Positions 1 through 64,000 of a stretch of DNA of 64,000 nucleotides are shown piece by piece. The translations under genes were made by a program, and so were the position numbers. This stretch comes from Methanobrevibacter sp. GTDB lineage: Archaea; Methanobacteriota; Methanobacteria; Methanobacteriales; Methanobacteriaceae. The notes beneath the pieces are model-generated. The model did not search any database, was not told where the DNA came from, and saw only the letters and a program-made list of their open reading frames with translations. Where the stretch lies: positions 7,221 through 71,220 of the forward strand of contig NZ_JAFUHT010000034.1 of assembly GCF_017468685.1 (NCBI RefSeq). The letters run 5' to 3'. Within the stretch, counting starts at the first letter, position 1; every line of letters begins with the position of its first letter.

Positions 1-10
1 GCTCTTCATA

Positions 11-568
11 ATGGGATATCAGTACAATGTGGTTAAATTCTCAATCGATAAAAAAGATGACCTTCCGGGATTCAATGATATCGCAGGAATGTTAATCAAA
101 GGAATAAAATATTTCATTGTAGTGCTCGCTTATAATATCATTCCAGCAATATTGATGATTGCAGGAGTATTAGGTATTAATGAATCATATGGACTCATAT
201 TGATTTTCATTTCAACAGTACTGTTCATAATCGCATACTTCCTCCTGATTATGGCGCTGAACAATATGATTGCACATGATGAACTTGCAAAGGCATTTGA
301 CTTTAAGGAAATAACTGGCAAAATATCAAATCTCGGATGGGGAAAATATATAGGAACAATCCTATTCACAATAATCGTATTTATGATAATAATGGTCGCC
401 GTAGGATTCATATTGAGTCTTTTAACTGCAGTTCTTGCAATTGCTGTCAATCAGGCATTAATCCTATCAGCAATCGTGGGAGTAATAGAAGGTGTGATTG
501 TAAACTCCTATGCAGGAGTATTCTACAACAGAGTATTAGGATCAATTTACAGGGAATCAATTAAATAG
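11..568 (+). CDS. DUF4013-like membrane protein (probably 5'-truncated by the window edge)
   Basis: Hydrophobic helices with LAKAFDFKEI...GWGKY pattern typical of DUF4013; the frame is open back to the window start. Confidence 0.7.
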   Translation: MGYQYNVVKFSIDKKDDLPGFNDIAGMLIKGIKYFIVVLAYNIIPAILMIAGVLGINESYGLILIFISTVLFIIAYFLLIMALNNMIAHDELAKAFDFKEITGKISNLGWGKYIGTILFTIIVFMIIMVAVGFILSLLTAVLAIAVNQALILSAIVGVIEGVIVNSYAGVFYNRVLGSIYRESIK

Positions 569-576
569 GTGGTAAT

Positions 577-1287
577 TTGAAATTCAATTCAAAAATTTTA
601 GGTGCTTTTTTAGCATTACTGGTTATTGCCCTTGTAATTTCAACTGCAAGCGCAGTTGATTTGGTGAATGATTTTGGAATCGATGTTCTTTCAGGAGCAG
701 ATTTCAATGAAAATACAAATATCAGCATGGATGATATCAATTGGGTGATTTTAGAAAATTCCGGAAACAATTCTGATGATGTGAACACAATAATCTACTT
801 TAAGGATTCAACACATGACAAAAACAGTATTAATAAATTCATCAAAGATTTGGAAGATGATGGGCAAAAAGTTGAAGAGACTGACAAATATACCGTATTC
901 AAAACAACTGAAAATTCCAATGATTTTGATTTTCCAAGCGGATTTGACAATGTGCTAGGCTTTGCTGAGAATATATTTTCATTAGGTAATGGTGTAAATA
1001 TTTCCGCTGACGGCAATTCAGTTTCACTTTCAGATGAAGGCTTAAAGGTTTCAGATGCTGGTGGTGAAAACGTATCCATATCATCAGATGGAATAAGTGT
1101 TTCCGGTGATTCCTCATCAGATGATGAATCCATGGAGATTTCTGATGATATTGATTCAAATTTTGTAAACTTAGATTATTATTTATTTTTGAAAAACAAT
1201 GCCAATGATGAAGTTGTTGTCATATTCGGAAATGATTTGAATTCATTAAAATCAATGGCTGAAACAGCTTCATTCAATGAGAATTAA
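577..1287 (+). CDS. Secreted or membrane-anchored acidic hypothetical protein
   Basis: N-terminal signal peptide (MKFNSKILGAFLALLVIALVISTASA); Asp/Ser-rich body; GGTGGT RBS. Confidence 0.7.
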   Translation: MKFNSKILGAFLALLVIALVISTASAVDLVNDFGIDVLSGADFNENTNISMDDINWVILENSGNNSDDVNTIIYFKDSTHDKNSINKFIKDLEDDGQKVEETDKYTVFKTTENSNDFDFPSGFDNVLGFAENIFSLGNGVNISADGNSVSLSDEGLKVSDAGGENVSISSDGISVSGDSSSDDESMEISDDIDSNFVNLDYYLFLKNNANDEVVVIFGNDLNSLKSMAETASFNEN

Positions 1288-1429
1288 ACTGTTAATTCTC
1301 ATTTATTTTTTTTATTCACACTTTTTTTTATTAAATTTTAAGTATTATAATAAATTAATATTTAAACAGATACTTTACATCAATTGCAGTATTGTGTGTA
1401 GTTGATTTTTTTTAATGGAGAGTCAAAAA

Positions 1430-2878
1430 ATGTCTTCAATAGTTGGTCTTCAAGGTAAATTCAAAGGAAATGAAATTATAAAAATGCTAAAAACCTCAAA
1501 ACATTATGGTCCTGATGCATCAGGAGTATATCTGGATGATATTAAATTAAACATCAATCTGGATGAGTTTGATGATGATAATGAATATGAAATAGCTTTT
1601 GGTCATAATTCATTGTCAGTATATGATAGTGAGGACAGGCAATCCCTGCCTCAACCTGTAAGAAACGGCAATCTTGTTTTGACATTCGATGGAGTATTAT
1701 ACAATTTTAAGACAATCAGGAACCTTGTTCAGAAGGTTGGTATTGAAGCTGAAATCAAATCAGATGCCGAAGCATTATTGTACCTGATTGATTTTTACAA
1801 CAAGGGAGATCTGCTTAACGCCATTCAGATGGTGACTAAATTCATAGATGGTGATTATGCATTCAGCGTCTGGGATGGTGAAAATCTGGCAATTGTCCGT
1901 GATCAATTGGGAGTCAAACCATTGTTTTATTCAAAAACTGATGATTTATGCGGTTTTGCATCAAACAGGCAGGCATTATCTGAAGCAGGTTTTACCGACA
2001 TTGAAACATTAAAACCTGAACACATCCTATATAATTGGGATGATGTAGCTCCGGCACAGGCATTACATGAAAAAATCCTTGAAGGCGATGTAAGTAAAAT
2101 AGACAAGCTATTAAAACTAAGTGTCGGCATGAGAGTTGAAGAATTATACGAGGTAGGTGTAATATTTTCAGGGGGCCTTGACAGTTCATATTTGGCACTG
2201 CTTTTAAAGGAAATATCCGAAAACATCGGACTTAAAATAAAACTCTATGCGGTGGGAAAGGAAGATGCTCATGACATTGAAGCTGCAAAATACGCTGCCA
2301 AATTCCTGAACCTTGATTTGGAAATCTGCGAGATAACAGAAGAGATGATTCGCGATGCACTGCCAAGCGTCATCAGGGCAATCGGTGACGATAATCTGAT
2401 GAAGGTAGGTGTTGGCCTTACAACTTACTTTGCAACAAAAATGGTAGCTGAAGACGGAATAAAAGTTGCAATCTCCGGTCAGGGTGCCGATGAGTTATTC
2501 GGAGGATACAAACGATACCTTGAAGGTTTCGTAAACGACACACTCAATTACGATATCAGAAATGACATTGCAAACATGTATCACGTAAACCTTGAAAGGG
2601 ATGGCTCCTGTGCAATGCTCAATTCAGTAGAGTTGAGACTGCCGTTTTTAGACAAGAAACTGGTTGAACTGGTTTTAAACATTCCAGACAACAAAAAGAT
2701 AGTGTCAATGCATGATGACATGCGAAAAAGCATATTGAGAAAATTGGCCTTTGAAGAGGGACTTGACTATGAAATAGCCTACAGGCCAAAAAAAGCTGCC
2801 CAGTATGGAACCGGAATTGACAAAATCCTGAGAAAGAAAATATTAAAAGACACTGATTTGTCCGAATATTTAGAATGA
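1430..2878 (+). CDS. asnB: Asparagine synthase B family protein
   Basis: RDQLGVKPLFY, FSGGLDSS, SGQGADELFGGY and ELRLPFLD motifs; start placed at ATG 1430 after GGAG; N-terminus is MSSIVG rather than MCGI. Confidence 0.85.
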   Translation: MSSIVGLQGKFKGNEIIKMLKTSKHYGPDASGVYLDDIKLNINLDEFDDDNEYEIAFGHNSLSVYDSEDRQSLPQPVRNGNLVLTFDGVLYNFKTIRNLVQKVGIEAEIKSDAEALLYLIDFYNKGDLLNAIQMVTKFIDGDYAFSVWDGENLAIVRDQLGVKPLFYSKTDDLCGFASNRQALSEAGFTDIETLKPEHILYNWDDVAPAQALHEKILEGDVSKIDKLLKLSVGMRVEELYEVGVIFSGGLDSSYLALLLKEISENIGLKIKLYAVGKEDAHDIEAAKYAAKFLNLDLEICEITEEMIRDALPSVIRAIGDDNLMKVGVGLTTYFATKMVAEDGIKVAISGQGADELFGGYKRYLEGFVNDTLNYDIRNDIANMYHVNLERDGSCAMLNSVELRLPFLDKKLVELVLNIPDNKKIVSMHDDMRKSILRKLAFEEGLDYEIAYRPKKAAQYGTGIDKILRKKILKDTDLSEYLE

Positions 2879-3137
2879 TTTTCAAAATATTGTAAATTAT
2901 TCCATACATTTTATATTTTTTTTTCTTTTATATATTGCTATTTTTCAAATTAGAAACATTTATATACTTCTTTTCAATTAATTAAATATGGCTTATTTTA
3001 TATAAGATTATTTTTTATAAGAATACAGTCGTTTCGGTATTAAATGACTCACAAAGAATATTTTTCTTTTGCAGCACTTTATATACTATTTTTTTATTAT
3101 TTGGAGGTATTATTATTTATTTTAGAGAGGGTGCTCT

Positions 3138-4457
3138 ATGAAAGTAGAACAATTAATTACAAATCCTAAAAAGAGTATCATCGGTTTAAGCATACCAATG
3201 ATATTGTCATTGTTTTTAACAATGATTAACAACCTGGCTGATGCAATGTGGGTATCAGGATTAGGTTCAGATGCACTGGCAGCAATAGGTATCGTAACAC
3301 CGCTATTCATCATAATCATCGGATTGGGAATAGGATTATCTGCCGGTGTTAACTCATCAGTTGCACGTTTCATCGGAAGAGGGGACATGAAAAACGCAGG
3401 AAACAGTGCAACACACGGTGTAATACTAAGCATAATCGTAAGTATAATCATTCCAGGACTTATAGTATTGTTCCTCGACCCGCTTTTAATAGCAATAGGT
3501 GGAGCAAACGTTTTGGGACTCGCTCATGAATATGGTGTATGGATTATTTCCGGTGGATTTACTATCATTATCCAAAACATCTACTGCGGAATATTCAGAT
3601 CAGAAAACAAGGGCGTTAAGGCAACACTTCCGATTGGAGTGGCAGCGGCACTAAACATTATCCTTGACCCAATATTCATATATAATCTCAACATGGGCGT
3701 TGCAGGAGCGGCAATAGCAACAGTGCTTTCAAATTTCATAGGTCTTTTGATGTACCTGTACTGGTCATATGTTAAAAATGACAATACAATCGATGTGAGA
3801 AGCTATTCAAGAAACATGGCAATCTATAAGGACATTATCTCTGTTGGAGTTCCGGCAAGCGCAGAACAAATCATAATGTCACTATTTTCAATGGTTGTAA
3901 ATGTAATCCTTGTATGGGTTGCAACAACAGATTCCGTTGCAGTTTATACTACCGTTTGGAGACTGATAAGTATTGGTGTGATGCTTCCTGTAGGATTCGG
4001 AACAGGTGGAATCAGTGTATTCGGAGCATTATTCGGTGCAAGAAAAACAGAATCCATTATGGAATCATTCAGCTATATTCATAAAATCGGTTTTATCGGA
4101 TCAATTGCAATGGCAGTGATTTTAGCTGTGTTTTCACCATACCTTGCAATGCTCTTTGGTGGAGCAGGACTTAATGATGAGATTGCAAGCGTAACAATTC
4201 TCTTGTGTCCTTATGTGGTATTTGCAAGTTGGAGTATCATCTCAGGTTGTATCCTGCAGAGTTTCGGACGGGGAGATTTGAGTTTAGGATTCACATTCTT
4301 CAAACAAATCATCTTGACACTGGTATTCATTTGGCTATTGCTTTGGATGGGTGAAAATGGTGTATACTGGGGTATTGTCATTGCTAACTTCGTTGGAAGC
4401 CTGATACAGTTAATATTCACTTACCGTTACGTTAAAGGAATACAGAAATATTATTAA
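3138..4457 (+). CDS. MATE family efflux transporter
   Basis: About 12 TM helices; NIILDPIFIY...GVAGAAIAT signature. Confidence 0.9.
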   Translation: MKVEQLITNPKKSIIGLSIPMILSLFLTMINNLADAMWVSGLGSDALAAIGIVTPLFIIIIGLGIGLSAGVNSSVARFIGRGDMKNAGNSATHGVILSIIVSIIIPGLIVLFLDPLLIAIGGANVLGLAHEYGVWIISGGFTIIIQNIYCGIFRSENKGVKATLPIGVAAALNIILDPIFIYNLNMGVAGAAIATVLSNFIGLLMYLYWSYVKNDNTIDVRSYSRNMAIYKDIISVGVPASAEQIIMSLFSMVVNVILVWVATTDSVAVYTTVWRLISIGVMLPVGFGTGGISVFGALFGARKTESIMESFSYIHKIGFIGSIAMAVILAVFSPYLAMLFGGAGLNDEIASVTILLCPYVVFASWSIISGCILQSFGRGDLSLGFTFFKQIILTLVFIWLLLWMGENGVYWGIVIANFVGSLIQLIFTYRYVKGIQKYY

Positions 4458-4581
4458 TAACTAAATTTTTACTTATTCTTTTTTTCATTTTTTTTATTTT
4501 ATCTCATTTTCAATCTTTAACTTTATTAATATTAAAAAACAAAATAATTATATTATTAATTAATATTTAAGGAGTTATTTT

Positions 4582-4797
4582 ATGACAATCGAAAAAGATG
4601 CAGAAGATATTATAGAAAAATTCTCAAAGATTTTAGAAGACATTCCGGATTCAGATGAAACCTGGTACATTACAGATAATTTAAACCTAACCCGTGAAGA
4701 CAAATCACATGAGAAAAATCCTGAAAAAATATTGAGAAACGCTAATATTGACAAAGACGGCAATCTTATTGTAAAAAGAGCAGATTGGACTAATTAA
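4582..4797 (+). CDS. gatC: Asp-tRNA(Asn) amidotransferase subunit C
   Basis: 71 aa; NLTRED motif and short archaeal GatC length; GGAG RBS. Confidence 0.8.
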   Translation: MTIEKDAEDIIEKFSKILEDIPDSDETWYITDNLNLTREDKSHEKNPEKILRNANIDKDGNLIVKRADWTN

Positions 4798-4799
4798 GA

Positions 4800-5294
4800 G
4801 TGATTCATATGAGAATAAACTTAGTTCTAGAACTTTTAGATGTTCCGGGACAGTTAGTAAAAGCTTTAGAGCCAATAAGTGGCGTTGGCGTAAACTTAGT
4901 AACTGTCATTCACAAAAGGGACTATAAAAATGAAAACGGTAATGTTCCAGTTCAGCTCACTTTGGAAGGCGAACAGGAAGATTTGCAGAGATTGATTCAA
5001 AGATTTGAAGATTTGGGATTTACCATTATAGAAATGGATGGTGTAGTTAAAAAGGAAAAAATCACCACTATTTTCTTCGGCCACATTGTGGATCAGGACT
5101 TAAGGGACACCATGGACAGAATCAATGAACTTGAAGGTGTTGTAATAGTTGCATTTGACATTAAATTGAACGGTGAAGAAAAATCCACAGCATTAATTAA
5201 CATTGAAGCCGATGTGGGTAAAAAACAAATAGTATTTAATAGAATTGCAGAAATTGCTGAAGAAAAAGAATTACTTGTGATTAATGAAGTTTAA
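4800..5294 (+). CDS. ACT-domain amino-acid-binding protein (homoserine dehydrogenase-associated)
   Basis: LELLDVPGQL ACT motif; directly upstream of hom. Confidence 0.8.
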   Translation: MIHMRINLVLELLDVPGQLVKALEPISGVGVNLVTVIHKRDYKNENGNVPVQLTLEGEQEDLQRLIQRFEDLGFTIIEMDGVVKKEKITTIFFGHIVDQDLRDTMDRINELEGVVIVAFDIKLNGEEKSTALINIEADVGKKQIVFNRIAEIAEEKELLVINEV

Positions 5295-6326
5295 GTGATG
5301 ATTATTATGGATGAATGTAAAGTCATTATCATGGGATTTGGTTCAGTTGGCCAGGGTGTTGCCAATGCACTTTCCATGAAGAAGGATTTAATAAAGGATA
5401 AAACTGGAGTTAATGTTAAAATTGTAGCTGCAGCTGATTCATCTACCTCTGCAATATCACAGGATGGATTAGATGAAAAACTCCTTGTTGAAACAAAGAA
5501 AAATGAAGGAAAATTATCAGCATATCCAGAATTCGGATCTGATAAGAATGGTGCAGATATTTTAGATGCTGTTGAATATGATTGTCTTATAGAAGCAACT
5601 CCTACAAATATCGTTGATGCAGAACCTGCATTATCTTTAACACTCAAGGCATTCGAACAAGGAAAAGATGTAGTAACATCAAACAAAGGACATTTAGCAT
5701 TAAAATTCAAGGAAGTAGTTGGTGCAGCAGAAAAAGCTGGTGTGGAATTCAAATATGAAGCCAGCGTTGGCGGATCAATGCCAATCATCAATTTCACAAA
5801 AGACACACTCTCATCATGTGATATCAAATCAATCAAAGGAATTTTAAACGGTACCACAAACTATATCCTTTCAAGAATGACTTCTGAAGGCTCAGACTAT
5901 GAAGTTATTTTAAAAGAGTCTCAGGAACTTGGAATAGCAGAAACTGACCCTACACAGGATGTTGAAGGTATTGATGCAGCATGTAAGACAGTAATCCTGG
6001 CAAATTCCCTTTTAGGAATTGATGCAACCTACAGTGACGTTAAAGTTGAAGGTATTTCAAACATTAATTCACAGGCTATTGAACTCGCCAAAAAGGATGA
6101 TTACTTAATTAAACTGATAGCTGAAGTATCTCCTGATAACTTACAGGTATCTCCTCGTTTGGTTAAAAGAGGAAGTTCCTATGATGTAAGCGGAACCTTG
6201 AACATGGCTACAATCAAAACTGATTTGGCTGATGAAGTTTCCGTAATCGGGCTTGGAGCAGGTTCCCTTGAAACTGCTTCTGCAATGTTGACTGACTTGA
6301 TTAGTATTTTAAACAAAAAATACTAA
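5295..6326 (+). CDS. hom: Homoserine dehydrogenase
   Basis: GFGSVG Rossmann motif, [33 protein letters not shown]. Confidence 0.95.
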
Positions 6327-6352
6327 TTCCTTTTATACTTTTTTTTGATAAT

Positions 6353-7564
6353 ATGAAATATGTAATTTTTATCCCTGACGGTTCCAGTGATTACCCTGTA
6401 GATGAATTAGATGGAAAAACTCCTTTAATGGTTGCAAAAACTCCAAACATTGATAAATTAGCAAAAATGGGTTTTGGAGGATTCACAAATAACGTTCCTG
6501 AACAGTACACTCCAGGCTCAGACGTTGCCAACATGAGTATTTTCGGATTCAATCCTGCCGATTACTATACTGGTCGTGGACCATTGGAAGCAGGAAGCGA
6601 AGGAATTCCAACAGAACCTGAAGATGTGATTTTCAGATGCAACACTATATTCAGTGAAAGTGATGCAATGGATGACTTCAATGCAGGCCACATCACCACA
6701 GCTGAAGCAGATGAACTGATGAAAGGATTAAACGAATACTTCACAGAAAAATATCCTGATTTTAAAGGCAAATTCTACACTGGAGTAAGCTACAGACACC
6801 TGTTCATCTACTCATGTGACAGCGTCGAGGATGCTGAAATACTCTCAAGCATCAAAACAATGCCTCCGCATGACATTTCCGGCGAAAAACTTGTTGATAA
6901 TCTATTTGGTGAATGTGAACTGGCAGAAGAGATGCAATTAATAATGTTTGAAGCAAGAGAATATCTTAAAAATCATCCTGTAAATGAAAAAAGGGAAATT
7001 CCAGCAAACATGATCTGGCTATGGGGACAAGGCGTAACACCAAGTTTACCAAACTTCGAGGAAACCTATGGAATAACCGCTTCAGTAATAACTGGTGTAG
7101 ATTTACTTAAAGGAATCGGTAACTTCGCAGGAATGAATATTGTGGATGTTCCGGGAGCTACAGGATACTTCGACACTGATTACAGGCAAAAAGGAGAATA
7201 TGGAATCAATGCCTTAAAGGAAACTGACTTATTATTGATTCACATTGAAGCTCCTGATGAGGCAGGACATGCTCAAAACACCACTGAAAAAGTTAAAGCA
7301 TTGGAAAGAATTGATGAATTCATTGTCGGACCAATCATTGAAAGTCTGGAAGGTCAAAAATTCAGAGGAGCAATATTACCCGACCATCCAACCCCAATCA
7401 GCATCGGAACCCATACACGGGATAATGTACCAATAATCATCTTTGATTCCGAACGTGAAGGTGATGAATGTGAATCATTCGATGAGGAAGGAGTCAAAAA
7501 AGGTTCACTGGAATTCAAAAAAGGACATTTATTAGTTCAAAGATTAATTGATGGAGATTATTGA
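6353..7564 (+). CDS. apgM: 2,3-bisphosphoglycerate-independent phosphoglycerate mutase
   Basis: DG..D, GKTPL, PGSDVAN, GRGPLEA, EAPDEAGH and PDHPTP motifs. Confidence 0.9.
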   Translation: MKYVIFIPDGSSDYPVDELDGKTPLMVAKTPNIDKLAKMGFGGFTNNVPEQYTPGSDVANMSIFGFNPADYYTGRGPLEAGSEGIPTEPEDVIFRCNTIFSESDAMDDFNAGHITTAEADELMKGLNEYFTEKYPDFKGKFYTGVSYRHLFIYSCDSVEDAEILSSIKTMPPHDISGEKLVDNLFGECELAEEMQLIMFEAREYLKNHPVNEKREIPANMIWLWGQGVTPSLPNFEETYGITASVITGVDLLKGIGNFAGMNIVDVPGATGYFDTDYRQKGEYGINALKETDLLLIHIEAPDEAGHAQNTTEKVKALERIDEFIVGPIIESLEGQKFRGAILPDHPTPISIGTHTRDNVPIIIFDSEREGDECESFDEEGVKKGSLEFKKGHLLVQRLIDGDY

Positions 7565-7565
7565 A

Positions 7566-8201
7566 ATGAAAGTAATATTAGTAAACGGCAGTCCGAATAA
7601 AAACGGATGCACTTATACTGCACTGACATATGTTGAAGAAACTTTAAATGAAGCAGGAATTGACACAGAAATATTTTGGATTGGAACAAAACCTATTATA
7701 GGTTGTACAGCATGCTTTAAATGCGGTGAAAAAGGAGTCTGTACATTTGACAATGATGTGGTTAATGAATTTGTCAAAAAAGCATATGATGCTGACGGAT
7801 TCATATTCGGCTCACCGGTTTATTATGCAGGTGCTGCGGGGGCCATGACTGCATTTATGGATAGGGCATTTTATTCCAATTCCCATGGGACTGGACTTGA
7901 AGCATTTAAACACAAACCTGCATCTGTAATTTGTTCTGCAAGACGTGCAGGAACAACTGCAACTTATGATCAGTTAAATAAATATTTGGGAATTTCCCAG
8001 ATGCCTATTGTATCATCATTCTATTGGAATATGGTTCATGGAAACACTCCTGAAGAAGTCAAACAGGATAAGGAAGGTCTTGCAACCATGAGACAGCTTG
8101 GAAGAAACATGGCATATTTCTTAAAATGTATTGAAGCAGGTAAAAAAGAAGGATTAGTTCCTGAAGAGGAACCAAAAATAGCTTTTAACTTTATAAGATA
8201 A
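7566..8201 (+). CDS. Iron-sulfur flavoprotein / NADPH-dependent FMN reductase family
   Basis: NGSP..G.T, CxxCxxC (CTACFKC), GSPVYY; ATG at 7566. Confidence 0.85.
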   Translation: MKVILVNGSPNKNGCTYTALTYVEETLNEAGIDTEIFWIGTKPIIGCTACFKCGEKGVCTFDNDVVNEFVKKAYDADGFIFGSPVYYAGAAGAMTAFMDRAFYSNSHGTGLEAFKHKPASVICSARRAGTTATYDQLNKYLGISQMPIVSSFYWNMVHGNTPEEVKQDKEGLATMRQLGRNMAYFLKCIEAGKKEGLVPEEEPKIAFNFIR

Positions 8202-8407
8202 CTTTTTTTTTAGAAAAATACTATCAAGTATTTTTCTTAGATTTTCTCTTATTGAAAACAATTTTGATTTTAAATGATTATATTTTAGTATAATTATAAT
8301 ATTTATGTTAGTTTATTAAATTGCCTTAGATTTATTTAGAAATATTTAAATAAAGTAAGATATAAACTATTTTTTAGTTTTTAATAAATTTCTGGAGGTT
8401 AAAAATT

Positions 8408-8824
8408 ATGCAAAAAAATTTCTCTTTAAGGCAGAATATGCAAATCTCTCAAGAAAATGGATATGTTGGGTTAAATATTTCGAATTTTGATAATAATTTT
8501 GAAAAATTATCAGAAATATATAAGTTGCATCATAAAAGTCAGGTTAAAAATTTCATTAAAAAACATAATCATCTGATTGATTATATTCATGTTATAACAC
8601 CTATAATTGAAAATTATTTTCCAAATCACTTAAAATGCCTAACTTTTTGTGAAGACCCTGAATTTTCTAGGTTGAATGATATTGTTGTATATGTTACATG
8701 CAAAGAGTCTTCATTTGATAGCAATTGGCAAAAATTAGATAAACTCCAAAGGGAACTATTTGAAATTGATAATTTTTCAAGAAAAACAAAAGGATTAATT
8801 TCTGTGGATCTGTGGTTAATATGA
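8408..8824 (+). CDS. Hypothetical protein, putative antitoxin partner of the downstream HEPN protein
   Basis: YFP...EDPE...IVVYV...KLDKL...ISVDL pattern; stop overlaps the next start (ATGA); very AT-rich. Confidence 0.55.
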   Translation: MQKNFSLRQNMQISQENGYVGLNISNFDNNFEKLSEIYKLHHKSQVKNFIKKHNHLIDYIHVITPIIENYFPNHLKCLTFCEDPEFSRLNDIVVYVTCKESSFDSNWQKLDKLQRELFEIDNFSRKTKGLISVDLWLI

Positions 8825-9213
8825 AACAGTTTGACTGGAGGAAAAATAACAATGTAGGAATACATTTGATGAATTTTTCATCAAATGAAGAATATCAACG
8901 TTCTGCTATTAATAGATTCTATTATTCTTGTTTTGGTCCAGCAAAGAAATATTATGAACAGGCATTTCGTAGAATACTTCCATCTGATAATGCTCACAGT
9001 ATACTAATTGAAGAACTAATTAATTCTCCTTTCTTTGAAGAACAACAGTTGGGATTGAAATTTAAGCATTTAAGACGATTAAGAAATCGTGCAGATTATA
9101 ATTCCAAATCACAAAGTTTTTCAGTTAAATCCTCTCAAAAGGTTGTTAATGAAATTTTTTTAATCATTGACAGGTTGCAAAATCATCCGATAAGGCTAAT
9201 GAAAAATAGTTGA
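8821..9213 (+). CDS. HEPN domain protein (putative RNase toxin)
   Basis: RSAINRFYYSCF helix and LRRLRNRADY motif typical of HEPN; conserved His in NAHSIL. Confidence 0.75.
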   Translation: MKQFDWRKNNNVGIHLMNFSSNEEYQRSAINRFYYSCFGPAKKYYEQAFRRILPSDNAHSILIEELINSPFFEEQQLGLKFKHLRRLRNRADYNSKSQSFSVKSSQKVVNEIFLIIDRLQNHPIRLMKNS

Positions 9214-9271
9214 GCCTATTTTTTGCCAAATTAAATAGATTAAAATAATATAATTTTCAAATAATTATATT

Positions 9272-10639
9272 GTGAATTTTAATATTAATATTTTCAAAAC
9301 ACCTGAAGGTTATCTATATTCAAATAAAGCATTACTTGCTTTATTCATTCCTCTTTTAATAGAATATGCACTGGAATTTTTTGTAGGTTTTGCAGATTCA
9401 GTCATGGTTGCATCACTTGGTGAAGCTGCAATTTCAGGTGTTTCTTTAGTTGATTTTCTGATGCAACTACTTATTTTTTCATTTTCTGCTCTTGCAACGG
9501 GTGGAGCAGTTGTAGCCGGTCAATACTTGGGTGATAAACAGATTGGCAAGGCTCAAAATTCAGCAACTCAATTGGTATGGTTTTCAACAATTTTATCCAT
9601 AGTTTTAATGGTTTTGGTAATTATTTTAAAACAAATGCTGATTGGTGTGCTATTCGGTCAGATTGAAGCGGATGTCTGGTCAAATGCAGAATTGTATTTG
9701 TATATTGTTGCATTATCCATTCCATTCATTGCAATATATAATTCAGGAGCAGCAATTTTTAGAACAACCAATGATGCGACATTGCCTATGAAAATAATGT
9801 TTGTCTGTGACATTTTAAACATTTTGGGCAATGCCTTCTGCATTTATTATCTCGGATGGGATGTTCGTGGAGTGGCAATTCCAACAGTAATTTCAAGAGT
9901 GTTGGCAGCACTTTTAGTATTGTACTTTGTTGTTGATGAAGACTATAAGTTACATATCAAGAGAACATTAAAACATAGGTTCGACACTAAAATACTTAAA
10001 AAGGTACTGCAGGTCGGCATTCCATATGGTATTGAAAACGGACTGTTCCAGCTTGGAAGAGTCCTGATTTTGAGTCTGGTTTCAACATTCGGTACAATGG
10101 CTATTGCAGCAAACTCTGTAGGTTATGCAATAGGAATATTTTCAGTACTGCCGGGCTTTGCAATAAATCTAGGTTTGACTGCAGTGATATCAAATTGCGT
10201 CGGTGCTGATGACTATGAACAGGCAAGATATTATAACAGGAAATGCCTAATCTTAGTATATGTATCTCACATTGCCATTAACCTGGTCATTTTTGCAATA
10301 TTGCCTATGATTTTAGGAATTTATAATCTGTCTGATCAAACCGCTGTAATGGCAAGTGAAATGATAATATGGCATGGAATATTTGCAATGATAGTCTGGC
10401 CGTTGGCATTTACAATACCGGCAACATTCAGAGGTGCAGGGGACTCAAAATCAGTAATGTATATTAGTCTGATTGTCATGTTTACATGCAGAATTGCTCT
10501 TGCATATGTTATTGCAGATTGGATGCATGTCGGAGTGTTTGGAACATGGATTGCAATGTTTATTGACTGGTTTGTACGTGCAGGAATTTACATTTACAGA
10601 TACTTTTCAAATAAATGGACAGAATATAGGGTGGTATAA
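9272..10639 (+). CDS. MATE family efflux transporter
   Basis: Multi-TM; DSVMVASLGEAAISGVSL, GVAIPTVISR; GTG start. Confidence 0.9.
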   Translation: MNFNINIFKTPEGYLYSNKALLALFIPLLIEYALEFFVGFADSVMVASLGEAAISGVSLVDFLMQLLIFSFSALATGGAVVAGQYLGDKQIGKAQNSATQLVWFSTILSIVLMVLVIILKQMLIGVLFGQIEADVWSNAELYLYIVALSIPFIAIYNSGAAIFRTTNDATLPMKIMFVCDILNILGNAFCIYYLGWDVRGVAIPTVISRVLAALLVLYFVVDEDYKLHIKRTLKHRFDTKILKKVLQVGIPYGIENGLFQLGRVLILSLVSTFGTMAIAANSVGYAIGIFSVLPGFAINLGLTAVISNCVGADDYEQARYYNRKCLILVYVSHIAINLVIFAILPMILGIYNLSDQTAVMASEMIIWHGIFAMIVWPLAFTIPATFRGAGDSKSVMYISLIVMFTCRIALAYVIADWMHVGVFGTWIAMFIDWFVRAGIYIYRYFSNKWTEYRVV

Positions 10640-11050
10640 ATTAGGCCAGAAATTAAATATAAAAATATACATAACTTTAGTAAAAAGGAACTTGGAGAAT
10701 TATTTTTGTCTGTGGAGTGGTCTTCAGGTGAATATCCAGAAAAATTAGCCATAGCTATGAAGAACTTTGATTGTGTTTTCTCAGCATGGGATGAGGATAA
10801 ACTCGTAGGCATGATTTGTGCAATGGATGATGGGATAATGAATGCTTATATCCATTACTTGCTGGTGCATCCTGATTATCAGTTAAAGGGAATTGGAAAA
10901 CAGCTAGTTGAAAGAGTTAAAAAACATTATAACGATTATTTAAAAATTATTGTGATATGTCTAAATGAAAATATTAAATTCTATGAGTACTGCGGTTTTG
11001 AAAAGCAGGAGGATAAACGCGCTTTATTTATAACTGAATTGGAAAACTAG
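10640..11050 (+). CDS. GNAT family N-acetyltransferase (start codon unclear)
   Basis: YLLVHPDYQLKGIGKQL acetyl-CoA motif, FYEYCGF; the frame is open upstream of TTG 10706 back to the MATE stop, with no ATG. Confidence 0.8.
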   Translation: MRPEIKYKNIHNFSKKELGELFLSVEWSSGEYPEKLAIAMKNFDCVFSAWDEDKLVGMICAMDDGIMNAYIHYLLVHPDYQLKGIGKQLVERVKKHYNDYLKIIVICLNENIKFYEYCGFEKQEDKRALFITELEN

Positions 11051-11061
11051 GAGGTGTTAAA

Positions 11062-11229
11062 GTGATTGATAATGATGATATCTACAATAAATTGGTCGGT
11101 CTTGTGAATTTAAACGATGCACATTTCAATGTGATTGTCGATAACCAGAATTTGATTTTAAAAAATCAGGAAAGATTATCCAAACAGTTGGCTGAATTGA
11201 ATTCAAAATTAGATGAGCTGTCAAAATAG
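11062..11229 (+). CDS. Small 55-aa coiled-coil hypothetical protein (below the ORF-track cutoff)
   Basis: GGAGGTG RBS, GTG start, MIDNDDIYNKLVGLVNLNDAHFNVIVDNQNLILKNQERLSKQLAELNSKLDELSK*, fills the gap in the operon. Confidence 0.7.
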   Translation: MIDNDDIYNKLVGLVNLNDAHFNVIVDNQNLILKNQERLSKQLAELNSKLDELSK

Positions 11230-11238
11230 GTGTTTGCA

Positions 11239-12012
11239 ATGGTTTTGTTTAGAGGAGATGTTAAGTGCAAGAGTCTGCAGAGAAGAACAACAGTTAGTGT
11301 TATCTTGCCTGCAGACAATATACATTTTTTAAATGATTCGGAAGAAATTGTTCCTCAGCCCTATAAGACATTGTATCTGCTTCACGGCTTGTACGGCAGT
11401 GATGACATATTCCTTGCTAACACTTCAATCCAGAAGTTTGCAGAGGATAATGGAATTGCCATTGTCATACCATGCGGTGAAAACAGCTTTTATGTGGACA
11501 ATGAAAAGGCCCATGCATACTACGGTGAATATGTCGGCCAGGAATTATTGGATATAACAAGAAACATTTTTCCATTGTCACATAAAAGAGAGGACACTTT
11601 CATTGCAGGTTTTTCAATGGGAGGATATGGTGCAATCAGAAATGGACTGAAGTATTATGAGAACTTCTCAAAGATAGGTATGATTTCAGCGGCACTGATA
11701 ACGGATGACATTGTAAATTACACTAGTGATGACAATGTATTGAGGTCAAGGGATTTTTATGAATCTATTTTTGGAAATTTGGATGAATTAAAAGGTTCTG
11801 ACATGGATCCGAAATATCTGATTGAAAATTGCCCTGACATTCCAGATATTTACATGGCTTGCGGTATTGATGATTTCTTGTTTGAAAAAAATGCTGATTT
11901 TTACAGGTATCTGAACTCAAAAAATGTTTCTGCTACTTTTACACAAGGTAAAGGAGAGCACACTTGGGAGTTCTGTGATAGATACGTTAAGGAATTCATT
12001 AAGACATTGTAG
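11239..12012 (+). CDS. Alpha/beta hydrolase, esterase family (tributyrin esterase-like)
   Basis: LYLLHG, GFSMGG nucleophile elbow, CGxDD, GEHTW catalytic His. Confidence 0.85.
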   Translation: MVLFRGDVKCKSLQRRTTVSVILPADNIHFLNDSEEIVPQPYKTLYLLHGLYGSDDIFLANTSIQKFAEDNGIAIVIPCGENSFYVDNEKAHAYYGEYVGQELLDITRNIFPLSHKREDTFIAGFSMGGYGAIRNGLKYYENFSKIGMISAALITDDIVNYTSDDNVLRSRDFYESIFGNLDELKGSDMDPKYLIENCPDIPDIYMACGIDDFLFEKNADFYRYLNSKNVSATFTQGKGEHTWEFCDRYVKEFIKTL

Positions 12013-12019
12013 GTGGAAA

Positions 12020-12505
12020 ATGGTAAAACTGTGTCCAAAGTGCGGTGCAAATCTGACTGAAGTAATTGGTGGTTATCTCTGCCATGAATGCGGAGGAGGT
12101 ATGTTCAGTGAGGATGAGGTAATTTGTCCTAGATGTCCGACCTGCGGCAGTGAATTGGGTGATTTGATGAATGAATACTACTGTTATGAGTGCGGAAGGT
12201 CTGTAAGTAAAGACAGTGCAGATTCTAATGATGATTCTTATTTTAAAGAACCGGATTATGATTCAATGGTTAATAATGGAGATAACATTTGTCTAAATTG
12301 CACCTACTGGAGCGTAAGTCCATATGGTGCTTCACATGGTATGGTATGCAGAAGAGGATATCCGACAGATGGTCCTGGCGACTCTTGCAGTGACTTTGTT
12401 CAATCACATCATTTTGCAAACTATGGTGATGCAGGACAATATCAATTTGATGAAACATCAAGGAATATTTCAAATAAGTTGAGCCACTGGAGAAATAACA
12501 GGTAG
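12020..12505 (+). CDS. Cys-rich multi-zinc-ribbon hypothetical protein
   Basis: CPKC, CHEC, CPRCPTC, CYEC, then CLNCTYW...C...C; ATG 12020 after AGGTGG. Confidence 0.7.
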   Translation: MVKLCPKCGANLTEVIGGYLCHECGGGMFSEDEVICPRCPTCGSELGDLMNEYYCYECGRSVSKDSADSNDDSYFKEPDYDSMVNNGDNICLNCTYWSVSPYGASHGMVCRRGYPTDGPGDSCSDFVQSHHFANYGDAGQYQFDETSRNISNKLSHWRNNR

Positions 12506-12581
12506 TTTATAAGGTCGATATAATTTTTATATATTAGTAAAAACTAAAATTATATTATTATTAAATAAGGAGAGGATTTTT

Positions 12582-14183
12582 CTGACAAAGTATATTATTA
12601 TAACTGGTGGGGTAGTAAGTTCTATAGGTAAAGGAATAACATCAGCATCTATGGGTAGAATTTTAAGATCTTATGGTTTAAAAGTTTCAGCTATCAAAAT
12701 AGACCCGTATTTAAACTGGGATTCTGGAACACTCAATCCTTATCAGCATGGGGAAGTATTCGTAACTCATGATGGGATGGAAACAGATTTAGACCTTGGT
12801 CACTATGAAAGATTTTTGGATGTTGAACTTGATGGAATGGCTAATATCACTACCGGTAAAGTTTATGAATCTGTAATCGCTAAGGAAAGAGAAGGAGGAT
12901 ACTTGGGAGAATGTGTACAGGTAATTCCTCACATCACTAATCGTATCAAAGAAATGATTAGGGCAAATTCCGAAAGCGCAGATTATGATGTGGTATTGGT
13001 TGAACTTGGTGGTACTGTCGGAGATATTGAAAGCCAACCTTTCCTTGAAGCATTAAGACAACTCAGAAATGAGGAAGGTCGAGAAAATGTTATGTTTGTC
13101 CATGTTACATTTATTCCCTACCTAAATGCAGCTGGAGAATTCAAAACCAAACCAACCCAACATTCCACAAAAGAATTAAGAAGTGTCGGAATAAATCCTG
13201 ATGTTATTGTATGCAGATCACAGGAACACATTGATGATGCATTGCTTGGAAAAGTTGCACATTTCTGTGATGTGGATGTTAATGCTGTTGTAAATACTCC
13301 TGATGCCGGAACAATCTATGAAGTTCCTCTGGTTTTAGAGGAAAACAATATCGGTGAATTGATAGTTAACAGAATCGGTTTGGGCATTGAACCTGATTCA
13401 TCCAAATTAAATGAATGGGCTGAAATAGTAAAATCCCTTAAAACTAGCGATCCTGAAGTTACCATTGGTATTGTTGGAAAATATGTTGAGCTTGAAGATT
13501 CATACATCAGTATTCGTGAATCTCTTTTACATGCTGCAGCAAGTATTGGGGTAAAGGCAAATATCAGATATTTAAGTTCTGATGTTGAGCAGTTGGATGA
13601 ATCCGCTTTAAAAGAATTTGATGGTATTTTAATTCCTGGAGGATTCGGTGAACGTGGTTTTGAAGGAAAACTTGATGCAATTGATTATGCAATCGAAAAC
13701 AATGTTCCTTTGTTTGGAATCTGTCTTGGAATGCAGTCTATGGTAACCCAATTTGCAAGAAGAAATGGTTATCCTGATGCAAACAGTTCTGAATTTGATG
13801 ATAATCTTGAATTCCCTGTTATTGATATGATGGAAGAGCAAAAGAAAATCAAGAACATGGGCGGAACTATGCGTTTAGGTTCATATGACTGTAAAATCAT
13901 TGAGGGAACTAAAACCTTTGAAGCTTATGGTGAAGTTGATATTGAAGAGCGTCACAGGCACAGATATGAGTTCAACAATGATTTCAGACAGGATTTACAG
14001 GATAAGGGCTTAATAATTTCCGGTACCAGTCCAGATGACTTTTTAGTAGAAATTGTTGAATTGCCAAATCATCCATGGGCTATTGGTTGTCAGTTCCATC
14101 CGGAATTTAAATCAAGACCTAATAGGCCTCATCCATTATTTAAATCATTTTTAGAAGCTATTTATGAGTTTTCTAAAAATTAA
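12582..14183 (+). CDS. pyrG: CTP synthase (CTG start inferred)
   Basis: Conserved N-terminus [17 protein letters not shown] encoded from CTG 12582, in frame with ATG 12651; [33 protein letters not shown]. Confidence 0.95.
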
Positions 14184-14279
14184 TTTTTTTTATTTTCACT
14201 GCAATTTTTCAAGTTGAAATCAATTTAACGAGCTTATTTTCTATCTAATTAATATATTCTGAATTTTAATAATAGTATT

Positions 14280-15146
14280 ATGAATTTCAGTACTATATTT
14301 TTGATTCAAATAATTATTACAGTATCTTTTTGTGTTTTGGCATCAATTTGTGATATTCGAAACAATTATGTTCCGGAAAAGTTAACTTATGTCCTGTTAT
14401 TTTTTGGATTGGTTTCCAATTTGATTTTATCAATTTTTTCAAATAACATTAAATTCATTTTAGCTTCATTTATTTCAATGTTTATCACATATGTCATTAC
14501 ATATTTGTTGTGGAAATTAAAAATGTGGGGTGGTGGTGATGTAATGCTATTCACTGCTATTGCCACAGTAATACCAAATGGTCTTAATATTGATTTTTTA
14601 AATATTTTCCCGCAATTGTCAGTATATCCATTTGCATTCAGCGTAGTTGTAAACAGCATATTGGTTTCATTTCCGTTTTTAATGGTGTTTTTCATTCATT
14701 TGCTCATTAAAAATGAGATATTTAAAGGACATCCGACATACTGGATATCCCTTCTTAATATTGAGAATTTAAGAAATTTAATTCATAATACTTTAAATAA
14801 AACAATACCTATCAAAGATTTAAAGGAAGGAAATATTGTTAATGATTATTATTTTGACAATGAATACATTAATGAGTTAATTAAAGAAAATGATGGAAAT
14901 CTTGAGGTATTTGAATGTAAAGACGAGAAAGGCAAATATTATTTTAAGTCCATGAGTGCTGGAGGAATCACCAGAAAGGACATGTATTTAATAAAAATAC
15001 TAAGTGCACAGGAATTCATCGGAAAAGACATTTCAATTAAGATTACCTATCCTTTTACTCCTGCAATATTTGCAGGATTATTGATTGCAGTCTTTTATGG
15101 TGATATCATGATGCTATTTACAAAGAATTTGGTTTTGGTGATATGA
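14280..15146 (+). CDS. A24 family prepilin/class III signal peptidase
   Basis: Catalytic Asp pair (SICDI, GGGD); PF.PAI C-terminus; multi-TM. Confidence 0.85.
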   Translation: MNFSTIFLIQIIITVSFCVLASICDIRNNYVPEKLTYVLLFFGLVSNLILSIFSNNIKFILASFISMFITYVITYLLWKLKMWGGGDVMLFTAIATVIPNGLNIDFLNIFPQLSVYPFAFSVVVNSILVSFPFLMVFFIHLLIKNEIFKGHPTYWISLLNIENLRNLIHNTLNKTIPIKDLKEGNIVNDYYFDNEYINELIKENDGNLEVFECKDEKGKYYFKSMSAGGITRKDMYLIKILSAQEFIGKDISIKITYPFTPAIFAGLLIAVFYGDIMMLFTKNLVLVI

Positions 15147-15571
15147 TGGTCGACAATAAAGGGCAAATTTCACTGGAGTACCTGCTGATTTTTACGATTT
15201 CTTTAATTCTTCTAATCATGTTTACCTTGCCTTTGAGCCAGTTTGCAATTGAAAATACATTGGATGTTTCCGATACACTGAAGATTAAATCTGATTTGTC
15301 AAAAATAGCTCAGGCTATAGAAAAGGTTTACGGTCAAGGTCAGGGATCAAAACAAACGATCAGCATAGATTCATCCAAGGAATTTAAGATAACTGTTGCA
15401 GACAATTACATTTCTTCAGACATCAATCTTAAAGATTCAACGAAAAGGAATGAAAAAATATATTTCAAATCCAGCCTTAAAAAATCAAATTTGTATATTG
15501 GTAAGGGGGTTAATTCGATAATTGTAGAATGGCCGATAAATAGTGAAAACATGCAGATATATGTAAAATGA
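15143..15571 (+). CDS. Class III signal peptide-containing pilin-like protein
   Basis: NKG|QISLEY cleavage motif with +5 Glu and hydrophobic helix; overlaps the peptidase stop. Confidence 0.85.
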   Translation: MMVDNKGQISLEYLLIFTISLILLIMFTLPLSQFAIENTLDVSDTLKIKSDLSKIAQAIEKVYGQGQGSKQTISIDSSKEFKITVADNYISSDINLKDSTKRNEKIYFKSSLKKSNLYIGKGVNSIIVEWPINSENMQIYVK

Positions 15572-15639
15572 GCCAATAATATACAAAGTTTTTTTAACTA
15601 TTATTATTTAATATTTAATCATATAGTTAATTATGGCGT

Positions 15640-16452
15640 GTGAAATATATGGATATAATAACTGCAGTTATTTATATTGTTTTATTTATTATAATGATGG
15701 TATTTGTCTTTTCAATTGGAATGCTAAAACAATATATGCCAAAACGTGAAGTCCTGTTAGTTCTTGCGGTGGCTTTTTTGATAGGTTCTATTGGAGGAGC
15801 CTTCTTTTTAGAACCTATTTATGAGGAATTGCCAAACATGGCAAGCATTGTTGAGAGGAATATGCCAAATAATGAGGAAAGTTTATATCTTGATTTGTCC
15901 TCTTCTGTTGATACTGATAGCTTGAGGGAAGAGTTGTCTTCCATGGAAGGTTTTAAATCATTTGATGAAACATCCATTTCGATTCCGATGTGGAATTTTA
16001 ATCAAAAAGAGCATGATTATTTTGATTCAATAGTTGGCAATATTAACACTCATTATAAAAACTACAATGTAACTTCTGATAAAATTAATATTGAACTTGA
16101 AGATAATTTTACTGCATCTGAAGCTTTAAAATCATTTTCAGACTGGTATAAATTAGTTTATGGCGAAACAATTTCTTATGCGCAAATTCAAGCGGTTCTA
16201 GTTGTTGATTCTTCTCAGTTAGATAATTTTGAACAGGCATTGCTTAATAAGGGAATTGTTGCAAGCAGTGTTGATGGACCAATTCAGGACAGTATAAACA
16301 ATACAAACTCCTCAATGTTGTCAAATGTTGAATTTACATTGGTCTGCGGATGTGTAGGTGTTATAGTTGCCTTGATTGGTATTTATATGGATTCTGTTGT
16401 TCCTGCATACAGAAGATTTAAGAAATTCATGAACACCAAACGTAAAAGATAA
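15640..16452 (+). CDS. Membrane protein, hypothetical
   Basis: Two N-terminal and one C-terminal TM helices around a soluble domain. Confidence 0.7.
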   Translation: MKYMDIITAVIYIVLFIIMMVFVFSIGMLKQYMPKREVLLVLAVAFLIGSIGGAFFLEPIYEELPNMASIVERNMPNNEESLYLDLSSSVDTDSLREELSSMEGFKSFDETSISIPMWNFNQKEHDYFDSIVGNINTHYKNYNVTSDKINIELEDNFTASEALKSFSDWYKLVYGETISYAQIQAVLVVDSSQLDNFEQALLNKGIVASSVDGPIQDSINNTNSSMLSNVEFTLVCGCVGVIVALIGIYMDSVVPAYRRFKKFMNTKRKR

Positions 16453-16453
16453 T

Positions 16454-17134
16454 ATGGATGTTGCAGTTTTATTTTCAGGCGGCAAGGACAGTACTATGGC
16501 TATTTACGCTGCATTAGAAGCGAAAGAAGATGTGAAATATCTTCTTTCTGTCAAATCTAGAAATGATGAATCATACATGTTTCATGTTCCCAACATTCAT
16601 ATTACCGATTTGCTTTCACAGGCACTTGAAATTCCTATAATGTCTGTTGAAACTGACGGTATTAAAGAAGAGGAACTTGAAGATTTAAAATCTGCTTTTG
16701 TTGATTTAAAAAATTTAGGTGTTGAGGCAATATACACTGGAGCCCTTTATTCAGTCTATCAAAAATCAAGGATTGAAAAACTGGGTGAGGAGACAGGGCT
16801 TAAAATTATTTCTCCATATTGGCATGTTGATGAATTGGAATACATGAGAAAAATTGTCTCTTTAGGTTTTAAAATAATGATTTGTGGCGTTGCAGCATGG
16901 GGATTAGATGAATCATGGCTGGGGAGAATCATTGATGATGAAACCATTGATGAATTGATTAAGATTCATGAAAAATATTATGTTGATATTGCTTTTGAAG
17001 GCGGTGAAGCTGAAACATTGGCCATTGATGGTCCTATTTTTAAAAAAAGAATCGAAATTTTAAAATATAAAAAAGAATGGCACCTTGACAGTGGTGTTTT
17101 CATTATCGAAGATGCAATTTTAAAAGAAAAATAA
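16454..17134 (+). CDS. Diphthine-ammonia ligase family ATP pyrophosphatase
   Basis: LFSGGKDS, SYMFH, GEAETL..DGP.F motifs. Confidence 0.85.
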   Translation: MDVAVLFSGGKDSTMAIYAALEAKEDVKYLLSVKSRNDESYMFHVPNIHITDLLSQALEIPIMSVETDGIKEEELEDLKSAFVDLKNLGVEAIYTGALYSVYQKSRIEKLGEETGLKIISPYWHVDELEYMRKIVSLGFKIMICGVAAWGLDESWLGRIIDDETIDELIKIHEKYYVDIAFEGGEAETLAIDGPIFKKRIEILKYKKEWHLDSGVFIIEDAILKEK

Positions 17135-17683
17135 TTATAAGTTAACTTCAGCTAAAAACTCATGAATTTTTTCAGTATAGCTTTCCAAATCACTTTCGTT
17201 GATTATGATTTTATCTGAAAGTGCAATAACAGTACCGATTCCGAAATCCAATTCCATCTGATCTCTTTTTTTAAATTCATTATAGTCTTGAGAATCATCT
17301 TCTCTCATTCTTTTTTGTAATCTTTCAAAACGTAGGGTCGGATTTGCAAAGATTGAAAGTATAATGAAGTTTTCAAAGTTTTCTTTAAACATGTCGACTT
17401 CATGAGGGCTTCTAATGCCTTCTACAATAATGGTATTTTCATTACCGTCCTCTTGTAGCTTTTTAATCTTTTTGATTGTTAGTTCAGATACAATGTACTG
17501 CCCGTGTTCTGCTCTTAAATTTTGAGCGGTTTCTTTAGTGCTTTCTCCTCTTTTTTTAGCTTCTTCACGAATGATGTCGCCCATGCTCACGATGATTGCA
17601 CCTTTTGTGGTGGCCATATCAGAAACTAAACTTTTTCCAGAACCAGGTAAACCGGATATTCCCATTACTTGCATTATATTCAC
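17135..17683 (-). CDS. P-loop nucleotide kinase (archaeal UPF0200/CoaE-like family)
   Basis: GLPGSGKS, MGDIIRE, EGIRS, RD..EL.FG. Confidence 0.8.
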   Translation of the reverse strand: MNIMQVMGISGLPGSGKSLVSDMATTKGAIIVSMGDIIREEAKKRGESTKETAQNLRAEHGQYIVSELTIKKIKKLQEDGNENTIIVEGIRSPHEVDMFKENFENFIILSIFANPTLRFERLQKRMREDDSQDYNEFKKRDQMELDFGIGTVIALSDKIIINESDLESYTEKIHEFLAEVNL

Positions 17684-18417
17684 TCTTTTACTCTTATTTG
17701 TTCCAATGATTCTTTAAGGTTTTCTTCATTATCAAATTCATTGACTAAATCAATTAAAATTGCTTTGTCTTGAGTTTTTAAATCTTCAGCTATTTTTGTC
17801 ATGAAAGGTATTGCGCGAACAATATTGTCCATAATTGAAACGTCAGACATTTTTGAAGTTCTTGAAAGCGGATTCAAATCGATTGTTAATATATTTTTAC
17901 CGCTTTTCTTTAATATTTCAGCTCTGTCGCCATCTTCTAATGGTATTAATATTGTATCTGCTGAATATATCCCAGTTTTGCTTGCTGAAGCTCTATTATT
18001 TTTTATATCGTCCAGATATTCAATGTCATCATCCAATGTGCCTAGGATATCCTTATATCCATGATCTTTGTATAATTTTGTAATTATTTTTACTCTATCG
18101 TCAGTTCTATAAAACAGATTGATTTCAATTTTTGCATTAACGCTTTTTGCAAGTTCGATTATTTCATCACAAGCAAGAGCGGTTGCATTTCCATTAACGG
18201 ATATTACGGGATTATTTGATAAAAGTAATGCTGCTACTGCAACATACATTGCTCTTTTGGCAGGGTATGTTGTTTTTTCTCCAATTAAGTAATCAAAAGC
18301 TTCTCCTCTGCCATGAGCTATCATTGCAGAGTCTGCTAAATATCCTTCCTTTGAAGCTTTAACTATTTTGTCTCTTAAAAGTAATGATTCGTATCGTGGA
18401 TGGGATTTTGGGATCAT
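17680..18417 (-). CDS. Phosphopantothenate synthetase (4-phosphopantoate-beta-alanine ligase)
   Basis: IPKSHPRYESL, IAHGRGEAFDYL, PLEDGDR, IDLNPLSRT. Confidence 0.92.
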   Translation of the reverse strand: MIPKSHPRYESLLLRDKIVKASKEGYLADSAMIAHGRGEAFDYLIGEKTTYPAKRAMYVAVAALLLSNNPVISVNGNATALACDEIIELAKSVNAKIEINLFYRTDDRVKIITKLYKDHGYKDILGTLDDDIEYLDDIKNNRASASKTGIYSADTILIPLEDGDRAEILKKSGKNILTIDLNPLSRTSKMSDVSIMDNIVRAIPFMTKIAEDLKTQDKAILIDLVNEFDNEENLKESLEQIRVKE

Positions 18418-18428
18418 ATTCTTTTCTC

Positions 18429-18812
18429 CTATTTTAAATCAATTTTCATTTGAGCTAAATATCCTAAAAATGTAGTTATCAGCATTGTAATGACTGTTAT
18501 GGAAATAACGTGTAAGGGATAATCGCCTATGATTAAGTTTTGTGATTTTGGTAAAATGAAAACAATTGTATCTAGAATAATGTCTATGATGACGAAGATT
18601 ATTCCAACTAGAATTCCTTCTAAAACTTCGTTATTGTCAATGTTTCTGATATAAATTATTCCAAAGAATCCTGTTACCATAATGGTGATTATTGGTACGA
18701 TAATATTAACGTGTGGTAGATTTGAATTGAATATTGGGTTAAAAATTTCTGTTAAAATTGTGGATATAATCCATATTAAAATTCCTGATATAATCGCTAG
18801 TTTTATTTTCAT
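18429..18812 (-). CDS. Four-helix membrane protein, hypothetical
   Basis: 127 aa, almost entirely hydrophobic. Confidence 0.7.
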   Translation of the reverse strand: MKIKLAIISGILIWIISTILTEIFNPIFNSNLPHVNIIVPIITIMVTGFFGIIYIRNIDNNEVLEGILVGIIFVIIDIILDTIVFILPKSQNLIIGDYPLHVISITVITMLITTFLGYLAQMKIDLK

Positions 18813-19128
18813 TTTTAAACCTAAAATATTAATTGTTAATATTTTTAGTTTAAAATATTAAATACTTTTCTAACTTTTGTTAATTTTCAAAAATAGTTTT
18901 GGGTTGTTAGGTAGATAATAATTTATATTAACTACCTAACGACTTGTGTTTACAAGCTTTAGAGAAATGAATTTTAAAATTTGGCTGTTTTTATCTATCT
19001 CTCTGGCTACGAGGTAGCCAATATTATTATATGGTATTAGCTATATATAAATGTTATTATATTTTATAAAAATTCAAGTATACTTTATCAAAAAGTTTTA
19101 TATTGTTGGATTGATAAAGTTTAATTGA

Positions 19129-20175
19129 ATGAATGAGGATTATAATTTTGAAGAATATTTGAGAAAAGCATTATCAAATTCAATAAGTTCACAAAATCCA
19201 TCTGAAAATGCTAAAAATAAAGCTAGAAAACTGTCTCCATCATATTATGAGGATTTAAAAGAAAAACTTATCGATAAATATCAGAATAAATCTCTTAATG
19301 ATGTGATGGACTGCAAAGCAGTTTCCACTTCATTTGGAGAGGTATTAAAAATTACCAAAAAAGAAAAAATAGACTTTAAGATTGAAAATAATAATTTTAA
19401 GCAACAGATGAATACTAATTTAAAATTATTGCCTAAGATAGGTCTTAAAACAGAAGAAAATCTTAAAAATAAAGGTTATTCAACAATTGAATCTCTGAGA
19501 AATCATGACCGATATGGGGATTCAGCATCAAAGCTAATTGAAAAAATGGATGAAATGTCATACTGTGAAATAATTGATCTGCTGGATAACAATAAATATT
19601 CAAGAAAATGCAGGGACAATATTTTAAAAAGCATTAGTCTAACTGACACAGAAAACTTCAAATTCATGGACATTGAAACAAAAGGATTATCCAATGTTCC
19701 GATAATACTGATAGGCATAGCAGAAATAAAAGGAAAAAATATTATTGCTTCACAGTACTTCCTCAGAGATTATACCGAAGAGGCAAATATAATTGATGCA
19801 TATCTGTCTCACTTGGATGAAGATTCTGTGCATGTTACATTCAATGGAAAAACATTTGATGTACCATTTATAAAAAATAGATGTGTTTATAATAGGATTG
19901 ATGCAGACTTGGATTTGGCTCATTTGGATTTGATGTATTTTGCAAAGAGTCTGTGGGGTGAAAAGTTACCTAATTGTCAACTGCAAACAATTGAAAAAGA
20001 ATTATTTGGAATAAAACGTGTTGGAGATGTTCCGGGACAGTATATTCCAGGATATTATGATACTTATTTACAAGAGGATAATATAGGGCCGGTAGTGCCG
20101 ATTATTGAGCATAATGCACAGGATATTATCTCGCTAGCAAGTTTTTTGGAGAAAATGTATAGGGATGTAAATTAA
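19129..20175 (+). CDS. RNase H-like DEDD exonuclease (YprB/MrfB-like) with N-terminal HhH-like segment
   Basis: FMDIETKGL, TFNGKTFD, HLDL, HNAQD motifs; LLPKIGLKTE. Confidence 0.85.
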   Translation: MNEDYNFEEYLRKALSNSISSQNPSENAKNKARKLSPSYYEDLKEKLIDKYQNKSLNDVMDCKAVSTSFGEVLKITKKEKIDFKIENNNFKQQMNTNLKLLPKIGLKTEENLKNKGYSTIESLRNHDRYGDSASKLIEKMDEMSYCEIIDLLDNNKYSRKCRDNILKSISLTDTENFKFMDIETKGLSNVPIILIGIAEIKGKNIIASQYFLRDYTEEANIIDAYLSHLDEDSVHVTFNGKTFDVPFIKNRCVYNRIDADLDLAHLDLMYFAKSLWGEKLPNCQLQTIEKELFGIKRVGDVPGQYIPGYYDTYLQEDNIGPVVPIIEHNAQDIISLASFLEKMYRDVN

Positions 20176-20176
20176 A

Positions 20177-21694
20177 ATGGGATTATTTGACAGATTCAAA
20201 AAAAGCGACAATAAAAAAGAAAAACCAAAAAAAGAAAAAGTCATTCCTGATGATTTGGAAATTGATGAGGATCAATTGCTTTTAAAAGATATAGCAACAA
20301 ACAGTAAGGACAGATATGAAAGGGCAGCTGCAGCTGACCAAATAACAGACCAGTATGTTGCTTTGGATTTATCAAAAAATATCAAGGACCGTGCAATAAG
20401 ATTGATTGCAATCAACAAGGTCAAAGATGAAAGATTGCTTCGTGATGCGGCAGAAAATTCACAGTTTTTTGATGTTAGAAGCTTTGCATGGGAAAGGCTT
20501 GGTGAAAATAACAAATCAATTGCTGAAGTTGTAATAAACACAAAAAAGAATCCTCAGGTAGATGAAATCTTTGAAAAGGTAGTGGATGAGGAGACCCTTT
20601 CATGGATTGCACAGGATGCACAGGATAAAAGATATAGAAACAGTGCAGTTGAAAAAATTGAAAATTCCGACGTATTGTATGATTTGGTCTTTAAAGCGAA
20701 TGATAATTCAATTAGAAAAGCATGTGTCAATAAAAATTCTTTTATCAGTGAAGATATTCTTCAGAAAGTCGCAATTGAAGATAAGGATGAGCAAGTAAAA
20801 ATGGCTGCAGTTAAAAAGATTAAAAATGAAGAAAATCTGGCGAATATTGCTCTAACAGAAGATAATGCAAAAATCAGGGCGATGATTTTCGATAAAATTG
20901 GAAATATAGAAATTTTGCAGAATATTGCATTAAACTCCAAGAAAGCTGATGTAAGACTTGATTTGGTAAATAAACTTGAGGATGAAGATTTACTTAAAAA
21001 AATTGCATTAAATGATTTGGATAAGATTGTCAGAAGCGAAGCTGTTAAAAAAATCACCGATGAGGCTGTATTATTGGAAGTTATTAACAACGATGATGAT
21101 CGTTTTGTCCGCCAAATTGCAGTAAAAAATATAACTGATCCTAAGGATTTAATCAAAATCGCTCTTGAAGATGAAGATCAGTTTGTCCGAACTCATGCAA
21201 TTACAAATCCTTCAATAGAAAATGAAGATGATTTTAAATATCTTGCGATTAATTCAACCCATGAGGATGTTGCAAATGAAGCATTAACTCATATAACTGA
21301 TGAGAACAACTTCATTGATATTTTAAAGAATGCTAAAATCACATCAATTAGGCATGCAACTTTAGACAACATTGATGATTTGGAAACATTGATTCGTATC
21401 GTTCTGGCTAATGAGGATGAAGAATTTTCACTTAAGGCATTGAATAAGATTAAAGTTGAAAAATGCTTGTTTAAAATCTATGAACAGGGAATTTCCGAAA
21501 ACATATCTGTCCGTGCGGTTTCCTTAATCAAAAATCAGAAGATGCTGACTGATGTTGCAAAAAACTCATCTGAATGGAGAGTTCGTGAAGTGGCGGTTAA
21601 AAAAATAGTTAGTAAAAAAATCCTTAAAGAAATTTCTCTAAATGATGAAAATGAATATGTAAGGGAAGTTGCCAAAAAGAGAATTAATTTATAA
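20177..21694 (+). CDS. HEAT-like helical repeat protein
   Basis: Many roughly 24-aa repeats of the form VRxxAVxxIxDExxLxxIA. Confidence 0.75.
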   Translation: MGLFDRFKKSDNKKEKPKKEKVIPDDLEIDEDQLLLKDIATNSKDRYERAAAADQITDQYVALDLSKNIKDRAIRLIAINKVKDERLLRDAAENSQFFDVRSFAWERLGENNKSIAEVVINTKKNPQVDEIFEKVVDEETLSWIAQDAQDKRYRNSAVEKIENSDVLYDLVFKANDNSIRKACVNKNSFISEDILQKVAIEDKDEQVKMAAVKKIKNEENLANIALTEDNAKIRAMIFDKIGNIEILQNIALNSKKADVRLDLVNKLEDEDLLKKIALNDLDKIVRSEAVKKITDEAVLLEVINNDDDRFVRQIAVKNITDPKDLIKIALEDEDQFVRTHAITNPSIENEDDFKYLAINSTHEDVANEALTHITDENNFIDILKNAKITSIRHATLDNIDDLETLIRIVLANEDEEFSLKALNKIKVEKCLFKIYEQGISENISVRAVSLIKNQKMLTDVAKNSSEWRVREVAVKKIVSKKILKEISLNDENEYVREVAKKRINL

Positions 21695-21743
21695 TTAATA
21701 ATTTTTAAATATCATTAAGATAATAAAATAATTTGGTGATACG

Positions 21744-22772
21744 ATGGAATTAATGAGAGAGCTATCTTTAGCACCAGGTGTATCTGGTTCAGAAGAGGAA
21801 ATAGCTAAAATTATTACACGTGAATTAAAAGATGTGGCTGATAAAATCGAAACAGACAGTATGGGAAACTTAATTGCAACTAAAAAAGGTCAAAAAAAGG
21901 CTCCTACTGTAATGTTAGCAGCTCACATGGATGAAATCGGTTTGATGGTCAGATATATTGATGATAACGGATTTATTAACTTTTCAACAATCGGTGGAAT
22001 CAACGATCAAATGTTAATGAACCAAACTGTAACAATTCACTCTTCAATTGGAGAACCTGTTGTTGGTGTTATCGGTTCAAAACCACCTCATGTAACAACT
22101 CCTGAAGAAAGAAACAAGGTTGTTAAAGCTAAAGACATGTTTATTGATATTGGAGCAAAAGACAAAGAAGAAGCAGAAAAAATGGTCAGAGTCGGAGACA
22201 AAATGACCTTCAACGCACTCTTTGAAGAATATCCAAATAAAAGAATCATGGGTAAAGCATTAGACAATCGTGTAGGTTGTTATGTAATGATGGAAGTATT
22301 AAAAAGAGTAGATACCAGAGCAACCGTTTATGGTGTAGGTACTGTACAGGAAGAAGTCGGCCTTAAAGGAGCTAAAACTTCTGCATTTAAATTAAACCCT
22401 GATTTGGCAATAGCATTGGATGTTACTTTATCTGGTGACCATCCTGGAATTAAACCGGATGAGGCGCCTGTGGTAATGGGCAAAGGTCCTGCTATAATTT
22501 TAGCTGATGCAAGCGGAAGAGGTATCTTGACTCAACAATCAGTTAAAGACATGCTTATTAAAGCGGGTGACGATAATGAAATTCCATATCAGTTAGAAGT
22601 TAGTGATGGTGGAACCACAGACGGTACTGCAATTCACTTGACTCGTGAAGGAATTCCTACCGGTGTTTTATCTGTTCCTACCCGTTACATACACACTCCA
22701 GTAAGTGTATGCAGTATGGAAGATATTGAATATACTATTCAATTAATTACTGAAGCTATAAATGAATTATAG
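21744..22772 (+). CDS. M42 family metallo-aminopeptidase
   Basis: [29 protein letters not shown]. Confidence 0.92.
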
Positions 22773-22789
22773 CTTTTCTTTTTTTCTTT

Positions 22790-23275
22790 TTATTTGAATC
22801 TGTCATCAGATTTTTGTGATTTTGCTTTTTTATGATTGTTTTCAAACCATCCTATTTTTAACTCATCAATTGTGTCTTCGTATAATTGAGGTACATATGG
22901 TTTGATGTCAAGTAATGGTGTTCCGTCCAGGATGTCAACATTTTCAATGTAGATCTTATTATCTTCCACTTTGTTGACTTTACATACACTCATTCCGATG
23001 CGGTTTGGCCTTTTGGGTGATCTTGTTGCAAATACTCCGTGGGTGGTGTTGTCCATGAACGGCTTTACCTCAAGCATATAGCCGTCTACCTTGTGAAGCA
23101 GATATATTAAATGAATATGTGAAAAACCGTCTAGGTCTTTTAGACCCTCGGCATATTTTTCTTTTATTTCTATGGTTCCTTCAATTCCTTTTGCTCCTGT
23201 TGGTTGAATAGGCATTCCTTCTATTTCTGTAAACTGTGTATGTATTGTACCGATTGATTCTAATTCAATATTCAT
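22790..23275 (-). CDS. tsaA: tRNA t6A37 N6-methyltransferase TrmO/TsaA family
   Basis: GVFATRSPKRPN, DGTPLLDIKPY. Confidence 0.9.
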   Translation of the reverse strand: MNIELESIGTIHTQFTEIEGMPIQPTGAKGIEGTIEIKEKYAEGLKDLDGFSHIHLIYLLHKVDGYMLEVKPFMDNTTHGVFATRSPKRPNRIGMSVCKVNKVEDNKIYIENVDILDGTPLLDIKPYVPQLYEDTIDELKIGWFENNHKKAKSQKSDDRFK

Positions 23276-23408
23276 GGTTATTATATTCGTTTTAATACTT
23301 ATTAAATTATAGCATTTATTCGATATATAACATTTTCGGTAATCGATTTAAAAATCCTTTAATTGCTAAAAAACGAAACATTTATATACAATTCGATACA
23401 AGATAATA

Positions 23409-23642
23409 ATGTCAAAACATATTGAGGTGAAAATGATGGAACTTAGTGCAAGAAATCAATTGAATGGTAAAATTACTAATGTCGAACTTGGAGCTGTCAT
23501 GGCTAACATTAAAATAGAAATTTCAGAACCTAACACTATTACAGCTGTTATTACTAAAGAGTCTGCTGAAAAATTAGGTTTAGCTGAAGGCGATGATGTA
23601 TGTGCAATCATCAAGTCTACTGAAGTAATTATAGGTAAATAG
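23409..23642 (+). CDS. TOBE/Mop molybdate-tungstate binding protein, copy 1 (true start probably 23433 or 23436)
   Basis: SARNQL.G, ITKES...LGL, IKST.V. Confidence 0.9.
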   Translation: MSKHIEVKMMELSARNQLNGKITNVELGAVMANIKIEISEPNTITAVITKESAEKLGLAEGDDVCAIIKSTEVIIGK

Positions 23643-23650
23643 GTGAGAAT

Positions 23651-23857
23651 ATGCAGTTAAGTGCAAGAAATCAATTAGAAGGAAAAGTAGTAAGTGTAGA
23701 CAAAGGTGCCGTAATGGCAAACATTAAAATCGAAATCACTAATCCTGATGTAATCACTGCAGTCATTACTAAAGAGTCTGCTGAAAAATTAGGTTTAGCT
23801 GAAGGCGATGACGTTACTGCAATTATCAAATCAACTGAAGTAATTGTTGGTAAATAA
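23651..23857 (+). CDS. TOBE/Mop molybdate-tungstate binding protein, copy 2
   Basis: Same motifs; tandem paralog. Confidence 0.9.
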   Translation: MQLSARNQLEGKVVSVDKGAVMANIKIEITNPDVITAVITKESAEKLGLAEGDDVTAIIKSTEVIVGK

Positions 23858-24034
23858 AAAGACTATTTTTTGGGGTTTAATTGAATAATAGGATTAAAAT
23901 CCTAATATTCCTAATACTATTGATATTAAAAATAAGATTACAGCTATTTTTAGAATTGTTTTTAAGTGTTTAACGATAGCATAGACAATTATAAACAATA
24001 ATAATAATTTAAAAATAAAAAGAAGGGTCAAAGT

Positions 24035-24472
24035 TTATCCTCCTGCAAGGATTGTTTTTGTACCCTCATTGGAAATTTCTTCTTTTTTAAATTCAACTTC
24101 GTATTTTACAGTTTCAATAACTTCTTTTAGTGCATCGAGTGTTTCTGAACGGTGTGCTCCTAAAACTGCAACTAAGAATAACATATCTCCAGTGTAGAAC
24201 TCACCGACATAGTGAATCACTGATATTTCATGAACATTATATTTGATTTTTGCGTTTTCAACTATTTTTTCGATTTCTTCCTGGGTTTTTTGTTTGTCTG
24301 GAGTGCTTAATATTAATTTTTGAAGGTTCATATTTTCTTCTTTTCCACGTACAATCCCTTCAAATGTAAATATTGCACCAGAGTAATCTATTTTTGTACT
24401 TTTTTTGATGTCAGCTATTAAATCAGCTGTTGTTATTTTATCTTCTTTTGCTTCAATGACTTTTACAACCAT
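24035..24472 (-). CDS. moaE: Molybdopterin synthase catalytic subunit
   Basis: GAIFTFEGIVR, AHR, KKE. Confidence 0.85.
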   Translation of the reverse strand: MVVKVIEAKEDKITTADLIADIKKSTKIDYSGAIFTFEGIVRGKEENMNLQKLILSTPDKQKTQEEIEKIVENAKIKYNVHEISVIHYVGEFYTGDMLFLVAVLGAHRSETLDALKEVIETVKYEVEFKKEEISNEGTKTILAGG

Positions 24473-24508
24473 TGTTTCATCTCCATATTATAATTATAAC
24501 AAACACAT

Positions 24509-25772
<1,264 letters not shown>

Positions 25773-25875
25773 AAAATGACCTAATTTTCTTTTAATATAT
25801 TAAATATCTAACTAAACTTATATTAAAGACTTTTTACTAAAAATATATTAACAAAGATTATATGGAGTACTTTTA

Positions 25876-26544
25876 ATGGAAACTAAAAATATTATAATCA
25901 TTGCGGTGGCAATTGTGATAATTGCAGTTATTGGCGTTTTTGCCACTGGAATATTGAATAATGATAATACTAATGAAAATATGGAAACTACTCCATTTGA
26001 AACTGAATTCATGGATGGTAGTTTCGCAGGAAAGGTAAAGCTCGTAGACGATAAGGAAAAATTCATGCATTCCTACAGAGATAAGGCTAATAAGATTACA
26101 TATAACATCTCAACTGTTGATGATTCAGATGCACTGATGGATATATATTATCTGCAGGGTGTAATGAATCCTGAAAAACGTAATTTTAATGGTAATGATT
26201 GGAATATCTACTTTACTCAGGCTGTTGAGGGCAATGACACTGAGACTTCAAATGAAACTATGAATATTATCATCTGTCAATCACAGGCAGAAAAACAAGG
26301 ATATTTGATATACATGATTATTGATGCTGACTCAAAAGTGAATGCTACATTGAATACCTATGGTGAGTCCTACACAGACTTTGTAGAACCTTTACTTAAC
26401 AGTATCACTCTGAAAGAAAGTAAAAATGTTCCAAAAATCTATGAGGAATTCGGTTTAACTGAAGATCAGTTTGCAGAACAAATGGATTTAATCCAACAGG
26501 TAAAAGCAGGAAATCAATCTGCTATTCAACAAATTTCTGGATAA
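25876..26544 (+). CDS. Membrane-anchored exported hypothetical protein
   Basis: N-terminal TM helix, acidic body. Confidence 0.7.
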   Translation: METKNIIIIAVAIVIIAVIGVFATGILNNDNTNENMETTPFETEFMDGSFAGKVKLVDDKEKFMHSYRDKANKITYNISTVDDSDALMDIYYLQGVMNPEKRNFNGNDWNIYFTQAVEGNDTETSNETMNIIICQSQAEKQGYLIYMIIDADSKVNATLNTYGESYTDFVEPLLNSITLKESKNVPKIYEEFGLTEDQFAEQMDLIQQVKAGNQSAIQQISG

Positions 26545-26545
26545 A

Positions 26546-27061
26546 ATGAGAGTTACAGTTTTTCATGCAAATGAGTGTGATAAGAAAAAATGCACAGCTA
26601 TTAAATTGGCTAAAATGGGAAAATGCAAATTGGTAACAAATATCAATAAGATTCCATCAGGTGCAATCGTTCTAAACCCATATGCTGAAAAGGCTGTATC
26701 TTATGAAGACTACCGATATGTGCAAAGAAGAGGAGTTGTAGGACTTGACTGCTCATGGAATGAGGTGTCAAGTTCTAAAAAATTCTTTTCTCTGTCAAAA
26801 TACCATCGCTCACTTCCTTTTTTAATTGCGACCAATCCGGTAAATTATGGAAAGGCATGCATATTGTCCACAGTAGAGGCAATCAGTGCGACATTATATA
26901 TCACCCGTTTTAAGGATGAAGCTCGGGATTTAATGGATGGCTTTAAATGGGGTCATACGTTTTTAGAGTTGAATCATGACTTGCTTGAAGCATACAGTGA
27001 AGTGGATACCAGTGCCGAAGTCGTTAAAGTTCAAAATGAATTTTTAGAATCAAAAAAATAA
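26546..27061 (+). CDS. tsr3: 16S rRNA aminocarboxypropyltransferase Tsr3 (DUF367)
   Basis: ECDKKKCT, LDCSW, RSLPFLIATNPVNYG, LSTVEA, FKWG. Confidence 0.92.
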   Translation: MRVTVFHANECDKKKCTAIKLAKMGKCKLVTNINKIPSGAIVLNPYAEKAVSYEDYRYVQRRGVVGLDCSWNEVSSSKKFFSLSKYHRSLPFLIATNPVNYGKACILSTVEAISATLYITRFKDEARDLMDGFKWGHTFLELNHDLLEAYSEVDTSAEVVKVQNEFLESKK

Positions 27062-27139
27062 TCAGGTTCTTGTTGAAAGTTTCACATTTATCTCAGTTAT
27101 ATTATTTTTTAACAAATGATTAACTGTAGGTGAATTTAA

Positions 27140-27464
27140 ATGAATGGAAAACTAATTTTCTTTTTACTAATTTTTGTAAGCATCTGTGCAATTTCACATA
27201 TCAGTACAGAAGAAATCGCTGACAACTCAACAGGAGATTTGATAGCATCGGATGGTACTGATGAAGTGATAATTGAAAGTCCGCAGGTGTTAAAGTGTGA
27301 CAGGTTTTGAACAAACAAGATGTCGCTGGCAAACACAAGATTAAAATCTTGCCTTTAAGCATAAAATATGTGGCTGGAAGTTCCGGCCAAGTGGTGTTAT
27401 TAATGTTGTGGATCTAGTGGTGGAGGCTACAGTGACTTTTGGTTTTAGTTATGTTGAGATTTAA
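27140..27464 (+). pseudogene. Decayed adhesin-like gene remnant
   Basis: GGTGA RBS, signal peptide MNGKLIFFLLIFVSICAISH, stop at 27308-27310, then short beta-rich fragments in shifting frames. Confidence 0.5.
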
Positions 27465-27630
27465 TATATTTTAAATCTCTTCTTTTTATTTTTTTATATG
27501 CACTTTTTCTTATTTTAACCAATTTTAACTAAACCTTTAAATACTATTAAATTAAAATAATTAATTAATAGTTATGTATTCATAACAATTAGTTTTATTA
27601 GTTTTTCATGATTATAAGGAGGAGTTATTA

Positions 27631-27777
27631 ATGGCAAGATTTGAAGAAGCAGAAAACAGAATGTTCAATGTAAAAATCTGCTTAAAATGTAATGCTCGTA
27701 ACCCTGCTGGTGCTACAACTTGTAGAAAATGCGGTTACAAAGGTTTAAGATTTAAAGCAAAAGAACAAAGAGGATAA
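27631..27777 (+). CDS. rpl40e: 50S ribosomal protein L40e (missed by the ORF track)
   Basis: [48 protein letters not shown]; GGAGG RBS. Confidence 0.97.
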
Positions 27778-27856
27778 TTTTATTCTCTTTTATTTTACTA
27801 TTTTTTTTATAAACAATTAAATATTATTTTTAACAAAACTATTTTTAGGTATTCTT

Positions 27857-28609
27857 ATGAAAGACGTAGAAAATTATATCAGAGAAATTTTAAAAACACG
27901 TAAACTTCATTTTACTTTAATTGATCCTGACGAACAGACACCTGAAGAAGCTTTAAAAATTGCTACTCAAGCTATTGAAGGTGGAACTGATGGTATTATG
28001 ATTGGAGGATCCACTGTCAATGGTGATGATGTTGACAATACCTGTAAAATATTGTCTGAAAACATTGCAGTGCCTATTATCATTTTCCCTGGAAACACCA
28101 GCAGCGTAAGCAAATATGCTGACGGAATATTCTATATGAGTTATGTTAACTCTACAAACCCATATTGGATTAACGGTGCACAGGCTCTTGCAGCTCCTGC
28201 TGTTAAGGCATCTGGAATTGAAATTTTATCAATGGCTTATATGGTTGCAGAACCTGGTGGAACTGTCGGTTGGGTTGGAGACGCTAAACTGGTACCTAGA
28301 AATAAGCCGAAAATACCTGCAATTTATGCAATGTCTGCTGAAATGTTCGGTATGAAATTCTTCTACCTTGAAGCAGGTTCCGGTGCGGATAAACCTATTC
28401 CTCCTGAAATGGTTGCATATTCCAAAAAAGCAACTGAAAATATGAGTATTGTTGTGGGTGGAGGAATCCGTGATGGCAAGGCTGCTTATATGGCTGCAAA
28501 AGCAGGTGGGGACATCATTGTAACCGGTACTGTCGTTGAAGAAGTAGATGATGTTCAAGCTAAAATTCAAGAATTAACTGGAGCTATCCTTAAGGCTTCA
28601 AAAGAGTAG
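27857..28609 (+). CDS. Geranylgeranylglyceryl phosphate synthase
   Basis: FTLIDPD, IGGS, FPGN, YLEAGSGA, VGGGIR, VTGT. Confidence 0.93.
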   Translation: MKDVENYIREILKTRKLHFTLIDPDEQTPEEALKIATQAIEGGTDGIMIGGSTVNGDDVDNTCKILSENIAVPIIIFPGNTSSVSKYADGIFYMSYVNSTNPYWINGAQALAAPAVKASGIEILSMAYMVAEPGGTVGWVGDAKLVPRNKPKIPAIYAMSAEMFGMKFFYLEAGSGADKPIPPEMVAYSKKATENMSIVVGGGIRDGKAAYMAAKAGGDIIVTGTVVEEVDDVQAKIQELTGAILKASKE

Positions 28610-28635
28610 TTTTTTCTGCTCTTAAACTTTTTTTT

Positions 28636-28656
28636 ATTACTTTTCAAATGCTCTCT
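28636..28656 (+). promoter_or_regulatory. 21-bp repair-gene box upstream of nurA
   Basis: ATTACTTTTCAAATGCTCTCT, 7 nt before TTTAAATA. Confidence 0.75.
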
Positions 28657-28733
28657 CGTTTGATTTAAATATTATCAAGACTAATATATGATTAGCATTT
28701 ATTATTGCCCACTAGGGCATTTTTTAAATTAAT

Positions 28734-29825
28734 GTGTTTAATAAGAGTGATATTATGTTAAATTCATTATATGAAAAAGCCATCGCTAAAAGAGGATTTA
28801 TCCGTGAAGTCGCTCCTGAAAAGGATATTGATTCGCAACTGGAGTATAAATGGTTTGAAAGACCAATTGGTGAAAGTACGAAGGAATTTTCCATTGCAGC
28901 CGGAGACGGTAGTTTCAACAAAAAGAAATTTCTGACAACCAACTTCTGTGCGGTAGGTGCAGAATCAATCATATATGATGGTGAAATTAAAAAGATAGAT
29001 GATTCAGATATTTTCGATATATCACATGTAACTTTTCTTGATGAACTTTTGAGTACATATATGGCAATATATGAACTGAAATGTGGCCTGAGGGCTATTA
29101 AGGAATACGGTGCTGACTATTACATGTTTGACGGTTCAATTTTAGGAGACTTGCAGAACGCTTTTCCAAGAGGGGCAAAGCTGCCTATTAAACTTAAGGA
29201 TAATTTGGATGATTCTCTTCTTGCGGAATTTGAAAGGAGATTGAGCGTTCGAAAATATGGGCTGGTTTTTCCAGAACTCAGGGATTCATTGAAACTGATG
29301 GAACTTCCAAAAGAGGATGTAAACAAAACCGAAGAGTATAATCTTCATTTGGCTGCTGTTGAGAAAATTATTCTATTAAAGGAGATTTTGCAGTTTAGAA
29401 AAAGAATAATTTCAATTTCCAAAACCTCTTCGGACAATGAGCTGTTCAATTGGAATATTCCGGACATTGCATTTCTTGACAAGTTCACCAAAAAGCAGGG
29501 AATGACAATTATAAAGTATAGGAATGTTCACGAGAATGCTCCTTTTCAATATTTCAATGATTTCTTTAAAAGCTTGACTTTTACCGTATTTTATGTACGT
29601 CTGCAGGATAATAAGAATGTGCTGAAAGTGGAATTGCCGTATAAGGCAACAAAAGAAGAGGTATTTGAGATTATACGTAAGATTAATGTGCTGTCTGTTC
29701 AGGGTTATCCTTATCTTTTAAACAAGGCCCATAATGATGTGGTGATAACCGGCGGGAACATGAAGGAACTGATGAAAATAGCTAAGATTTACGAGACAAC
29801 AAACAGGGAAGTGATGTCATGGTAG
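28734..29825 (+). CDS. nurA: NurA 5'-3' nuclease
   Basis: AGDGS, MFDGS, SISKTS, GYPYLLNKAHNDV; coupled to herA. Confidence 0.92.
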   Translation: MFNKSDIMLNSLYEKAIAKRGFIREVAPEKDIDSQLEYKWFERPIGESTKEFSIAAGDGSFNKKKFLTTNFCAVGAESIIYDGEIKKIDDSDIFDISHVTFLDELLSTYMAIYELKCGLRAIKEYGADYYMFDGSILGDLQNAFPRGAKLPIKLKDNLDDSLLAEFERRLSVRKYGLVFPELRDSLKLMELPKEDVNKTEEYNLHLAAVEKIILLKEILQFRKRIISISKTSSDNELFNWNIPDIAFLDKFTKKQGMTIIKYRNVHENAPFQYFNDFFKSLTFTVFYVRLQDNKNVLKVELPYKATKEEVFEIIRKINVLSVQGYPYLLNKAHNDVVITGGNMKELMKIAKIYETTNREVMSW

Positions 29826-31321
29826 TGGGAATCTGTGTAGGAGAAACTAATTTAAATGAAGTAACATTTATTTCTGATAAAATGCCACAAGTTGGTCAAT
29901 ATGTCACAATAGAATATGACGGTAAAAAAGTATTGGGTATGGTTGAAAATCTGGTGAGAGGAAACGATGCGTTGAATGTTGACATCAACGACTTCAAGGC
30001 AATCCAGAAAATCTCAAAAATAGGTGTTGAGGACAACTACATCCGTGGTAAAGTCAAAATCCTTGGAGATGTAAACGATAACCTTAAACTGCCAAGAACA
30101 CCTGTGCTTCCAGGAACAGAAATTCAGCATGCTGATGCAGAAATCCTAAATGAAATATTTAAGGTTACAAATCCTATCAAACTGGGAACATTGGTTAATC
30201 AAAGCGATGTGGATGTAAATGTTGATGCAAATCCGATTCTTTCAAGGCATTTGGCAATTCTTGCAATGACTGGAGCAGGTAAATCAAACACAGTATCAGT
30301 ACTGATAGATCAGCTGCTCGGATATAATGTGCCTGTATTCGTATTTGACATGCATGGCGAGTACAAGGGAGCGGAATTTCCAAATGGTGACGTGAATGTC
30401 ATCAAACCGAAAATAAATCCAACATACATGTCATTTCTGGAGATAAAAAAGCTTGTAAACATTCCAACAAATGCATATCTTCAGGAACGCTACTTCAGAA
30501 AAGCATTCAAGGAAGCTAAAAAGAAAGTAGAGGATGGAACAGCCCATGAAAAAAATTTCTTGCAGTTAATGTATGATATTTTAGAGTTTGAATCAATGGA
30601 AGAAGGCTCAGATAAAAGAATCGTTGATGTAATGAACAAGATTGACGATTCAATGGACAAGTACTCCAATCTCTTCGACCAGTACACCGGAAATATTTTA
30701 ACCAGCATTAAAAAAGCTCATGTCAATGTATTGGATTTAAGTCAAGTTGATGAGTCAGTTGCAAGTGTGCTTGTAAGTCATATACTTAGAAATTCTTTGA
30801 AACGTTCCAAAAATGCAGCTCATAGTGGAAACAAAGATGAATTGCTTGACAACTCAGTATTCTATATTTTAGAGGAAGCACACATTCTAGCTCCAAACAA
30901 ACGTGACAGCGATTCTAAACGATGGATTCAAAGAGTTGCAAGAGAAGGCCGTAAATTCGGTCTTGGTTTATGCTTGGTAAGCCAATCTCCAAAAACTGTA
31001 GACCATGATGCCCTCTCTCAGATGAACAATATGATAATATTAAGACTTGTCGAGCCTGAAGACCAGAGACACGTACAGTCAGCAAGTGAAAGCCTGTCAC
31101 AGGACCTGGTAAATCAATTGCCTTCACTCAACGTCGGTGAAGCCATTGTTTTGGGTTTGATGAGCAAAGTTCCTACTCTTGTTAAAATAGACAAGTTTAA
31201 GGGTCGTACTCACGGTGATGACATGGATATTGTATCTTATTTTAAAGATTCAATAAAAAGGGAAGCCGAAGAGATTGAAAGGCAAGAAGATGAACTTATG
31301 GATATGGGATATGAGTATTAA
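29819..31321 (+). CDS. herA: HerA bipolar helicase/ATPase
   Basis: N-terminal HAS barrel, RHLAILAMTGAGKS, FDMHGEY, EEAH, AREGRKFG, SQSP. Confidence 0.93.
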   Translation: MVVGICVGETNLNEVTFISDKMPQVGQYVTIEYDGKKVLGMVENLVRGNDALNVDINDFKAIQKISKIGVEDNYIRGKVKILGDVNDNLKLPRTPVLPGTEIQHADAEILNEIFKVTNPIKLGTLVNQSDVDVNVDANPILSRHLAILAMTGAGKSNTVSVLIDQLLGYNVPVFVFDMHGEYKGAEFPNGDVNVIKPKINPTYMSFLEIKKLVNIPTNAYLQERYFRKAFKEAKKKVEDGTAHEKNFLQLMYDILEFESMEEGSDKRIVDVMNKIDDSMDKYSNLFDQYTGNILTSIKKAHVNVLDLSQVDESVASVLVSHILRNSLKRSKNAAHSGNKDELLDNSVFYILEEAHILAPNKRDSDSKRWIQRVAREGRKFGLGLCLVSQSPKTVDHDALSQMNNMIILRLVEPEDQRHVQSASESLSQDLVNQLPSLNVGEAIVLGLMSKVPTLVKIDKFKGRTHGDDMDIVSYFKDSIKREAEEIERQEDELMDMGYEY

Positions 31322-31489
31322 TATTCCATTTTATTTTTTTTAAAAAATTGTTTTAAACTTATAAAATTGATATAACTCTTTTAAATCGCTTTAATTTATA
31401 ACTGAACGATTTATATATCTTAAAATTTAATATCATACTGCTTAAGCAAAGATATTGGTCAATATCAAAAAATTGGTATATGGTTCATT

Positions 31490-32351
31490 ATGCAGGTTAG
31501 CACATATCATGCCGCTGACAAAGCTAACAAGTTCATATACAAACGTTTGGGCATTAAATTTCATAGATATCTTTACCAAGAAGGAAATGAAATTGAATTC
31601 ATTGATACTGAGATTCCGGAAACTGGCCAACTACGGGACATGACTGTCAAGGTCGATGATGATCATATTCGCATTACAGAATTCATGTCTGCTGCTTTAA
31701 ATGAAGATAAACTGTCTGCCATGTATGATTATCATGAATCCATTCGATGTGATGTAAACTATCAAGGTTATGGTGTTAAAAGTGGAGTGTTTAGTTTCGC
31801 TAATCCTAATCATGGAAAACGTCAAATTATTGTGGATGATAATATCATTTTCCAACCAGAAATCATATTTACAAAAAATAGGGATGGATGGGAAGTTTTA
31901 AATAGATTAATCTACAAAGTGATTACACAAGAAGAATTGTCTGATGATGAAGCAATTGATTTGTTGATGTTGCCAGATATGGAGATAGAATTACCAAAAA
32001 AAGTACTTATGAGGGTTATTTGCTTTTTAATTAGTAATTCTATCATCTCAGATTTAAATTTCAAAAATGACTTGAAAGACTGTTTAATTCAAGTGCTCAA
32101 AAGATTTTTTGAAAAAAAAAGAATTGTCAGAAATGGTGGAAATGTTAAAACTTGAATCTGAAAATCCAGAAAGAATGCGTATTATTGAAAAATATGGTCA
32201 AGGATATGATTTGATATATTTTGATGGAAAATATGATGCTAAAATTGAAATTGCTAGAAATGGTATTCTTAAAGGTTTAGATTTGAATATTATTTCTGCT
32301 TTAACTGGTTTTTCTATTGAATATCTCAAAGAAATTAAAAAAGACATTTAA
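31490..32351 (+). pseudogene. Rpn/YhgA-like PD-(D/E)XK nuclease gene, frameshifted at an A9 tract
   Basis: RD.TV..DD..I.ITEFMS core; C-terminus KIEIARN...GLDLNIISALTGFSIE typical of Rpn tails; removing one A at 32112-32120 fuses the two ORFs. Confidence 0.6.
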
Positions 32352-32610
32352 TTCATATATGTATTTAAATTGGATTTTGATTTGATTACTTGCAGTATGA
32401 TAAAACGCTTTAAGGATTTGAGGAGATAAATCTTTTAGGCGCATATTTTGCAGTTAAAATTATAATTTATGGAATGTTTAAAAGCTCCTCATTTTAAACT
32501 TTCTTTTTTTAATTTTGATTTAAGTTTGAATCAAAGTGATTTAGAAATTAAATTACATATGCTAATTTTTTAAAATTTTATTAGATTTTTACAAGTTAAA
32601 ATCAATATTG

Positions 32611-32631
32611 ATTACTTTTCAAATGCTCTCT
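32611..32631 (+). promoter_or_regulatory. 21-bp repair-gene box upstream of mre11
   Basis: ATTACTTTTCAAATGCTCTCT, 9 nt before ATTAAATA. Confidence 0.75.
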
Positions 32632-32732
32632 TGCAAAACTATTAAATATAAATTAGTATAAATTATTACACATTAAATGCTTGTTAAAGTGTTTAAATTG
32701 GTTATAATACAAAAAATAAAAAAGGTAATATA

Positions 32733-33974
32733 ATGAAATTTGCACATTTAGCAGACACTCATTTAGGTTACCGTCAATATGGATTATTTGAACGGGAAAA
32801 AGACTTTTATGAAGTGTTTGATAAGGTTATAGATAAAATAATTGAAGAAAAAGTAGACTTTGTAGTACATAGTGGTGACTTATTTGAAACCGCAAGACCT
32901 TCACCTATGGCACTTTTGACTTTCCAGAAGGGGTTATTGAAACTTAAAGGTGCAGGAATTCCAATGTATGCAATTGCAGGAAACCATGATGTTGTAATGC
33001 GTAAGGGATCCATCCCGCCACATGTAATCTTTAAAAAAATGGGACTGAAAGTGATAAGTACAATCAATCCTACCTACATTCATGGGGACATATTTATCGC
33101 AGGTCTTCCATATTATCCTGCATCCCATGGAAAAGCATTAAAAAGCAAACTGGCAGAGCTTTCCGAAAAGGCAACCCACCATGAAAAGTCAATACTTGTC
33201 CTTCACCAGGGAATTGACCAATACTTCAATTTAAACTATGAACTGGAACTTGGTGAAATACCTGACAATTTTGATTACTATGCTTTAGGCCATATCCATA
33301 AGTATGTAAATGACACTTACGGTAAAGGCAGATTGGTGTATCCTGGTTCAGGTGAAATCTGGAAAACATCCGAACTTCCGGATTATAAAAAGAACGGTAA
33401 GGGATTTGTGGTTGTTGATTTCGATGGCACAAAACCAATTGTTAAAAGGGTAACTGTTGATATTCCCCGTGAATTCATAGAAAGGAATTTAAACTATAAT
33501 AATTTGGAAACAGATATTGCAGCAATTAAAGATACTATAAAAGGTTTCGATAAAAAACCGATATTGAAATTAACAATTAAGGATGTTGAATCAGATACCA
33601 GCAGAGTATATGAAATCATCAAAGAGGAATTGGGCGATTTGTCTTTAATGATCAGGCCTACTTTTATAATGGCTGGTGAGGAGATTGAACCAATTGATGT
33701 TGAATCTAAAAAATTAGGTCCAGAACAGCTCATAGAAAAATCTCTAGAAGGATATGGCAATAGTGAAGTCACTACACTTGCTATCGATTTATATCATCTG
33801 CTTTCAAAAGACAAGCTCGATGAATCACAGGAGATTATAAACCAATACTTTGATGCACATTACAGTAATGTAGTTGAAGATGTTGAATTTAAAACAGAGG
33901 AAGTTAAAAAACCACAACCTCCGGAGGAAAAAGAGGATGTACAAGTAACATTTAGCAAGGAGGTTTCAGAATGA
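32733..33974 (+). CDS. mre11: Mre11 nuclease
   Basis: ADTHLG, SGDLF, AGNHD, LGHIH phosphoesterase motifs. Confidence 0.95.
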   Translation: MKFAHLADTHLGYRQYGLFEREKDFYEVFDKVIDKIIEEKVDFVVHSGDLFETARPSPMALLTFQKGLLKLKGAGIPMYAIAGNHDVVMRKGSIPPHVIFKKMGLKVISTINPTYIHGDIFIAGLPYYPASHGKALKSKLAELSEKATHHEKSILVLHQGIDQYFNLNYELELGEIPDNFDYYALGHIHKYVNDTYGKGRLVYPGSGEIWKTSELPDYKKNGKGFVVVDFDGTKPIVKRVTVDIPREFIERNLNYNNLETDIAAIKDTIKGFDKKPILKLTIKDVESDTSRVYEIIKEELGDLSLMIRPTFIMAGEEIEPIDVESKKLGPEQLIEKSLEGYGNSEVTTLAIDLYHLLSKDKLDESQEIINQYFDAHYSNVVEDVEFKTEEVKKPQPPEEKEDVQVTFSKEVSE

Positions 33975-36717
33975 TTTTCACTAGGTTAAAGTTAAATAAT
34001 TTCAAATCACATGAACACACAGTCATATCATTTGATAAGGGAATAAGTGTTATTGTTGGTGAGAATGGTGCTGGAAAATCAACAATACTCGAAGCAATCA
34101 GCTTTGCTTTATTCAAACAGCATACTGGTAAAAAAATTGATGATTTAGTTAGAAACAATGCCAATTCAATGTCTGTGGAGTTGGAATTCACTTCCAACAA
34201 CAGGGATTATAAAATAATCCGTGTGAAAAAATCCAGTTTAAAATCATCTTTATTTAAAAGAACATCTTCAGAAGGAGGATATGTCCATGTTTGTACAGGT
34301 GACCGGGAAGTGGCTAATGAAATCCGTCAAATATTGGATATCGATTCTGACTTGTTCTTGAATGCAATTTATATTAGGCAAGGTGAAATCGCAGAATTGG
34401 TAGACAAAACTCCTTCCGAGAAAAAACAATTGATCGGTAAACTATTGGGAATCGATTCATTAGAGAAAGCCTGGAAGAGTTTACTTCCTTTCATCACAGA
34501 TTATGAATCTCAACGATCAGAACTTAGAGGCAAACTGTTTAACTCTGCTGAATTGATGGAAAGTTATAAGCACAAAAAGGCCGAATTGGAAGAGTTAAAG
34601 CAAAGAGGTCATGAATTGGAGGAACAGATTACTGAAGTCGATTCACTAATTAAAGAAATTTCTGAAAGTAAACGTAACATGGAACGGGAAAAAGAAATCT
34701 ATGAAACTCAACTTAACAATTTAGAAATGGAGAAAAAAACATTTGCTAAATTGGAAGAAGACAAACACAGAGTTCAGGAAGGTTTGGATCAAATCCGTGA
34801 AGCTGAAGAAAAAATTGAAAGGCTTGAAAAATACGTTTCCAAATTGGATGTTTATCTTGACTTTGAAAAATCTGTCAACAGCATTCAAAGATTAAAACAG
34901 GAAGAACAGGATATATTTGACAAATTAGATTCCATTTCTGAGCAAAAAGAATTACTTTTAAATAAAAAAGAGGGTTATAATAAATATTTATCTTCAGATG
35001 AAGAAATTAACAAATTAAACGATAAAAAGAATAATTTTGAAAAAGAATTGGCAACAATGGCTAAACTTGAAAAGGATAAAAAAGATTTGTTAAAAAACAT
35101 TGAAGATGAAAGGAATGATATTGAAAGTTTCTTCTCCAAATCTAAAGATAAATTGGATGATTATGGTCTTGACCAGGAAAAATTGGGTAAAATCGATGAT
35201 TTCAATCATCTTGAAAAATCAACTGAGGAGTTTAGAGATGAAACTTCCACAAAGATTGATGATTTAACAAAAGAAATCGTTGCCAAAAACGAAGACATTG
35301 TTGTTTATAAACAGAATATCAAGGCATGTGAAAAACCTTTAGTTGACCTGGAAGGCATTGACAATAAGTGTCCTGTTTGCCAGTCAGACATCAGCTCCTA
35401 TAAGAAAAAGGAATTAACCAAGCATTACAATAGTGAAATTAAGGAAAATCAAAAATTAATTTCAGAAAATGAAGAAAATGTCCGTTTGCTTACTAAAAAC
35501 AAGAATAGCTTTGAGGAAAAATTGGATAAACTCACAGAGTTGTCTAAAGATATCATTGAATATAAACACAAATTCGAACATTTGCAAAACGAGTTAATCC
35601 AGTTAAATAAGATGGATGAGGAATTGGAAGCAAAAGAATATATCAGCAATAAACTTGGTGAGTTGATATTGGTCATTGCCAATAAAAAAGAAGAACGTGA
35701 ATCATTTAAACAGGACCATGATTCATATATTCAATCTAAAGGTGCTTTGGATGTTTTAGGTAGTGAAACTGAAGCCCAATATAAACTAAAACAGGTTCAA
35801 AATGAAATTGACAATCATGTTGCCAATATCAAATTGGCCATTGAACAGGATCCTCATTTAAGCGGTGATATCAGCACTGCTGAGCTTAAAAATCGTATGG
35901 ATGATTTGAAACAGAAAAATGAGGAGTTCAACCAACTTAAGGGATTCATTCAAAATAAAAATTCATTGCTGACTCAATTGGATTCAATTAAAGAGGATAT
36001 TGGTGTTTCAATTAATCAAAAAGACATTATTGAAAATAAATTAAATGCTTCTTTATATGATGCAGATAAATATGAGCAAATTTTATACAATTTTGAACGT
36101 TATGAGAGAAGAAAAACCAATTTCAATGAGGAACTTTTCACTATTAAAGGACAGGCAAAAGAATCAATTGCTGCACTTCAGGATGTGACTGAAAAAATCA
36201 AAACCGCCAATAAGTTCAAACAGGAATATGATAATGTAGATGATTATATCAGTCTTTTAAAACATATTCGTGAAATTTATAGTCGTGGAGGAATTCAAAA
36301 AGAATTAAGAAAGATTTCACGTCCTACAATTCAAAAACACACAAAAGAGTTCTTTAAAGAGTTTAATTTCAACTACTCTGATTTAACTATTGATGATGAT
36401 TATGAAGTGACTGTTTATGGTCCTGAGGAGAATCATCAATCAGTATGGTTAGTGGTGGTGAAAAAATAGCTATTGCTCTTGCTTTAAGATTGGGTATTAC
36501 TCAGGCTTTAGCCAATGGTGAATTGGATACTATCTTATTAGATGAGCCTACAATTCATTTGGATGCTTCAAGAAAACATGAACTGATCAATCTGTTAAAG
36601 GAAATGTCTTCATTGCCTCAAATGATTATTGTAACTCATGAAGCGCAACTGGAAAATGCTGCAGATAATCTGATTAAGGTAGAAAAAGAAAATGGTATTT
36701 CAAAAGTAATAATGTAA
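33971..36717 (+). CDS. rad50: Rad50 ATPase, split by an apparent single-base deletion near 36427-36428
   Basis: GENGAGKS, YIRQGEI Q-loop, CPVC zinc hook, coiled coils; SGGE, LLDEPT and VTH motifs lie in the downstream frame. Confidence 0.93.
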
Positions 36718-36740
36718 TCACATTATTACATTATTTTTTT

Positions 36741-37136
36741 TTACATTGTTTCCGGTGCATCTTTAATTGAGTCGATTATGCAATTAGCATTCCACCCTAC
36801 AATGGTTGCCGCATTTTCTTCAAGGACTTCTGGTACTTCTTCAACACCAATAGGTCTTACAAGTACAATCGGAATGTCATATTTTTTACTTGCATTTAAC
36901 AAATCATCAAACAGCTCCTTATTGTCGCTGTAAAGACCGGCTAACATTATTATCCTGTCAACTTTTTGGTAAAACTCTTCACCTGCACTAGCATAAGCTC
37001 CAGACATGGATTCTTTCCATAGAAAATCAGTTTTAGAATATAATTTTTCGGTAAACTGGCCGTATTCCTTATTTTTATCAAAACCGTTAGTGATTATTAA
37101 ATTATAAATTTTGTCATCTCTTTCGTCTTCAAACAT
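36741..37136 (-). CDS. MTH538-like TIR/flavodoxin-fold protein
   Basis: IMLAGLY, PIVLVRPIG.EEVP..L, IVGWNANCI pattern matches MTH538/DUF1863. Confidence 0.75.
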   Translation of the reverse strand: MFEDERDDKIYNLIITNGFDKNKEYGQFTEKLYSKTDFLWKESMSGAYASAGEEFYQKVDRIIMLAGLYSDNKELFDDLLNASKKYDIPIVLVRPIGVEEVPEVLEENAATIVGWNANCIIDSIKDAPETM

Positions 37137-37234
37137 TTAACCACCTTTGCTTTAAATATAACTCTCCTATTATAAAAATATTTATTAATTTAAAAATTTA
37201 AGATTATAATAGAATTATTTAGGAATTATTTTTT

Positions 37235-38518
37235 ATGAAAGCGGCTGTAATTGGATTAGGGGTAGAAGGTAAAAAGGCGGTAAACTCTCTTTTAAATCAT
37301 GGTTGGGAAGTTTATGCTACTGATTTGAATATTAATGTTGATTTATCCGGTTTGAATTTGCCAATATTGGATATGAATATGATTGAGGAAAAACAAACAG
37401 TTTCAATAGTTGGGGAAAAGATAACTGTTGATTTGGGATTTACCAATTCATATGCTATTGAAAGTTGTGATGCAATAGCTTTTAGCCCTAGTATGTATGG
37501 CGGGTCATTTGCTAATCGTTTATTGGAAGATGGGGATTTGTTAAGTGATGTTTTAGTAAAGCATAAGGATCTTTTCACTATTGGAATTACAGGAACTAAC
37601 GGTAAAACAACCACTGTTCACATGCTGAAAAGTATTTTAGAAAATGCCGGCAAAAAAGTTTTGGTTGGTGGAAACGGTGGTGGAGGATTTTCAGGTTATT
37701 ATGATTTGATTCTTGAAGCTGAAGAGGGAGATTATGATATCCTGCTTGTTGAAGTCTGTGACATGACACTGGATTTTGCCAATTACTGTTTTGATTTTGA
37801 TATGGTCGGTTTGACAAATATTGGCAATGACCATATGGATGTTCACAAGACCATTGCAAATTATAAAAACTCTCTTGTTAGATTTTTTGCTGATAAAACA
37901 ATATTCACTACATTTAATCAGGATTTTAACTCTGATTTTAAGGAATCTGCCAGTCAAAGCATTTCTTATTTTGCCTATCAGGATAAGCTTCAATTGGTTG
38001 GTGAGTTCAATTTGCTTAATGCAGGACTTGCAACTGCCATTGCCCGTGAGCTTAAAATCCCAAAAGATGTAATCAGATCCACACTTGAGAATTTTAAGGC
38101 CGTTCAAGGCAGATTAGATGTTTATAAAATCAATGATGCTGATGTGTATGTTGGAAAAACGGATAATTCTGATGCATTAGCTTCAGTTTTAGCTGAAAAA
38201 GACTTTTATGCGTTATTCATAGGTACTCCAAGACTTAATGAAATACACAGGCTGGATATTCTTGATGTTGCAGTTAAATATAATCCTGAAGTAATTGTTC
38301 TCTTCCCTGGTCTTGATGACACTTTAGATTTGGCAATTTACAGACTTAATTCATTAGGTTATATGGGCAATATCATAACCGTTAACACTCTTGACCAAAT
38401 TATTGAATTGGTTGCCGAGTATTCTCATGAAGAGGCTATTTTAATCGGTGGAAATGGTCAGGATGTTATTATAGATATTCAGGATAGAATTAAGGAAATA
38501 TCTGAAAAACTATTGTAA
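37235..38518 (+). CDS. Mur ligase family protein (MurD-like, likely pseudomurein biosynthesis)
   Basis: GLGVEG, GITGTNGKTT, GGN, TNIGNDHMD, N...A, GRL. Confidence 0.85.
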   Translation: MKAAVIGLGVEGKKAVNSLLNHGWEVYATDLNINVDLSGLNLPILDMNMIEEKQTVSIVGEKITVDLGFTNSYAIESCDAIAFSPSMYGGSFANRLLEDGDLLSDVLVKHKDLFTIGITGTNGKTTTVHMLKSILENAGKKVLVGGNGGGGFSGYYDLILEAEEGDYDILLVEVCDMTLDFANYCFDFDMVGLTNIGNDHMDVHKTIANYKNSLVRFFADKTIFTTFNQDFNSDFKESASQSISYFAYQDKLQLVGEFNLLNAGLATAIARELKIPKDVIRSTLENFKAVQGRLDVYKINDADVYVGKTDNSDALASVLAEKDFYALFIGTPRLNEIHRLDILDVAVKYNPEVIVLFPGLDDTLDLAIYRLNSLGYMGNIITVNTLDQIIELVAEYSHEEAILIGGNGQDVIIDIQDRIKEISEKLL

Positions 38519-38581
38519 ATCAATAAGCTTTTTATAATAGATTTGATATAATTAGATATGTATATTTTTTAGGTGTATTAA

Positions 38582-39769
38582 ATGAGTAACGGTTGGAGAA
38601 AAATTTCTATTGCAATATTAGTAGCATTAATTGTTTTATGCGCATTCCTTGCAGTTTTTACTTCTGCAAGTAATAATTATACTGCAGAATCCGTAGTCAA
38701 TCAATACAATCTTCCTATTGGCCAATCAATGTTTGAAAATCAATCTATTGTAGGTACAACAGATCCTGTAGAAGTTCCTTTAATAAGCAATTTCGGATTT
38801 TTAACACATCAACTTCAGGCATTTGATTTACAGGGCATGTTGATGGCATTTACAACAGGAGTTGTTCCATTCGACTTTTCTACTGTTGCAGGTGAAGGTA
38901 TTGATTCATATGGAAATGTAGTTGATGTTGAAGGTCCTGGATTTTTAACCTATGCTGGAGATAAACTGGTTGTAAAAGAGCCTGATAATTATGTATGGGC
39001 ATATAGTGCTCCATATAAATGGCTTGAAAAAACAGAATCTGGTGTAGATGTTTATGAAGATGGTAAAAAGATTAGATCTGTTCCTGTTGATGAAATTAGG
39101 GATTTGGAATATAGTAATGATTATTATAATGCTTCCACTATAGCCAGTTGGTATAATTATGATGCTGCAGTAGGTTCAACATTTACCTTGGAAAAAGGAA
39201 TGGTTGGCTTTTCTGATGGTAGAAATAATATCTCATCAAGTGATGTGCCTAAAATATTTGGTCAAGAAATGGTAGATTATGCATCTGAATATCCGACAGG
39301 TTCTCCAATTTTATTATATTCCGGAAATTACACTGAAGAATCAGGTGAAACTTATGGTACATCTTTAGGTTCACACCCTGAATATGGTGACTCAATTAGG
39401 GAAGTCAATGCAAGACAGTTTGTTGATGCATGGAATGGAACTGTTATCCCGCCTAATTCCACATCCAGTGGTAAGGATTATGTATACTTTGAGTCTGCAA
39501 GTGATGCTTCAGCTCCTGGTGGAAGTGCTGCACACGGAGTATGTCCATCTGCAAGGGCTTTAAGAGCAGCAGTAACTTCTGAAGGATTTGATTTGCCTGT
39601 GGGTATGACCTGGGATGAAGATGCAGTTTTATTCGGTTTCAATCCTGCTCAGGATATCACTGTATATAATAATCATGATTATCCTGTAAAAATTAAAATG
39701 TGGACTGAAGGCTCAGGTACTGGAATGGGTATTTATGCCAAAGTCGTAAGATATATTCCTAATGACTGA
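38582..39769 (+). CDS. Membrane-anchored exported protein with possible VanW-like C-terminus
   Basis: N-terminal TM; GVCPSARAL...DITVYNNHDYPVKI resembles the VanW G.CQ...DL.F.N....I.I pattern. Confidence 0.6.
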   Translation: MSNGWRKISIAILVALIVLCAFLAVFTSASNNYTAESVVNQYNLPIGQSMFENQSIVGTTDPVEVPLISNFGFLTHQLQAFDLQGMLMAFTTGVVPFDFSTVAGEGIDSYGNVVDVEGPGFLTYAGDKLVVKEPDNYVWAYSAPYKWLEKTESGVDVYEDGKKIRSVPVDEIRDLEYSNDYYNASTIASWYNYDAAVGSTFTLEKGMVGFSDGRNNISSSDVPKIFGQEMVDYASEYPTGSPILLYSGNYTEESGETYGTSLGSHPEYGDSIREVNARQFVDAWNGTVIPPNSTSSGKDYVYFESASDASAPGGSAAHGVCPSARALRAAVTSEGFDLPVGMTWDEDAVLFGFNPAQDITVYNNHDYPVKIKMWTEGSGTGMGIYAKVVRYIPND

Positions 39770-39792
39770 ATATATCTTTAAATTCTTTTTTT

Positions 39793-40446
39793 ATGTCTAT
39801 TTCTACAATCATTACTGCTGCTGGTAAGAATTCTCGTATGAGAAATGATCAGATTTCACGCGGTATCGAGTTGACAAATAAACTTATTTTACCTTTTAAC
39901 AATAAGACCGTTATAGAGACCACAATTGATAATGCATTATCCTTGAATATTGATGAATGTATTGTAGTACTTGGACATTATGCCAGTGAAATAAAGGAAG
40001 CTATTTTTGATAATTATAAAGATGAAGTAAAGTTTGTAGAAAACAATCCTGTTGATGTAGGTTTATCAACATCACTTTACAATGGTCTTTCAAATATTTC
40101 TTCTGATTTTGCTTTGTGCATTACCGCCGACCAGCCGACAGTCTCAGCCGAAACATTTAAGAAAATGATTGAAGTAAGCCAATCCTCAAAAAATCCATAC
40201 AAAACAATATCAATTTTGAGAAGAAGAAAAACCGGACTGTTGGATACTGCTGAAGGGTTGGGAATGCCTTTTGTAGCTCCAAGAAAAAACCTGATGAAAT
40301 ATCTTGAAAATGAAAATGATAATTTGAATCCAATACTTAGAAAGATATTTGATGATGGATATATATTTTATGGAATAAAAGAAAAAAATGAAAAAGAGTT
40401 ATTAAATATTAATCATTATGATGATTATCTAACTCTTTTAGATTGA
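39793..40446 (+). CDS. MobA/MocA-like nucleotidyltransferase
   Basis: ITAAGKNSRM, K.IL.F, ADQP, GMP, NINHYDDY. Confidence 0.8.
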   Translation: MSISTIITAAGKNSRMRNDQISRGIELTNKLILPFNNKTVIETTIDNALSLNIDECIVVLGHYASEIKEAIFDNYKDEVKFVENNPVDVGLSTSLYNGLSNISSDFALCITADQPTVSAETFKKMIEVSQSSKNPYKTISILRRRKTGLLDTAEGLGMPFVAPRKNLMKYLENENDNLNPILRKIFDDGYIFYGIKEKNEKELLNINHYDDYLTLLD

Positions 40447-41124
40447 TTCAAGTCCTTCAATAACTTCTTCGATTTTTGCCTTGCTGATGCCTATTGCCAT
40501 CTCTTCATCCTTGATGTCAGCCGCTTTTCTGGAACCGTCACAACCTAATGTGAAATTAATTCCATCTTCAAGATAAGGTTTTGAAAATGCATCGCCACAT
40601 AATGATTGAATACCTGCAAATAATCCGCAGGCTTTTTCACCGGATTTATAGACTAGGCTTTGTGCAAGTTTCATTCCGCCGACAGGTTTTGTAATAATTT
40701 GAATAACATCAGCTTCAAAATCAGCTTCATCTAAAGGAGCATAAATTATTGCCCATGATCTCTCTTCAATAATTGATAAATCTGCTGTTAATTTTTTTGC
40801 AGTTTCAATATCTTTAAATCTACCTAATGAGAAGTATTTTTCACCATTTGCTAGTTTTTCAGGCATATCTCTAAGTCCAATAGCTCCAGCTCCCCCTAAA
40901 CACATTTGCTGGTCAATTGTTGAGTAGAAAGTGTCTCCTAATGAAGCTTTTCTAACCATTTCACAATGCCTGATTTTTTCACCGATTAGCTCAATGCCTT
41001 CTGGAAGGTCATCTTCAGTTTTAACTAATTTCATTGCAACCGGTTTAGCATCAAGAGTGATTTTACTTTCGATTACTTCACAATATTTTTTGTTTTTCTC
41101 TAAATTATTAGTCAATACAATCAC
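40438..41124 (-). CDS. DUF169 family protein
   Basis: PVAMKL, RHCEMV, CLGG..AIG, CGD, LGCDGSR. Confidence 0.8.
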   Translation of the reverse strand: MIVLTNNLEKNKKYCEVIESKITLDAKPVAMKLVKTEDDLPEGIELIGEKIRHCEMVRKASLGDTFYSTIDQQMCLGGAGAIGLRDMPEKLANGEKYFSLGRFKDIETAKKLTADLSIIEERSWAIIYAPLDEADFEADVIQIITKPVGGMKLAQSLVYKSGEKACGLFAGIQSLCGDAFSKPYLEDGINFTLGCDGSRKAADIKDEEMAIGISKAKIEEVIEGLESI

Positions 41125-41142
41125 CTTTGATAATATGTTTAG

Positions 41143-42375
41143 TTAAGGAATTTTAATATCTTTTGTTTTAACACTGTTATTTTTACAGAATGTTTTAAAA
41201 TCACATGCATTACAGGTTCTTTCATCCGAATCTGCTTTCCAGGCCTCCTGAATTTTACAGCCCTTAATCTCTTTAATTAAGGAACTTTCAATATCAAAAA
41301 CAACATCATCAAATCTGTTAAGTGAATCATCGATTTGTTTATCGTCAATATTGATTATACGAATTGACCTTGCAATTTTAAACTCTTCACTTAACTCCGG
41401 TGCCTTATCATCTTCGTTCCAGTTCATAATCAACTCAACATCATTTGCATATTTACTGTAGTCAATAGCACTATCAGTTCTGTCCTGTGCAATCTCTTCC
41501 TGTATTAAAACCAAATCCTCTTTTGAAGGAACAAGCTCATTTAGATAAAATATTATTCCTGCAAATATAGGTTTTGCATCTTCCTGGCGGCTTCTAAGCC
41601 ATGAATATGTTAGGATTTGCTGTTTATGATTTTCCCATGGATTGGTAAATTTATTGATACTCTGTTCAGGAGGTCTTTTCATTCCTTTATAATCAATGAT
41701 GATTTCGTATTCATCCCCTTCGCTGAAATTTGTGATTTTTTTTCTGAATTCGGGATCTTTTTTGAGAAATTCTATAATCTTGTTATTGTAATTATCCAAA
41801 TTGCTTTGAGTAAGATTTTTATTAATTTTCATTGAGCTTAAAACGTCAACAACACCGTTAATGCCGTAATAGTTGGATCTGCTGACATTTTCATCATAAT
41901 TTGGCATTTTTCTAATTCCCTTAATCAGAAGTTCTGTTGAATCAATCAGAGGAAACAAATGAGGTCCCCAAACATTGATGGCTTTTTCTGCTCTTGCACT
42001 GGCTAATTTCTTATGGTCGTGTTCATTCAAATCCTCAATGGTCAAATCGCTATTCATCAGACTGTAAAACAAATCCTCATCATAAGGGTAAAGCCCGTCC
42101 ACCTGCAATCTAACGTCAATCATGTCCTCAATCGGGCGAATATCCTCTTTCCAGTTCCAAGGAAACTCCTTATTGTTTGTGTCCCATTCAAGATAAGCCT
42201 CTTCCAAAACGCCATGAATGAATTCTCCAAACCATCTTTGAACAGGTTTTGAAGGAGGAAGGGTTCCTTTGTTTTGATAGCGATATTGCAGATTGCATGT
42301 GAGAAATGACAGCAAATCTCCAGTTAGACTGTATTCTGGAATTATATATGATTTTGATCTTGAAGGTAATTTCAT
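41143..42375 (-). CDS. PD-(D/E)XK RecB-family nuclease with Fe-S staple (AddB/Cas4-like)
   Basis: N-terminal Cys (FLTCNLQY), FG...H, GVVD, IDYKG, QILTY, C-terminal CNACDFKTFC. Confidence 0.85.
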   Translation of the reverse strand: MKLPSRSKSYIIPEYSLTGDLLSFLTCNLQYRYQNKGTLPPSKPVQRWFGEFIHGVLEEAYLEWDTNNKEFPWNWKEDIRPIEDMIDVRLQVDGLYPYDEDLFYSLMNSDLTIEDLNEHDHKKLASARAEKAINVWGPHLFPLIDSTELLIKGIRKMPNYDENVSRSNYYGINGVVDVLSSMKINKNLTQSNLDNYNNKIIEFLKKDPEFRKKITNFSEGDEYEIIIDYKGMKRPPEQSINKFTNPWENHKQQILTYSWLRSRQEDAKPIFAGIIFYLNELVPSKEDLVLIQEEIAQDRTDSAIDYSKYANDVELIMNWNEDDKAPELSEEFKIARSIRIINIDDKQIDDSLNRFDDVVFDIESSLIKEIKGCKIQEAWKADSDERTCNACDFKTFCKNNSVKTKDIKIP

Positions 42376-42385
42376 AATTAATCTC

Positions 42386-44836
42386 CTATATTAAGTAAAT
42401 TTCATTAAATCCGTGATATTTTTCATCTCTGCTCCATCCGACGGCAACATTAGGTATGTTGAAGTGGTCTTTTTTACGTGTATATCCTTCAATCGCTGAA
42501 TTTAAACCCACCAACAGCAATACACTTTCTGCTCTTGAAAATGCAACAAAGTAAAGGCGTGTCAAATCATCGAACGAGCGGTCCTTTTCACTTCTTTCGG
42601 ATTCGCCCAATTCACTGTATCTGCGTATGGTGTCTTCGATTGTAATGTTTTTGGCAGATTTTTTCGGGAATCTTAAGTGCTGTGTTTTGATGTTGTTGTC
42701 TTTAAACTTCGAACCCACATCAACAATTACTAATGGAAATTCCAATCCTTTTGACTGGTGTATTGACAGAACATTCACCCTATCATCAGGCAGAGTTTCA
42801 AGTAATGATTCATCAATTTGTATTCCTCCGCTTGCAAGTGGAATGAAAATGTTCCAGATGGCTTCTAAAATTGATTCCTTTTCAGTTTCCTTATTGTAAA
42901 ATGAAATGTTTGAATAGTATTTGCTGAAAAAACCGGTCTGCGTAATGGATTTGGTAATCGCTTCAAGATAAACTATTCCTTCAACATCATCCTGCAGTTC
43001 ATCAATCCAAGTAACTAGTTTGTATGCAAGCTCCATTAGGCTGGCTTTTTGTGGCCATTTGTCACTTCCCCTTGGAATTCTATTCTGCCAGTAAAGGACA
43101 AATTGGCTTAAGTTAATCGGTTCGTGAGGTTCTGGGTTTAGTTTAATGTATTCTCGTGCACGGACTCTCCATCTGGTCATTGTAACCTTTGCAAGATTCG
43201 GAATAGTTTTGTCACTTAACTGAATTTTGCTTTCAGGGTCAATGCATTCAAGCATCAGTCCGCAGAATATTTCCACAATTTCAACCTTTTGAAGTTCAAT
43301 GCCTCTTGGATTAAAGACTTCAATTGGATTTCTTTGCTTTTTTAAATGTCTTCTCAAGTAATATAAAAGTGAATTGTTCCCAAACTGTTTTTCTTTAGGA
43401 GAATATGACAATATTGCAACATCTGATGCGGATCCGTATTCATCATCTAATTTGAGGGTCAGCCTTTCAATTCTTTTTCCCTGCTTTTCACGCTCCTGAT
43501 TAATCTGCTGTAATCTGGCAATATCAATGTTTCCATCAACTTGTCTGAAATAATCTTCATCAAGGACTTTTAAAACCTTAGGATGCACTTCTCCTTCATT
43601 GATAAGTTTTGAAAGTAAGTTGGACAATGATTTTGACAGCATCTCCACATTGTTTCTAAAAAGTCCCAGTATTGGCATTGTGTCCTTTTCAAAATCAGGG
43701 GCTATGATTTTTGGTTTGTTTTTAACCCTTGCAAGCTGATAATCGTCATCGAGTTCAACAAAATGATTGCAAAGGTTGATGATGTTGTCTGTTGAACGGT
43801 AATTAGTTTTAAGATTGATTTCTTCTACATCAATCCCCAATTTATCATTCGCACGTTGCTTATAATTGGTGAATAAATCTACAGTAGCTCCTCTGAAACG
43901 ATAAAGGGATTGGTCATCGTCTCCTACAACTGTAATATTTCCATTGTTTTTAAGTGCGGATTTTGCAATTGTGAAATAGATTTCTTCCTGAATCAAATTG
44001 GTGTCCTGATATTCATCGATTAAAACGATTTTAACATTATCTAAAAATAAATCCAGTCTGTTTTCTTTAAGCATTGTTAAAAATCTAGATTCAAGGATTG
44101 TAAAATCCATTGTATTTCTCTCGATTAGCAAATCCCTATATTTCTTAATGCAATTCAGTGTGATTTCCATTCCTTTATCATGAGTTATCTCTTTAGATAA
44201 CTCATCAATGTCTAGCTTGTCCTGATAGATTCTGTCTTTAATTACAAGTAAAATTTCACTCATTTTTGATGGTTCATCAAATTTTTCTCGGCCTGTCAGT
44301 GTTTTAAGGAATTCCTGAAGAGCTTCGTTTTTATATAATTCATTTTCACTTAGAATCTTTATCATTGCGGAGTTTGAAACAAATTTTTCTATGACAATTG
44401 GATTGTTGGTTCCGGGCTCTTTGTTTTGCCTCATTATTTCTTCTGCCAACTTATCGATTGTCCCAACTTTTATCTGGTTAAAGTCAATCCGATTTACATC
44501 TCCAATCAGGTCAAAATCATCTGTACTGTCAAATATATGATTTTTAATTTCATCTCCCCAGCCCAGGATTCTTGAATATAATTCTTCTGCCGCTTTTCTT
44601 GTAAAAGTTGTTGCAAAAATCTCTTCAGGATTGATGTCATCAACAAATATGAATTTTAATATTTTTAACACCATTACGGTAGTTTTTCCGCTTCCGGGAC
44701 CTGCAACCAAGAATAATGATTCATTTGCTTTGGCGATAATTGCTTTTTTTTGGTCTTCATTTGAAGAAATGTCTCTTTCAAGTACTTTCACTACAATCTC
44801 TTCAAATTCTTCTTGAGTAATCATTTTTTCCCTCAC
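42386..44836 (-). CDS. UvrD/PcrA superfamily 1 DNA helicase
   Basis: AGPGSGKT, TFTRKAA, DEYQD, GDDDQSLYRFRGA, NYRS, SIHQSKGLEF, YFVAFSRA. Confidence 0.92.
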   Translation of the reverse strand: MREKMITQEEFEEIVVKVLERDISSNEDQKKAIIAKANESLFLVAGPGSGKTTVMVLKILKFIFVDDINPEEIFATTFTRKAAEELYSRILGWGDEIKNHIFDSTDDFDLIGDVNRIDFNQIKVGTIDKLAEEIMRQNKEPGTNNPIVIEKFVSNSAMIKILSENELYKNEALQEFLKTLTGREKFDEPSKMSEILLVIKDRIYQDKLDIDELSKEITHDKGMEITLNCIKKYRDLLIERNTMDFTILESRFLTMLKENRLDLFLDNVKIVLIDEYQDTNLIQEEIYFTIAKSALKNNGNITVVGDDDQSLYRFRGATVDLFTNYKQRANDKLGIDVEEINLKTNYRSTDNIINLCNHFVELDDDYQLARVKNKPKIIAPDFEKDTMPILGLFRNNVEMLSKSLSNLLSKLINEGEVHPKVLKVLDEDYFRQVDGNIDIARLQQINQEREKQGKRIERLTLKLDDEYGSASDVAILSYSPKEKQFGNNSLLYYLRRHLKKQRNPIEVFNPRGIELQKVEIVEIFCGLMLECIDPESKIQLSDKTIPNLAKVTMTRWRVRAREYIKLNPEPHEPINLSQFVLYWQNRIPRGSDKWPQKASLMELAYKLVTWIDELQDDVEGIVYLEAITKSITQTGFFSKYYSNISFYNKETEKESILEAIWNIFIPLASGGIQIDESLLETLPDDRVNVLSIHQSKGLEFPLVIVDVGSKFKDNNIKTQHLRFPKKSAKNITIEDTIRRYSELGESERSEKDRSFDDLTRLYFVAFSRAESVLLLVGLNSAIEGYTRKKDHFNIPNVAVGWSRDEKYHGFNEIYLI

Positions 44837-44885
44837 TCATTAAATATGGTTTTATTTATTAAGTTAATACTTAATAAAGTAATTG

Positions 44886-44906
44886 AGAGAGCATTTGAAA
44901 AGTAAT
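44886..44906 (-). promoter_or_regulatory. 21-bp repair-gene box upstream of the UvrD helicase
   Basis: Exact reverse complement AGAGAGCATTTGAAAAGTAAT; 7 nt before minus-strand TTTATTAA. Confidence 0.75.
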
Positions 44907-45047
44907 TTTTAAATTTAAAGTTTATTTAGGTTAACCAAAAATTTATTTATAGTGATGTACAAATTATTTAACATGGGGTAATAATTTCTCCATAATATGC
45001 ATAAGTTAGGAGCAATTGCTTCTAACTTCAAATAATTTCTAATTCTT

Positions 45048-45068
45048 ATTACTTTTCAAATGCTCTCT
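45048..45068 (+). promoter_or_regulatory. 21-bp repair-gene box upstream of the Hrq helicase
   Basis: ATTACTTTTCAAATGCTCTCT, 7 nt before TTTAAATA. Confidence 0.75.
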
Positions 45069-45128
45069 GATTTGATTTAAATATAATAAATTACCAAAAT
45101 AATGATATAATTAATTTTAGCTGATATT

Positions 45129-47987
45129 ATGTCTGAGGTAAACCATATTGATATGTTTAAAAATGATGTGAGATATAGGGAAAATATTGCCCATATTGAA
45201 ACTATACCAGCTAAAAAAGCTAGTTTTAAAAAAGTTGATAATTTAAATGAAAAAATAGTGGACTATCTTGATTCCAGAGGCGTTAAGTTGTACCAGCACC
45301 AAGCCGAGACATATGAAGCAATCCAAAACGGTGAAAATGTAATTATAACAACACCGACCGCTTCAGGTAAAACTCTTGCTTTCAATCTACCGATAATGGA
45401 GACAATGATTGAGGATAAGGATGCAACAGCCCTTTACATTTACCCAGCAAAGGCTCTGTCAAATGACCAGCTGCACGTTTTGGAGAACCTGGAAAAAGAA
45501 TTGGACATTAAGCTAAAACCCCGAACATATGATGGGGACACTCCAAGGACAGAAAAAAGGGGAATACGTGAAAATTCAAGGATTGTACTGACAAATCCAT
45601 ATCAGCTTCATTTGATATTGTCATGGCATCATCAATGGTCAAGATTTTATAAAAACCTGCGTTTCATTGTCATTGATGAATCACATTACTATAAAGGAGT
45701 CTTTGGCTCAAACGTTGCATTTTTAATTAAAAGACTTAAAAGAATTGCAAACTTTTATGGATCATATCCTCAGTTCATTTTATCATCTGCAACACTGGCC
45801 AATCCGTTGGAGCTTGCAAACAGATTGACAGGTGAAGAATTTGCACTAGTTGACAATGACACCTCTCCAAGCGGTGAAAAGGATTTCATCCTGTATAATC
45901 CATTCAAAAATTACGTTAGAAAAAAGATTAACACACAAAATGCACCGTCTGTCCACATGGAGACTGAAAACATATTCATGTACATGATGCTTAAAAACAT
46001 CCAGACATTATGTTTTACCGTTTCAAGAAAAACAACAGAACTAATTGCCATGTGGGCCAAAAAGGACATGACTCAAATAAAGGGGCAATTGGCTCATAGA
46101 ATTGCAGCCTACCGTGCAGGCTATCAGGCAACTGAAAGACGAGAAATCGAAGATGGGCTTAAAAGCGGAAAATATCTTGGAGTTACATGTACCAATGCAT
46201 TGGAGCTTGGAATAAACATCGGATCACTTGATGCTGTAATCATCTCAGGATATCCCGGAACAATGATTTCAACATGGCAACAGGCAGGAAGAGCAGGAAG
46301 GAGCAATCAAAAATCTCTGGCTGTACTGATTGCCTTTGAAAACCAGCTTGACCAATACTTCATGAATAATCCTAAATTCTTCTTTGACAAGGCTCATGAA
46401 AATGCAATCATTGATTTGAAAAATCCTATATTGCAGGATGCACACCTTCTATGTGCTGCAAAAGAACTTCCTTTGCAAAGAGGTGAAGCGGAAAAGTACT
46501 TTGATATTTCACAGGATGTTGTTGATAAGCTAGTTTCCCGCAAGGATTTATATGAAAATCATAGAGGGGACTTTATTTATCCGTACGACGATAATCCTGC
46601 AATGGACCATTCACTTGACCAAATATCTTCTGAAGAGTTTAAGGTAATGAATAATGGTCAACTTCTTGAAACTATGGAAAGGTCCCAGGTCTATCGTGAA
46701 GCTCATGAAGGTGCAATTCTAATCAACAAAGGGGACACTTATGTTGTAAATAGTGTTAATTTAAAGAATGGATTTGTTAATGTATCAAAACAGGAAGTTG
46801 ATTATCATACAATGGTTTTAAACCAGACTGACATTAACATTAAAAAGAAACTGTCAAAAACAAAATATGGCAAGCTGACAATACACTTTGGCGAATTGAC
46901 AGTTAGTGAAGATTACTTTAAATATAAAAAAATGCAATTTTCTAAGGCGGTTGGAACATACCCTCTTGATTTGCCGCCATTAAAATTCAATACCAAAGGA
47001 TTGTGGTTTACAATACCAAAACAGGTTAAGGACACATTGGAGGATATGTTTCCAAATGAGGAGGAAGTCTTTGCGGGCGGATTGCATGGTGCAGAACATG
47101 CTTTAATCGGACTCTTTCCACTTCATACAATGTGTGACAGGTTTGATATTGGTGGACTTTCAACCAATTATCATGAAGACACACAGGAAGCTACAATATT
47201 CATTTATGACGGTTATGAAGGTGGAATTGGTATTTGTGAGAAAGCTGTTGATGTGTTTATAGAATTGTTAAATTCAACCATTGATTTATTGGATAATTGC
47301 CAATGCCAAAGCGGCTGTCCCGCTTGCATTTATTCTCCAAAATGTGGAAATGATAATAAGCCGTTGCATAAAAATGCCACTAAATATATTCTGGAATATA
47401 TGAGGAATTTAATAGCTAGAAGTGATGAGGAAGTGGAAGCTGAAATCACTATTGAAAACGAGGAAATTCCCGATGAGTTTGATGATGCCCTTGAATTATA
47501 TAATAAAGGGGATTATTCCGCTTCAAAAGATGTTCTCAATTCAATTTTGGCTCATGACAATAAACACTCCAATGCACTATCACTTATGGCGCAGATTTTA
47601 TACGAGCAAGACCAAAGAGACATAGCATTGGTATTTACCAAAAAGGCACTTTCATGTGATAGGTCAAATGAAATGGCAAATGAACTTGAAGTGCTTCTTA
47701 CCAATAAGCCCCAAAAACAGGAAGTTAAGCTGAATTCTCTTGATGATATAGAAACATTATATGAAGAGGCTTATGATTTATTTGAACAGGGCGATCTTGC
47801 AACTTCCTCAGAAATATTGGAAAAACTGTTGGATTTTGATGATAAAAATTCAGAAGCATTGGCATTGATGGGATTGATTTATTATCATTCAGGCATTTTC
47901 CAAAAGGCGATTGAGTATTATAAAAAGGCATCAAAAATAAATAAAAATGGTGAAATGGTCCGTGAGTTAAAAATGAGGGTTTCCTAG
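45129..47987 (+). CDS. Hrq/YprA(MrfA)-type DEAH helicase with DUF1998 and C-terminal TPRs
   Basis: PTASGKT, YPAKAL, DESH, SAT, ALELGINIG, QQAGRAGR, HGAEHAL, CQCQSGCPAC, TPR helices. Confidence 0.92.
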   Translation: MSEVNHIDMFKNDVRYRENIAHIETIPAKKASFKKVDNLNEKIVDYLDSRGVKLYQHQAETYEAIQNGENVIITTPTASGKTLAFNLPIMETMIEDKDATALYIYPAKALSNDQLHVLENLEKELDIKLKPRTYDGDTPRTEKRGIRENSRIVLTNPYQLHLILSWHHQWSRFYKNLRFIVIDESHYYKGVFGSNVAFLIKRLKRIANFYGSYPQFILSSATLANPLELANRLTGEEFALVDNDTSPSGEKDFILYNPFKNYVRKKINTQNAPSVHMETENIFMYMMLKNIQTLCFTVSRKTTELIAMWAKKDMTQIKGQLAHRIAAYRAGYQATERREIEDGLKSGKYLGVTCTNALELGINIGSLDAVIISGYPGTMISTWQQAGRAGRSNQKSLAVLIAFENQLDQYFMNNPKFFFDKAHENAIIDLKNPILQDAHLLCAAKELPLQRGEAEKYFDISQDVVDKLVSRKDLYENHRGDFIYPYDDNPAMDHSLDQISSEEFKVMNNGQLLETMERSQVYREAHEGAILINKGDTYVVNSVNLKNGFVNVSKQEVDYHTMVLNQTDINIKKKLSKTKYGKLTIHFGELTVSEDYFKYKKMQFSKAVGTYPLDLPPLKFNTKGLWFTIPKQVKDTLEDMFPNEEEVFAGGLHGAEHALIGLFPLHTMCDRFDIGGLSTNYHEDTQEATIFIYDGYEGGIGICEKAVDVFIELLNSTIDLLDNCQCQSGCPACIYSPKCGNDNKPLHKNATKYILEYMRNLIARSDEEVEAEITIENEEIPDEFDDALELYNKGDYSASKDVLNSILAHDNKHSNALSLMAQILYEQDQRDIALVFTKKALSCDRSNEMANELEVLLTNKPQKQEVKLNSLDDIETLYEEAYDLFEQGDLATSSEILEKLLDFDDKNSEALALMGLIYYHSGIFQKAIEYYKKASKINKNGEMVRELKMRVS

Positions 47988-49123
47988 CCGTATGGGCTGA
48001 ATCCTTCCTCAAAGTGTTTACATACATTTTCCAGCTCTTCCGGAATGTCTATATTTTGTGTACAGAAGTCCAGACAGGTTCCACAATATGTACAATCTTC
48101 AGCAGGAACCTTTTCATCTGCCAGTTTATCGTAATATAATCTGTAGATATTTGATTCGGGCTGATTTTTGCTGGTATTGTAGATATGGAAATATTCAGGT
48201 ATAGGAATCATTGAAGGGCACTCTTTTATGCAATATCCACATTCACTGCACGGTACAGCAAGAGTCTCTTTTAGTTTTAAGCCCATTTTTTCTAAAAATT
48301 GATTTTCTTCATCACTTAAAACTTCAAAATTCTCAAAGGTATCGCAGTTGTCAATCATGTCTTCCATCTTGTTCATGCCGCATAAAACCATTTTTACATT
48401 ATCAAGTGAAGCGCAGAATCTTAATGCAAAGCTTGCAATTGATTTGTCAGGATTAAAATTTTCAAATTCCCTGTTGATTTCTTCGGATTGATTGACGATA
48501 ACTCCGCCTTTTAGTGGTTCCATTACATAGACATCAATTCCATATTGGGTACATAAATCGTAACATTTGTGTGATTCGATTGATTCATCTTCCCAGTCAA
48601 GATAGTTAAGTTCAAGCTGAACAACATCAAGATATTCACCGTATTTGTCCAAAACTTTTTCTAATAGATTTGCCTTGTCGTGGAAACTGAAACCAATTTT
48701 TTTGGCAATTCCCTTTTTTTTCATGTCTTTTAAAAATTCAAATGAATTGTGCTTTTCAGCCAATTTAAACCATGGAACATTGATATTGTGTATAAATAAT
48801 ACGTCAAAGTATTCAATTCCCAGTCTTTCTAGCATCTCATTAACGAATTTTTCATTGTCGCTTTCACTTGTCAGCGCCCAAGTAGGTATCTTGTCACAGA
48901 TTTCAAATGATTCACGCGGATATCTTTCAACTATTGCTTTTCTCATGGCTGTTTCGCTTGTACCGTTATGGTAGGCATAGGAAGTGTCAAAGTAGTTGAA
49001 TCCTTTTTCCATATAGATATCAACCATTTCATTGAACAGTTCCTGATTGACTGATGTTGGGTCATCAGCGTTGGTTAGAGGTAATCTCATACAACCAAAA
49101 CCGAATTTAGATTTGTAAGTCAT
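47984..49123 (-). CDS. Aldo/keto reductase with C-terminal 4Fe-4S domain
   Basis: FGFGCMRLP, YFDTS..Y, GFSFH, MEPLKGG, CSECGYC, CTYCGTC...C. Confidence 0.9.
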   Translation of the reverse strand: MTYKSKFGFGCMRLPLTNADDPTSVNQELFNEMVDIYMEKGFNYFDTSYAYHNGTSETAMRKAIVERYPRESFEICDKIPTWALTSESDNEKFVNEMLERLGIEYFDVLFIHNINVPWFKLAEKHNSFEFLKDMKKKGIAKKIGFSFHDKANLLEKVLDKYGEYLDVVQLELNYLDWEDESIESHKCYDLCTQYGIDVYVMEPLKGGVIVNQSEEINREFENFNPDKSIASFALRFCASLDNVKMVLCGMNKMEDMIDNCDTFENFEVLSDEENQFLEKMGLKLKETLAVPCSECGYCIKECPSMIPIPEYFHIYNTSKNQPESNIYRLYYDKLADEKVPAEDCTYCGTCLDFCTQNIDIPEELENVCKHFEEGFSPYG

Positions 49124-49159
49124 AATATTATCTCCTTATGATATTTTTTAATTATTGAA

Positions 49160-50242
49160 TTATTTAAATATTGAGAATAGCAACATTACATCAGTATAAT
49201 ACACCGGTGGAATCAACTCAGAAACATCCACATCATCATTACCTTTATTTTCATCTTTTCTAAAAGTATACTCATTGATTTTGGATTTCTTGAAAATATC
49301 TTTTAGAATTTGAATTCCATCATTTTCAATAAATACTTGCACATCCTCTTTTTTGTAAGTCCTCAATTGATTCATATGGTCTAAAAACTCATAATGAACA
49401 TCAAAGCAAACGCTGTAAAGTAAAAACCTATTCCAATCTCTTGGAGGATATTTTTCAATTGTTGGATGAGATGTTAAATAGTTTTTAAGAGAATTTAAAA
49501 CATTTAAAAATTCTTTTCCTTCAGGGGTGTACTGTCCGAATATATTATCAAATTTAAAATTATAAAAGATATATGTTAGTAATGTGGAAAACTGAATTAA
49601 AATATAAGTAAAAGGAGCATTATCATTTACAAGAATAATAATTGTTAATGTCAAATAAATTATGAGCACAATGGTTAAAAAAACAAATGAATTTCTATAT
49701 TTTGTAATGTAATATGATTTAGAAGTATTTTTTCTTTCAACTTTCAAAAACCAATCCCTATAACTATTAATGAATTTTTTCATAGTTGACTTATTGTTTA
49801 ATTTATCGTCCATCGATTTTAAATTAATTTTTGAATTATCAAATAATTTTAAAATGTTTATAATTGATTTATCGGATGAACTAAGCTTTTTTGTTTTTGA
49901 ATTATTGATTTTTAATGTTATTTTTTCATAAGCAGTACTTGCATTTTCATTGATTTCTACAGAAATATATCCTGAGCTGATTAATCGTGTTATTTCAATA
50001 ACTAATCCGTAGGTTGTGATTATGCCCCTGTTTTTAGTTAATTTTTCCCGATAAAGTCCGTTTAAATGACATAAATCTATGTTGAAAGAAATATTATTCG
50101 GGACAATCAATGGATTATTAGTTAGTTTTCTATTTTTGAAATATATCAGTCCTGGAATTGAAATCAGAATTAATGATATGATTAATATTAGATTAGCAAT
50201 TAAATTTCCTGCAATTAAATCTACCATATTACTAATTTTCAT
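49160..50242 (-). CDS. DUF2207-like membrane protein
   Basis: TM segments; G.YT.EG...LKNYL, W..FLLYS pattern; very AT-rich. Confidence 0.55.
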   Translation of the reverse strand: MKISNMVDLIAGNLIANLILIISLILISIPGLIYFKNRKLTNNPLIVPNNISFNIDLCHLNGLYREKLTKNRGIITTYGLVIEITRLISSGYISVEINENASTAYEKITLKINNSKTKKLSSSDKSIINILKLFDNSKINLKSMDDKLNNKSTMKKFINSYRDWFLKVERKNTSKSYYITKYRNSFVFLTIVLIIYLTLTIIILVNDNAPFTYILIQFSTLLTYIFYNFKFDNIFGQYTPEGKEFLNVLNSLKNYLTSHPTIEKYPPRDWNRFLLYSVCFDVHYEFLDHMNQLRTYKKEDVQVFIENDGIQILKDIFKKSKINEYTFRKDENKGNDDVDVSELIPPVYYTDVMLLFSIFK

Positions 50243-50314
50243 TTTTTGTATTAAAAACTTTTATTAATTAATAGCGATAAAATTAAAATATTAAAGTTTA
50301 TAAGGAGTAGTTAA

Positions 50315-50692
50315 ATGCACGAATTATCAATGGCTCAGGGTATTATCAATGCAGTTCTAGAAACTGCAGAAGCAAATAATGCGACTGAAGTTAATGAAGT
50401 TACCGTTGAAGTTGGAAGACTTGCAATGATTAATCCAGAACAATTGGAATTTATTTTAGGAATTTTAATTGAAAATACTATAATGGAAGATGCAGAAATT
50501 AATTTCGAGGAAATTCCTGCAGAAATCCAATGTAATGATTGTGAATTCCATGGTGAAGCTATACTTGATGATAGTGATCACTATGCTCCATTAGTGAAAT
50601 GTCCTGAATGTGACAGTTTGAGTGTAGAAACATTGAATGGAAAAGATATTGTAGTTAAAAATATTGTTATAGAAAAACCTGATGATAATTAA
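50315..50692 (+). CDS. hypA: Hydrogenase maturation nickel metallochaperone
   Basis: MHELS, CNDC...CPEC. Confidence 0.95.
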   Translation: MHELSMAQGIINAVLETAEANNATEVNEVTVEVGRLAMINPEQLEFILGILIENTIMEDAEINFEEIPAEIQCNDCEFHGEAILDDSDHYAPLVKCPECDSLSVETLNGKDIVVKNIVIEKPDDN

Positions 50693-50709
50693 ATTAATGA
50701 GGTGAAAGA

Positions 50710-51360
50710 ATGCACCAAGTAGCAGATGTTGAAGTAGCAAAAAACATTATGGATGCCAATAAAAGATTAGCTGATAAAAACCTTAAAAACTTGGAAGAAA
50801 AAGATATTTTTTGTGTTGACTTTGTAGGAGCAATAGGTTCCGGTAAAACAACACTTGTAGAAGAAATAATTGATAATACTGATTATAAAATTGGAGTTCT
50901 TGCAGGAGATGTAATCTCAAAATTCGATGCAGGACGTATAGAAAAACATGACGTACCTGTAGTGGGACTCAACACAGGCAAGGAATGCCATTTGGATGCA
51001 CATTTAGTGGGTCATGGATTGGAAGACTTGCCGTTAGATGACTTGGACATGGTAATCATTGAAAATGTGGGCAATCTAATCTGTCCGGTTGACTTTGATT
51101 TAGGTTCACACTTAAGAATAGTTGTTGTAAGTGTGACTGAAGGTGATGACACTGTCGAAAAACACCCGATTATATTCCAGACCTCTGATGTGGTTGTAAT
51201 CAACAAGGTTGATCTTGCAGATGCTGTTGGAGCTGATGCAGACAAGATGGTTGCAGATGCTCAAAAGTTAAACCCTAACATTAAAGTAATCAAATCCAGC
51301 TTAAAAGAGGGTACTGGATTGGATGAAATCATTAAAGTAATTGAAGATGCGATGAAATAA
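50710..51360 (+). CDS. hypB: Hydrogenase nickel incorporation GTPase
   Basis: GSGKTT, ECHLDA, ENVGNLICP, NKVD. Confidence 0.95.
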   Translation: MHQVADVEVAKNIMDANKRLADKNLKNLEEKDIFCVDFVGAIGSGKTTLVEEIIDNTDYKIGVLAGDVISKFDAGRIEKHDVPVVGLNTGKECHLDAHLVGHGLEDLPLDDLDMVIIENVGNLICPVDFDLGSHLRIVVVSVTEGDDTVEKHPIIFQTSDVVVINKVDLADAVGADADKMVADAQKLNPNIKVIKSSLKEGTGLDEIIKVIEDAMK

Positions 51361-51381
51361 ATTTATTATTCAGGTGGTAAC

Positions 51382-52413
51382 ATGAAAGTATGGATAGATA
51401 TCTCAAATGCGCCTCATGTAAGGTTTTTTAAAGATGTAATAAAATATTTGGAAGCGGAAGGTGAGGATGTAATTGTCACTGCCAGACAATTCGGAGATAT
51501 CCATAAGTTACTTGACATGTATGAAATTGACTATATATCCGTTGGAAAGCATGGTGTAAGCCTTTATGACAAGTTAAGGGAAAGCACCCAAAGGGTATTC
51601 AAACTTGTAGACATCATACATGACGAAAAGGTGGATGTTGCCCTTAGCAAGCATTCCATTGAACTTCCAAGAATCACTTTCGGTTTAGGGATTCCAAGCC
51701 TGTATGTTCTTGACAATGAGCATGCTCTGGCTGCCAATAAACTGACTCTTCCCTTATGTGACAGAATTATCACACCGGACATTATAAATTTCTGGAAACT
51801 GATGGAATACGGAGCAGATCCAAACACTATTATTCCATATAATGGAACATCTGAATTAATGCATTTCAAAAGCTTTGAATATAATGACAATGTGTTTGAT
51901 GATTTGAACTTGAAATTAAATCATCCTAAAACTATATTGATGAGACCGGAACCTTCACTTGCATCATACCTTGATGCTGATTGCAGAAAGTCTGTACTCT
52001 CACCAATAGTTGACGAGCTAAAAAACGTAGCCAACATCCTAATCCTGCCAAGATTTAAGGAACAGGCTGAAATATTTGAAGGAATTGAAAACGTTTCAAT
52101 CCTAAAGCCTCCAGTAGATACCTCAAGCATTATTAAAAAAGCAGATCTTGTTATCGGTGCTGGTGGAACAATGAACAGGGAAGCTGCAATTCTTCAAACT
52201 CCAGTTATTTCATGTTATCCTGGTGAAACATTGTCTGTTGATCAGTATTACATCAATAAAGGTTTGATGTATAGGTCCAATGACACTGATGAGGTAATAG
52301 AAAAGGCATTGGATTTTATTGTAAACCCTCATGAAAAAATTGATGTTGAAACTGATGACCTTTTCCAGGTAATTATAGATAACCTATATGATTTGGCTCG
52401 AAATGGTAAATAG
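51382..52413 (+). CDS. DUF354 family glycosyltransferase-like protein
   Basis: WIDISNAPHVRFF, DNEHA, GGTMNREAA. Confidence 0.85.
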   Translation: MKVWIDISNAPHVRFFKDVIKYLEAEGEDVIVTARQFGDIHKLLDMYEIDYISVGKHGVSLYDKLRESTQRVFKLVDIIHDEKVDVALSKHSIELPRITFGLGIPSLYVLDNEHALAANKLTLPLCDRIITPDIINFWKLMEYGADPNTIIPYNGTSELMHFKSFEYNDNVFDDLNLKLNHPKTILMRPEPSLASYLDADCRKSVLSPIVDELKNVANILILPRFKEQAEIFEGIENVSILKPPVDTSSIIKKADLVIGAGGTMNREAAILQTPVISCYPGETLSVDQYYINKGLMYRSNDTDEVIEKALDFIVNPHEKIDVETDDLFQVIIDNLYDLARNGK

Positions 52414-52461
52414 TTTTTTATAGTAATACCTTCAAATTATATAATATAATATTCATTTTTT

Positions 52462-52534
<73 letters not shown>

Positions 52535-52574
52535 CTTTTTAAATTTTAAAAAAATAGAGAATTGTGATTTTAAT

Positions 52575-53657
52575 ATGTTGTTAATTGCTCAAAACCACTT
52601 ACAATTAATTGTAGAAGTAGCTATTATGCTATTTGTTGTATGGGTGTTTGCTTTAAACTTAATCCCATTATCTTTAAGTGTAGTGACCTTTTTATCATTG
52701 TTTATCATGGGAGGTTTCACATTAATTTTTGGAGCAGATATTGCACTTTTGGTAATATCCTCAAGTCAGGCGGAATTCACTCACCCATTCGGTCCGATAG
52801 CATTGCTTGGAACTGTGGCGGCTTTAGCATCTCTGAAGGTAATGAAGGAATCGGGTGTGGATATCAGGCCACTTAGAAGATTTGTAATTTTATTCCTTGC
52901 AGGTATAACCATATTTGGTGGATTAATGCACAGATCCTTTTTATTATTATGGTTAATCGGTTTATTCTTCGGATACTTAATGATTTCCAAGTCATTCAGG
53001 GAAAAATCAGTATTCACAGCAAGAAGAATCATGATGTTTTTAGGAGCTGCAGGCGTTGGTTTTGTACTGTTGGAGATTATTGCAAGAGTATCTGGAATGA
53101 CAATTTTTTCACCTTTATTGAGGTTGGGAAGGATTGAACAATACTCTTTGTCAAGTATTAAGACAGTATTGCATAATATTCAACTGATTGGTCACAGTGC
53201 AGATGCTTCATATTGGGGAGCAGAAGGTACGGCATTCGCTGAAGGTTATATTACCCTGCCGATGCAGCTGGTACTGTTCTTCGGTCTTCCATTCCCGATG
53301 TTTTTCGGTATTCTTGTAAATCAAAAGGATACAATCGATTATATGCTTCCGGGTATTTTCGGATACGGTTTTGACTTTGGTATACTTGGACTTGTCGGAT
53401 TGATGTTATTTGTAGTCGGAACCATTGTAATAGGATTTAAAGTATTGAAGAAATACAGAGAGAAAAGAGAGAAAAATAATAAGAAATATCTTGGAAGAGA
53501 AGTATTATTAACTGGTGCTCTAGCATCATTCTGTGCACAATCATTAATCGGATTGTTTATATTTAACAGGTCTATTAATGGTATGGCATTATTAACATTC
53601 ATTTTCGTAGGTACATTGATTTTAGCTAATGTAGTTACACTTAAAACAAGATCATAA
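52575..53657 (+). CDS. Multi-pass membrane protein, hypothetical
   Basis: Roughly 10 TM helices. Confidence 0.75.
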   Translation: MLLIAQNHLQLIVEVAIMLFVVWVFALNLIPLSLSVVTFLSLFIMGGFTLIFGADIALLVISSSQAEFTHPFGPIALLGTVAALASLKVMKESGVDIRPLRRFVILFLAGITIFGGLMHRSFLLLWLIGLFFGYLMISKSFREKSVFTARRIMMFLGAAGVGFVLLEIIARVSGMTIFSPLLRLGRIEQYSLSSIKTVLHNIQLIGHSADASYWGAEGTAFAEGYITLPMQLVLFFGLPFPMFFGILVNQKDTIDYMLPGIFGYGFDFGILGLVGLMLFVVGTIVIGFKVLKKYREKREKNNKKYLGREVLLTGALASFCAQSLIGLFIFNRSINGMALLTFIFVGTLILANVVTLKTRS

Positions 53658-53668
53658 GAGGTAGTTAT

Positions 53669-54127
53669 ATGAAAGCTTTGGTATTGCTAGGATGTCCTGA
53701 AACTCCATCTCAAACTCCAATGGCAGTTTATGTTTTTAATAAATTAACAAAATTGGGTTATGATACAACTATTGCAGCTAATCCTGCAGCTAAAAAACTG
53801 GTTAAAATTTCTGACCCTGAAGATTATTATAAGTTAAATATAGTTGATTTAGAAAGACTTTTAGGTGAAATAAACTCTGGTGACTTTGATTTATTAGTGG
53901 GTTTTGTTCACAAGGACGCAGCAGCATCATTTTTCGTAACATTTGAACAGATTTTACAATGCAAATCACTTGCCCTTGTATTTTCAAGAGATGCAGATGA
54001 AGTGGCGGAATTTGTAACAATGATTGAAGAAAGCGGAAGCAACGCTTTAATCACTGCTGTAAGAGCTTTCCATAATCCTTCACCAATTAAAGTTAAATTT
54101 GACAGAGCAATTAAGGAGATTGAATAA
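53669..54127 (+). CDS. DUF1890 family protein
   Basis: LLGCPE.P.Q, DPE.YY, A.HNP. Confidence 0.75.
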   Translation: MKALVLLGCPETPSQTPMAVYVFNKLTKLGYDTTIAANPAAKKLVKISDPEDYYKLNIVDLERLLGEINSGDFDLLVGFVHKDAAASFFVTFEQILQCKSLALVFSRDADEVAEFVTMIEESGSNALITAVRAFHNPSPIKVKFDRAIKEIE

Positions 54128-54128
54128 A

Positions 54129-54443
54129 ATGTCTTTCTGTTTAGATACTTATTTACAGCAATCCGATAATTATGAGATTCATGCTTCAAAAGCAGGTTTT
54201 AAAGACTGTGCCATGATTATCCGTTTTAAAGCTGATGATTTGGTATATATTAAACCTGGAGATGAAGTATTAGGTGTTCGTGTAATAGGTATTCCACCAA
54301 TACCAATAGGATTTGATCATGAAAAAGGAACCGTTTTCCTACCATACACCAAACCGTGTCACGGAACATCAGTTGTGGAGCTTCCAATTGATGAAGAAGA
54401 AGTTGAAAAAATCAGAAAATTAGATACTGGTAATAAAAAATGA
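54129..54443 (+). CDS. DUF1894 family protein
   Basis: M.FCLD, PG..VLG.RVIG.PPIPIG, PYTKPCHGT. Confidence 0.75.
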   Translation: MSFCLDTYLQQSDNYEIHASKAGFKDCAMIIRFKADDLVYIKPGDEVLGVRVIGIPPIPIGFDHEKGTVFLPYTKPCHGTSVVELPIDEEEVEKIRKLDTGNKK

Positions 54444-55384
54444 AATCAACTGTAGTTGGAAGTTTTCCAGTTGAAGTAAAAGAAGCAACTTCAACTAAAG
54501 ATAAATTGCTCAAGGCATTAGGTGCATATGATGCATTTAATGAATCAATTAAAGAGAGTATTATCGCCCAGCTTGATGCAGGCGTAGATATTGTTTCTGA
54601 CGGTCAGGTCAGGGGTGACATGGTTTCTATTTTTACTGAATATATTCCCGGAATGAAAATTGTTGACGGCAATACTGAGATTGTCTCAAAAATCAGAAAG
54701 CCTATTCAGGAAATTTCCATTAAAGACCTTCAGTATGCTAAAAAAGTAATGAAAGAATATTTCAACGGCAATATTCCCGAAGGAAAAGGTGTTAAAGGAA
54801 TCATTACTGGTCCAAATACTATTGTTCACTCTTCAAGAATTCAGGGTTTCTATAAAAACAAGGAAGATGCCATACTTGATTTGGCTCACAGCCTTAAATA
54901 TGAAGTGGATGCGATTGCCAGTAAAGTGGAACCTGTATACATTCAAATTGACGAACCGTTTTTATCAACTGGTATGGTTGATATGAAAACTGCCCGTGAA
55001 GCTATTTCAATTTTAAAAGATGGTTTGGATGTTCCTTTGGCTATGCATGTTTGTGGTATATTAAAGGATGCTTTTAAAGATATTGCTCGTTTTAATGTTG
55101 ATATTCTTGATTTTGAATTTGCAGGAAACAATGTTAATTTAGGAGTTTTAGAGGAGAATTATAATTTGATTTCTGATAAAAAGATCGGCTTTGGATGTGT
55201 TGACTCATCAGTAAATACTGTTGATAATATTGATGATGTTGAGGATTTGATTAAAAAAGCTGTTGAAATTGTTGGAAAGGACAATTTACTATTGGACCCT
55301 GATTGCGGTTTGAGAAGAGCTCCAAAAGATGTTGCATTTGAAAAATTAAAAATAATGAATGTATTAAAAGATAAATACAGTTAA
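54440..55384 (+). CDS. Archaeal core methionine synthase (MetE C-terminal-like)
   Basis: TVVGSFP, SDGQ.R, KGIITGP.T, QIDEP, HVCG, DPDCGL. Confidence 0.88.
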   Translation: MKSTVVGSFPVEVKEATSTKDKLLKALGAYDAFNESIKESIIAQLDAGVDIVSDGQVRGDMVSIFTEYIPGMKIVDGNTEIVSKIRKPIQEISIKDLQYAKKVMKEYFNGNIPEGKGVKGIITGPNTIVHSSRIQGFYKNKEDAILDLAHSLKYEVDAIASKVEPVYIQIDEPFLSTGMVDMKTAREAISILKDGLDVPLAMHVCGILKDAFKDIARFNVDILDFEFAGNNVNLGVLEENYNLISDKKIGFGCVDSSVNTVDNIDDVEDLIKKAVEIVGKDNLLLDPDCGLRRAPKDVAFEKLKIMNVLKDKYS

Positions 55385-55432
55385 TAATTAAAATAAATTA
55401 ATGTTTAATTTGTTTTACAAATTAAACATATT

Positions 55433-56452
55433 TTATATGAATAAACTCATATCACTTTTTTCTCCGGAACCAATAAATGTTGATACTCCACCTAGTTCAA
55501 CTCCATCTATCAGTTCTTCTTTATGGATTCCCATAATGTCCATTGACATCTGACATGCTACAAGACGAACTCCATGTTCTTTTGCTGTTTCAACTAATTC
55601 TTCGAGGGATAAAATTCCTTTGGAATCCATTATTGACCTGATCATTCTTGGGCCTGCACCTGCCATTTGCATTCTTGACAATCCTAATTTTTTGGTTCCT
55701 CTTGGCATCATGAATCCAAATGCCTTTTCAATCAATGTCTTTTTGACACTTACTTTTTCAGGTCTTCTTAGGATGTTTAATCCCCAGAATGTGAAAAACA
55801 TTGTTACATCTCTTCCCATTGATGCGGCTCCATTTGCTATGATGAATGCTGCAATGGTTTTATCTAAATCTCCACTGAATACTACAAAAGTCTTGTCATT
55901 GTCTGCTGGTATTTGTGGTTTATCTATTTTTTGTATTACTGCTTTTATGATTCCATCTTCAATTTTTAATGATTCCAAATTATTTCCTGTTCTTTCAGCC
56001 CATATTTTTATGTCTGATTCGAACGCATCTTCAGTTGCTTCAACATATACTTTCTGACCATCTCTTAATTCTTTGATTGTATCTGCAACTTTAATGATTG
56101 GTCCTGGACACATTTCGCCTTTAGCATCAATTTTTACAGGTTCAAGTGAACTTACATGATTTTTATAGGCTTCATATCCTCCTTCGAGGGTATATGCATC
56201 GTATCCTAATTCGGATAATTGTTCAACTGCTTCGTTACTTCTTTTTCCTGTTTTACAGTAAATGTAGATTTTTTTATTTTTATCTATTGAATCTAAGTTG
56301 TATGATATTTCTTCTAATGGTATATGTATTGAATTTTCAATTTTTCCTAGATTTAATTCTTCCTTGTCTCTCACATCAATCAGTATTGTTGTGTTTGACT
56401 CTTCGTTTAAGTATTCTTCGATAGTAATTGTGTTAGTCATGTTTTTCATCAC
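55433..56452 (-). CDS. Rhodanese-TusA/SirA-DsrE fusion sulfur-relay protein
   Basis: IDVR...CKTGKRS rhodanese; DAKGEMCPGP TusA; FSGDLD, FFTFWGL, ACQMSM DsrE. Confidence 0.85.
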   Translation of the reverse strand: MMKNMTNTITIEEYLNEESNTTILIDVRDKEELNLGKIENSIHIPLEEISYNLDSIDKNKKIYIYCKTGKRSNEAVEQLSELGYDAYTLEGGYEAYKNHVSSLEPVKIDAKGEMCPGPIIKVADTIKELRDGQKVYVEATEDAFESDIKIWAERTGNNLESLKIEDGIIKAVIQKIDKPQIPADNDKTFVVFSGDLDKTIAAFIIANGAASMGRDVTMFFTFWGLNILRRPEKVSVKKTLIEKAFGFMMPRGTKKLGLSRMQMAGAGPRMIRSIMDSKGILSLEELVETAKEHGVRLVACQMSMDIMGIHKEELIDGVELGGVSTFIGSGEKSDMSLFI

Positions 56453-56637
56453 TTTTATTTTTTTTCGCCCGAGTAATGAAAACGCAAAAAAATAACAATA
56501 GTTATATTTTGCTAAATTAATATTTTGTAAAGAGGTATTTAAATCTATTGTTTAATCTGATCATATTTGCTAAATTACAAAAATATTTTACATCAATATA
56601 GTTATTTTACTTCAATTTTTTTAATCAGTTATAAAAA

Positions 56638-56655
56638 ATATAACAATAGTTATAT
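56638..56655 (+). promoter_or_regulatory. 18-bp palindrome ATATAAC-AATA-GTTATAT over the adhesin 1 TATA box
   Basis: Identical copies at 59491-59508 and, reversed, at 24509-24526; 17/18 match at 56490-56507. Confidence 0.6.
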
Positions 56656-56680
56656 ACTAGAAGATATAAACTACATATTC

Positions 56681-56788
56681 GCCAGACTACTTTTAAATGT
56701 CATCAAAAAATATGATGATATTTTTCATTCACACACCAAAAACCTGGTTACGCAAGTAATCAATCAAAAAAATGGAGGTTTTCAATTC
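56681..56788 (+). promoter_or_regulatory. Conserved structured 5' leader of adhesin 1
   Basis: Shares sequence blocks and two hairpins with 59534-59659. Confidence 0.6.
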
Positions 56789-59437
56789 GTGATTGATAAA
56801 AAATATGTTCTAATATTATTAGTTCTATTCTTCATTGCTATAAATTCAGTAAACGCAACCTCAGATATAGATTTAGTCTCAAATAGTAGTGATGATGAAT
56901 TGTCAGCAGATAATTTGGACAATATTTTAAGTGAACAAACAGGAACATTTACAGAATTACAGGAATTAGTAAGTAGTGGCGGAACTATAGATTTAACAAA
57001 AGACTATAAATTCGACAGTTCCACAGATGATGACTTTAATGATGGAATTTCAATATCCAGAAGTGTTACTATTAATGGGAATAATCATGTAATAGACGCT
57101 CAGGGTCAAGGAAGGATCTTTGAAATTACAGCTAGCAATGTTATACTAAAAGATTTAACCATAATCAACGGATATTATTATCACTACCGTTATAATAACG
57201 ATTATGGTGGAGCTATTTACTGGAGCGGAAGTAACGGTCAGGTAATTAACTCAACCTTTAAAAACAATTATGCAGATGATACTGGAGGAGCTATCTACTG
57301 GGCAGGAAGTAATGGAAAAATTACTAACTCTCACTTTGATAACAACACAGCATACAATGGCCAGGGCGGAGCAATATATGCTCCTAAAAACGCTAATGGA
57401 ATTACAATTTCAAACTCCAATTTCACCAACAATAAAGTACTGGGATCTGCTGGTTACGGTGGAGCATTATACTTTTGGACATGTGCAAATGCAGTAGTGA
57501 TAAATTCAAGATTCATAAATAATAGCGCTACCAATGGTGGAGCAATAGGTGGAGACTCAAGTAACAATGCACAATTCACAAGCCTATACTTTAAAGGCAA
57601 TAAAGGGTATCGCGGTGGAGCAATCTACTGGTATCGTGGTGAAAAAGCAACATTGAAAAATTCCACATTTATAGAAAACAATGCAACATCAACAAATGGT
57701 GGAGGAGCAATCCACTGGTACAATAGCCCAAATGGAGTTATAACAAATTCAACATTTATAGGAAATAAGGCACTACGAACAAATGGTGGAGCAATCAGAT
57801 TCCAAGACACTAACAAAGGAGAAATATCAAAATCAATCTTTATCAATAACACTGCCCTAAACAATGGTGGTGCTATAAGTTGGGAAAATAGTAATGGTGA
57901 AATATCAACATCTGAATTCATTAACAATGCTGCAACTTATGGACAATCCGTAAGAATAAATAAAGGCACTGTTAAAGTTTCAGATTCAAACTTTACAGAT
58001 AAAACATCAAGTTATAGTATATTTTCAACTTCAGATTTGACTTTAAGTAATAATAACTTAAATGAAGAGAATTATATCTATCTGGAGGATAAGAAAATTC
58101 TTTCAAAAACTAATATTATCGTTTTAGAAAATCAAACAAAGTACTCTCTCTCAAATGTCACTTTAAAAGCTCTAATATTCGATGATAACAATAACAAGAT
58201 TGTCTTGTCTGGTAATTTCACCAGGTTAAAATTTGATGTTGATAAAAATTTAGTTGAAGCAGCACAGAATGAATATGGTGTATGGTCCTATGATTATACA
58301 TTCACAAAGCCTGGAGTTTATGTTGTTTCAGCTTCTCAGGAAAACTTAACAACAGCAAATATCTTTAAAGGTACAGTAATTATTAAGTTTGACTCTAAAT
58401 TCAACATTTCAACCAAAGATATTAATTTGGGTGAAAACGCTACTATTACTATCACTTTGGATGAAGATGCTCGTGGAAACATAACTTTAATAATAGGAAA
58501 TGAAACCTATAAAATTCAATTGAATGACACTAATAAAGGTGTAATTGAATTTAATGTTACATTTGAAGATGCTGGAACATATAATGTTACTGCAATTTAC
58601 ACAAGCAATAATGATTACTTCGATAGCTCTTTGAATGCAACAATTAAAGTGAAACCTTTTATTACAGTCTTTGCAGAAAACCTGACAAGGGGATATAACT
58701 CCGGCAAAGACTTTGAGGCAACATTTAAAGATAAATATGGAAAAGAATTAAAGAATTCTGAAGTAGAATTCATAATCAACAATCATTCATATAAGGTTAA
58801 AACAGATAATAATGGTGTAGCAATTTTAAACGCTAAATTGTATTCGGGTAAGTACACTGTTGAAGTTAAAAATTTGTTAACCAATGAAAGTTTGATTAGA
58901 TCATTGAATATTGTTGATAGGATACAGGAAAATTCAGATTTGAATATTTTCTACAGACAGTCCTATTATACAGTACGTGCATACGGTGATGATGGAAACC
59001 CGGTTAAAGCAGGTGAAATCGTGACTTTTAAGGTTCATGGAGTAACCTATTATGTTAAAACTAATAATAATGGATATGCTTCACTTAAAATTAATCTTGC
59101 ACATAAGACATATATTATCACTGCTGAATATAAAGGATTTAAGGTTTCCAATAAAATCGTAGTTAAACCTGTTATTATCGCTAAAAATGTTAAAGTGAAA
59201 AAATCCTCAAAGACCATTAAAATTAAGATTACACTTAAAGCTAAAAGTGTTCTTAAAAATAAAAAACTAAAAGTTAGGTTTAAAGGAAAAACATTTAAAC
59301 TTAAAACAAATGGTAAAGGCATTGCTTACTTTAAAATTAAGAAAAACATTATTAAAAAACTTAAGAAAGGTAAAACATACAAATATAAAGTAATTTATAT
59401 TGAGGATAGTGTTACTAAAACTATCAAAATTAAATAA
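56789..59437 (+). CDS. Adhesin-like protein 1 (beta-helix GGAIYW repeats, Ig-like domains, Lys-rich tail)
   Basis: GTG at 56789 after GGAGG gives a signal peptide; the track's upstream TTG extension runs through promoter DNA. Confidence 0.88.
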   Translation: MIDKKYVLILLVLFFIAINSVNATSDIDLVSNSSDDELSADNLDNILSEQTGTFTELQELVSSGGTIDLTKDYKFDSSTDDDFNDGISISRSVTINGNNHVIDAQGQGRIFEITASNVILKDLTIINGYYYHYRYNNDYGGAIYWSGSNGQVINSTFKNNYADDTGGAIYWAGSNGKITNSHFDNNTAYNGQGGAIYAPKNANGITISNSNFTNNKVLGSAGYGGALYFWTCANAVVINSRFINNSATNGGAIGGDSSNNAQFTSLYFKGNKGYRGGAIYWYRGEKATLKNSTFIENNATSTNGGGAIHWYNSPNGVITNSTFIGNKALRTNGGAIRFQDTNKGEISKSIFINNTALNNGGAISWENSNGEISTSEFINNAATYGQSVRINKGTVKVSDSNFTDKTSSYSIFSTSDLTLSNNNLNEENYIYLEDKKILSKTNIIVLENQTKYSLSNVTLKALIFDDNNNKIVLSGNFTRLKFDVDKNLVEAAQNEYGVWSYDYTFTKPGVYVVSASQENLTTANIFKGTVIIKFDSKFNISTKDINLGENATITITLDEDARGNITLIIGNETYKIQLNDTNKGVIEFNVTFEDAGTYNVTAIYTSNNDYFDSSLNATIKVKPFITVFAENLTRGYNSGKDFEATFKDKYGKELKNSEVEFIINNHSYKVKTDNNGVAILNAKLYSGKYTVEVKNLLTNESLIRSLNIVDRIQENSDLNIFYRQSYYTVRAYGDDGNPVKAGEIVTFKVHGVTYYVKTNNNGYASLKINLAHKTYIITAEYKGFKVSNKIVVKPVIIAKNVKVKKSSKTIKIKITLKAKSVLKNKKLKVRFKGKTFKLKTNGKGIAYFKIKKNIIKKLKKGKTYKYKVIYIEDSVTKTIKIK

Positions 59438-59490
59438 TGATTTTTATTTTACCTTTCAATTTTTTTTATTTTTTTTGCAAAATGGTAAAA

Positions 59491-59508
59491 ATATAACAAT
59501 AGTTATAT
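59491..59508 (+). promoter_or_regulatory. 18-bp palindrome over the adhesin 2 TATA box
   Basis: ATATAACAATAGTTATAT. Confidence 0.6.
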
Positions 59509-59533
59509 ACTAGAATGTATAAACTTAATACTC

Positions 59534-59659
59534 ACCAGGCTACTTTTAAAAAAATTTGTTGAAAAATAATATTCAACATTCACACACACCAAAAAATCAA
59601 CAATAACAGATTACATGCTGTAATCTTAATATAAAAATTACACAGGAGGCTTCATTTTC
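59534..59659 (+). promoter_or_regulatory. Conserved structured 5' leader of adhesin 2
   Basis: Shares sequence blocks and two hairpins with 56681-56788. Confidence 0.6.
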
Positions 59660-62600
59660 GTGAATAAGAAAATACTAATCACAATATTATTGATATTAGC
59701 AATAGCCAGCATAACTACAGTAAATGCAGTAACCGATGAAGCAACAACTGCAACAACTGATGCTAGTGAATTAACAATTGCTGATGATCAAGAAAATACA
59801 ATAATAACTGAAACAGAAAACGACATAACAAGTGCTGATGATACTGAAATCGGTACTTACAATGAATTAAAAAACTTAATAAATACAAATACAAATGGAA
59901 CAATAGAACTGACAAAGGATTATATATTTGATTCCTCTGCAAGCAAAACTGGTATCCTAATCGATGATGATCATGATGGTTTGACAATAGATGGAAAAAA
60001 TCATAAGATTGATGCAAACGGATTTAGTCAGATATTCCATATTAATGCAGATAATGTTATTTTAAAAAATATAATCTTTATCAATGGTAAATCAACTCAA
60101 ACCACTTCTGATTATTACGGTGGAGCTATAAGATGGTATGGGGATGATGCTACAATTATAAACTCTACTTTTATCAATAATGCAGCTGGAAGATATGGTG
60201 GAGCTGTAACATTTTATTATACCTCTGGAAAAATAATTAATTCCACATTCATAAACAATACTGCAGCAACAGACGGTGGGGCATTTTATGAATATGGATC
60301 AGGTTCATCATATAATGTTGAAATAACTAATTCCAAATTTATTAACAATAAAGCTTTAAGTTCAAGCGGTAACGGTGGAGCTATTTATTTATATCAAAGT
60401 CCAAATTCTAAACTTTTAAATTCCACTTTTATAAATAATACTGCAGGAAAGTTTGGTGGTTCCATATATTGGTACGGTGCAGATAGTGTAATATCTGATA
60501 TAACTGTAATTAACAGTACTACAACATCTTCTAGTGGTCAGGGAGGCTCATTGCATATTGCAACTGGGTCAGGAACAACAATATCAAATTCAAATTTCAT
60601 CAATTCAAAATCAAAAACTGGTGGTGCAGTATATATAGATGACCCTGATATTACTATTGAAAATTCTAAATTCATTAACAGCAATGCAACAACAAGTGCT
60701 GGTGCAATTTATGTAAATGATAAAAATATTAAAATTATTAATTCAACTTTCATTAATTCGACTGCTGCAGGCAGTGGAGGAACATTTTATTGGGTAGGTG
60801 CAAATGGAAATATTATTAATTCCACAATCATCAATTCAAGTTCCAAAAGCTATGCTGGAGCAGTTTACTGGGCAGGTTCATCTAACACATATGGTCAAAT
60901 AATAAATACTACATTTATTAATTCAACAGCTACAAATCAAGGTGGAACTATTTATTGGGCTAGTAATTATGGAAGTTTAATAAACATTACAATAGAAAAT
61001 TCCAAATCCGATGCACGTGGAGGTATCATTTACTGGACAGGTCAATATGGTACTATAACTAATTCTAAATTCATCAACGGTACTGCAGCAACAGATGGTG
61101 GTGTAATCTATTGGTATAGTCGTAATCCAACAATTACAAATAACGAATTCATAAATAACACTGCTTTAAATGGTAATGCTGGAGCAATTTACATTTTTCA
61201 ATCAGCAACTCCTGTGTTATCTGGAAATAAATTTAAGAATAATAATGCATCTGGAAATGGTGGTGCAATAGTATTTGATGGAAGTAGTTCAGGAGAAATT
61301 GTTCAATCAGAATTCATCAATAATACTGCAGCAAAAATTGGAGGGGCTATTTATGCATCTTCCAGTAGCAGTATTTCACTTCAAAAATTAAACTTTGAAG
61401 ATAATACCGCATTAACAAATGCAGGTGCTGTCTATATAACTGCTAGTGACAATCCGGAAATAATTGATGCGACATTTAAAAATAACATTGCAGGTCAAAA
61501 TGGTGGAGCAGTTTACATATACAACAGTCAAGGAGCAGAATTGAACAATATCCAATTCATCAATAATACTGCATTAAATGGAGGATCAATTTATATCTCT
61601 GCAAGTTCAAGTTATTCAAGCACTAATACATTAGAAATATTAAATTCAAATTTTACAAGAAATACTGCAACTAATGATGGTGGTGCTATTTATTGGTTAA
61701 GTTCTTCCGATGATAAAGGAAGCATTTCTCAATTGAACTTCAATGACAATAATGCAGTTAATGGTGGTGCATTTTATATTTCAGGAGCATATAATGCTAA
61801 AGTTTCACAGTTAACATTCAATAACAATACTGCTGCAAATAATGGTGGAGCATTACTCTTGACCAATGTTGATAAATCCACATTCAATGAAATCACATTC
61901 AACAATAACACTGCAGTCAACGGTGGTGCTGTCTATTCATTCAATGGTGGAGATGACACTACAATAACTGAATCTCATTTCAGTGATAATACTGCAGTTA
62001 ACGGTGGGGCTATTTACTTAAATGATGTTGAAGATTATGAAATTACAGGCTCTGATTTCAGAAATAACAATGCAGTTAACGGAGGATCCGTCTTTTTAAA
62101 CAATACTGTCAATACTGAAATTTCAGAAGATACATTTTCCAAAAATACTGCAGATAATGGTGCTTCATTATATGTAATTGATGGTTCAGCATCTGTTTTA
62201 AACTCTGCATTTTCTGAAGATGTTGCAAATGAAAATGGAGTAATTTACATTGACAGTGGTGCTTTAACTGTAACTGAATCATTAATATCAAGTCTTGAAA
62301 CTAAATATGCAATTTACTCAGCTGGAACTTTAACTCTTTCACAAAACACTCTTGGTGATGAAAATTATATTTTCTTAGCTAAAAATAGTATTTCATCTGA
62401 AGTTAACATTGAAATAGTGGATGATGAAGATTATCAGGGCGGTTTAGATTATAATTTAACTGCAATCATAACAGATGATAATGATAATAGGATTATTTTA
62501 GCAGATAATAACTTAAAATTCATCATTGAAGAAGAGGAAGTTGAAGCAGTACAGGATGAAAACGGTATCTGGACTAATGAGTATACTTTTGAGAAAAGCG

Positions 62601-64000
62601 GTGAATATGTAATTTCTGCAAAACATGCCGGTCTTACAGGTTCTACAGTTAAATCAAATACCATTATTATAAAATTAATTGCTAATTTAGATGTCACATC
62701 CAATGATGTTGATTACTTAAATAATGTAACAATTACTATTAAATTGGATAATAATGCTCGTGGTAATGTTTCAGTATATATTGATGACTTTGAGCAAATC
62801 ATTGAATTAAATGACACCAACAATGGTGAAATTAAAGTTAATGTTCCTAACTTAAATGCAGGATATTATGACATTACTGTAATTTATGATGGAGATGATG
62901 AATACTTTGCAGATTATAAATCAACCAACATTACTGTAAACAAGATTAATCCAATAATAATCATTGTTTCACAGGATATTGAAGCTGATAATCCTGTTAA
63001 CGTTAGTGCTGTAGTGGCAGATACTGTAACCGGTAAATTAACTATTACTGTTGACGGCAAATCTTATGTTGTTTCAAGCAATGAAAATGTAACCATTAAT
63101 GATTTAACTCCTGGAAGTTATTCAATTGTTGTAAATTACGCTGGAGATAACAATTACAATGGATTAACCAATACTTCTTCATTTAAAGTAAGTAAAAAAG
63201 ATGTTGTTCCAAGTGATGATCAAACCAATTTGATTACTGTTTCTGATGATGGTAAAGTTAATTTGAATTTACCTGAAACTGCTTCAAGCTATGTTTTAAT
63301 TGATATTGACGGAACTCTTTACGCTGCTGAAGTAAAAGACGGTAAAATTGATTTTGAATTGCCAAAAACATTATCTTCTGGAAATCATACAGTTGTATTT
63401 AAATACTTGGGTGATGATAATTTCGCATCATTTGAAGTAACTCAAACAGTTAATGTAAATTCCAATTCTGCAGCAAGTAAAACCCAAACACAAATCATTG
63501 TGCCTAATGTCAATATTGTGTATAATTCAGGTAATCTGATTGCATCATTAAAAGATGCTAATGGTAAAGTTTTAGCAAATAAAATAGTTAAAGTTTCAAT
63601 TGGTAGTGTCAATCAGGTATTGACCACCGATTCAAACGGTCAGGTTAAATTGGCAATCACTTTAGCACCAAAAACTTATACTGCAACTGTTACTTTCGAG
63701 GGTGATGATCAATATGTTAAATCATCAGCTAATGCTAAAGTGGTAGTTAATAAAGCTAAATCATCAATTGCAGCTAAAAACAAAAAATTCAAAGCTAAAA
63801 CAAAAACTAAAAAATACACTATTACATTAAAAAACAATAAGGGAAAAATTATTAAAAATGCAAAAGTTACCTTGAAAGTTAAGGGTAAACTTTACAAGGC
63901 AAAAACAAATGCTAAAGGTAAAGCAACCTTTAAAATTACAAAATTAACCAAAAAAGGTAAATTCAAAGCAGTTATTAAATTTGCAGGTAATAGTTATTTC
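59660..64000 (+). CDS. Adhesin-like protein 2, at least 1447 aa, runs off the window (absent from the ORF track)
   Basis: GGAGG RBS, GTG, signal peptide MNKKILITILLILAIASITTVNA; GGAI repeats; the last window codons are in the same frame. Confidence 0.88.
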   Translation, partial: MNKKILITILLILAIASITTVNAVTDEATTATTDASELTIADDQENTIITETENDITSADDTEIGTYNELKNLINTNTNGTIELTKDYIFDSSASKTGILIDDDHDGLTIDGKNHKIDANGFSQIFHINADNVILKNIIFINGKSTQTTSDYYGGAIRWYGDDATIINSTFINNAAGRYGGAVTFYYTSGKIINSTFINNTAATDGGAFYEYGSGSSYNVEITNSKFINNKALSSSGNGGAIYLYQSPNSKLLNSTFINNTAGKFGGSIYWYGADSVISDITVINSTTTSSSGQGGSLHIATGSGTTISNSNFINSKSKTGGAVYIDDPDITIENSKFINSNATTSAGAIYVNDKNIKIINSTFINSTAAGSGGTFYWVGANGNIINSTIINSSSKSYAGAVYWAGSSNTYGQIINTTFINSTATNQGGTIYWASNYGSLINITIENSKSDARGGIIYWTGQYGTITNSKFINGTAATDGGVIYWYSRNPTITNNEFINNTALNGNAGAIYIFQSATPVLSGNKFKNNNASGNGGAIVFDGSSSGEIVQSEFINNTAAKIGGAIYASSSSSISLQKLNFEDNTALTNAGAVYITASDNPEIIDATFKNNIAGQNGGAVYIYNSQGAELNNIQFINNTALNGGSIYISASSSYSSTNTLEILNSNFTRNTATNDGGAIYWLSSSDDKGSISQLNFNDNNAVNGGAFYISGAYNAKVSQLTFNNNTAANNGGALLLTNVDKSTFNEITFNNNTAVNGGAVYSFNGGDDTTITESHFSDNTAVNGGAIYLNDVEDYEITGSDFRNNNAVNGGSVFLNNTVNTEISEDTFSKNTADNGASLYVIDGSASVLNSAFSEDVANENGVIYIDSGALTVTESLISSLETKYAIYSAGTLTLSQNTLGDENYIFLAKNSISSEVNIEIVDDEDYQGGLDYNLTAIITDDNDNRIILADNNLKFIIEEEEVEAVQDENGIWTNEYTFEKSGEYVISAKHAGLTGSTVKSNTIIIKLIANLDVTSNDVDYLNNVTITIKLDNNARGNVSVYIDDFEQIIELNDTNNGEIKVNVPNLNAGYYDITVIYDGDDEYFADYKSTNITVNKINPIIIIVSQDIEADNPVNVSAVVADTVTGKLTITVDGKSYVVSSNENVTINDLTPGSYSIVVNYAGDNNYNGLTNTSSFKVSKKDVVPSDDQTNLITVSDDGKVNLNLPETASSYVLIDIDGTLYAAEVKDGKIDFELPKTLSSGNHTVVFKYLGDDNFASFEVTQTVNVNSNSAASKTQTQIIVPNVNIVYNSGNLIASLKDANGKVLANKIVKVSIGSVNQVLTTDSNGQVKLAITLAPKTYTATVTFEGDDQYVKSSANAKVVVNKAKSSIAAKNKKFKAKTKTKKYTITLKNNKGKIIKNAKVTLKVKGKLYKAKTNAKGKATFKITKLTKKGKFKAVIKFAGNSYF

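Follow-up and report, generated by a model that had tools for sequence, protein, structure and literature searches.

How DNA-repair genes are coordinated in archaea outside the Sulfolobales is the question addressed by a 21-bp sequence, ATTACTTTTCAAATGCTCTCT, that recurs in a 64-kb stretch of Methanobrevibacter DNA (the window, by which we mean the whole stretch analysed). To our knowledge archaea have no LexA, and for methanogens we are aware of neither an operator nor a regulon described for DNA repair. Our literature search, in which the motif was also entered as a literal string, found no description of the element or of a repair regulon in Methanobacteriales.

Identical boxes before four repair operons

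A first-pass annotation of the window had claimed four mismatch-free copies of the 21-mer, each facing its operon and followed by a TATA-like box. All four were recovered, and the spacers between box and TATA-like octamer had the claimed lengths (7, 9, 7 and 7 nt for copies 1 to 4). Dinucleotide shuffles gave 0.03 expected matches in the window and reached four copies in 0 of 100 cases, and a window scan allowing up to three mismatches found no copy beyond the four exact ones. The features are as follows.

28636-28656, plus strand: box copy 1, ATTACTTTTCAAATGCTCTCT, in the nurA-herA promoter; exact match, PWM 38.1 bits
28664-28671, plus strand: TATA box TTTAAATA, 7 nt past box 1
28734-31321, plus strand: nurA-herA operon (nurA 28734-29825, herA 29819-31321)
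32611-32631, plus strand: box copy 2, in the mre11-rad50 promoter; exact match, PWM 35.5 bits
32641-32648, plus strand: TATA-like box ATTAAATA, 9 nt past box 2
32733-36469, plus strand: mre11-rad50 operon (mre11 32733-33974, rad50 33971-36469)
44886-44906, minus strand: box copy 3, in the uvrD-nuclease-DUF169 promoter; exact match, PWM 38.1 bits
44871-44878, minus strand: TATA-like box TTTATTAA, 7 nt past box 3
40438-44836, minus strand: uvrD-nuclease-DUF169 operon (UvrD-family helicase 42386-44836, PD-(D/E)XK nuclease 41143-42375, DUF169 40438-41124)
45048-45068, plus strand: box copy 4, in the promoter of an Hrq1/MrfA-type helicase; exact match, PWM 36.7 bits
45076-45083, plus strand: TATA box TTTAAATA, 7 nt past box 4
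45129-47987, plus strand: Hrq1/MrfA-type DEAD helicase (MZB zinc domain, HRQ1 winged helix, C-terminal TPR)

Domain matches agreed with the genes named earlier as lying downstream. Pfam identified NurA (7.7e-32) and the HerA central domain (8.7e-45) with a HAS-barrel; the second operon encodes Metallophos (9.6e-17, Mre11) and SMC_N/AAA_15 with a Rad50 zinc hook. UvrD-helicase (1.1e-49), PDDEXK_1 (9.9e-11) and DUF169 (8e-57) matched the third operon, whose intergenic gaps are 11 and 19 nt, and DEAD (1.4e-32), MZB (1.5e-23) and WHD_HRQ1 (6.5e-08) matched the last helicase. Copies 3 and 4 are divergent and 141 nt apart. A partial match at 19081 (TACTTTATCAAA), previously put forward as a weak box, was discarded: it aligns only if an indel is allowed, has no GCTCTC half, adjoins its TATA box with no spacer between and is also missing from the genome-wide list of PWM matches above 10 bits.

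The box across the genome

A PWM scan of the whole genome, which the first-pass annotation had proposed together with a scan of other genomes, returned 34 sites at 26-38 bits; the next best match, at 15.8 bits, was at noise level, and shuffled genomes yielded about 13 matches above 10 bits. Nearly all 34 sites are intergenic and face a gene whose start is 35-230 nt away. A TATA box follows 6-9 nt after the box at 26 of them, and a TATA-like element follows almost every copy. The consensus is a 20-bp asymmetric sequence in a single orientation, with conserved blocks TTACTT-n-TCA-nnn-GCTCTC.

Genome-maintenance operons (recombination, repair, replication and dNTP synthesis) are driven by 15 of the 34 box promoters. 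The targets are RPA-RadA, NurA-HerA, Mre11-Rad50, Hjc, Hef, Hel308, UvrA, UvrD with its nuclease, Hrq1, an XPD/DinG-like helicase, a MutS-like protein, Top6B/A (TopoVI), MCM, the small and large subunits of RFC, and NrdD. An earlier description of the targets as end-resection and helicase systems was correct for the systems it named and too narrow, since RPA-RadA, Hjc, UvrA, TopoVI, MCM, RFC and NrdD are included; MCM, RFC, TopoVI and NrdD would be expected equally in a response to damage and in a programme tied to replication or the cell cycle. Within the window every full copy does precede repair genes, as the first-pass annotation noted, but elsewhere boxes also lie before genes for TnpB, integrases, toxin-antitoxin-like products and small membrane proteins. 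About ten of the 34 sites drive transposase, integrase or other mobile-element genes, with five boxes upstream of tnpB genes. In gut methanogens (Methanobrevibacter and its relatives), the box marks the promoters of most recombination and repair genes and of some genes for replication.

Family searches with the small membrane protein and with the 111-aa and 119-aa proteins found no family; homologues of the small membrane protein are all annotated 'hypothetical protein' and come from Methanobrevibacter. Public sequencing runs containing window positions 28400-33400 were DNA gut metagenomes only.

Conservation in Methanobacteriales

Among 301 Methanobacteriales genomes, 266 contain the 19-mer with at most two mismatches, and a reversed-pattern control found almost nothing. 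Exact 18-mer matches in other species lie upstream of orthologues of this genome's targets in 80 of 100 cases. Two thermophilic families have only 2-4 sites left, one before RPA and one adjoining cdc6-2, the second Orc1/Cdc6 gene; the copy beside cdc6-2 is the most widely conserved of all, an observation new to this analysis. RPA and the small membrane protein form the order-wide ancestral core of the regulon. An outgroup genome lacks both the box and cdc6-2.

The first-pass annotation had itself raised a repeat or MITE end as a competing account, in which the box would be the terminus of a MITE or insertion sequence scattered by transposition with no regulatory role. Some copies do lie within IS200/605-type elements, and contigs C13 and C77 carry identical flanks around the box. 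When 265 nt were aligned around each of the four window copies, however, identity ended exactly at the 21-mer and the flanks were unrelated, so the box is not a repeat element. Its orientation and its spacing to TATA are fixed, and orthologous single-copy repair genes follow it in other species and families. We consider a mobile repeat hardly credible.

The near-invariance of the 20 bp and the link to tnpB would also be accounted for if the box were the target of an RNA-guided DNA-binding complex, for example a nuclease-dead TnpB-like repressor. Conservation within the genome is exceptionally sharp, and the five tnpB-associated boxes fit this idea. Between genera, however, internal positions 7 and 11-13 vary while the three blocks are invariant, a pattern of protein contacts and not of uniform guide pairing. 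The TATA-like element that follows almost all copies, none of which resembles a guide locus at a tnpB 3' end, and the retention of the element even in the families with 2-4 boxes also speak against guide RNA targeting, which we regard as very improbable.

The first-pass annotation's central proposal, a shared non-palindromic, BRE-adjacent regulatory site coupling repair operons, is borne out by the 34 promoter-proximal sites, the conservation across the order and the orthologous repair genes downstream elsewhere. We are highly confident that Methanobacteriales share a conserved genome-maintenance regulon and that the 21-mer is its cis-regulatory signature.

Promoter architecture

Assuming the usual archaeal promoter geometry, the box would span about -58 to -38 and so adjoin the upstream side of the BRE. 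In 199 genome-wide consensus-TATA promoters, A occurs at 50-56% at -5 to -3 from TATA (51-56% at -4 and -3), whereas 16 box promoters have 12-19% A and 69% T at -4 and -3. Box promoters lack the usual A-rich BRE, a feature new to this analysis. Both the location of the box next to the BRE and this atypical, T-rich BRE are consistent with the activator proposed in the first-pass annotation. Many TATA boxes of box promoters are near-consensus, which would equally suit a repressor model.

Upstream activating sites adjacent to the BRE and TATA box are known in archaea for Ptr2 (Methanocaldococcus), TFB-RF1 (Pyrococcus) and GvpE (haloarchaea). Like these, the box lies immediately upstream of a non-consensus BRE at a near-fixed distance, and it shows the features of such a site, a near-fixed position in a single orientation and a sub-optimal core promoter element. 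It differs from them in sequence, in the presumed protein family and in scale, which is far larger (dozens of promoters, order-wide).

A box adjoining an atypical BRE could instead be an extended promoter element for an alternative basal factor, a second TFB, as with TFB3/TFB2 in Sulfolobales, and the genome does contain two full-length TFB genes (on contigs C80 and C61). TFB contacts fall within the 6-9 nt spacer, however, downstream of the conserved 20 bp, and the spacer itself, at the true BRE position, is unconserved. Its length varies by up to 3 nt, which sits badly with a single rigid TFB-DNA contact, and there is no box at either TFB gene. A second TFB is accordingly an unlikely reader. 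We propose that a protein bound at the box would help TFB and TBP to assemble at these poor-BRE promoters, resulting in joint activation of the regulon, and that the trigger would probably be DNA damage or replication stress.

A candidate reader

In sequence the box resembles origin recognition boxes (ORBs), which combine a mini-ORB core with a G-string (C-rich) tail and are bound by Orc1/Cdc6 initiators. The oriC adjoining cdc6-1 contains at least 7 ORBs of the form (A)TTACACTTGAAAT-nn-ACCTCT. Compared post hoc, with both sequences already seen, the box and its own genome's ORB TTACACTTGAAATGC are identical at 12 of 15 positions (chance 4e-5 per genome position); the shared mini-ORB core is TTAC..TT.AAATGC, and the ORB-like part of the box is followed by CTCT, resembling the ACCTCT tail, after a spacer one base shorter than in the ORB. 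This resemblance is new to the present analysis. Core changes A5T, C6T and G9C are consistent in the box. True ORB clusters (C10:29851-30998 and C41:20602-20780) are separate from the boxes, which in this genome are single, stand at a fixed distance from TATA and do not cluster at an AT-rich unwinding element. Only genus g8 has arrays: dispersed boxes are absent there, and the locus beside cdc6-2 carries a tandem array of 4-6 ATTACTTATCAATACCCCT units with a variant CCCCT tail. Since the boxes of this genome are single and TATA-linked, only one of them beside cdc6-2, we regard the element as ORB-like and not as an origin element. Its likeness to origin boxes read by Orc1/Cdc6 proteins suggests that it may be the switch for an undescribed network resembling SOS.

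The gene beside that copy encodes a plausible reader. In three families, a box and a conserved gene for a 58-65 aa membrane protein are found 220-350 nt away from where cdc6-2 ends (its 3' end). A Pfam Cdc6_C search returned only one Orc1 gene, and the divergent paralogue was found by tblastn with that protein. Cdc6-2 retains Walker A and a basic winged-helix wing. It is treated in the literature on Methanobacteriales as a replication initiator or helicase loader. We suggest that the reader of the box is an Orc1/Cdc6-family protein, probably Cdc6-2, a proposal to which we give slightly less than an even chance. One sequence-specific protein would bind as a monomer with a two-part contact, with the winged helix of Cdc6-2 on the mini-ORB-like half, TTACTTTTCAAAT, and its AAA+ initiator-specific motif (ISM) on the BRE-facing CTCT half.

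Several observations bear on how far co-occurrence can identify the reader. As cdc6-2 is nearly universal in Methanobacteriales, the co-occurrence of box and cdc6-2 discriminates only at the order boundary. Two box-rich genomes of the same genus seemed to be counter-examples without cdc6-2, and we set them aside: the neighbouring archease gene is missing too, and one of them (G035) also lacks the 239-aa neighbour, which indicates a missing or masked region. The winged helix of Cdc6-2 is least conserved in genera g8, g4 and g9 (40-47%), a trend with box loss that is weak and confounded by phylogeny.

The same regulon could be read by a conventional transcription factor (e.g. winged-helix or RHH) unrelated to Orc1/Cdc6, with the ORB likeness and the cdc6-2 adjacency being coincidence or plain synteny. 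The evidence for the regulon applies equally to such a factor. The adjacency lies within a wider, broadly conserved block (archease, RtcB and a 239-aa protein gene), cdc6-2 is not itself box-regulated (the 1.4 kb upstream contain no box-like site; best PWM score -0.1), and the ORB comparison is post hoc. On the other side, we saw no conserved DNA-binding protein gene among the box targets; an HTH_XRE and IrrE/ImmA pair considered as master regulator was rejected because it is strain-specific and none of 100 cross-species box loci contains it. An asymmetric two-block 20-bp site is also unusual for dimeric archaeal factors and matches the footprint described for monomeric Orc1 (PMC9738581), and the ORB match is improbable by chance. 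We treat a conventional factor as a real possibility, while leaning against it. The best explanation as a whole, which we hold with about even confidence, has the box serving as an upstream activating site for an Orc1/Cdc6 paralogue, in analogy to Orc1-2 of Sulfolobus.

Comparison with known systems

In Sulfolobales, Orc1-2 recognises an asymmetric element in promoters, using both its ISM and its winged helix (PMC6061795, PMC9738581). That element, the DNA-damage-responsive element (DDRE) of damage-response promoters (PMC6061795, PMC9738581, PMC12490963), is asymmetric and about 20 bp long like the box, and the reader proposed here is likewise an Orc1/Cdc6 paralogue, encoded by a second, conserved gene, that would use its ISM and winged helix. 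The DDRE consensus AATAGTTTCRGWDTACTCWS matches the box at 14 of 20 ungapped positions (chance 1e-3 per genome position), but the DDRE core hexamer ANTTTC is absent from the box, which reads ACTTTTC with C and not A two bases before TTTC. The lineages differ (Thermoproteota versus Methanobacteriota here), as do the targets, which are ups, ced and tfb3 for the DDRE and core recombination, repair and replication machinery for the box. Whereas the promoter of Sulfolobus orc1-2 has the element, that of cdc6-2 has no box. Orthology of Cdc6-2 to Orc1-2 is unsupported by PDB scores (best, initiator-class 2qby_A, 136 bits; ORC2-class 1w5s, 55 bits), as Cdc6-2 is no closer to crenarchaeal Orc1-2 than to initiators. 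If true, the reading by Cdc6-2 would therefore mean that an origin-binding protein was recruited independently a second time to regulate the response to damage.

Mobile elements offer a further parallel. In haloarchaea, a viral Orc1 governs damage-induced integrase expression: the lysogeny switch of the pleolipovirus SNJ2 centres on an Orc1/Cdc6-family protein that couples DNA damage to integrase expression (PMC10123103). In Methanobrevibacter proviruses the host box adjoins the integrase gene, and 13 of 20 box-bearing viral contigs in IMG/VR have it beside an integrase gene, which gives indirect support to a link with DNA damage. SNJ2 encodes its own Orc1, whereas we found no Orc1 homologue in the examined parts of the 20 contigs, so these viruses would depend on a factor from the host. 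We propose that proviruses and insertion sequences copied the box to time the expression of integrases and transposases.

Bacterial SOS regulons have functionally similar contents: a recombinase and ssDNA-binding protein (here RadA and RPA), UvrA, UvrD, a DinG-like helicase, YdjM, a junction resolvase, ribonucleotide reductase, and hitch-hiking prophage integrases and transposases. The LexA box, however, is palindromic and lies over the core promoter, and this box is non-palindromic and 6-9 nt upstream of TATA. A LexA-type repressor is not implied; the likely logic is activation. Our tentative proposal is that Cdc6-2, as a non-initiator Orc1, recognises a promoter box derived from ORBs and is the master activator of a genome-maintenance programme resembling SOS. 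This programme would include the small conserved membrane protein, which may inhibit division.

Significance

The box defines an unusually clean regulon (about 15 core operons) in the methanogens that dominate human and ruminant guts, with a candidate regulator specific enough for direct expression and testing. In Methanothermobacter, the biochemistry of Cdc6-1 and Cdc6-2 is known and a genetic system exists, so the hypothesis is testable now. As a signature, the box would help to predict uncharacterised repair genes, such as those for the DUF763, DUF169, SseB-like, 111-aa and small membrane proteins, and it would also explain the timing of integrase and transposase expression in Methanobrevibacter proviruses and IS200/605 elements. 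If the proposal is true, it would suggest ORB-like boxes read by Orc1 paralogues as a general archaeal answer to the missing LexA.

Genome-wide distribution of the box

The window contains four mismatch-free copies of ATTACTTTTCAAATGCTCTCT, located and oriented as the first-pass annotation had reported and preceding the operons that it had named. No further copies were found in the window when up to three mismatches were allowed, and shuffled sequence predicts 0.03 matches.

Box copies in the window and the operons they precede
28636, + strand: NurA-HerA
32611, + strand: Mre11-Rad50
44886-44906, - strand: UvrD helicase, PD-(D/E)XK nuclease and DUF169 protein
45048, + strand: Hrq1/MrfA-type helicase

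Each copy indeed faces its operon, with a TATA-like octamer 7, 9, 7 and 7 nt further on. Beyond the 21 bases, which are identical, the flanks are unrelated (265 nt aligned around each copy); the box is therefore no repeat terminus or MITE end. A partial match had also been proposed at 19081, but it requires an indel, lacks the GCTCTC half and any spacer to its TATA box, and is not among weight-matrix hits above 10 bits. The genes downstream of it (window 19129-21694, + strand) encode an RNase_H_2/PolB-exonuclease-like (MrfB-like) protein and then a HEAT-repeat protein; the sequence upstream of this pair is no box, so the pair is at most a putative member of the regulon.

The window corresponds to C22:7221-71220 of the assembly. 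Across this assembly (2.28 Mb, 33% G+C) there are 11 exact copies, 23 with at most one mismatch and 34 with at most three. A whole-genome weight-matrix scan separated 34 sites well from the rest: they score 26-38 bits, and the next-best candidate, at 15.8 bits, falls within the range of shuffled genomes. Information is high over box positions 1-20 and at background level on either side. Nearly all of the sites are intergenic and face a gene starting 35-230 nt downstream, with a box-to-TATA spacer of 6-9 nt in 26 of the 34 (mode 7).

Box promoters serve genome maintenance and mobile elements

Genome-maintenance genes are driven by 15 box promoters, and mobile elements own about ten.

Targets of box promoters in the window's genome
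Genome maintenance: RPA-RadA; NurA-HerA; Mre11-Rad50; Hjc; Hef; Hel308; UvrA; UvrD with nuclease; Hrq1/MrfA; XPD/DinG-like helicase with SseB-like protein; MutS-domain-V/HhH protein with ABC1 kinase; topoisomerase VI B and A; MCM; RFC small and large subunits; ATP-cone protein truncated at a contig end (full-length orthologue: anaerobic ribonucleotide reductase NrdD)
Mobile elements: five TnpB genes; two integrases, one of them followed directly by a second box; SocA/Panacea-type protein; HTH_XRE and IrrE/ImmA peptidase pair
Remaining: YdjM; DUF763; radical-SAM protein with DEAD helicase; PfkB; 111-aa protein; 119-aa protein; 61-aa membrane protein; two loci without clear content

In gene content the box regulon closely parallels the bacterial SOS regulon in function, with replication genes added.

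Judging by sequence, an IS200/605-type transposon has incorporated a host promoter element: in two copies with identical flanks (contig positions C13:390 and C77:10528), a box lies within the transposon, ahead of tnpB. An integrated element (C24:9017-10247, locus L009) has boxes before and directly after its tyrosine integrase gene, and several sequences resembling origin recognition boxes (ORBs) occur further along the same contig (C24:14521-24376). The box likewise adjoins an integrase gene in 13 of 20 IMG/VR viral contigs with an exact 18-mer (loci L198-L215). At C80:40100-41858 (locus L017) it precedes genes for an HTH_XRE repressor-like protein, an IrrE/ImmA (M78) metallopeptidase and a 183-aa protein. 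This HTH_XRE-IrrE/ImmA pair resembles the bacterial ImmR/ImmA or DdrO/IrrE damage switches; it is strain-specific and probably belongs to a mobile element.

Conservation of the box

Searches of other genomes revealed that the box is widespread and mostly precedes orthologous targets. Many Methanobrevibacter species have the exact 18-mer, as do Methanobacterium and other Methanobacteriaceae, and a 19-mer with at most two mismatches was found in 266 of 301 genomes of the class; a reversed-pattern control was almost empty. Box counts per genome range from 1 to 53 in the window's genus and, by the 19-mer search, from 0 to 2 in two thermophilic families. Among 123 exact sites in other species, 100 had a downstream ORF, and 80 of these ORFs are orthologues of this genome's targets (Top6B 9, Hjc 8, TnpB 8, RPA 6, small membrane protein 6, integrase 5 and Hef 4), with Top6A and RadA as second genes. 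A degenerate pattern yielded only 2-4 sites per genome in the thermophilic families, one before RPA in both and one beside cdc6-2, the gene for the second of the genome's two Orc1/Cdc6 paralogues. From these sequences, the RPA and cdc6-2-side sites look like an ancestral core from which the regulon expanded in Methanobacteriaceae. Between genera only positions 7 and 11-13 vary and the TTACTT, TCA and GCTCTC blocks are fixed, as expected of protein contacts and not of guide-RNA pairing.

Promoter position and sign of regulation

Archaeal activators such as Ptr2 and TFB-RF1 act from sites immediately 5' of the BRE that keep one orientation and a near-fixed distance, and the box is alike in position and orientation. 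Assuming the usual archaeal geometry, it would cover roughly -58 to -38 and so adjoin the BRE on its upstream side. A BRE is expected to be A-rich upstream of the TATA box, and 199 consensus-TATA promoters genome-wide have 50-56% A at -5 to -3; in box promoters with a similar TATA box (n = 16) the figures are 12-19% A, with 69% T at -4 and -3. Such a systematically poor BRE beside a strong upstream site suggests that the predicted box-bound protein would assist TFB recruitment. A repressor may instead read the box, as many box-promoter TATA boxes are near-consensus. The first-pass annotation had also considered an alternative basal factor, and the genome does encode two full-length TFB (TFIIB) proteins (C80:~1200-2232 and C61:~300-1348). 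A second TFB is nevertheless a very improbable reader, since TFB binds within the spacer, which lacks conservation, and the conserved bases all stand upstream of it.

Cdc6-2 is a candidate reader of the box

For a protein that would bind the box and aid TFB, the box itself offers a lead in its likeness to origin sequences. The origin upstream of orc1/cdc6-1 (C10:28391-29554, - strand) contains at least seven ORBs of the form (A)TTACACTTGAAAT-nn-ACCTCT; ORBs in both orientations mark C10:29851-30998 as an apparent replication origin. The box matches the genome's ORB, TTACACTTGAAATGC, at 12 of 15 positions, a level reached by 4e-5 of genome positions, the boxes themselves included. It shares the CTCT tail after this ORB-like part, with a spacer one base shorter than in the ORB. 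It also matches 14 of 20 positions (1e-3 per position) of the published consensus of the DNA-damage-responsive promoter element (DDRE) of Sulfolobales, which is bound by Orc1-2. Monomeric Orc1 places its winged helix on the ORB and its initiator-specific motif on the G-track, and Orc1-2 requires both for its asymmetric promoter element (PMC9738581). By analogy, a long, asymmetric, two-block box is what an Orc1 monomer would read.

The cdc6-2 gene (C41:15116-16225, equivalent to L012:660-1769, - strand), found by tblastn, encodes 369 aa with 26% identity to Cdc6-1; an ORC1-type NCBIfam subfamily model matches it with 538 bits. Walker A and the basic wing GKGVRGKSR are kept. Walker B (residues about 150-153) reads LDD in Cdc6-2 and LDE in Cdc6-1; across 29 aligned Methanobacteriales Cdc6-2 proteins the first D never varies and at least 80% have the second, a sequence feature that may point to slow ATP hydrolysis and a switch-like protein. 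Cdc6-2 has no Pfam Cdc6_C match, which fits the fast evolution of the winged helix in non-initiator Orc1 proteins (PMC9738581). By PDB scores it is no nearer to the crenarchaeal ORC2/Orc1-2 class than to initiators, so a regulatory role, if it has one, probably arose independently of Orc1-2.

Almost every genome of the order has cdc6-2. In two apparent exceptions the archease neighbour is also missing, and in one of these genomes (G035) a 239-aa neighbour gene as well, so the region is probably missing from these assemblies. The outgroup has neither box nor cdc6-2; because the gene is near-universal, its co-occurrence with the box discriminates only there. Truncated Orc1/Cdc6-like genes of about 270-290 aa occur in several Methanobacteriaceae (e.g. 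G071:C26:451428-452240 and G051:C1:1248056-1248823); they comprise the AAA+ part only, with 29-38% identity to Cdc6-2, and some have in-frame stops.

Archaeal orc1/cdc6 genes usually adjoin sites bound by their products, which makes the surroundings of cdc6-2 suggestive of Cdc6-2 as the reader of the box. Its own promoter has no box. One lies 340 nt past its 3' end, pointing towards it and driving the 61-aa membrane-protein gene (C41:14817-15002, equivalent to L012:361-546, + strand). Box, TATA box and a gene for a 56-79 aa protein recur beside cdc6-2 in 22 of 28 other loci, in most genera examined and all three families, and in most loci 220-350 nt from the end of cdc6-2. No other box target is as widely conserved as this gene, which in most of the genera examined is oriented convergently with cdc6-2. 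Its single-pass membrane product follows the pattern DLRKK...SC...TM...AAxPNSNxP and matches no Pfam family; all 321 homologues are 'hypothetical protein' entries from Methanobrevibacter. The locus sits in a larger conserved block that also includes archease, RtcB and the 239-aa protein gene. In one genus, g8 (genomes G037, G038 and G108; loci L168, L169 and L171), a tandem array of 4-6 ATTACTTATCAATACCCCT units about 22 nt apart precedes the small membrane-protein gene. Outside this array, g8 genomes have no such sequences and no dispersed boxes, and their Cdc6-2 proteins show the greatest winged-helix divergence (40-43% identity); the regulon seems lost or rewired. Elsewhere on C41 (20602-20780), 4.4 kb from cdc6-2, the intergenic stretch before a 140-aa gene contains four ORB-like sequences in direct repeat (AAGTTACACTTGAAATGCATGTCT), of which three are spaced 54 nt apart and the fourth follows 45 nt further; they may represent a second origin or a further promoter that depends on Orc1. 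On this sequence evidence, Cdc6-2 is a specific, testable candidate.

Candidate signal and implications

DNA damage is a candidate signal for the box regulon, favoured because mobile elements use the box, at integrases here and in viral contigs. By analogy, a viral Orc1 of haloarchaea ties mitomycin C damage to integrase expression (PMC10123103). An exclusively damage-driven reading is weakened by MCM, RFC, TopoVI and NrdD among the targets, which would suit a replication-phase programme. As speculation, the small membrane protein may be a damage-induced effector, for example a division inhibitor. We found no published description of the box, its motif string included, or of any Methanobacteriales repair regulon. 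We read the box as genuine: a cis-regulatory element that is found throughout the order and marks a genome-maintenance regulon, comparable in kind to the Sulfolobus system of DDRE and Orc1-2.

Follow-up and report, generated by a model that had tools for sequence, protein, structure and literature searches.

We found that the middle gene of a three-gene pseudomurein operon in Methanobrevibacter sp. encodes PmurA, a candidate extracytoplasmic pseudomurein transpeptidase or peptidase. The operon lies in a 64,000-nucleotide stretch of DNA (GCF_017468685.1 NZ_JAFUHT010000034.1:7221-71220), referred to here as the window. The last ~125 residues of PmurA form a distant VanW-like domain, and we put the protein forward as a candidate by analogy, because the VanW domains of C. 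difficile Ldt4 and Ldt5 are Cys-dependent L,D-transpeptidases (PMC11348318). A transpeptidase or peptidase role fits PmurA better than the glutamate kinase role proposed for it. The operon itself is an ordinary one that has already been described; its open value lies in PmurA. For the whole explanation, in which the three genes are a conserved pseudomurein stem-peptide operon of a Methanobrevibacter and PmurA has the role given above, we see an even chance of being right.

The ORF listing gave three open reading frames on the plus strand, at 37235..38518 (427 aa), 38582..39769 (395 aa) and 39793..40446 (217 aa), with gaps of 63 bases between the first two and 23 bases between the second and third. 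Their ends match exactly the three co-oriented genes reported in an earlier note on this DNA. Minus-strand genes flank the operon upstream (36741..37136) and downstream (40438..41124), the latter sharing 9 bases with the end of the PmurB ORF. Direct reading of the 98 bases ahead of pMurD2 (37137..37234, + strand) showed a divergent, AT-rich intergenic region. It contains a TATA-like TTATAAAAAT at 37170-37179 and a GGA-rich stretch ~10-13 bases ahead of the pMurD2 ATG. Judging by these sequence features, the region is presumed to hold the operon promoter and leader.

All three products passed the cut-offs of curated NCBIfam equivalogs, and the ORFs are therefore real and conserved rather than chance. 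The first, pMurD2, is a pseudomurein stem-peptide ligase of the Mur ligase family that scored 617.8 bits against NF053647 (cut-off 550), with residues 1-419 on model positions 1-405 of 405. It contains a Pfam Mur_ligase_M domain (PF08245, E 1.7e-21), and its translation carries the P-loop GTNGKTTT (residues 120-127, within GITGTNGKTTT), in which the Mur-ligase ATP-binding motif GTNGKT is present. PmurA, a Mfer335-family protein, scored 531.5 bits against NF053640 (cut-off 400; residues 16-393 on model positions 1-378 of 378). The third product, PmurB, is a Mfer334-family MobA-like nucleotidyltransferase with 331.4 bits against NF053639 (cut-off 260; residues 4-212 on model positions 1-209 of 209). 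Pfam detected a MobA-like NTP_transf_3 domain in it (PF12804, 6.7e-19), and a nucleotide-binding loop, TAAGKNSRM, is found at its N-terminus. The Pfam matches agree with the earlier labels of Mur ligase and MobA-like nucleotidyltransferase for the first and third genes. The equivalog scores likewise back the earlier assignment to a pseudomurein cluster, which is already described in PMC10117817 and PMC11915815. In its elements that can be tested in silico, the earlier interpretation is supported and holds.

The cluster itself is not new, since it was published as pseudomurein Gene Cluster 1 by Subedi et al. 2021 (PMC10117817) and as cluster B (OG0001150, OG0001147, OG0001146) by Lupo et al. 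2025 (PMC11915815). When related loci in other genomes were compared, PmurA was followed by an adjacent PmurB in 30 of 30. pMurD2 was found upstream in 19 of these loci and was absent from that position in 11.

Scored as a MocA/MobA molybdopterin enzyme, PmurB gave 85.6 bits on TIGR03310 (against 186.45) and 35.7 bits on NF001457, MobA (against 164), and this identity was rejected. For the earlier note, action of the nucleotidyltransferase on molybdopterin would speak against its reading; with both scores below the cut-offs, family assignment does not point that way. A 2026 paper (PMC12996149) reported activity of PmurB on UDP-Glu-type substrates and similarity to MurU. In the cytoplasm, PmurB would make or handle the UDP-glutamyl starter as a MobA-like nucleotidyltransferase, and pMurD2 would act as an ATP-dependent Mur-type ligase adding one residue to the UDP-linked stem peptide.

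The AF2 model of PmurA (mean pLDDT 87.9, pTM 0.77) was used to examine the layout of the protein, which is predicted to begin with a signal anchor, continue through two extracytoplasmic domains and end in a VanW-like Cys domain. The anchor is a transmembrane helix at residues 8-26 (38603..38659, + strand) with a Kyte-Doolittle 19-mer score of 3.17. DSSP placed an N-terminal helix at residues 4-28 of the model, and an N-terminal hydrophobic segment was found in 130 of 131 full-length PmurA relatives. Across the scored set of relatives, mean net charge was +2.45 before this segment and -1.54 after it; positive charge before the helix and negative charge after it suggest an N-in/C-out orientation. 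From these sequence properties we infer that PmurA is a type II membrane-anchored protein whose C-terminal domain faces outward, not a cytoplasmic kinase. Neither a TM segment nor a signal peptide was listed for the orthologous group of PmurA by Lupo et al. (PMC11915815).

The middle gene had previously been described as coding for an exported protein with a G-V-C motif. Both elements were recovered, namely the hydrophobic N-terminal helix and G319-V320-C321 inside AHGVCPSARALR. Alignment of the PmurA family placed these residues in an invariant motif, H318-G-V-C321-P-S-A-R325-A-L-R328 (39533..39565, + strand). The pattern HG.CP..R.LR was present in 131/131 full-length relatives, with no non-Cys variant. 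Apart from the membrane helix, this PmurA has no Cys but Cys321, the putative nucleophile.

The VanW-like domain spans residues 270-395 (39389..39766, + strand) and was delineated using hhalign, sub-threshold Pfam matches, ESM Atlas and structural models. Comparison of the PmurA-family and VanW alignments with hhalign gave P = 5e-4 over 101-102 columns at a probability of ~30%. Identical conserved pairs (PmurA/VanW) were N276/N77, P291/P92, G297/G103, G319/G129, C321/C131, G341/G171, N363/N185 and W374/W196, with Cys321 aligned to the catalytic Cys131 of VanW. In a column-shuffle test, the real score of 29.2 was reached by 0 of 200 shuffles (null mean 13.2, sd 2.3, maximum 21.9). Pfam VanW (PF04294) scored 12.3 bits on PmurA (E = 0.12, residues 346-379 only) against a gathering threshold of 27. 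VanW was the only Pfam family matched, sub-threshold, by more than one PmurA relative (3 of 17, best E = 0.047), and one homologue (G178) reached 16.2 bits over model positions 2-129 of 130. In ESM Atlas, 22 of the 30 nearest clusters carried VanW.

Structural models were compared in the same region. The C-terminal domain of the PmurA AF2 model runs as helix, two strands, hairpin, helix from Cys321 and three strands, and the AF2 model of a true VanW protein has the same order of elements. Cys321 is the first residue of helix 321-333, while Cys131 of the VanW model is the second residue of helix 130-142. In an unbiased VIA-align search of 48,161 PDB chains, the two models had 22 of their top 50 chains in common. 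The best Z was 5.5, for ribosomal large-subunit protein chains and below the shared-fold level; as this is too low, the hits were used only to compare the PmurA and VanW models with each other. No solved structure among these chains exceeded Z 5.5 for either model, and PDB searches found no solved VanW structure. Foldseek with the PmurA model returned no PDB match at E <= 0.001 and none among BFVD viral models. A profile search of the PmurA alignment against PDB sequences gave chance-level matches only (best E = 0.024, myosin-tail-interacting protein). phmmer against 1.84 billion representatives, a library without names or Pfam annotation, gave 52 hits with no sign of VanW, so single-sequence search does not bridge PmurA and VanW.

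No conserved His or Asp was found opposite VanW H152/H154 and D156/D161, in a segment that is shorter in PmurA. These residues, conserved in the VanW alignment, are the likely counterparts of the published Cys-His-Asp triad (PMC11348318). With 12.3 bits against 27 and the VanW His/Asp missing from the aligned positions, PmurA was rejected as a member of the Pfam family. The VanW relation proposed in the earlier note holds as a remote one: a likeness with an aligned Cys is seen by hhalign and in the models, but the match is sub-threshold in Pfam and the VanW His/Asp are not kept.

Matches to NF053640 were obtained in 279 of the 301 genomes drawn from the window's phylum and in none of 14 controls; the genome panel included M. 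jannaschii, M. acetivorans, H. volcanii and S. acidocaldarius. In a profile search of the phylum genomes, two genera with pMurD2, pMurC and PmurB gave no PmurA, which therefore cannot be the sole, universally required cross-linker. The absence of PmurA from two genera is a new caveat in this analysis. The operon of genus g5, one of the two, reads pMurD2-pMurC-PmurB, with no gap for PmurA. An artefact of N stretches is unlikely in this genus, where the stretches measure 1.5-6 kb and the PmurB-flanking loci are without N; the g25 genomes have no N stretches. The gene replacing upstream pMurD2 was identified at a single locus, in a PmurA-less genome, and there pMurC is the gene before PmurB.

We hypothesise that PmurA carries out Cys-dependent cross-linking. 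In the proposed mechanism, the invariant Cys321 would sit at a helix N-terminus, as in VanW, with the invariant His318 three residues ahead. Once a pseudomurein stem has been exported, Cys321 would attack one of its peptide bonds, giving a thioacyl-enzyme and a released terminal residue. The thioacyl intermediate would then react either with an amine on an adjacent stem, which makes a cross-link, or with water, which amounts to trimming. Here we infer the catalysis itself, its substrate, and transpeptidation as opposed to hydrolysis. That the operon includes PmurA as an outward-facing VanW-type Cys enzyme working on exported pseudomurein stems seems to us evenly balanced between right and wrong. 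The narrower proposal, that PmurA is the long-sought pseudomurein transpeptidase, a highly divergent archaeal VanW-type Cys enzyme with a relocated catalytic His, is tentative and on balance doubtful.

The same Cys chemistry could instead serve hydrolysis or remodelling only (by a carboxypeptidase, endopeptidase or autolysin), with no cross-links made. VanW Ldt4 and Ldt5 also show carboxypeptidase activity (PMC11348318), the dispensability of PmurA in two genera suits accessory trimming better than an essential cross-linker, and transglutaminase-like proteins are still the cross-linking candidates of the literature. We nevertheless judge an exclusively hydrolytic PmurA unlikely, given its near-universal place inside the biosynthetic operon, beside PmurB in all 30 loci and not with lytic or recycling genes. 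Alternatively, the VanW likeness could be convergent or spurious, and PmurA could serve without catalysis as an assembly, scaffold or binding factor. Every single measure is indeed sub-threshold (Pfam 12 bits, hhalign probability 30%, PDB Z ~5) and the VanW catalytic His/Asp are not kept in place. However, six independent kinds of evidence give the same domain boundaries and the same Cys, and invariance of H318, C321, R325 and R328 in 131/131 relatives is typical of an active site, which makes a non-catalytic factor quite unlikely.

PmurA has also been proposed to be a glutamate kinase or NTPase that gives Glu-gamma-phosphate to PmurB (Subedi 2021, Cha 2026). Subedi et al. named it as a candidate for phosphoryl-transfer steps (PMC10117817), recombinant PMurA degraded ATP to ADP and AMP in the work of Cha et al. 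2026 (PMC12996149), and PmurA adjoins PmurB in every locus examined. We consider this role very unlikely. PmurA has no P-loop, and neither Pfam nor NCBIfam gave a match to a kinase or NTPase family. A string resembling Walker A is not conserved, being present in only 1 of the 131 relatives. The predicted topology would place most of the protein outside the cell, without ATP, and Glu-P went undetected by the authors of PMC12996149. A PmurA-less clade with all ligases and PmurB is hard to square with a first committed step. Least likely of all, in our view, is that PmurA attaches a surface protein, S-layer or adhesin to pseudomurein, comparable to Lpp-murein linking by YkuD enzymes or to sortases. 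Such a function would use the chemistry and location set out above for the transpeptidase or peptidase, and many wall-associated adhesin-like proteins are encoded in Methanobrevibacter genomes (PMC10117817). Against it, no candidate substrate gene is conserved beside PmurA, the family is single-copy and present too in genera with few adhesins, and no test here indicates a protein substrate.

To our knowledge, no pseudomurein cross-linking enzyme has been identified so far. Only transglutaminases have been postulated in the literature on this cross-linking, and the transglutaminase-like genes are unclustered. In nearly all genomes searched from the window's phylum, the PmurA gene forms part of the biosynthetic operon. 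Should PmurA be a transpeptidase or peptidase of the VanW Cys type, archaeal wall assembly could be tested directly at its last step, and the published glutamate-kinase assignment would need revisiting. The evolutionary link between murein and pseudomurein would then reach from the cytoplasmic to the extracellular step. For a VanW-type transpeptidase in particular, bacteria and pseudomurein methanogens would share an ancestral wall cross-linking domain beside the cytoplasmic Mur ligases and MraY. The clades without PmurA, namely the M. boviskoreani group and a second genus, would then rely on a back-up enzyme. For rumen and gut Methanobrevibacter, which attract interest in methane mitigation, PmurA would also offer a specific target exposed at the surface.

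The locus matches Gene Cluster 1 and cluster B in its three families (Mur-type ligase, Mfer335-like, Mfer334-like) and in how they are ordered and oriented. The ligase upstream is pMurD2 here; there is no essential difference, and the locus is another member. PmurB has the MobA-like Rossmann NTP-transferase domain (PF12804) found likewise in the MocA/MobA molybdenum-cofactor nucleotidyltransferases and in MurU. It differs from MocA/MobA in falling under both equivalog cut-offs and in belonging to a family specific to the pseudomurein cluster.

PmurA was rejected as a YkuD protein (PF03734), with no hit at E up to 10 and none among 17 relatives at E up to 1. YkuD L,D-transpeptidases, which carry the motif S-H-G-C, are also Cys/His wall cross-linking enzymes, and the local S/A-H-G-x-C of PmurA is reminiscent of that motif. 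The Cys of PmurA begins a helix in an alpha+beta domain, whereas the YkuD Cys lies in a beta-sandwich loop; the VanW and YkuD folds are themselves reported to be unrelated (PMC11348318). Like the VanW domains of C. difficile Ldt4 and Ldt5 (PF04294, PMC11348318), PmurA would be extracytoplasmic and membrane-anchored, which in its case is predicted. A Cys starting the central helix, the order of elements and the weak nearest PDB neighbours are common to PmurA and VanW. PmurA differs in having HGxCP, with an invariant His three residues before the Cys, where VanW has GGGxCQ. Its N-terminal domains are also different, its host is archaeal, and its substrate would be the all-L, isopeptide-rich pseudomurein stem.

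The three co-oriented genes that the earlier note had read as a putative pseudomurein cluster coincided exactly with ORFs in our listing of the window, and all three products exceeded the curated NCBIfam equivalog cut-offs by which we assigned gene identities. On the plus strand, these are pMurD2 (37235-38518, 427 aa; NF053647, 617.8 bits vs a cut-off of 550), the Mfer335 family protein PmurA (38582-39769, 395 aa; NF053640, 531.5 bits vs 400) and the Mfer334 family pseudomurein biosynthesis protein PmurB (39793-40446, 217 aa; NF053639, 331.4 bits vs 260), separated by gaps of 63 and 23 bases. [quoted passage not shown] The closest named homologues were from Methanobrevibacter. The trio is almost certainly the already published Gene Cluster 1 (Mfer336/337, Mfer335 and Mfer334; Subedi et al. 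2021, PMC10117817), or cluster B (OG0001150 Mur ligase, OG0001147 uncharacterised and OG0001146 MobA-like; Lupo et al. 2025, PMC11915815). The proposed link to pseudomurein is borne out by the three equivalogs together with this match to published clusters.

Minus-strand ORFs bound the trio on both sides, and we therefore regard it as a self-contained unit. Upstream, a 98-base AT-rich spacer separates it from a divergent ORF (36741-37136, minus strand, 131 aa), which matched no Pfam or NCBIfam family. Downstream, a convergent DUF169 gene (40438-41124, minus strand; PF02596, 8e-57) overlaps the last 9 bases of PmurB and is the first of a minus-strand block (40438-44836) that continues with a PD-(D/E)XK nuclease (410 aa) and a UvrD/AddA-like helicase (816 aa). 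The wall operon is flanked by DNA-repair genes, with Mre11/Rad50 upstream and the PD-(D/E)XK nuclease and UvrD-type helicase downstream. The Rad50 gene (33971-36717, plus strand) was found to be split into an 832-aa ORF (33971-36469) and a 90-aa ORF (36445-36717) overlapping by 25 bases. The frame shifts immediately ahead of the ABC signature (…MVSGGEKIA…) and the two pieces jointly span the Rad50 models end to end; the split reflects either a genuine frameshift or a mistake in the assembly.

The N-terminus of PmurA reads MSNGWRK and leads into a strongly hydrophobic helix (residues 8-26), and an N-terminal hydrophobic segment was present in 130 of 131 full-length relatives. A membrane insertion domain has been remarked on for this family (PMC10117817); no TM segment was given by Lupo et al. 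(PMC11915815). In a scored set of relatives, the mean net charge was +2.45 before the segment and -1.54 over the 15 residues after it, a pattern that fits the positive-inside rule and so points to an N-in/C-out signal anchor. The C-terminus very probably faces outwards, which would put approximately 365 residues outside the cell. Aligning 17 diverse members (25-94% identity) left only 19 invariant columns, seven of which form one motif (H318, G319, C321, P322, R325, L327 and R328). This motif, HG.CP..R.LR, was retained in all 131 full-length members and its Cys was never replaced; in the PmurA of the window, Cys321 is the sole cysteine outside the membrane helix. Two further domains predicted to be extracytoplasmic (~40-135 and ~137-260) lie N-terminal to this region and hold an invariant FSDGRN-type motif that contains D212 and R214. 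They had no recognisable relatives in a profile search of PDB sequences or in alignment to PDB chains.

Although the C-terminal region of PmurA fell below Pfam thresholds, several lines of evidence converged on VanW (PF04294). VanW was the top sub-threshold match (E = 0.12, residues 346-379) and, at 3/17 relatives, the only Pfam family with hits in multiple members. In a six-frame genome scan, model positions 2-129 of 130 aligned to the C-terminus of a PmurA homologue (genome G178; 16.2 bits), and in the ESM Atlas 22 of the 30 clusters nearest to residues 265-395 carried VanW (score 0.93, 189 shared features). For direct comparison, two contigs of the genome scan and 80 bacterial loci supplied true VanW proteins. 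Using hhalign, the PmurA family aligned to 21 VanW proteins over 101 columns (P = 5e-4, score 36; PmurA 270-379 vs VanW 71-201), with the cysteines of both families in the same column and eight residues conserved identically (N276/N77, P291/P92, G297/G103, G319/G129, C321/C131, G341/G171, N363/N185 and W374/W196). When the columns of the VanW alignment were shuffled (200 replicates), null scores averaged 13.2 ± 2.3 and peaked at 21.9, against a real score of 29.2.

Predicted models had a pLDDT of 87.9 for PmurA (>90 across most of the C-terminal domain) and 81.9 for a true VanW protein. In the aligned regions both follow one succession of elements: a helix, a pair of short strands, a hairpin, a second helix started by the Cys and three strands. 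Neither model had a convincing PDB match, in keeping with a published description of VanW as a fold for which no relatives have been solved (PMC11348318). In unbiased alignment to 48,161 PDB chains, the two models had 22 of their top 50 chains in common, nearly all of them ribosomal large-subunit proteins (Z 4-5.5), matched by PmurA ~250-395 and VanW ~45-213. Taking the Pfam, ESM Atlas, hhalign, model and PDB-neighbour results together, we consider a remote homology of the PmurA C-terminal domain to VanW highly likely.

The only true VanW genes found in 301 Methanobacteriota genomes were at two loci, L034 (G238:C103) and L035 (G235:C93), both on short contigs from MAGs that are 82-84% complete. 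L034 matches a Clostridium sp. MAG contig (L044) at 100% identity and therefore probably reflects contaminating bacterial DNA in the bin, not a VanW of archaeal origin. L035 encodes a divergent VanW-domain protein (P0176; 214-1140, minus strand) with an N-terminal signal peptide and an SH3-like region, in which Ser replaces the catalytic Cys (NGGLSQVATSLY); judged from its sequence, it may be a Ser-nucleophile or inactive variant.

The PmurA model was positive in 279 of the 301 genomes sampled from the phylum of the window (212/223 of the high-quality ones) and in none of 14 control genomes; the comparison panel includes four archaea without pseudomurein. Only 52 relatives were retrieved by phmmer from 1.84 billion representative proteins, and those with names were labelled Methanobacteriaceae, Methanobrevibacter or, less specifically, archaeal MAGs; by these searches the family is small and narrow. 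At 30 loci of other genomes, PmurB directly followed PmurA on the same strand in every case and pMurD2 was immediately upstream in 19. Two genera of the same family as the window lacked PmurA by the NCBIfam model: g5, the Methanobrevibacter boviskoreani/AbM4 group (0/8 genomes, several 99% complete), and g25 (0/6). Our own family profile likewise found no match at E ≤ 1 in five of these genomes (g5: G015, G033 and G082; g25: G146 and G210). Both genera keep PmurB, pMurD2 and pMurC (loci L124-L128). The g5 operon runs pMurD2-pMurC-PmurB with no space for PmurA, and in g25 pyrF precedes PmurB. This absence is at odds with the published description of Mfer335-like genes as invariably present (PMC10117817), and is a new caveat relative to the literature that we consulted on the cluster.

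These observations bear on what PmurA might do. PMurA has been proposed as a glutamate kinase, with ATP degraded and Glu-phosphate undetectable, and PMurB was reported to have nucleotide-dependent activity on UDP-Glu-type substrates (Cha et al. 2026, PMC12996149). We found no kinase or NTPase family matching PmurA in Pfam or NCBIfam, and a Walker A-like string in only one of 131 members, so an NTPase domain is unsupported by sequence. The PmurA-less genera speak against a role for PmurA as the only essential cross-linker and, more strongly still, against a first committed precursor step, because they retain everything downstream. No pseudomurein cross-linking enzyme is known, transglutaminase-like proteins being the sole published guess, and no link between pseudomurein and VanW was found in the literature searched. 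The well-supported remote homology to VanW of its predicted outward-facing, Cys-containing domain makes PmurA, whose catalytic role is putative, a testable candidate for the long-open question of how pseudomurein is cross-linked.

In C. difficile, Ldt4 and Ldt5 carry VanW domains that act as Cys-requiring transpeptidases and also show carboxypeptidase activity (PMC11348318), and it is by analogy with them that we propose a mechanism for PmurA. An exported pseudomurein stem peptide would serve as acyl donor, Cys321 would form a thioacyl-enzyme with release of the terminal residue, and transfer of the acyl group would then give a cross-link if the acceptor is an amine on an adjacent stem, or trimming if it is water. 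On this analogy, the chances that PmurA acts as a Cys acyl-enzyme on pseudomurein peptides appear evenly balanced, and that it is the main cross-linker is rather doubtful. PmurA also differs from VanW in several respects. It scores below the membership threshold of the Pfam family (12.3 bits vs 27), and the stretch that carries conserved H152/H154 and D156/D161 in our VanW alignment is shorter in PmurA and lacks conserved His or Asp. Around the Cys itself VanW has GGGxCQ, whereas PmurA has HGxCP, with an invariant His three residues before the Cys.

Follow-up and report, generated by a model that had tools for sequence, protein, structure and literature searches.

A coupled UvrD-type helicase and predicted Fe–S RecB-family nuclease in Methanobrevibacter lie downstream of a promoter element found at repair and replication genes

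Results

A helicase gene and a nuclease gene on the minus strand

The window analyzed here is a 64,000-nucleotide stretch of DNA from Methanobrevibacter sp., with positions counted from its first letter. Its minus strand carries a gene for a UvrD/Rep-type SF1A helicase (42386–44836), followed by a gene for a RecB/Cas4-family PD-(D/E)XK nuclease of 410 amino acids (41143–42375). The helicase gene was delimited using Pfam domains, translated motifs, and inspection of the ribosome-binding site and start codon. Its product exceeds the Pfam gathering threshold for UvrD-helicase (PF00580; E = 1.1e-49, 170 bits versus a cut-off of 23), also matches AAA_19 and UvrD_C, and shows in translation motifs I (AGPGSGKTT), Ia (TFTRKAA), II (DEYQD), III (VGDDDQSLYRFRGA), IV (NYRS), V (IHQSKGLEFP), and VI (VAFSRA). 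The protein is thus a member of the PF00580 SF1A helicases with motifs I–VI intact, as a preliminary description of this DNA had proposed. The longest open reading frame encodes 816 residues from a GTG at 44836. Because this GTG overlaps the Shine–Dalgarno sequence GAGGG and orthologs begin with MI(S/T)YEEFE, translation most likely begins at the ATG at 44824, which would give a protein of 812 residues.

The nuclease scores 42.5 bits on PF12705 (PDDEXK_1; cut-off, 22). Across 49 archaeal and bacterial nuclease sequences, C27, H54, D177, D228-x-K230, and Q253…Y257 are invariant, and so is the predicted Fe–S cluster motif, C27 plus C388-x2-C391-x5-C397. These residues place the protein among the Fe–S RecB-family nucleases (PF12705; AddB/Cas4/Dna2 type), with a predicted cluster, and they bear out the initial suggestion of a RecB-family nuclease with a one-plus-three cysteine Fe–S staple. 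An AlphaFold2 model built from the 49 sequences reached a pLDDT of 80.6 and replaced an earlier, weak model based on 12 close archaeal sequences (pLDDT of 67, Foldseek E = 0.02). In Foldseek searches, the top matches of the new model were AddB nuclease chains (E = 4e-5 to 9e-4, probability 0.99–1.00), and ACE1 (PDB 9IAC and 9IAB) was also matched (E = 2e-4 to 5.5e-3, probability 1.00). Weaker matches were obtained for AddA, RecE, and Dna2 (E = 0.03–0.06), and the match to Exo5 (E = 0.26) was not significant. The predicted fold is hence nearest to the AddB nuclease domain, in line with the likeness to AddB noted previously. Neither the protein itself nor a profile of the 49 sequences retrieved anything relevant from the sequences of the PDB.

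The two genes form a translationally coupled module

The stop codon of the helicase gene occupies 42386–42388 and the ATG of the nuclease gene lies at 42375, leaving a gap of exactly 10 nt, as originally reported; an AGGAG ribosome-binding site lies within this gap. Among 80 related loci, the helicase gene is directly upstream of the nuclease gene in 79, and the gap is 8 to 16 nt in 70. This sample covers the Methanobacteriaceae only, the back-translated patterns being very specific; bacterial relatives came from a search of representative sequences and a further homology search. Five bacterial loci show the same gene order with gaps of 1 to 10 nt, and their proteins are colinear with those of the window, at 33% identity over the full length of the helicase and 35% identity for the nuclease. 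With its 10-nt gap, embedded ribosome-binding site, and near-invariable adjacency, the pair constitutes a conserved, translationally coupled module of a helicase and an Fe–S RecB-family nuclease that, judged from sequence and gene order, appears to evolve as a single unit. That the coupling is this strict in both archaea and bacteria suggests that the two proteins act together. An ortholog of the helicase occurs without the nuclease in some lineages (all five genomes examined of one genus and two further genomes), which implies that the helicase has at least one role that does not depend on the nuclease.

Genes surrounding the module

The preliminary description placed the pair alongside the canonical archaeal end-processing genes, and all four are indeed encoded on the plus strand of the window, as identified by Pfam: NurA (28734–29825), HerA (29819–31321), Mre11 (32733–33974), and Rad50 (33971–36469). 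Mre11–Rad50 is located about 5 kb from the pair with cell-wall genes in between, and this closeness may be plain inherited synteny.

On the minus strand, a DUF169 (COG2043) gene (40438–41124; Pfam DUF169, 8e-57) follows the nuclease gene at a distance of 18 to 27 nt with no T-tract in the intervening DNA, and it is probably co-transcribed with the nuclease in this genus. It is adjacent to the nuclease throughout the genus, has the opposite orientation at one related locus, and is absent from the bacterial cassettes; by gene order, we place it outside the conserved helicase–nuclease module. On the other side, an MrfA/YprA-type (COG1205) SF2 helicase is encoded divergently on the plus strand (45129–47987), with Pfam matches to DEAD, Helicase_C, the MrfA Zn-binding domain (DUF1998), and a C-terminal TPR. 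This gene is a conserved divergent neighbor in Methanobrevibacter-like genera, and PADLOC returned only generic SF2 helicase matches for its product.

A 21-nt promoter element marks repair and replication operons

A 21-nt element, ATTACTTTTCAAATGCTCTCT, occurs in four exact copies in the window, at 28636, 32611, 44886 (minus strand), and 45048, against 0.03 copies expected from shuffled sequences. Each copy is directly upstream of a TATA box, and the four promoters are those of NurA–HerA, Mre11–Rad50, the UvrD–nuclease pair, and the divergent MrfA-like helicase, so the earlier statement that the pair carries the same promoter box as the canonical repair genes was upheld. In the promoter of the pair, 7 nt separate the element (44886–44906, minus strand) from the TATA-like box TTTATTAAG downstream of it (44870–44878, minus strand). 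The second, opposed copy (45048–45068, plus strand) belongs to the promoter of the MrfA-like helicase and has TTTAAATAT at the same distance of 7 nt. The remaining two copies, both on the plus strand, head units in which the element and TATA box precede an operon: the element at 28636–28656 with NurA–HerA (28636–31321) and that at 32611–32631 with Mre11–Rad50 (32611–36469).

A genome-wide search yielded 33 matches, compared with 1 for a reversed control, and about 34 promoters are marked by the element. Some fifteen of the operons that it precedes serve DNA repair and replication; Pfam-confirmed genes downstream include those for an XPD-like helicase, TopoVI-B, RPA, Hjc, Hef, a MutS-like protein, UvrA, MCM, Hel308, RFC-S, and YdjM. 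Most element-bearing operons with an assignable function contain repair or replication genes. The element is also found at TnpB genes (IS605), integrases, and a SocA-type antitoxin, which means that membership in this regulon does not by itself indicate repair, and the presence of MCM and RFC means that the regulon may be linked to replication or the cell cycle rather than induced by damage.

The element is enriched in all 28 genomes of the genus that were tested and is at background level elsewhere. A related element lies upstream of UvrD orthologs in other species. Another species, with a nuclease 64% identical to that of the window, again has the element upstream of the orthologs of UvrD, RPA, Hef, MCM, TopoVI-B, and DUF763. 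We considered whether the element could be a dispersed mobile repeat. This is unlikely, because the copies have different flanks and share nothing beyond the 21-mer and a constant distance to the TATA box, and because the element is kept at orthologous promoters across species; copies of IS605 do carry it. A literature search for a described repair regulon in Methanobrevibacter found nothing specific.

Distribution and history of the pair

The nuclease gene is single-copy in 37 of 37 sampled Methanobrevibacter genomes and is present in 132 of 199 good genomes, representing 23 of the 25 genera, of the Methanobacteriaceae. In the sister families, no ortholog of the helicase or of the nuclease was found, only distant helicase paralogs of about 920 residues. 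The nucleases of the Methanobacteriaceae form one clade (SH-aLRT 99), the nearest outgroup being a sequence from a Hadarchaeales MAG. Within the genus, synteny around the pair is kept from NurA through the hyp genes. The phylogeny and gene neighborhoods, proposed at the outset as a check, thus support the view that in Methanobrevibacter the pair belongs to a stable core gene set and is not island cargo.

The setting of the relatives is another matter. The Dpd system was reportedly described in 2016 by Thiaville as a 7-deazaguanine restriction–modification system (dpdA–K). Its canonical restriction genes, dpdD–K, are not known to encode proteins like the helicase–nuclease pair. The system is also treated in Gedara 2023 (PMC10164549). 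Bacterial orthologs of the pair adjoin Dpd-like genes at three of the five sampled loci, namely, DpdA/TGT, DndB-like, QueC, QueD, and DUF6884 genes. The mobile or integrative elements that carry these three loci also encode an integrase, relaxase, ParB, or Toprim. In two Methanobacterium-type loci, McrB–McrC-like genes are located directly upstream on the same strand, the pair being the distal half of the operon, and at another locus an N6-methylase is found nearby. A defense role could accordingly be ancestral or parallel, and could persist in the present organism.

Restriction–modification of the Dpd type was rejected for this locus, since the modification genes are missing from the genome. 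No Dpd-like modification arm was detected there, with no DUF6884, no DndB, and no DpdA-like paralog near the pair, and the only TGT matches in the genome were ArcTGT (659 residues) and a TGT-like gene of 247 residues in a housekeeping context. No specific description of a Dpd variant that includes UvrD came up in a literature search.

The cassette may be an old mobile unit that in bacteria could serve as a DNA-degrading arm beside Dpd-like modification. It would have entered the Methanobacteriaceae once, bypassing the sister families, with vertical inheritance since. Acquisition of the pair from a defense system is plausible, the direction of transfer being our reading of unrooted relationships.

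Comparison with known helicase–nuclease systems

The pair had been compared with AddAB and AdnAB, and some of this likeness stands. As in AddAB of Bacillus subtilis (PDB 3U44, 4CEH, 4CEI, and 4CEJ), the motor is a UvrD-like SF1A helicase and its partner a RecB-family nuclease with an Fe–S staple, here predicted, and the staple spacing, Cys-x(n)-Cys-x2-Cys-x5-Cys, is the same; the genes of the pair are likewise adjacent and apparently translationally coupled. Membership in either system did not hold up, since there is one motor and one nuclease: a Pfam scan found no fused nuclease domain in the helicase, and neither Pfam nor the AlphaFold2 model revealed a helicase-like domain in the nuclease. 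AddAB has two nucleases, one of them fused to AddA, whereas the pair has one. The helicase is not AddA, as it lacks that nuclease domain and scores 141 bits against the cut-off of 707.65 for NCBIfam TIGR02785. Nor is the nuclease AddB, a protein of about 1100 to 1150 residues; with 410 residues, it lacks the inactive helicase-like, Chi-scanning body, and only the nuclease domain aligns (TM normalized to target of 0.17). AdnAB requires a motor and a RecB nuclease in both subunits, and each protein here has one of the two.

UvrD-type helicases and Cas4-like (pfam12705) nucleases have been linked repeatedly and independently (Hudaiberdiev et al. 2017, PMC5704561). The same study describes an unfused two-gene UvrD/Cas4-like operon in non-defense contexts in Clostridiales, for which a repair role was proposed, as well as links of Cas4-like nucleases with COG1205/DUF1998 helicases, and leaves of its supplementary tree are labeled “Cas4-UvrD” for Methanobrevibacter smithii (PMC5704561). 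The unfused operon is not described there as a core gene set of the Methanobacteriaceae, nor is a promoter or regulon link described (PMC5704561). The fused UvrD–Cas4 family of that study is another lineage; the fused protein of the present genome, encoded on contig C49, shares 26% identity with the helicase over the motor only and has no detectable similarity to the nuclease.

The modeled nuclease resembles Cas4 and ACE1, the latter from an Argonaute-associated Cas4 family, in its Fe–S RecB-family fold and its D…D-x-K and Q-x3-Y motifs, but it is twice as long, with helical insertions, and has an obligate UvrD helicase partner. A CRISPR Cas4 is not indicated, with 23 bits against the cut-off of 65 for TIGR00372 and no cas or Argonaute genes among the Pfam-scanned neighbors. 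The helicase matches PADLOC GajB models (best E = 4.6e-40), a generic UvrD similarity, and Gabija (GajA–GajB) was rejected, since the neighboring genes include no GajA (OLD-family ATPase–TOPRIM) and the helicase is paired with a RecB-family Fe–S nuclease instead. The PADLOC run suggested earlier thus gave generic GajB or Cas4 similarity only, neither protein fitting a dedicated system model.

Discussion

The lack of a modification arm, together with a promoter element that the operon of the pair has in common with repair and replication genes, makes the pair most likely an enzyme of repair, recombination, or fork processing, which in this organism would work alongside Mre11–Rad50–HerA–NurA. 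More specifically, the reading that we favor, at about even odds, is a two-subunit, single-motor helicase–nuclease, a “split RecB” wired into repair in this genus. From the sequences, we infer a physical complex of the two proteins and its enzymatic polarity. The UvrD-type SF1A motor would load at a DNA end or flap, translocate 3′→5′, and unwind the duplex, and the Fe–S RecB/AddB-type nuclease bound to it would cut the displaced strand. Overall, linear DNA would be degraded, or a break would be resected so as to leave a 3′ tail available to RadA.

A broader scenario is put forward tentatively, with confidence short of even. The element, ATTACTTTTCAAATGCTCTCT, could define a genus-wide, SOS-like regulon of repair and replication genes with about 30 promoters, governed by a putative factor that binds just upstream of BRE/TATA. 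The UvrD–nuclease pair could be the exapted nuclease arm of a Dpd-like cassette: the modification arm would have been lost, and the pair brought under the regulon as a second end-processing enzyme, of bacterial type, next to Mre11–Rad50–HerA–NurA. The IS605 TnpB genes and integrases would be under the same control, in the way that mobile elements in bacteria take advantage of the SOS response. The damage-responsiveness of the regulon is presumed in this scenario.

Archaeal double-strand-break resection is attributed to Mre11–Rad50–HerA–NurA. If the repair reading is correct, a second helicase–nuclease in the style of RecB/AddAB would belong to the core genes of a major family of methanogens of the gut and rumen, and resection in this lineage would have to be seen differently; the pair would also be a clean example of a mobile defense effector domesticated for genome maintenance. 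Independent of the pair, the element offers a concrete, testable entry point into how methanogens coregulate their repair and replication genes; it predicts a regulator and a list of genes that includes the uncharacterized DUF763, the MrfA-like helicase, and small open reading frames.

The preliminary description favored repair rather than defense. For this genus, where the pair is core and part of the regulon, that is the best-supported reading, and it does not extend further: homologs are found in defense or mobile settings, which the preliminary description had named as evidence against its reading, among the bacterial relatives (three of five loci) and in some Methanobacterium-type archaea, and not in this genus. 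We regard it as unlikely that the pair is still mainly an anti-virus or anti-plasmid effector that degrades foreign DNA once ends are exposed, as RecBCD does after restriction, with the element marking an SOS-like program that also switches on defense and mobile genes. The Dpd-like and McrBC-like neighbors and the N6-methylase of the relatives fit such a role, as do the TnpB, integrase, and SocA genes in the regulon, the similarity of the modeled nuclease fold to ACE1, and the enrichment of the adjacent COG1205/DUF1998 helicase family in defense islands (PMC5704561). Yet one copy of the pair occurs throughout the genus, in stable synteny, unlike the patchy, island-like distribution expected of defense cargo; neither the window nor the genome contains a modification arm or partner restriction gene; PADLOC gave no dedicated match and there is no GajA; and repair and replication genes dominate the assignable operons with the element. 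Lacking a means to mark the host's own DNA, a restriction effector could presumably be tolerated only where its action is limited to damaged DNA or DNA ends.

Repair could also take another form, with the helicase serving as UvrD in the bacterial-type UvrABC excision repair carried by these methanogens, or as a general accessory or anti-recombinase helicase, and the nuclease as an accessory for flap or gap processing; the pair would then not be a machine for resecting ends. UvrA does carry the same promoter element, helicase orthologs without the nuclease are kept in several lineages, and PcrA and UvrD are among the best NCBIfam similarities of the helicase, but these UvrD/PcrA scores (113–133 bits) are far under the equivalog cut-offs of 911–1144, the sister families have only the distant paralogs of about 920 residues, and the coupling to the nuclease is strict in archaea and bacteria, all of which makes this explanation improbable. 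That the two proteins act independently, their adjacency being inherited gene order only, is very improbable: the helicase does persist alone in some genomes, but close adjacency is nearly constant across the archaeal and the five bacterial loci despite only 33–35% identity, and both genes are jointly absent from the sister families.

Helicase and nuclease genes

The window belongs to a Methanobrevibacter genome, judging by the names attached to near-identical proteins and loci. Two adjacent genes on its minus strand encode a UvrD/Rep SF1A helicase of 816 amino acids (42386–44836; Pfam UvrD-helicase, 1.1e-49, with AAA_19 and UvrD_C) and a RecB/Cas4-type nuclease of 410 amino acids (41143–42375; PF12705, above threshold). 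All canonical helicase motifs are legible in the translation of the former, and a nuclease domain is absent from it. The true start of the helicase is probably ATG 44824 rather than GTG 44836, because the GTG overlaps a GAGGG ribosome-binding site and orthologues begin with MI(S/T)YEEFE. The helicase stop codon lies 10 nt from the ATG of the nuclease, and this gap contains an AGGAG.

The residues C27, H54, D177, D228-x-K230, Q253-x3-Y257, and C388-x2-C391-x5-C397 of the nuclease are invariant in two alignments, one of 10 archaeal sequences and one of 49 archaeal and bacterial sequences. Together they make up the catalytic residues and the 1+3 Cys staple that is characteristic of AddB, Cas4, and Dna2. 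The genes for NurA, HerA, Mre11, and Rad50 were all found 5 to 16 kb upstream of the pair. A preliminary description of this DNA had reported a helicase with intact motifs, followed after 10 nt by a nuclease with a 1+3 Cys staple, in the company of these four canonical resection genes; that observation is confirmed, since the ORFs, the Pfam matches, the invariant residues, and the resection-gene neighbors are all present.

Two further features of the nuclease were seen. In archaeal members the C-terminus is a conserved (K/T)-(I/V)-P tail (41143–41160 in the window), which the bacterial relatives compared lack. An additional C-x(n)-C...H-P-H stretch, which may be a metal site, is inserted in Methanobacterium-type nucleases and missing in Methanobrevibacter (alignment columns 108–125).

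Enzyme class and predicted structure

The helicase scored far below the NCBIfam equivalog cut-offs for AddA (141 against 708), PcrA (133 against 911), and UvrD (113 against 1144). For the nuclease, no PDB relative was detectable by sequence, even with a profile search. An AlphaFold2 model of the nuclease, built from the 49-sequence alignment, was confident (mean pLDDT 80.6, pTM 0.82), and its best structural matches were the AddB chains of AddAB–DNA complexes (E-values of 4e-5 to 9e-4, probability 0.99–1.00), followed by the Argonaute-associated Cas4-family protein ACE1 (2e-4 to 5.5e-3) and by the AddA nuclease, RecE, and Dna2 (0.03–0.06); the match to Exo5 was not significant (0.26). These matches to AddB chains show that the preliminary description, which called the pair AddAB/AdnAB-like, had the fold class right. 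Its architectural side did not hold: membership of AddAB or AdnAB is ruled out, as a single motor and a single nuclease are encoded as separate polypeptides, and the pair is therefore best described as a “split RecB.”

PADLOC returned only generic GajB matches and weak Cas4 matches for the pair. The generic GajB similarity of the helicase recalls Gabija, but this search found no GajA here.

Conservation of the pair in Methanobacteriaceae

Among 80 loci retrieved using the nuclease, the helicase orthologue ends directly upstream of the nuclease in 79, with a gap of 8 to 16 nt in 70. This adjacency was invariant in 16 further loci from many genera of the family, down to 45% identity. The nuclease is single-copy in all 37 sampled genomes of the genus and was found in 132 of 199 good-quality genomes, covering 23 of the 25 genera of Methanobacteriaceae. 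The sister families of the order have no orthologue of either gene; their only UvrD-type proteins are distant paralogues, about 920 amino acids long. In an unrooted maximum-likelihood tree from a quick search, the nucleases of Methanobacteriaceae group in a single clade (SH-aLRT 99) nested within a far broader radiation, with internal branching that broadly tracks genus groupings; their nearest outgroups are one metagenomic protein and one protein from a Hadarchaeales MAG. Judged by gene order and phylogeny, we regard the nuclease and the helicase as one evolutionary unit.

Some lineages keep a full-length helicase orthologue (41–49% identity) without a detectable nuclease: all five genomes of one genus of the family, plus scattered species. 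In these genomes (for example at loci L139, L140, and L141 of genomes G102, G104, and G108, respectively), the helicase is surrounded by unrelated genes (Hdr-like, thermosome, and ATP-grasp). Such retention indicates that the motor has at least one nuclease-independent role.

Relatives in bacteria and other archaeal loci

When 1.84 billion representative proteins were searched with a profile, only 404 clusters reached E ≤ 0.001, and many of these have a GC-rich bacterial composition; members with a name belong to Alphaproteobacteria, Planctomycetes, and a myxobacterium (Stigmatella). The five bacterial loci examined are a small and taxonomically skewed sample; each has a gene for a UvrD-like helicase of about 800 amino acids (split into two ORFs in Stigmatella) about 1 to 10 nt upstream of the nuclease gene. 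Archaeal and bacterial proteins align end to end, with 33% identity for the helicase and 35% for the nuclease.

In three of these five loci (Sandaracinobacteroides, Bradyrhizobium, and Sphingomonas; L144, L147, and L149), the pair abuts a 7-deazaguanine DNA-modification block. All three blocks contain two DndB-like genes, QueC, and PTPS/QueD; a TGT (DpdA-type) gene is present in Bradyrhizobium and Sphingomonas, DUF6884 in two of the three, and mobile-element genes (integrase, relaxase, ParB or Toprim) in two of the three loci. By gene content, the alphaproteobacterial loci look like a Dpd-like system in which the pair replaces the canonical dpdD–K genes.

Methanobacterium-type loci are heterogeneous in context. 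In L016 (9129–17003), one strand carries, in this order, genes for an McrB-like protein (MrcB_N), an McrC-like protein (DUF2357 and PDDEXK_7), the helicase, and the nuclease, separated by 9, 0, and 12 nt. In L019 (4807–10268), an McrC-like gene lies directly upstream of the helicase (gap of 133 nt), and a TPR–NucS_C nuclease and an SMC-like ATPase come after the pair. The pair is thus the distal part of an McrB-like/McrC-like operon in some Methanobacterium-type genomes. In two other loci (L023 and L027), Rad50-like and Mre11 genes occur within a few kb of the pair.

A recurrent association of UvrD with Cas4-like nucleases has been described (Hudaiberdiev et al. 2017, PMC5704561), with emphasis on a fused UvrD/Cas4-like family; the same study reported an unfused operon in Clostridiales, for which a repair role was suggested, and linked Cas4-like nucleases with COG1205/DUF1998 helicases. 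The window's genome (G000) also encodes a fused protein of at least 1191 amino acids (G000:C49:3-3587, on a contig of 8 kb), in which a UvrD motor is joined to a PD-(D/E)XK-like region at the C-terminus. This protein shares 26% identity with the unfused pair, over the motor only, and represents a separate lineage; identity of the pair with the fused family was thus rejected.

A shared promoter element

The 21-nt sequence ATTACTTTTCAAATGCTCTCT occurs in four exact copies in the window, against 0.03 matches predicted from shuffles: upstream of NurA–HerA (28636–28656, plus), of Mre11–Rad50 (32611–32631, plus), of the UvrD–nuclease operon (44886–44906, minus), and of a divergent MrfA-like helicase (45048–45068, plus). 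Each is followed by a TATA box, 10 nt away at Mre11 and 7 nt away at the other three promoters. The pair does share a promoter box with the canonical resection genes, as had been proposed, and this is the most informative part of the earlier finding.

Genome-wide, the 17-nt core with up to two mismatches has 33 sites, versus 1 for a reversed control. The 21-mer with up to three mismatches has 34, almost all of them shortly before a TATA box, and the distance across these approximately 34 promoters is 7 to 11 nt. The first genes downstream, identified by Pfam or clear sequence signatures, include repair and replication genes (XPD/DinG-like helicase, TopoVI-B, RPA, Hjc, Hef, MutS-like ATPase, UvrA, MCM, Hel308, and the RFC small subunit), possibly related genes (an ATP-cone, NrdD-like protein, a radical-SAM protein, DUF763, and a homologue of YdjM, which in E. 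coli is the product of an SOS gene), mobile-element genes (five IS605 TnpB genes and two integrases), and others (a SocA-type antitoxin and a few small ORFs).

All 28 genomes that were tested from the genus show enrichment of the element (4–44 sites versus 0–3 in controls), and in other families it stays at background. UvrD orthologues in other species have a recognizable copy in front of them, and those in neighboring genera a degenerate one. In a species whose nuclease is 64% identical, element-bearing promoters drive orthologues of UvrD, RPA, Hef, MCM, TopoVI-B, and DUF763. The element is conserved across the genus and appears to define a previously undescribed repair and replication regulon. 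Because it lies upstream of the BRE/TATA, it may be an activator site or an extended promoter element.

In two species, several IS200/IS605-type TnpB genes and two tyrosine integrases bear the element upstream of the TATA box (C1:21144, C13:390, C77:10528, C39:31962, and C66:40186 in G000; L156–L158, L161, and L167 in genome G018). This could mean that mobile elements draw on the host regulon or that IS copies contributed to the spread of the element.

Possible roles of the pair

With middling confidence, we propose that the pair is a mobile helicase–nuclease cassette that entered Methanobacteriaceae once and was wired into a repair and replication regulon in Methanobrevibacter. The cassette would be a mobile unit that often accompanies DNA-modification genes in the bacteria sampled; in Methanobrevibacter, it would have come under a conserved regulon, next to the canonical resection genes. 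In such a cassette, the SF1A motor would unwind DNA from an end, moving 3'→5', while the AddB-type nuclease coupled to it cuts the displaced strand; this would either leave a resected 3' tail or degrade the DNA altogether.

The main rival is a persisting defence role, which we consider rather unlikely. A Dpd-like modification arm was not found in the window's genome (DUF6884 and DndB were both missing), where the only TGT-type genes are a 659-amino acid ArcTGT and a 247-amino acid TGT-like gene in a housekeeping context. The neighboring window genes scanned include no dedicated defence genes, with two qualifications: the COG1205 helicase gave generic SF2 matches only, and one small ORF gave a weak TIR-like match. 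A UvrABC-linked or general accessory-helicase role is improbable.

Neighboring genes and the divergent intergenic region

The MrfA/YprA-type COG1205 helicase (45129–47987, plus) combines a DUF1998 Zn-binding domain with a TPR module at the C-terminus, and its promoter bears a separate copy of the element. The COG1205/DUF1998 family is usually discussed in defence contexts; the presence of the element predicts a repair role for this helicase in Methanobrevibacter. Throughout the genus, a 131-amino acid ORF (36741–37136, minus) is conserved beside Rad50; Pfam gave no match for it, and PADLOC a weak one to the TIR-like ThsB (E = 1e-5). In the intergenic region between the divergent UvrD and MrfA-like genes, the two opposed element copies are part of a 68-nt imperfect inverted repeat (44839–44906 and 45048–45115; 71% complementary, 141 nt apart), and at 45003–45028, between the two copies, is a 13 + 13 nt palindrome, AAGTTAGGAGCAA/TTGCTTCTAACTT.

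Follow-up and report, generated by a model that had tools for sequence, protein, structure and literature searches.

In a Methanobrevibacter from the gut, two adjacent adhesin-like genes, arranged as tandem paralogues, each carry a copy of one promoter and untranslated leader. Does this leader represent a conserved, covarying regulatory RNA, as a previous reading of the sequence alone had proposed, or an ordinary 5' untranslated region? The question was addressed in the window, i.e. the whole 64,000-nucleotide stretch of DNA that was analyzed, and by comparison with orthologues of both genes and with genomes of the genus and family.

The adhesin-like genes and the layout of their leaders

Adhesin-like gene 1 (56789..59437, + strand) encodes a product of 882 aa with a signal peptide (MIDKKYVLILLVLFFIAINSVNA), beta-helix/PMP repeats and Big_3_5, while gene 2 (59660..64000, + strand) runs past the window end and reaches 1457 aa in the genome L039. 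The two proteins share just 34-40% identity, and the homologues found in the protein database were copies from the same strain only, the next-best match being 49% identical. On the + strand of both genes, a GGAGG Shine-Dalgarno (SD) sequence is followed by a 10-nt spacer and a GTG start (gene 1: 56774..56791, GGAGG at 56774 and GTG at 56789; gene 2: 59645..59662, GGAGG at 59645 and GTG at 59660), and TTCGTG is found at the start of both. Upstream starts at 56697 for gene 1 (MSSKNMMIFFIHTPKTWLRK) and at TTG 59556 for gene 2 (..HSHTPKNQQ) were rejected, as neither has an SD sequence and the respective orthologue has no start codon there.

In both genes, (G/A)CCAG begins 31 nt past the start of the TATA box (at 56681 and 59534), exactly as the sequence-only reading had described, and opens the RCCAGRCTACTTTTAAA block. 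This 5' block reads GCCAGACTACTTTTAAA in gene 1 (56681..56697, + strand) and ACCAGGCTACTTTTAAA in gene 2 (59534..59550, + strand). Judged by the TATA distance, transcription would start ~22-26 nt past the TATA box (A56677 to G56681 in gene 1, A59530 to A59534 in gene 2), placing the gene 1 block at or ~4 nt past the predicted start and both hairpins downstream of it. The resulting leaders would measure ~108-130 nt, varying with the start used.

The motif CTACTTTTAAA (56687-97 and 59540-50) and the motif CACACACCAAAAA (56730-42 and 59583-95) both recur from gene 1 to gene 2 at an offset of 2853, so that the stretch from the promoter to the CA-rich block contains no net indel. This CA-rich block reads CATTCACACACCAAAAA in gene 1 (56726..56742, + strand) and CATTCACACACACCAAAAA in gene 2 (59577..59595, + strand), the latter with one CA unit more; candidate upstream ORFs of both genes translate it as HTPK. 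From the promoter through the 5' block, 56/63 positions are identical between the paralogues, whereas the remaining leader (0.54 identity) and the coding DNA (0.49) are close to the level of shuffles (0.49 +/- 0.03). Although their coding DNA is saturated, the paralogues have almost the same CA block, which neutral turnover does not explain unless micro-conversion took place. RNAfold z-scores were -2.98 and -1.63 for the sense strand and -0.84 and -0.02 for the antisense strand. A pairing with the SD sequence (AAAACCU/AGGUUUU) was discarded, since it exists in gene 1 only and is not common to both leaders.

A promoter palindrome shared with sulfur-type genes

The promoter block proved identical in the two genes, as had been reported, with a length of 29 bp instead of 28 (gene 1: 56634..56662; gene 2: 59487..59515; both + strand). 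Each copy holds a palindrome (56638-56655 and 59491-59508) with the core ATATAAC-AATA-GTTATAT, the right half of which forms the TTATATA box beginning at 56650 and 59503, respectively. Four copies of the core are present in the window, giving seven strand-wise matches compared to 0.27 expected. The third palindrome copy (56490..56507) is located 40 nt from the start of a rhodanese-TusA-DsrE gene (55433-56452, - strand), which is divergent from adhesin-like gene 1.

Across this genome, we counted 10 exact and 19 one-mismatch copies of the palindrome. Genes downstream of it encode MoaE, two Cys_Met_Meta_PP enzymes (sulfhydrylases), PALP (CysK-like), Oxidored_nitro, PdxS and the rhodanese-TusA-DsrE protein, and in other genomes of the genus the palindrome precedes the same gene set. 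One inverted repeat is thus found at promoters of functionally linked genes across species, the pattern of a regulon box. Rather than being an adhesin promoter element, the block is a genus-wide promoter and putative operator palindrome of sulfur, Cys/Met and cofactor genes. The operator role is suggested by gene context: the palindrome would combine the promoter with the binding site of a putative dimeric regulator, and ATATAACAATAGTTATAT would be the DNA that this predicted regulator binds. If it is bound as proposed, both adhesins would be switched together with the sulfur regulon. The presence of an operator-like palindrome of the genus' sulfur and Cys/Met genes at adhesin genes therefore yields a testable prediction of co-regulation.

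Constraint, hairpins and distribution of the leader

Metagenome contigs of a relative yielded orthologues of both genes; the reference genomes (genus set, genome_contigs) contained none. The contigs of the RNA-labelled run X13 begin in the promoter, and this run behaves like DNA. Genome L039 is 99.98% identical and L040 shows an N gap over the leader, so neither is informative on it. Same-species polymorphism was absent from the gene 1 leader and amounted to two uninformative SNPs in the gene 2 spacer. In a synteny search, the rhodanese-TusA-DsrE gene was detected in just one other relative, where the contig ends.

Between gene 2 and its orthologue, 1/60 positions changed in hairpin 2, the SD-start region and the opening ~14 nt of the leader taken together, compared to 21/69 elsewhere in the leader (p = 7.5e-6). 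The changes in these variable parts (hairpin 1 and CA block) even exceeded those at third codon positions (7/96; p = 1e-4), and the promoter of gene 2 differed at 2 of 46 nt. The 5' block (14-17 nt) is perfectly kept (core 0/14 changes in gene 2) and present in both orthologues; the SD-start region of gene 2 is unchanged; and hairpin 2 with its flanks shows 1/27 changes, while the neighbouring leader has changed by ~30%. This comparison with the relative shows that three leader pieces only are constrained, namely the first ~14 nt, hairpin 2 and the SD-start region. Conservation in the orthologue is lowest in the CA block, previously described as a conserved single-stranded linker: in gene 2 of the relative it reads CTTTATTAACGCACTAAAAA, with ~9 changes in 18 nt. 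The sequence recovered for the gene 1 orthologue covers the leader except for its middle 23 nt, where the block would be expected.

Hairpin 2, GGAGG and TTCGTG were all recovered at the places given by the sequence-only reading. Hairpin 2 reads GGTTAC-GCAA-GTAATC in gene 1 (56746..56761, + strand), AGATTAC-ATGCT-GTAATCT in gene 2 (59608..59626, + strand) and GATTAC-ATTAT-GTAATC in the gene 1 orthologue. The arm sequence is the same in both genes. In gene 2, a single loop change was found in relative X9, and two pairs are broken in relative X13. Across five sequences, none of the seven pairs showed a two-sided change, and two cells were unpaired.

Hairpin 1 is more variable. In gene 1 (56696..56722, + strand) it is composed of AATGTCATCA-AAAAATA-TGATGATATT, with 10 bp including one G-U and followed by T5, whereas gene 2 forms a 7-bp stem, TGTTGAA-AAATAATA-TTCAACA (59557..59578, + strand). 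Relative to the transcription start predicted from the TATA distance, it begins after 15-20 nt in gene 1 and 24-28 nt in gene 2. An attenuator composed of hairpin 1 and a U-run was dismissed, as T5 occurs in gene 1 only. Both hairpins exist as described; the two hairpin 1 stems are not in one register. Among low-GC genome windows of 34 nt, 25% contain a stem of 7 bp or more, 11% one of 8 bp or more and 1.8% one of 10 bp or more, so that the gene 2 hairpin 1, taken singly, is unremarkable. However, when the two orthologues are included, a hairpin is found at about the same place in 4/4 leaders (combined p = 0.003). The gene 1 orthologue keeps it in register (ATATTATC/GATAATAT), with a C-G pair replaced by U-A and a G-U pair replaced by A-U. 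Gene 2 of the relative carries a different hairpin of 9-10 bp, AAATATTAT(T)/(A)ATAATATTT, centred 4.5 nt upstream of that in the window; five of the six substitutions separating the two build the stem seen in the window, and four substitutions fall within 59556-59561. The presence of a hairpin in all four leaders and the single genuine compensatory pair between gene 1 and its orthologue are both hints that hairpin 1 is under selection as RNA. This single pair, and the lack of any two-sided change in hairpin 2, do not sustain the description of the leader as covarying.

The leader itself appears restricted to this locus. Within this genome, no gene other than these two carries its 5' block, and across the genus the block by itself occurs at control frequency, with no enrichment. 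BLAST of the leader against 101 genomes of the genus matched the promoter part alone, and combined patterns of the leader blocks were absent from 103 genus and 314 family genomes. The hairpin 2 plus SD pattern likewise occurred in the genus at control frequency, its two intergenic-looking matches belonging to unrelated genes. In JGI metagenomes, the pattern CTACTTTTAAA-N-CACACACC gave five matches, all in unrelated DNA, and the covariance model R1 returned the two known loci of this genome only. Rfam 15 at gathering score identified in the whole window only a tRNA at 52462; with the threshold relaxed to E = 5 for 56450-59720, it gave two chance matches, both within gene 1, while the leaders matched nothing, in agreement with the earlier statement that no known family is recognizable. 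A conserved cis-regulatory RNA would be expected to precede related genes of several lineages; no such spread was found, and in this small set of sequences two-sided compensatory support was limited to one pair in hairpin 1. Since it occurs at two genes of a single lineage, the leader cannot be regarded as a conserved RNA family.

The earlier reading is borne out in part. The upstream regions are homologous, their blocks are far better conserved than the coding DNA, and folding favours the sense strand, but all of this applies to two genes of one lineage; the leader-specific blocks were found at these two only and in none of the 103 genus genomes searched. Nothing in the fold suggests a riboswitch-like motif.

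Readings of the leader and comparison with known systems

On balance, we somewhat favour the explanation that a promoter/5'UTR cassette, whose stem-loops are of a generic kind, was duplicated and kept by both tandem paralogues. The hairpins are confined to one lineage and show almost no covariation, which argues for an ordinary lineage-specific leader and not for a new RNA family. Each paralogue would have retained a copy of one ancestral promoter-plus-5'UTR cassette. The first ~14 nt would be the initially transcribed sequence or 5' end in an ordinary role, and the SD-start region would serve ribosome binding. Hairpin 2, which is rich in A and U and precedes the ribosome site, may tune mRNA stability or translation in a manner similar to the ompA 5'UTR. 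Hairpin 1 and the CA tract would be labile, their sequence turning over through CA-repeat slippage and through clusters of mutations that generate palindromes, as in template switching. Such turnover could mimic "structure kept, sequence changed" and would require no particular ligand or binding partner of the RNA.

A dedicated lineage-specific cis-regulatory RNA, in which the 5' end and the two hairpins bind a protein or small RNA controlling stability or translation of both adhesin mRNAs, appears unlikely. It would account for the mosaic of strongly constrained blocks within a fast-changing leader, for the hairpin that all four leaders have at the same place, with different arms in each, for the compensatory C-G to U-A change and G-U wobbles on the sense strand, and for the sense-strand z-scores. 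It is opposed by the restriction to two genes of one lineage (no match in the genus or family genomes), by hairpin 2, which does not covary and is broken in X13, by the register shift of hairpin 1 in gene 2 and by the loss of the CA linker; moreover, the hairpins are simple AU stems lacking a conserved loop or junction, and there is no Rfam relative. A true regulatory RNA would offer the first handle on the control of the large adhesin repertoires in gut methanogens, whereas the evidence points to an ordinary duplicated promoter/5'UTR.

We consider it distinctly unlikely that only the promoter and ribosome site are functional, the rest being a residue of duplication or short gene conversion and the hairpins chance AT-rich palindromes. 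Outside the blocks the leaders are indeed no more alike than shuffles, 7-bp stems are common in low-GC windows, the element is absent elsewhere, and a CA block present in the paralogues and not in the gene 2 orthologue is what conversion would give. However, between genes whose proteins are 34-40% identical, unconstrained non-coding DNA should be unrecognisable, and the low rate of change in hairpin 2 and its flanks as well as the hairpins in all four leaders speak against this reading. Equally improbable to us is a young, lineage-specific adhesin RNA, whose 5' end and hairpin 2 bind a factor while hairpin 1 is kept as "any hairpin" with arms rewritten by template switching, combined with a palindrome wiring three adhesin-like genes into an undescribed sulfur (Cys/Met) regulon. 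If this holds, partner or host attachment would be linked to sulfur supply. Very improbable, finally, is that the pieces act as DNA, with GATTAC-N4-5-GTAATC and the +1 to +17 block as operators of a roadblock repressor past the start: the conserved, non-covarying arms of hairpin 2 resemble protein-binding palindromes and the 5' block is conserved without a pairing partner, but the spacer varies (4 vs 5 nt), GGTTAC in gene 1 is a mismatch in DNA and a G-U pair in RNA, the motif does not exceed control level in other intergenic regions, either of the genome or of the genus, and the folding asymmetry favours sense-strand RNA.

Template-switch mutations are known to create and maintain hairpins, with clustered stem-building substitutions as their signature (PMC8794818). 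Similarly, four substitutions within 6 nt here make one arm exactly complementary, in reverse, to sequence nearby, giving a new perfect stem in one lineage; two lineages give neither the direction nor a single-event origin, and selection for a hairpin would also be compatible with this pattern. On a small scale, the locus illustrates cleanly that clusters of mutations which generate palindromes can look like "structure conserved, sequence changed", and it advises caution for covariation claims based on two sequences. With the cis-regulatory families of Rfam, the leader shares its 5'UTR position before the ribosome site, whereas the multi-stem junction, conserved loop and phylogenetic spread of riboswitches and leaders are lacking.

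The NrpR nitrogen operator of Methanococcus maripaludis (GGAA-N6-TTCC) is an example of the archaeal palindromic operators that overlap BRE/TATA or the transcription start. The palindrome described here is likewise short, has perfectly matching halves and recurs in the promoters of functionally related genes, occasionally as tandem copies (C61 and C75 sites). It differs in its sequence (ATATAAC-N4-GTTATAT, itself with TATA-like boxes), in its association with sulfur and Cys/Met instead of nitrogen genes and in the three adhesin-like genes attached to it in this species only.

The 5' untranslated region of E. coli ompA stabilizes the mRNA of an abundant surface protein, and its first hairpin is needed at the very 5' end, where it protects against RNase E, an enzyme not known from Archaea. 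Unlike ompA, the adhesin leader, known from sequence alone, places 14-20 unpaired, conserved nt before hairpin 1, and the two are unrelated in sequence. Nevertheless, both are leaders of ~110-130 nt preceding a secreted surface protein, with the same succession of single-stranded 5' segment, hairpin, single-stranded segment, hairpin and ribosome site, and in both the stem-loops appear to count as structure, not as sequence.

Structure and distribution of the two leaders

The gut-metagenome Methanobrevibacter genome from which the window derives carries two co-oriented genes on the plus strand, gene 1 (GTG start at 56789) and gene 2 (GTG start at 59660). Both encode usual adhesin-like proteins with a signal peptide, beta-helix/PMP repeats and Ig-like domains. 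The proteins share 34-40% identity over their alignable parts, and the genes are old paralogues. Each has its own upstream intergenic region, and a T-rich stretch lies 3' of the gene-1 stop, ~50 nt ahead of the second promoter block.

The sequence-only reading had proposed a conserved, covarying structured leader at both genes, and all features it listed are present at both leaders (predicted 5' untranslated regions). The identical upstream block is there, but it measures 29 bp instead of 28 (56634-56662 and 59487-59515); (G/A)CCAG(A/G)CTACTTTTAAA begins 31 nt past the start of TTATATA at both genes, and hairpin 1, hairpin 2, GGAGG and TTCGTG are as described. The offset of CACACACCAAAAA between the genes equals that of the promoter (2853), so there is no net indel across 109 nt. 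Identity between the genes is 56/63 from the promoter through the 5' block of the leader, 0.54 per alignment column in the remaining leader (shuffles: 0.49 +/- 0.03) and 0.49 per column in coding DNA. The similarity is therefore a block mosaic and the leader is not uniformly conserved. We show that the two leaders are homologous. The CA tract reads (CA)3C at 56730-56737 in gene 1 and (CA)4C at 59583-59592 in gene 2; this one-unit difference is a slippage-type change in the length of a dinucleotide repeat. Short upstream ORFs (56697-56759 and 59556-59606), in which the CA block is read as HTPK in a shared frame, were set aside as probably coincidental, because they have no SD and are missing in the orthologues.

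The distribution of these blocks is narrow. Within this genome, CCAGRCTACTTTTAAA, CATTCACACAC and CACACACCAAAAA occur only at gene 1 and gene 2, the same two loci that are the only matches in this genome to a covariance model spanning hairpin 2 to the start codon. The combination CTACTTTTAAA-N(10-50)-CACACACC was found in none of 103 genus and 314 family genomes; five JGI metagenome matches to the leader pattern proved to be unrelated DNA. Neither the 5' block alone nor hairpin 2 with GGAGG was enriched over its reversed-pattern control. Rfam had no match for the leaders, either at gathering score or with the E limit raised to 5, in agreement with the earlier remark that no known family was recognised, and no orthologue of either gene was detected among the reference genomes or in the protein database searched.

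Leader evolution in a relative

Orthologues of both genes, at about 90-94% identity, were obtained from Logan contigs of sequencing runs of a relative (X9-X13), and their leaders were read from difference tables and loose ends. The gene-2 leader is complete in X9/X10; that of the gene-1 orthologue was read without its middle 23 nt, the place of the CA block. Contigs of the RNA-labelled run X13 start inside the promoter, at a repeat boundary, and are thus uninformative on 5' ends. Same-species strains add nothing (gene-1 leader unchanged, two SNPs in the gene-2 spacer). In X9 and X13 contigs the flanking housekeeping genes (52575-56460) are 11-15% diverged, whereas the adhesin genes (56789-60400) differ by 6-10%, as would follow either from contigs of different organisms or from an exchange of the adhesin locus after the genomes split. 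Since the housekeeping contigs may belong to another, more abundant species in the samples, the neutral yardstick was taken from the adhesin genes together with their own intergenic regions.

Compared with X9/X10, gene 2 shows 2 changes in 46 nt of promoter, 0/14 in the 5' block core, 1/27 in hairpin 2 and its flanks (in the loop), 0/19 from the SD to the start and 21/69 in the remaining leader. The rates of blocks and remaining leader differ (p = 7.5e-6), and the variable parts change more than the third codon positions of the gene (7/96; p = 1e-4). These data show that three short pieces are constrained, namely the first ~14 nt, hairpin 2 and the ribosome site, and that sequence turnover in the hairpin-1 and CA regions is clustered and above the neutral rate. 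The CA linker, previously described as conserved, is the most changed leader piece of gene 2 (CATTCACACACACCAAAAA in the window, CTTTATTAACGCACTAAAAA in X9/X10). Within 59660-59946, gene 2 differs from its orthologue about equally often at each of the three codon positions (5, 5 and 7), and the N-terminal part of this adhesin therefore evolves under almost no purifying selection.

In gene 2, hairpin 1 is TGTTGAA/TTCAACA in the window and AAATATTAT(T)/(A)ATAATATTT in the relative, centred 4.5 nt upstream. Four substitutions fall inside 59556-59561, and five of six differences are exactly those forming the window's stem. Template-switch mutation creates perfect hairpins in one event (PMC8794818), and the cluster carries this signature. 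In gene 1, hairpin 1 is in register (ATGTCATC/GATGATAT in the orthologue versus ATATTATC/GATAATAT in the window), with one true compensatory change from C-G to U-A, one G-U to A-U change and a different loop. Hairpin 2 reads GATTAC-ATTAT-GTAATC in the gene-1 orthologue. The X13 form of gene 2 has AGATAAC-ATGCT-GTAACTT, in which two pairs are broken. The supposed covariation of hairpin 2 was not borne out: over five sequences, no pair changed on both sides.

A palindromic promoter before sulfur-type genes

At the core of the 29-bp block, ATATAAC-AATA-GTTATAT forms a perfect inverted repeat, with the TATA box as its right half. The window holds four copies: at gene 1 (56638-56655), at gene 2 (59491-59508), 40 nt from a divergent rhodanese-TusA-DsrE gene (56490-56507; ~56492) and, on the minus strand, upstream of a MoaE gene (24509-24526). 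The whole genome carries 10 exact copies and 19 with one mismatch. Behind them lie genes for MoaE, two Cys/Met-metabolism PLP enzymes (sulfhydrylases), a CysK-like PALP enzyme, a nitrogenase-like Oxidored_nitro protein, PdxS, a class-II amidotransferase, a GMC oxidoreductase, ThiF-like and SufC-like proteins and a conserved 111-aa MIINWQEE protein; three are adhesin-like (gene 1, gene 2 and one more). A BLAST search with the gene-1 upstream region matched all 101 genus genomes, essentially via the promoter (query positions 1-55 only), and the same sulfur-type gene set follows the palindrome in other genus genomes. The shared block, carried by these adhesin genes but not specific to them, is therefore a genus-wide promoter that resembles the operator of a sulfur/Cys-Met regulon.

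We consider TATAAC-WWTW-GTTATA a candidate operator of an undescribed sulfur, Cys/Met and cofactor regulon, to which a dimeric regulator would bind; a literature search for this palindrome found no description. This box is a more promising lead than the leader. The rhodanese-TusA-DsrE fusion gene (55433-56452, minus strand) is an accessory gene, present in one of 11 genus relatives searched (72% identity), where it likewise has two palindromes upstream. Right behind another copy, on contig C61 of this genome (~10560-10630), lies a Cys/Met-rich mini-ORF of 22 codons (MCRCIIMVHKCCHMCMPLVMRM). The nitrogenase-like gene, with a palindrome of its own, is downstream of it. The mini-ORF may encode a leader peptide that senses Cys/Met, or a small metal/sulfur peptide. 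In the public scaffold L040, from the same species, a run of N (1721-1765) exactly covers the gene-1 promoter and leader, and the assembly was probably broken by the repeated promoter block.

Possible roles of the leader

Transcription would start ~22-26 nt past the TATA box, so that the hairpins would be transcribed. Less probably, the leader is an RNA that binds a specific protein, sRNA or ligand. In support of this reading, hairpin 1 is always present, there is one compensatory pair, G-U pairs lie on the sense strand, and folding is strand-asymmetric (RNAfold z of -2.98 sense and -0.84 antisense for gene 1, -1.63 and -0.02 for gene 2). A hairpin at about the same position in 4/4 leaders, those of the two genes and their two orthologues, has a combined p = 0.003. 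However, the distribution is narrow, the linker is unconserved, hairpin 2 lacks covariation and is lost in one relative, and the stems are simple and AU. In this genome, 25%, 11% and 1.8% of low-GC 34-nt windows contain a perfect stem of at least 7, 8 and 10 bp, respectively. A DNA-level operator at hairpin 2 fits in part: its arms are conserved, but the spacer is variable and a G-T position does not fit. A purely neutral origin of the similarity fails because of the contrast between blocks and non-block sequence, given the strong divergence of the proteins.

Overall, the original observation holds and its interpretation is supported in part, except for the conserved covarying RNA family: the leader is a lineage-specific promoter/5'UTR cassette common to two tandem paralogues. 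Its stem-loops would modulate mRNA stability or translation in a generic way, and the layout is comparable to that of the ompA 5'UTR.
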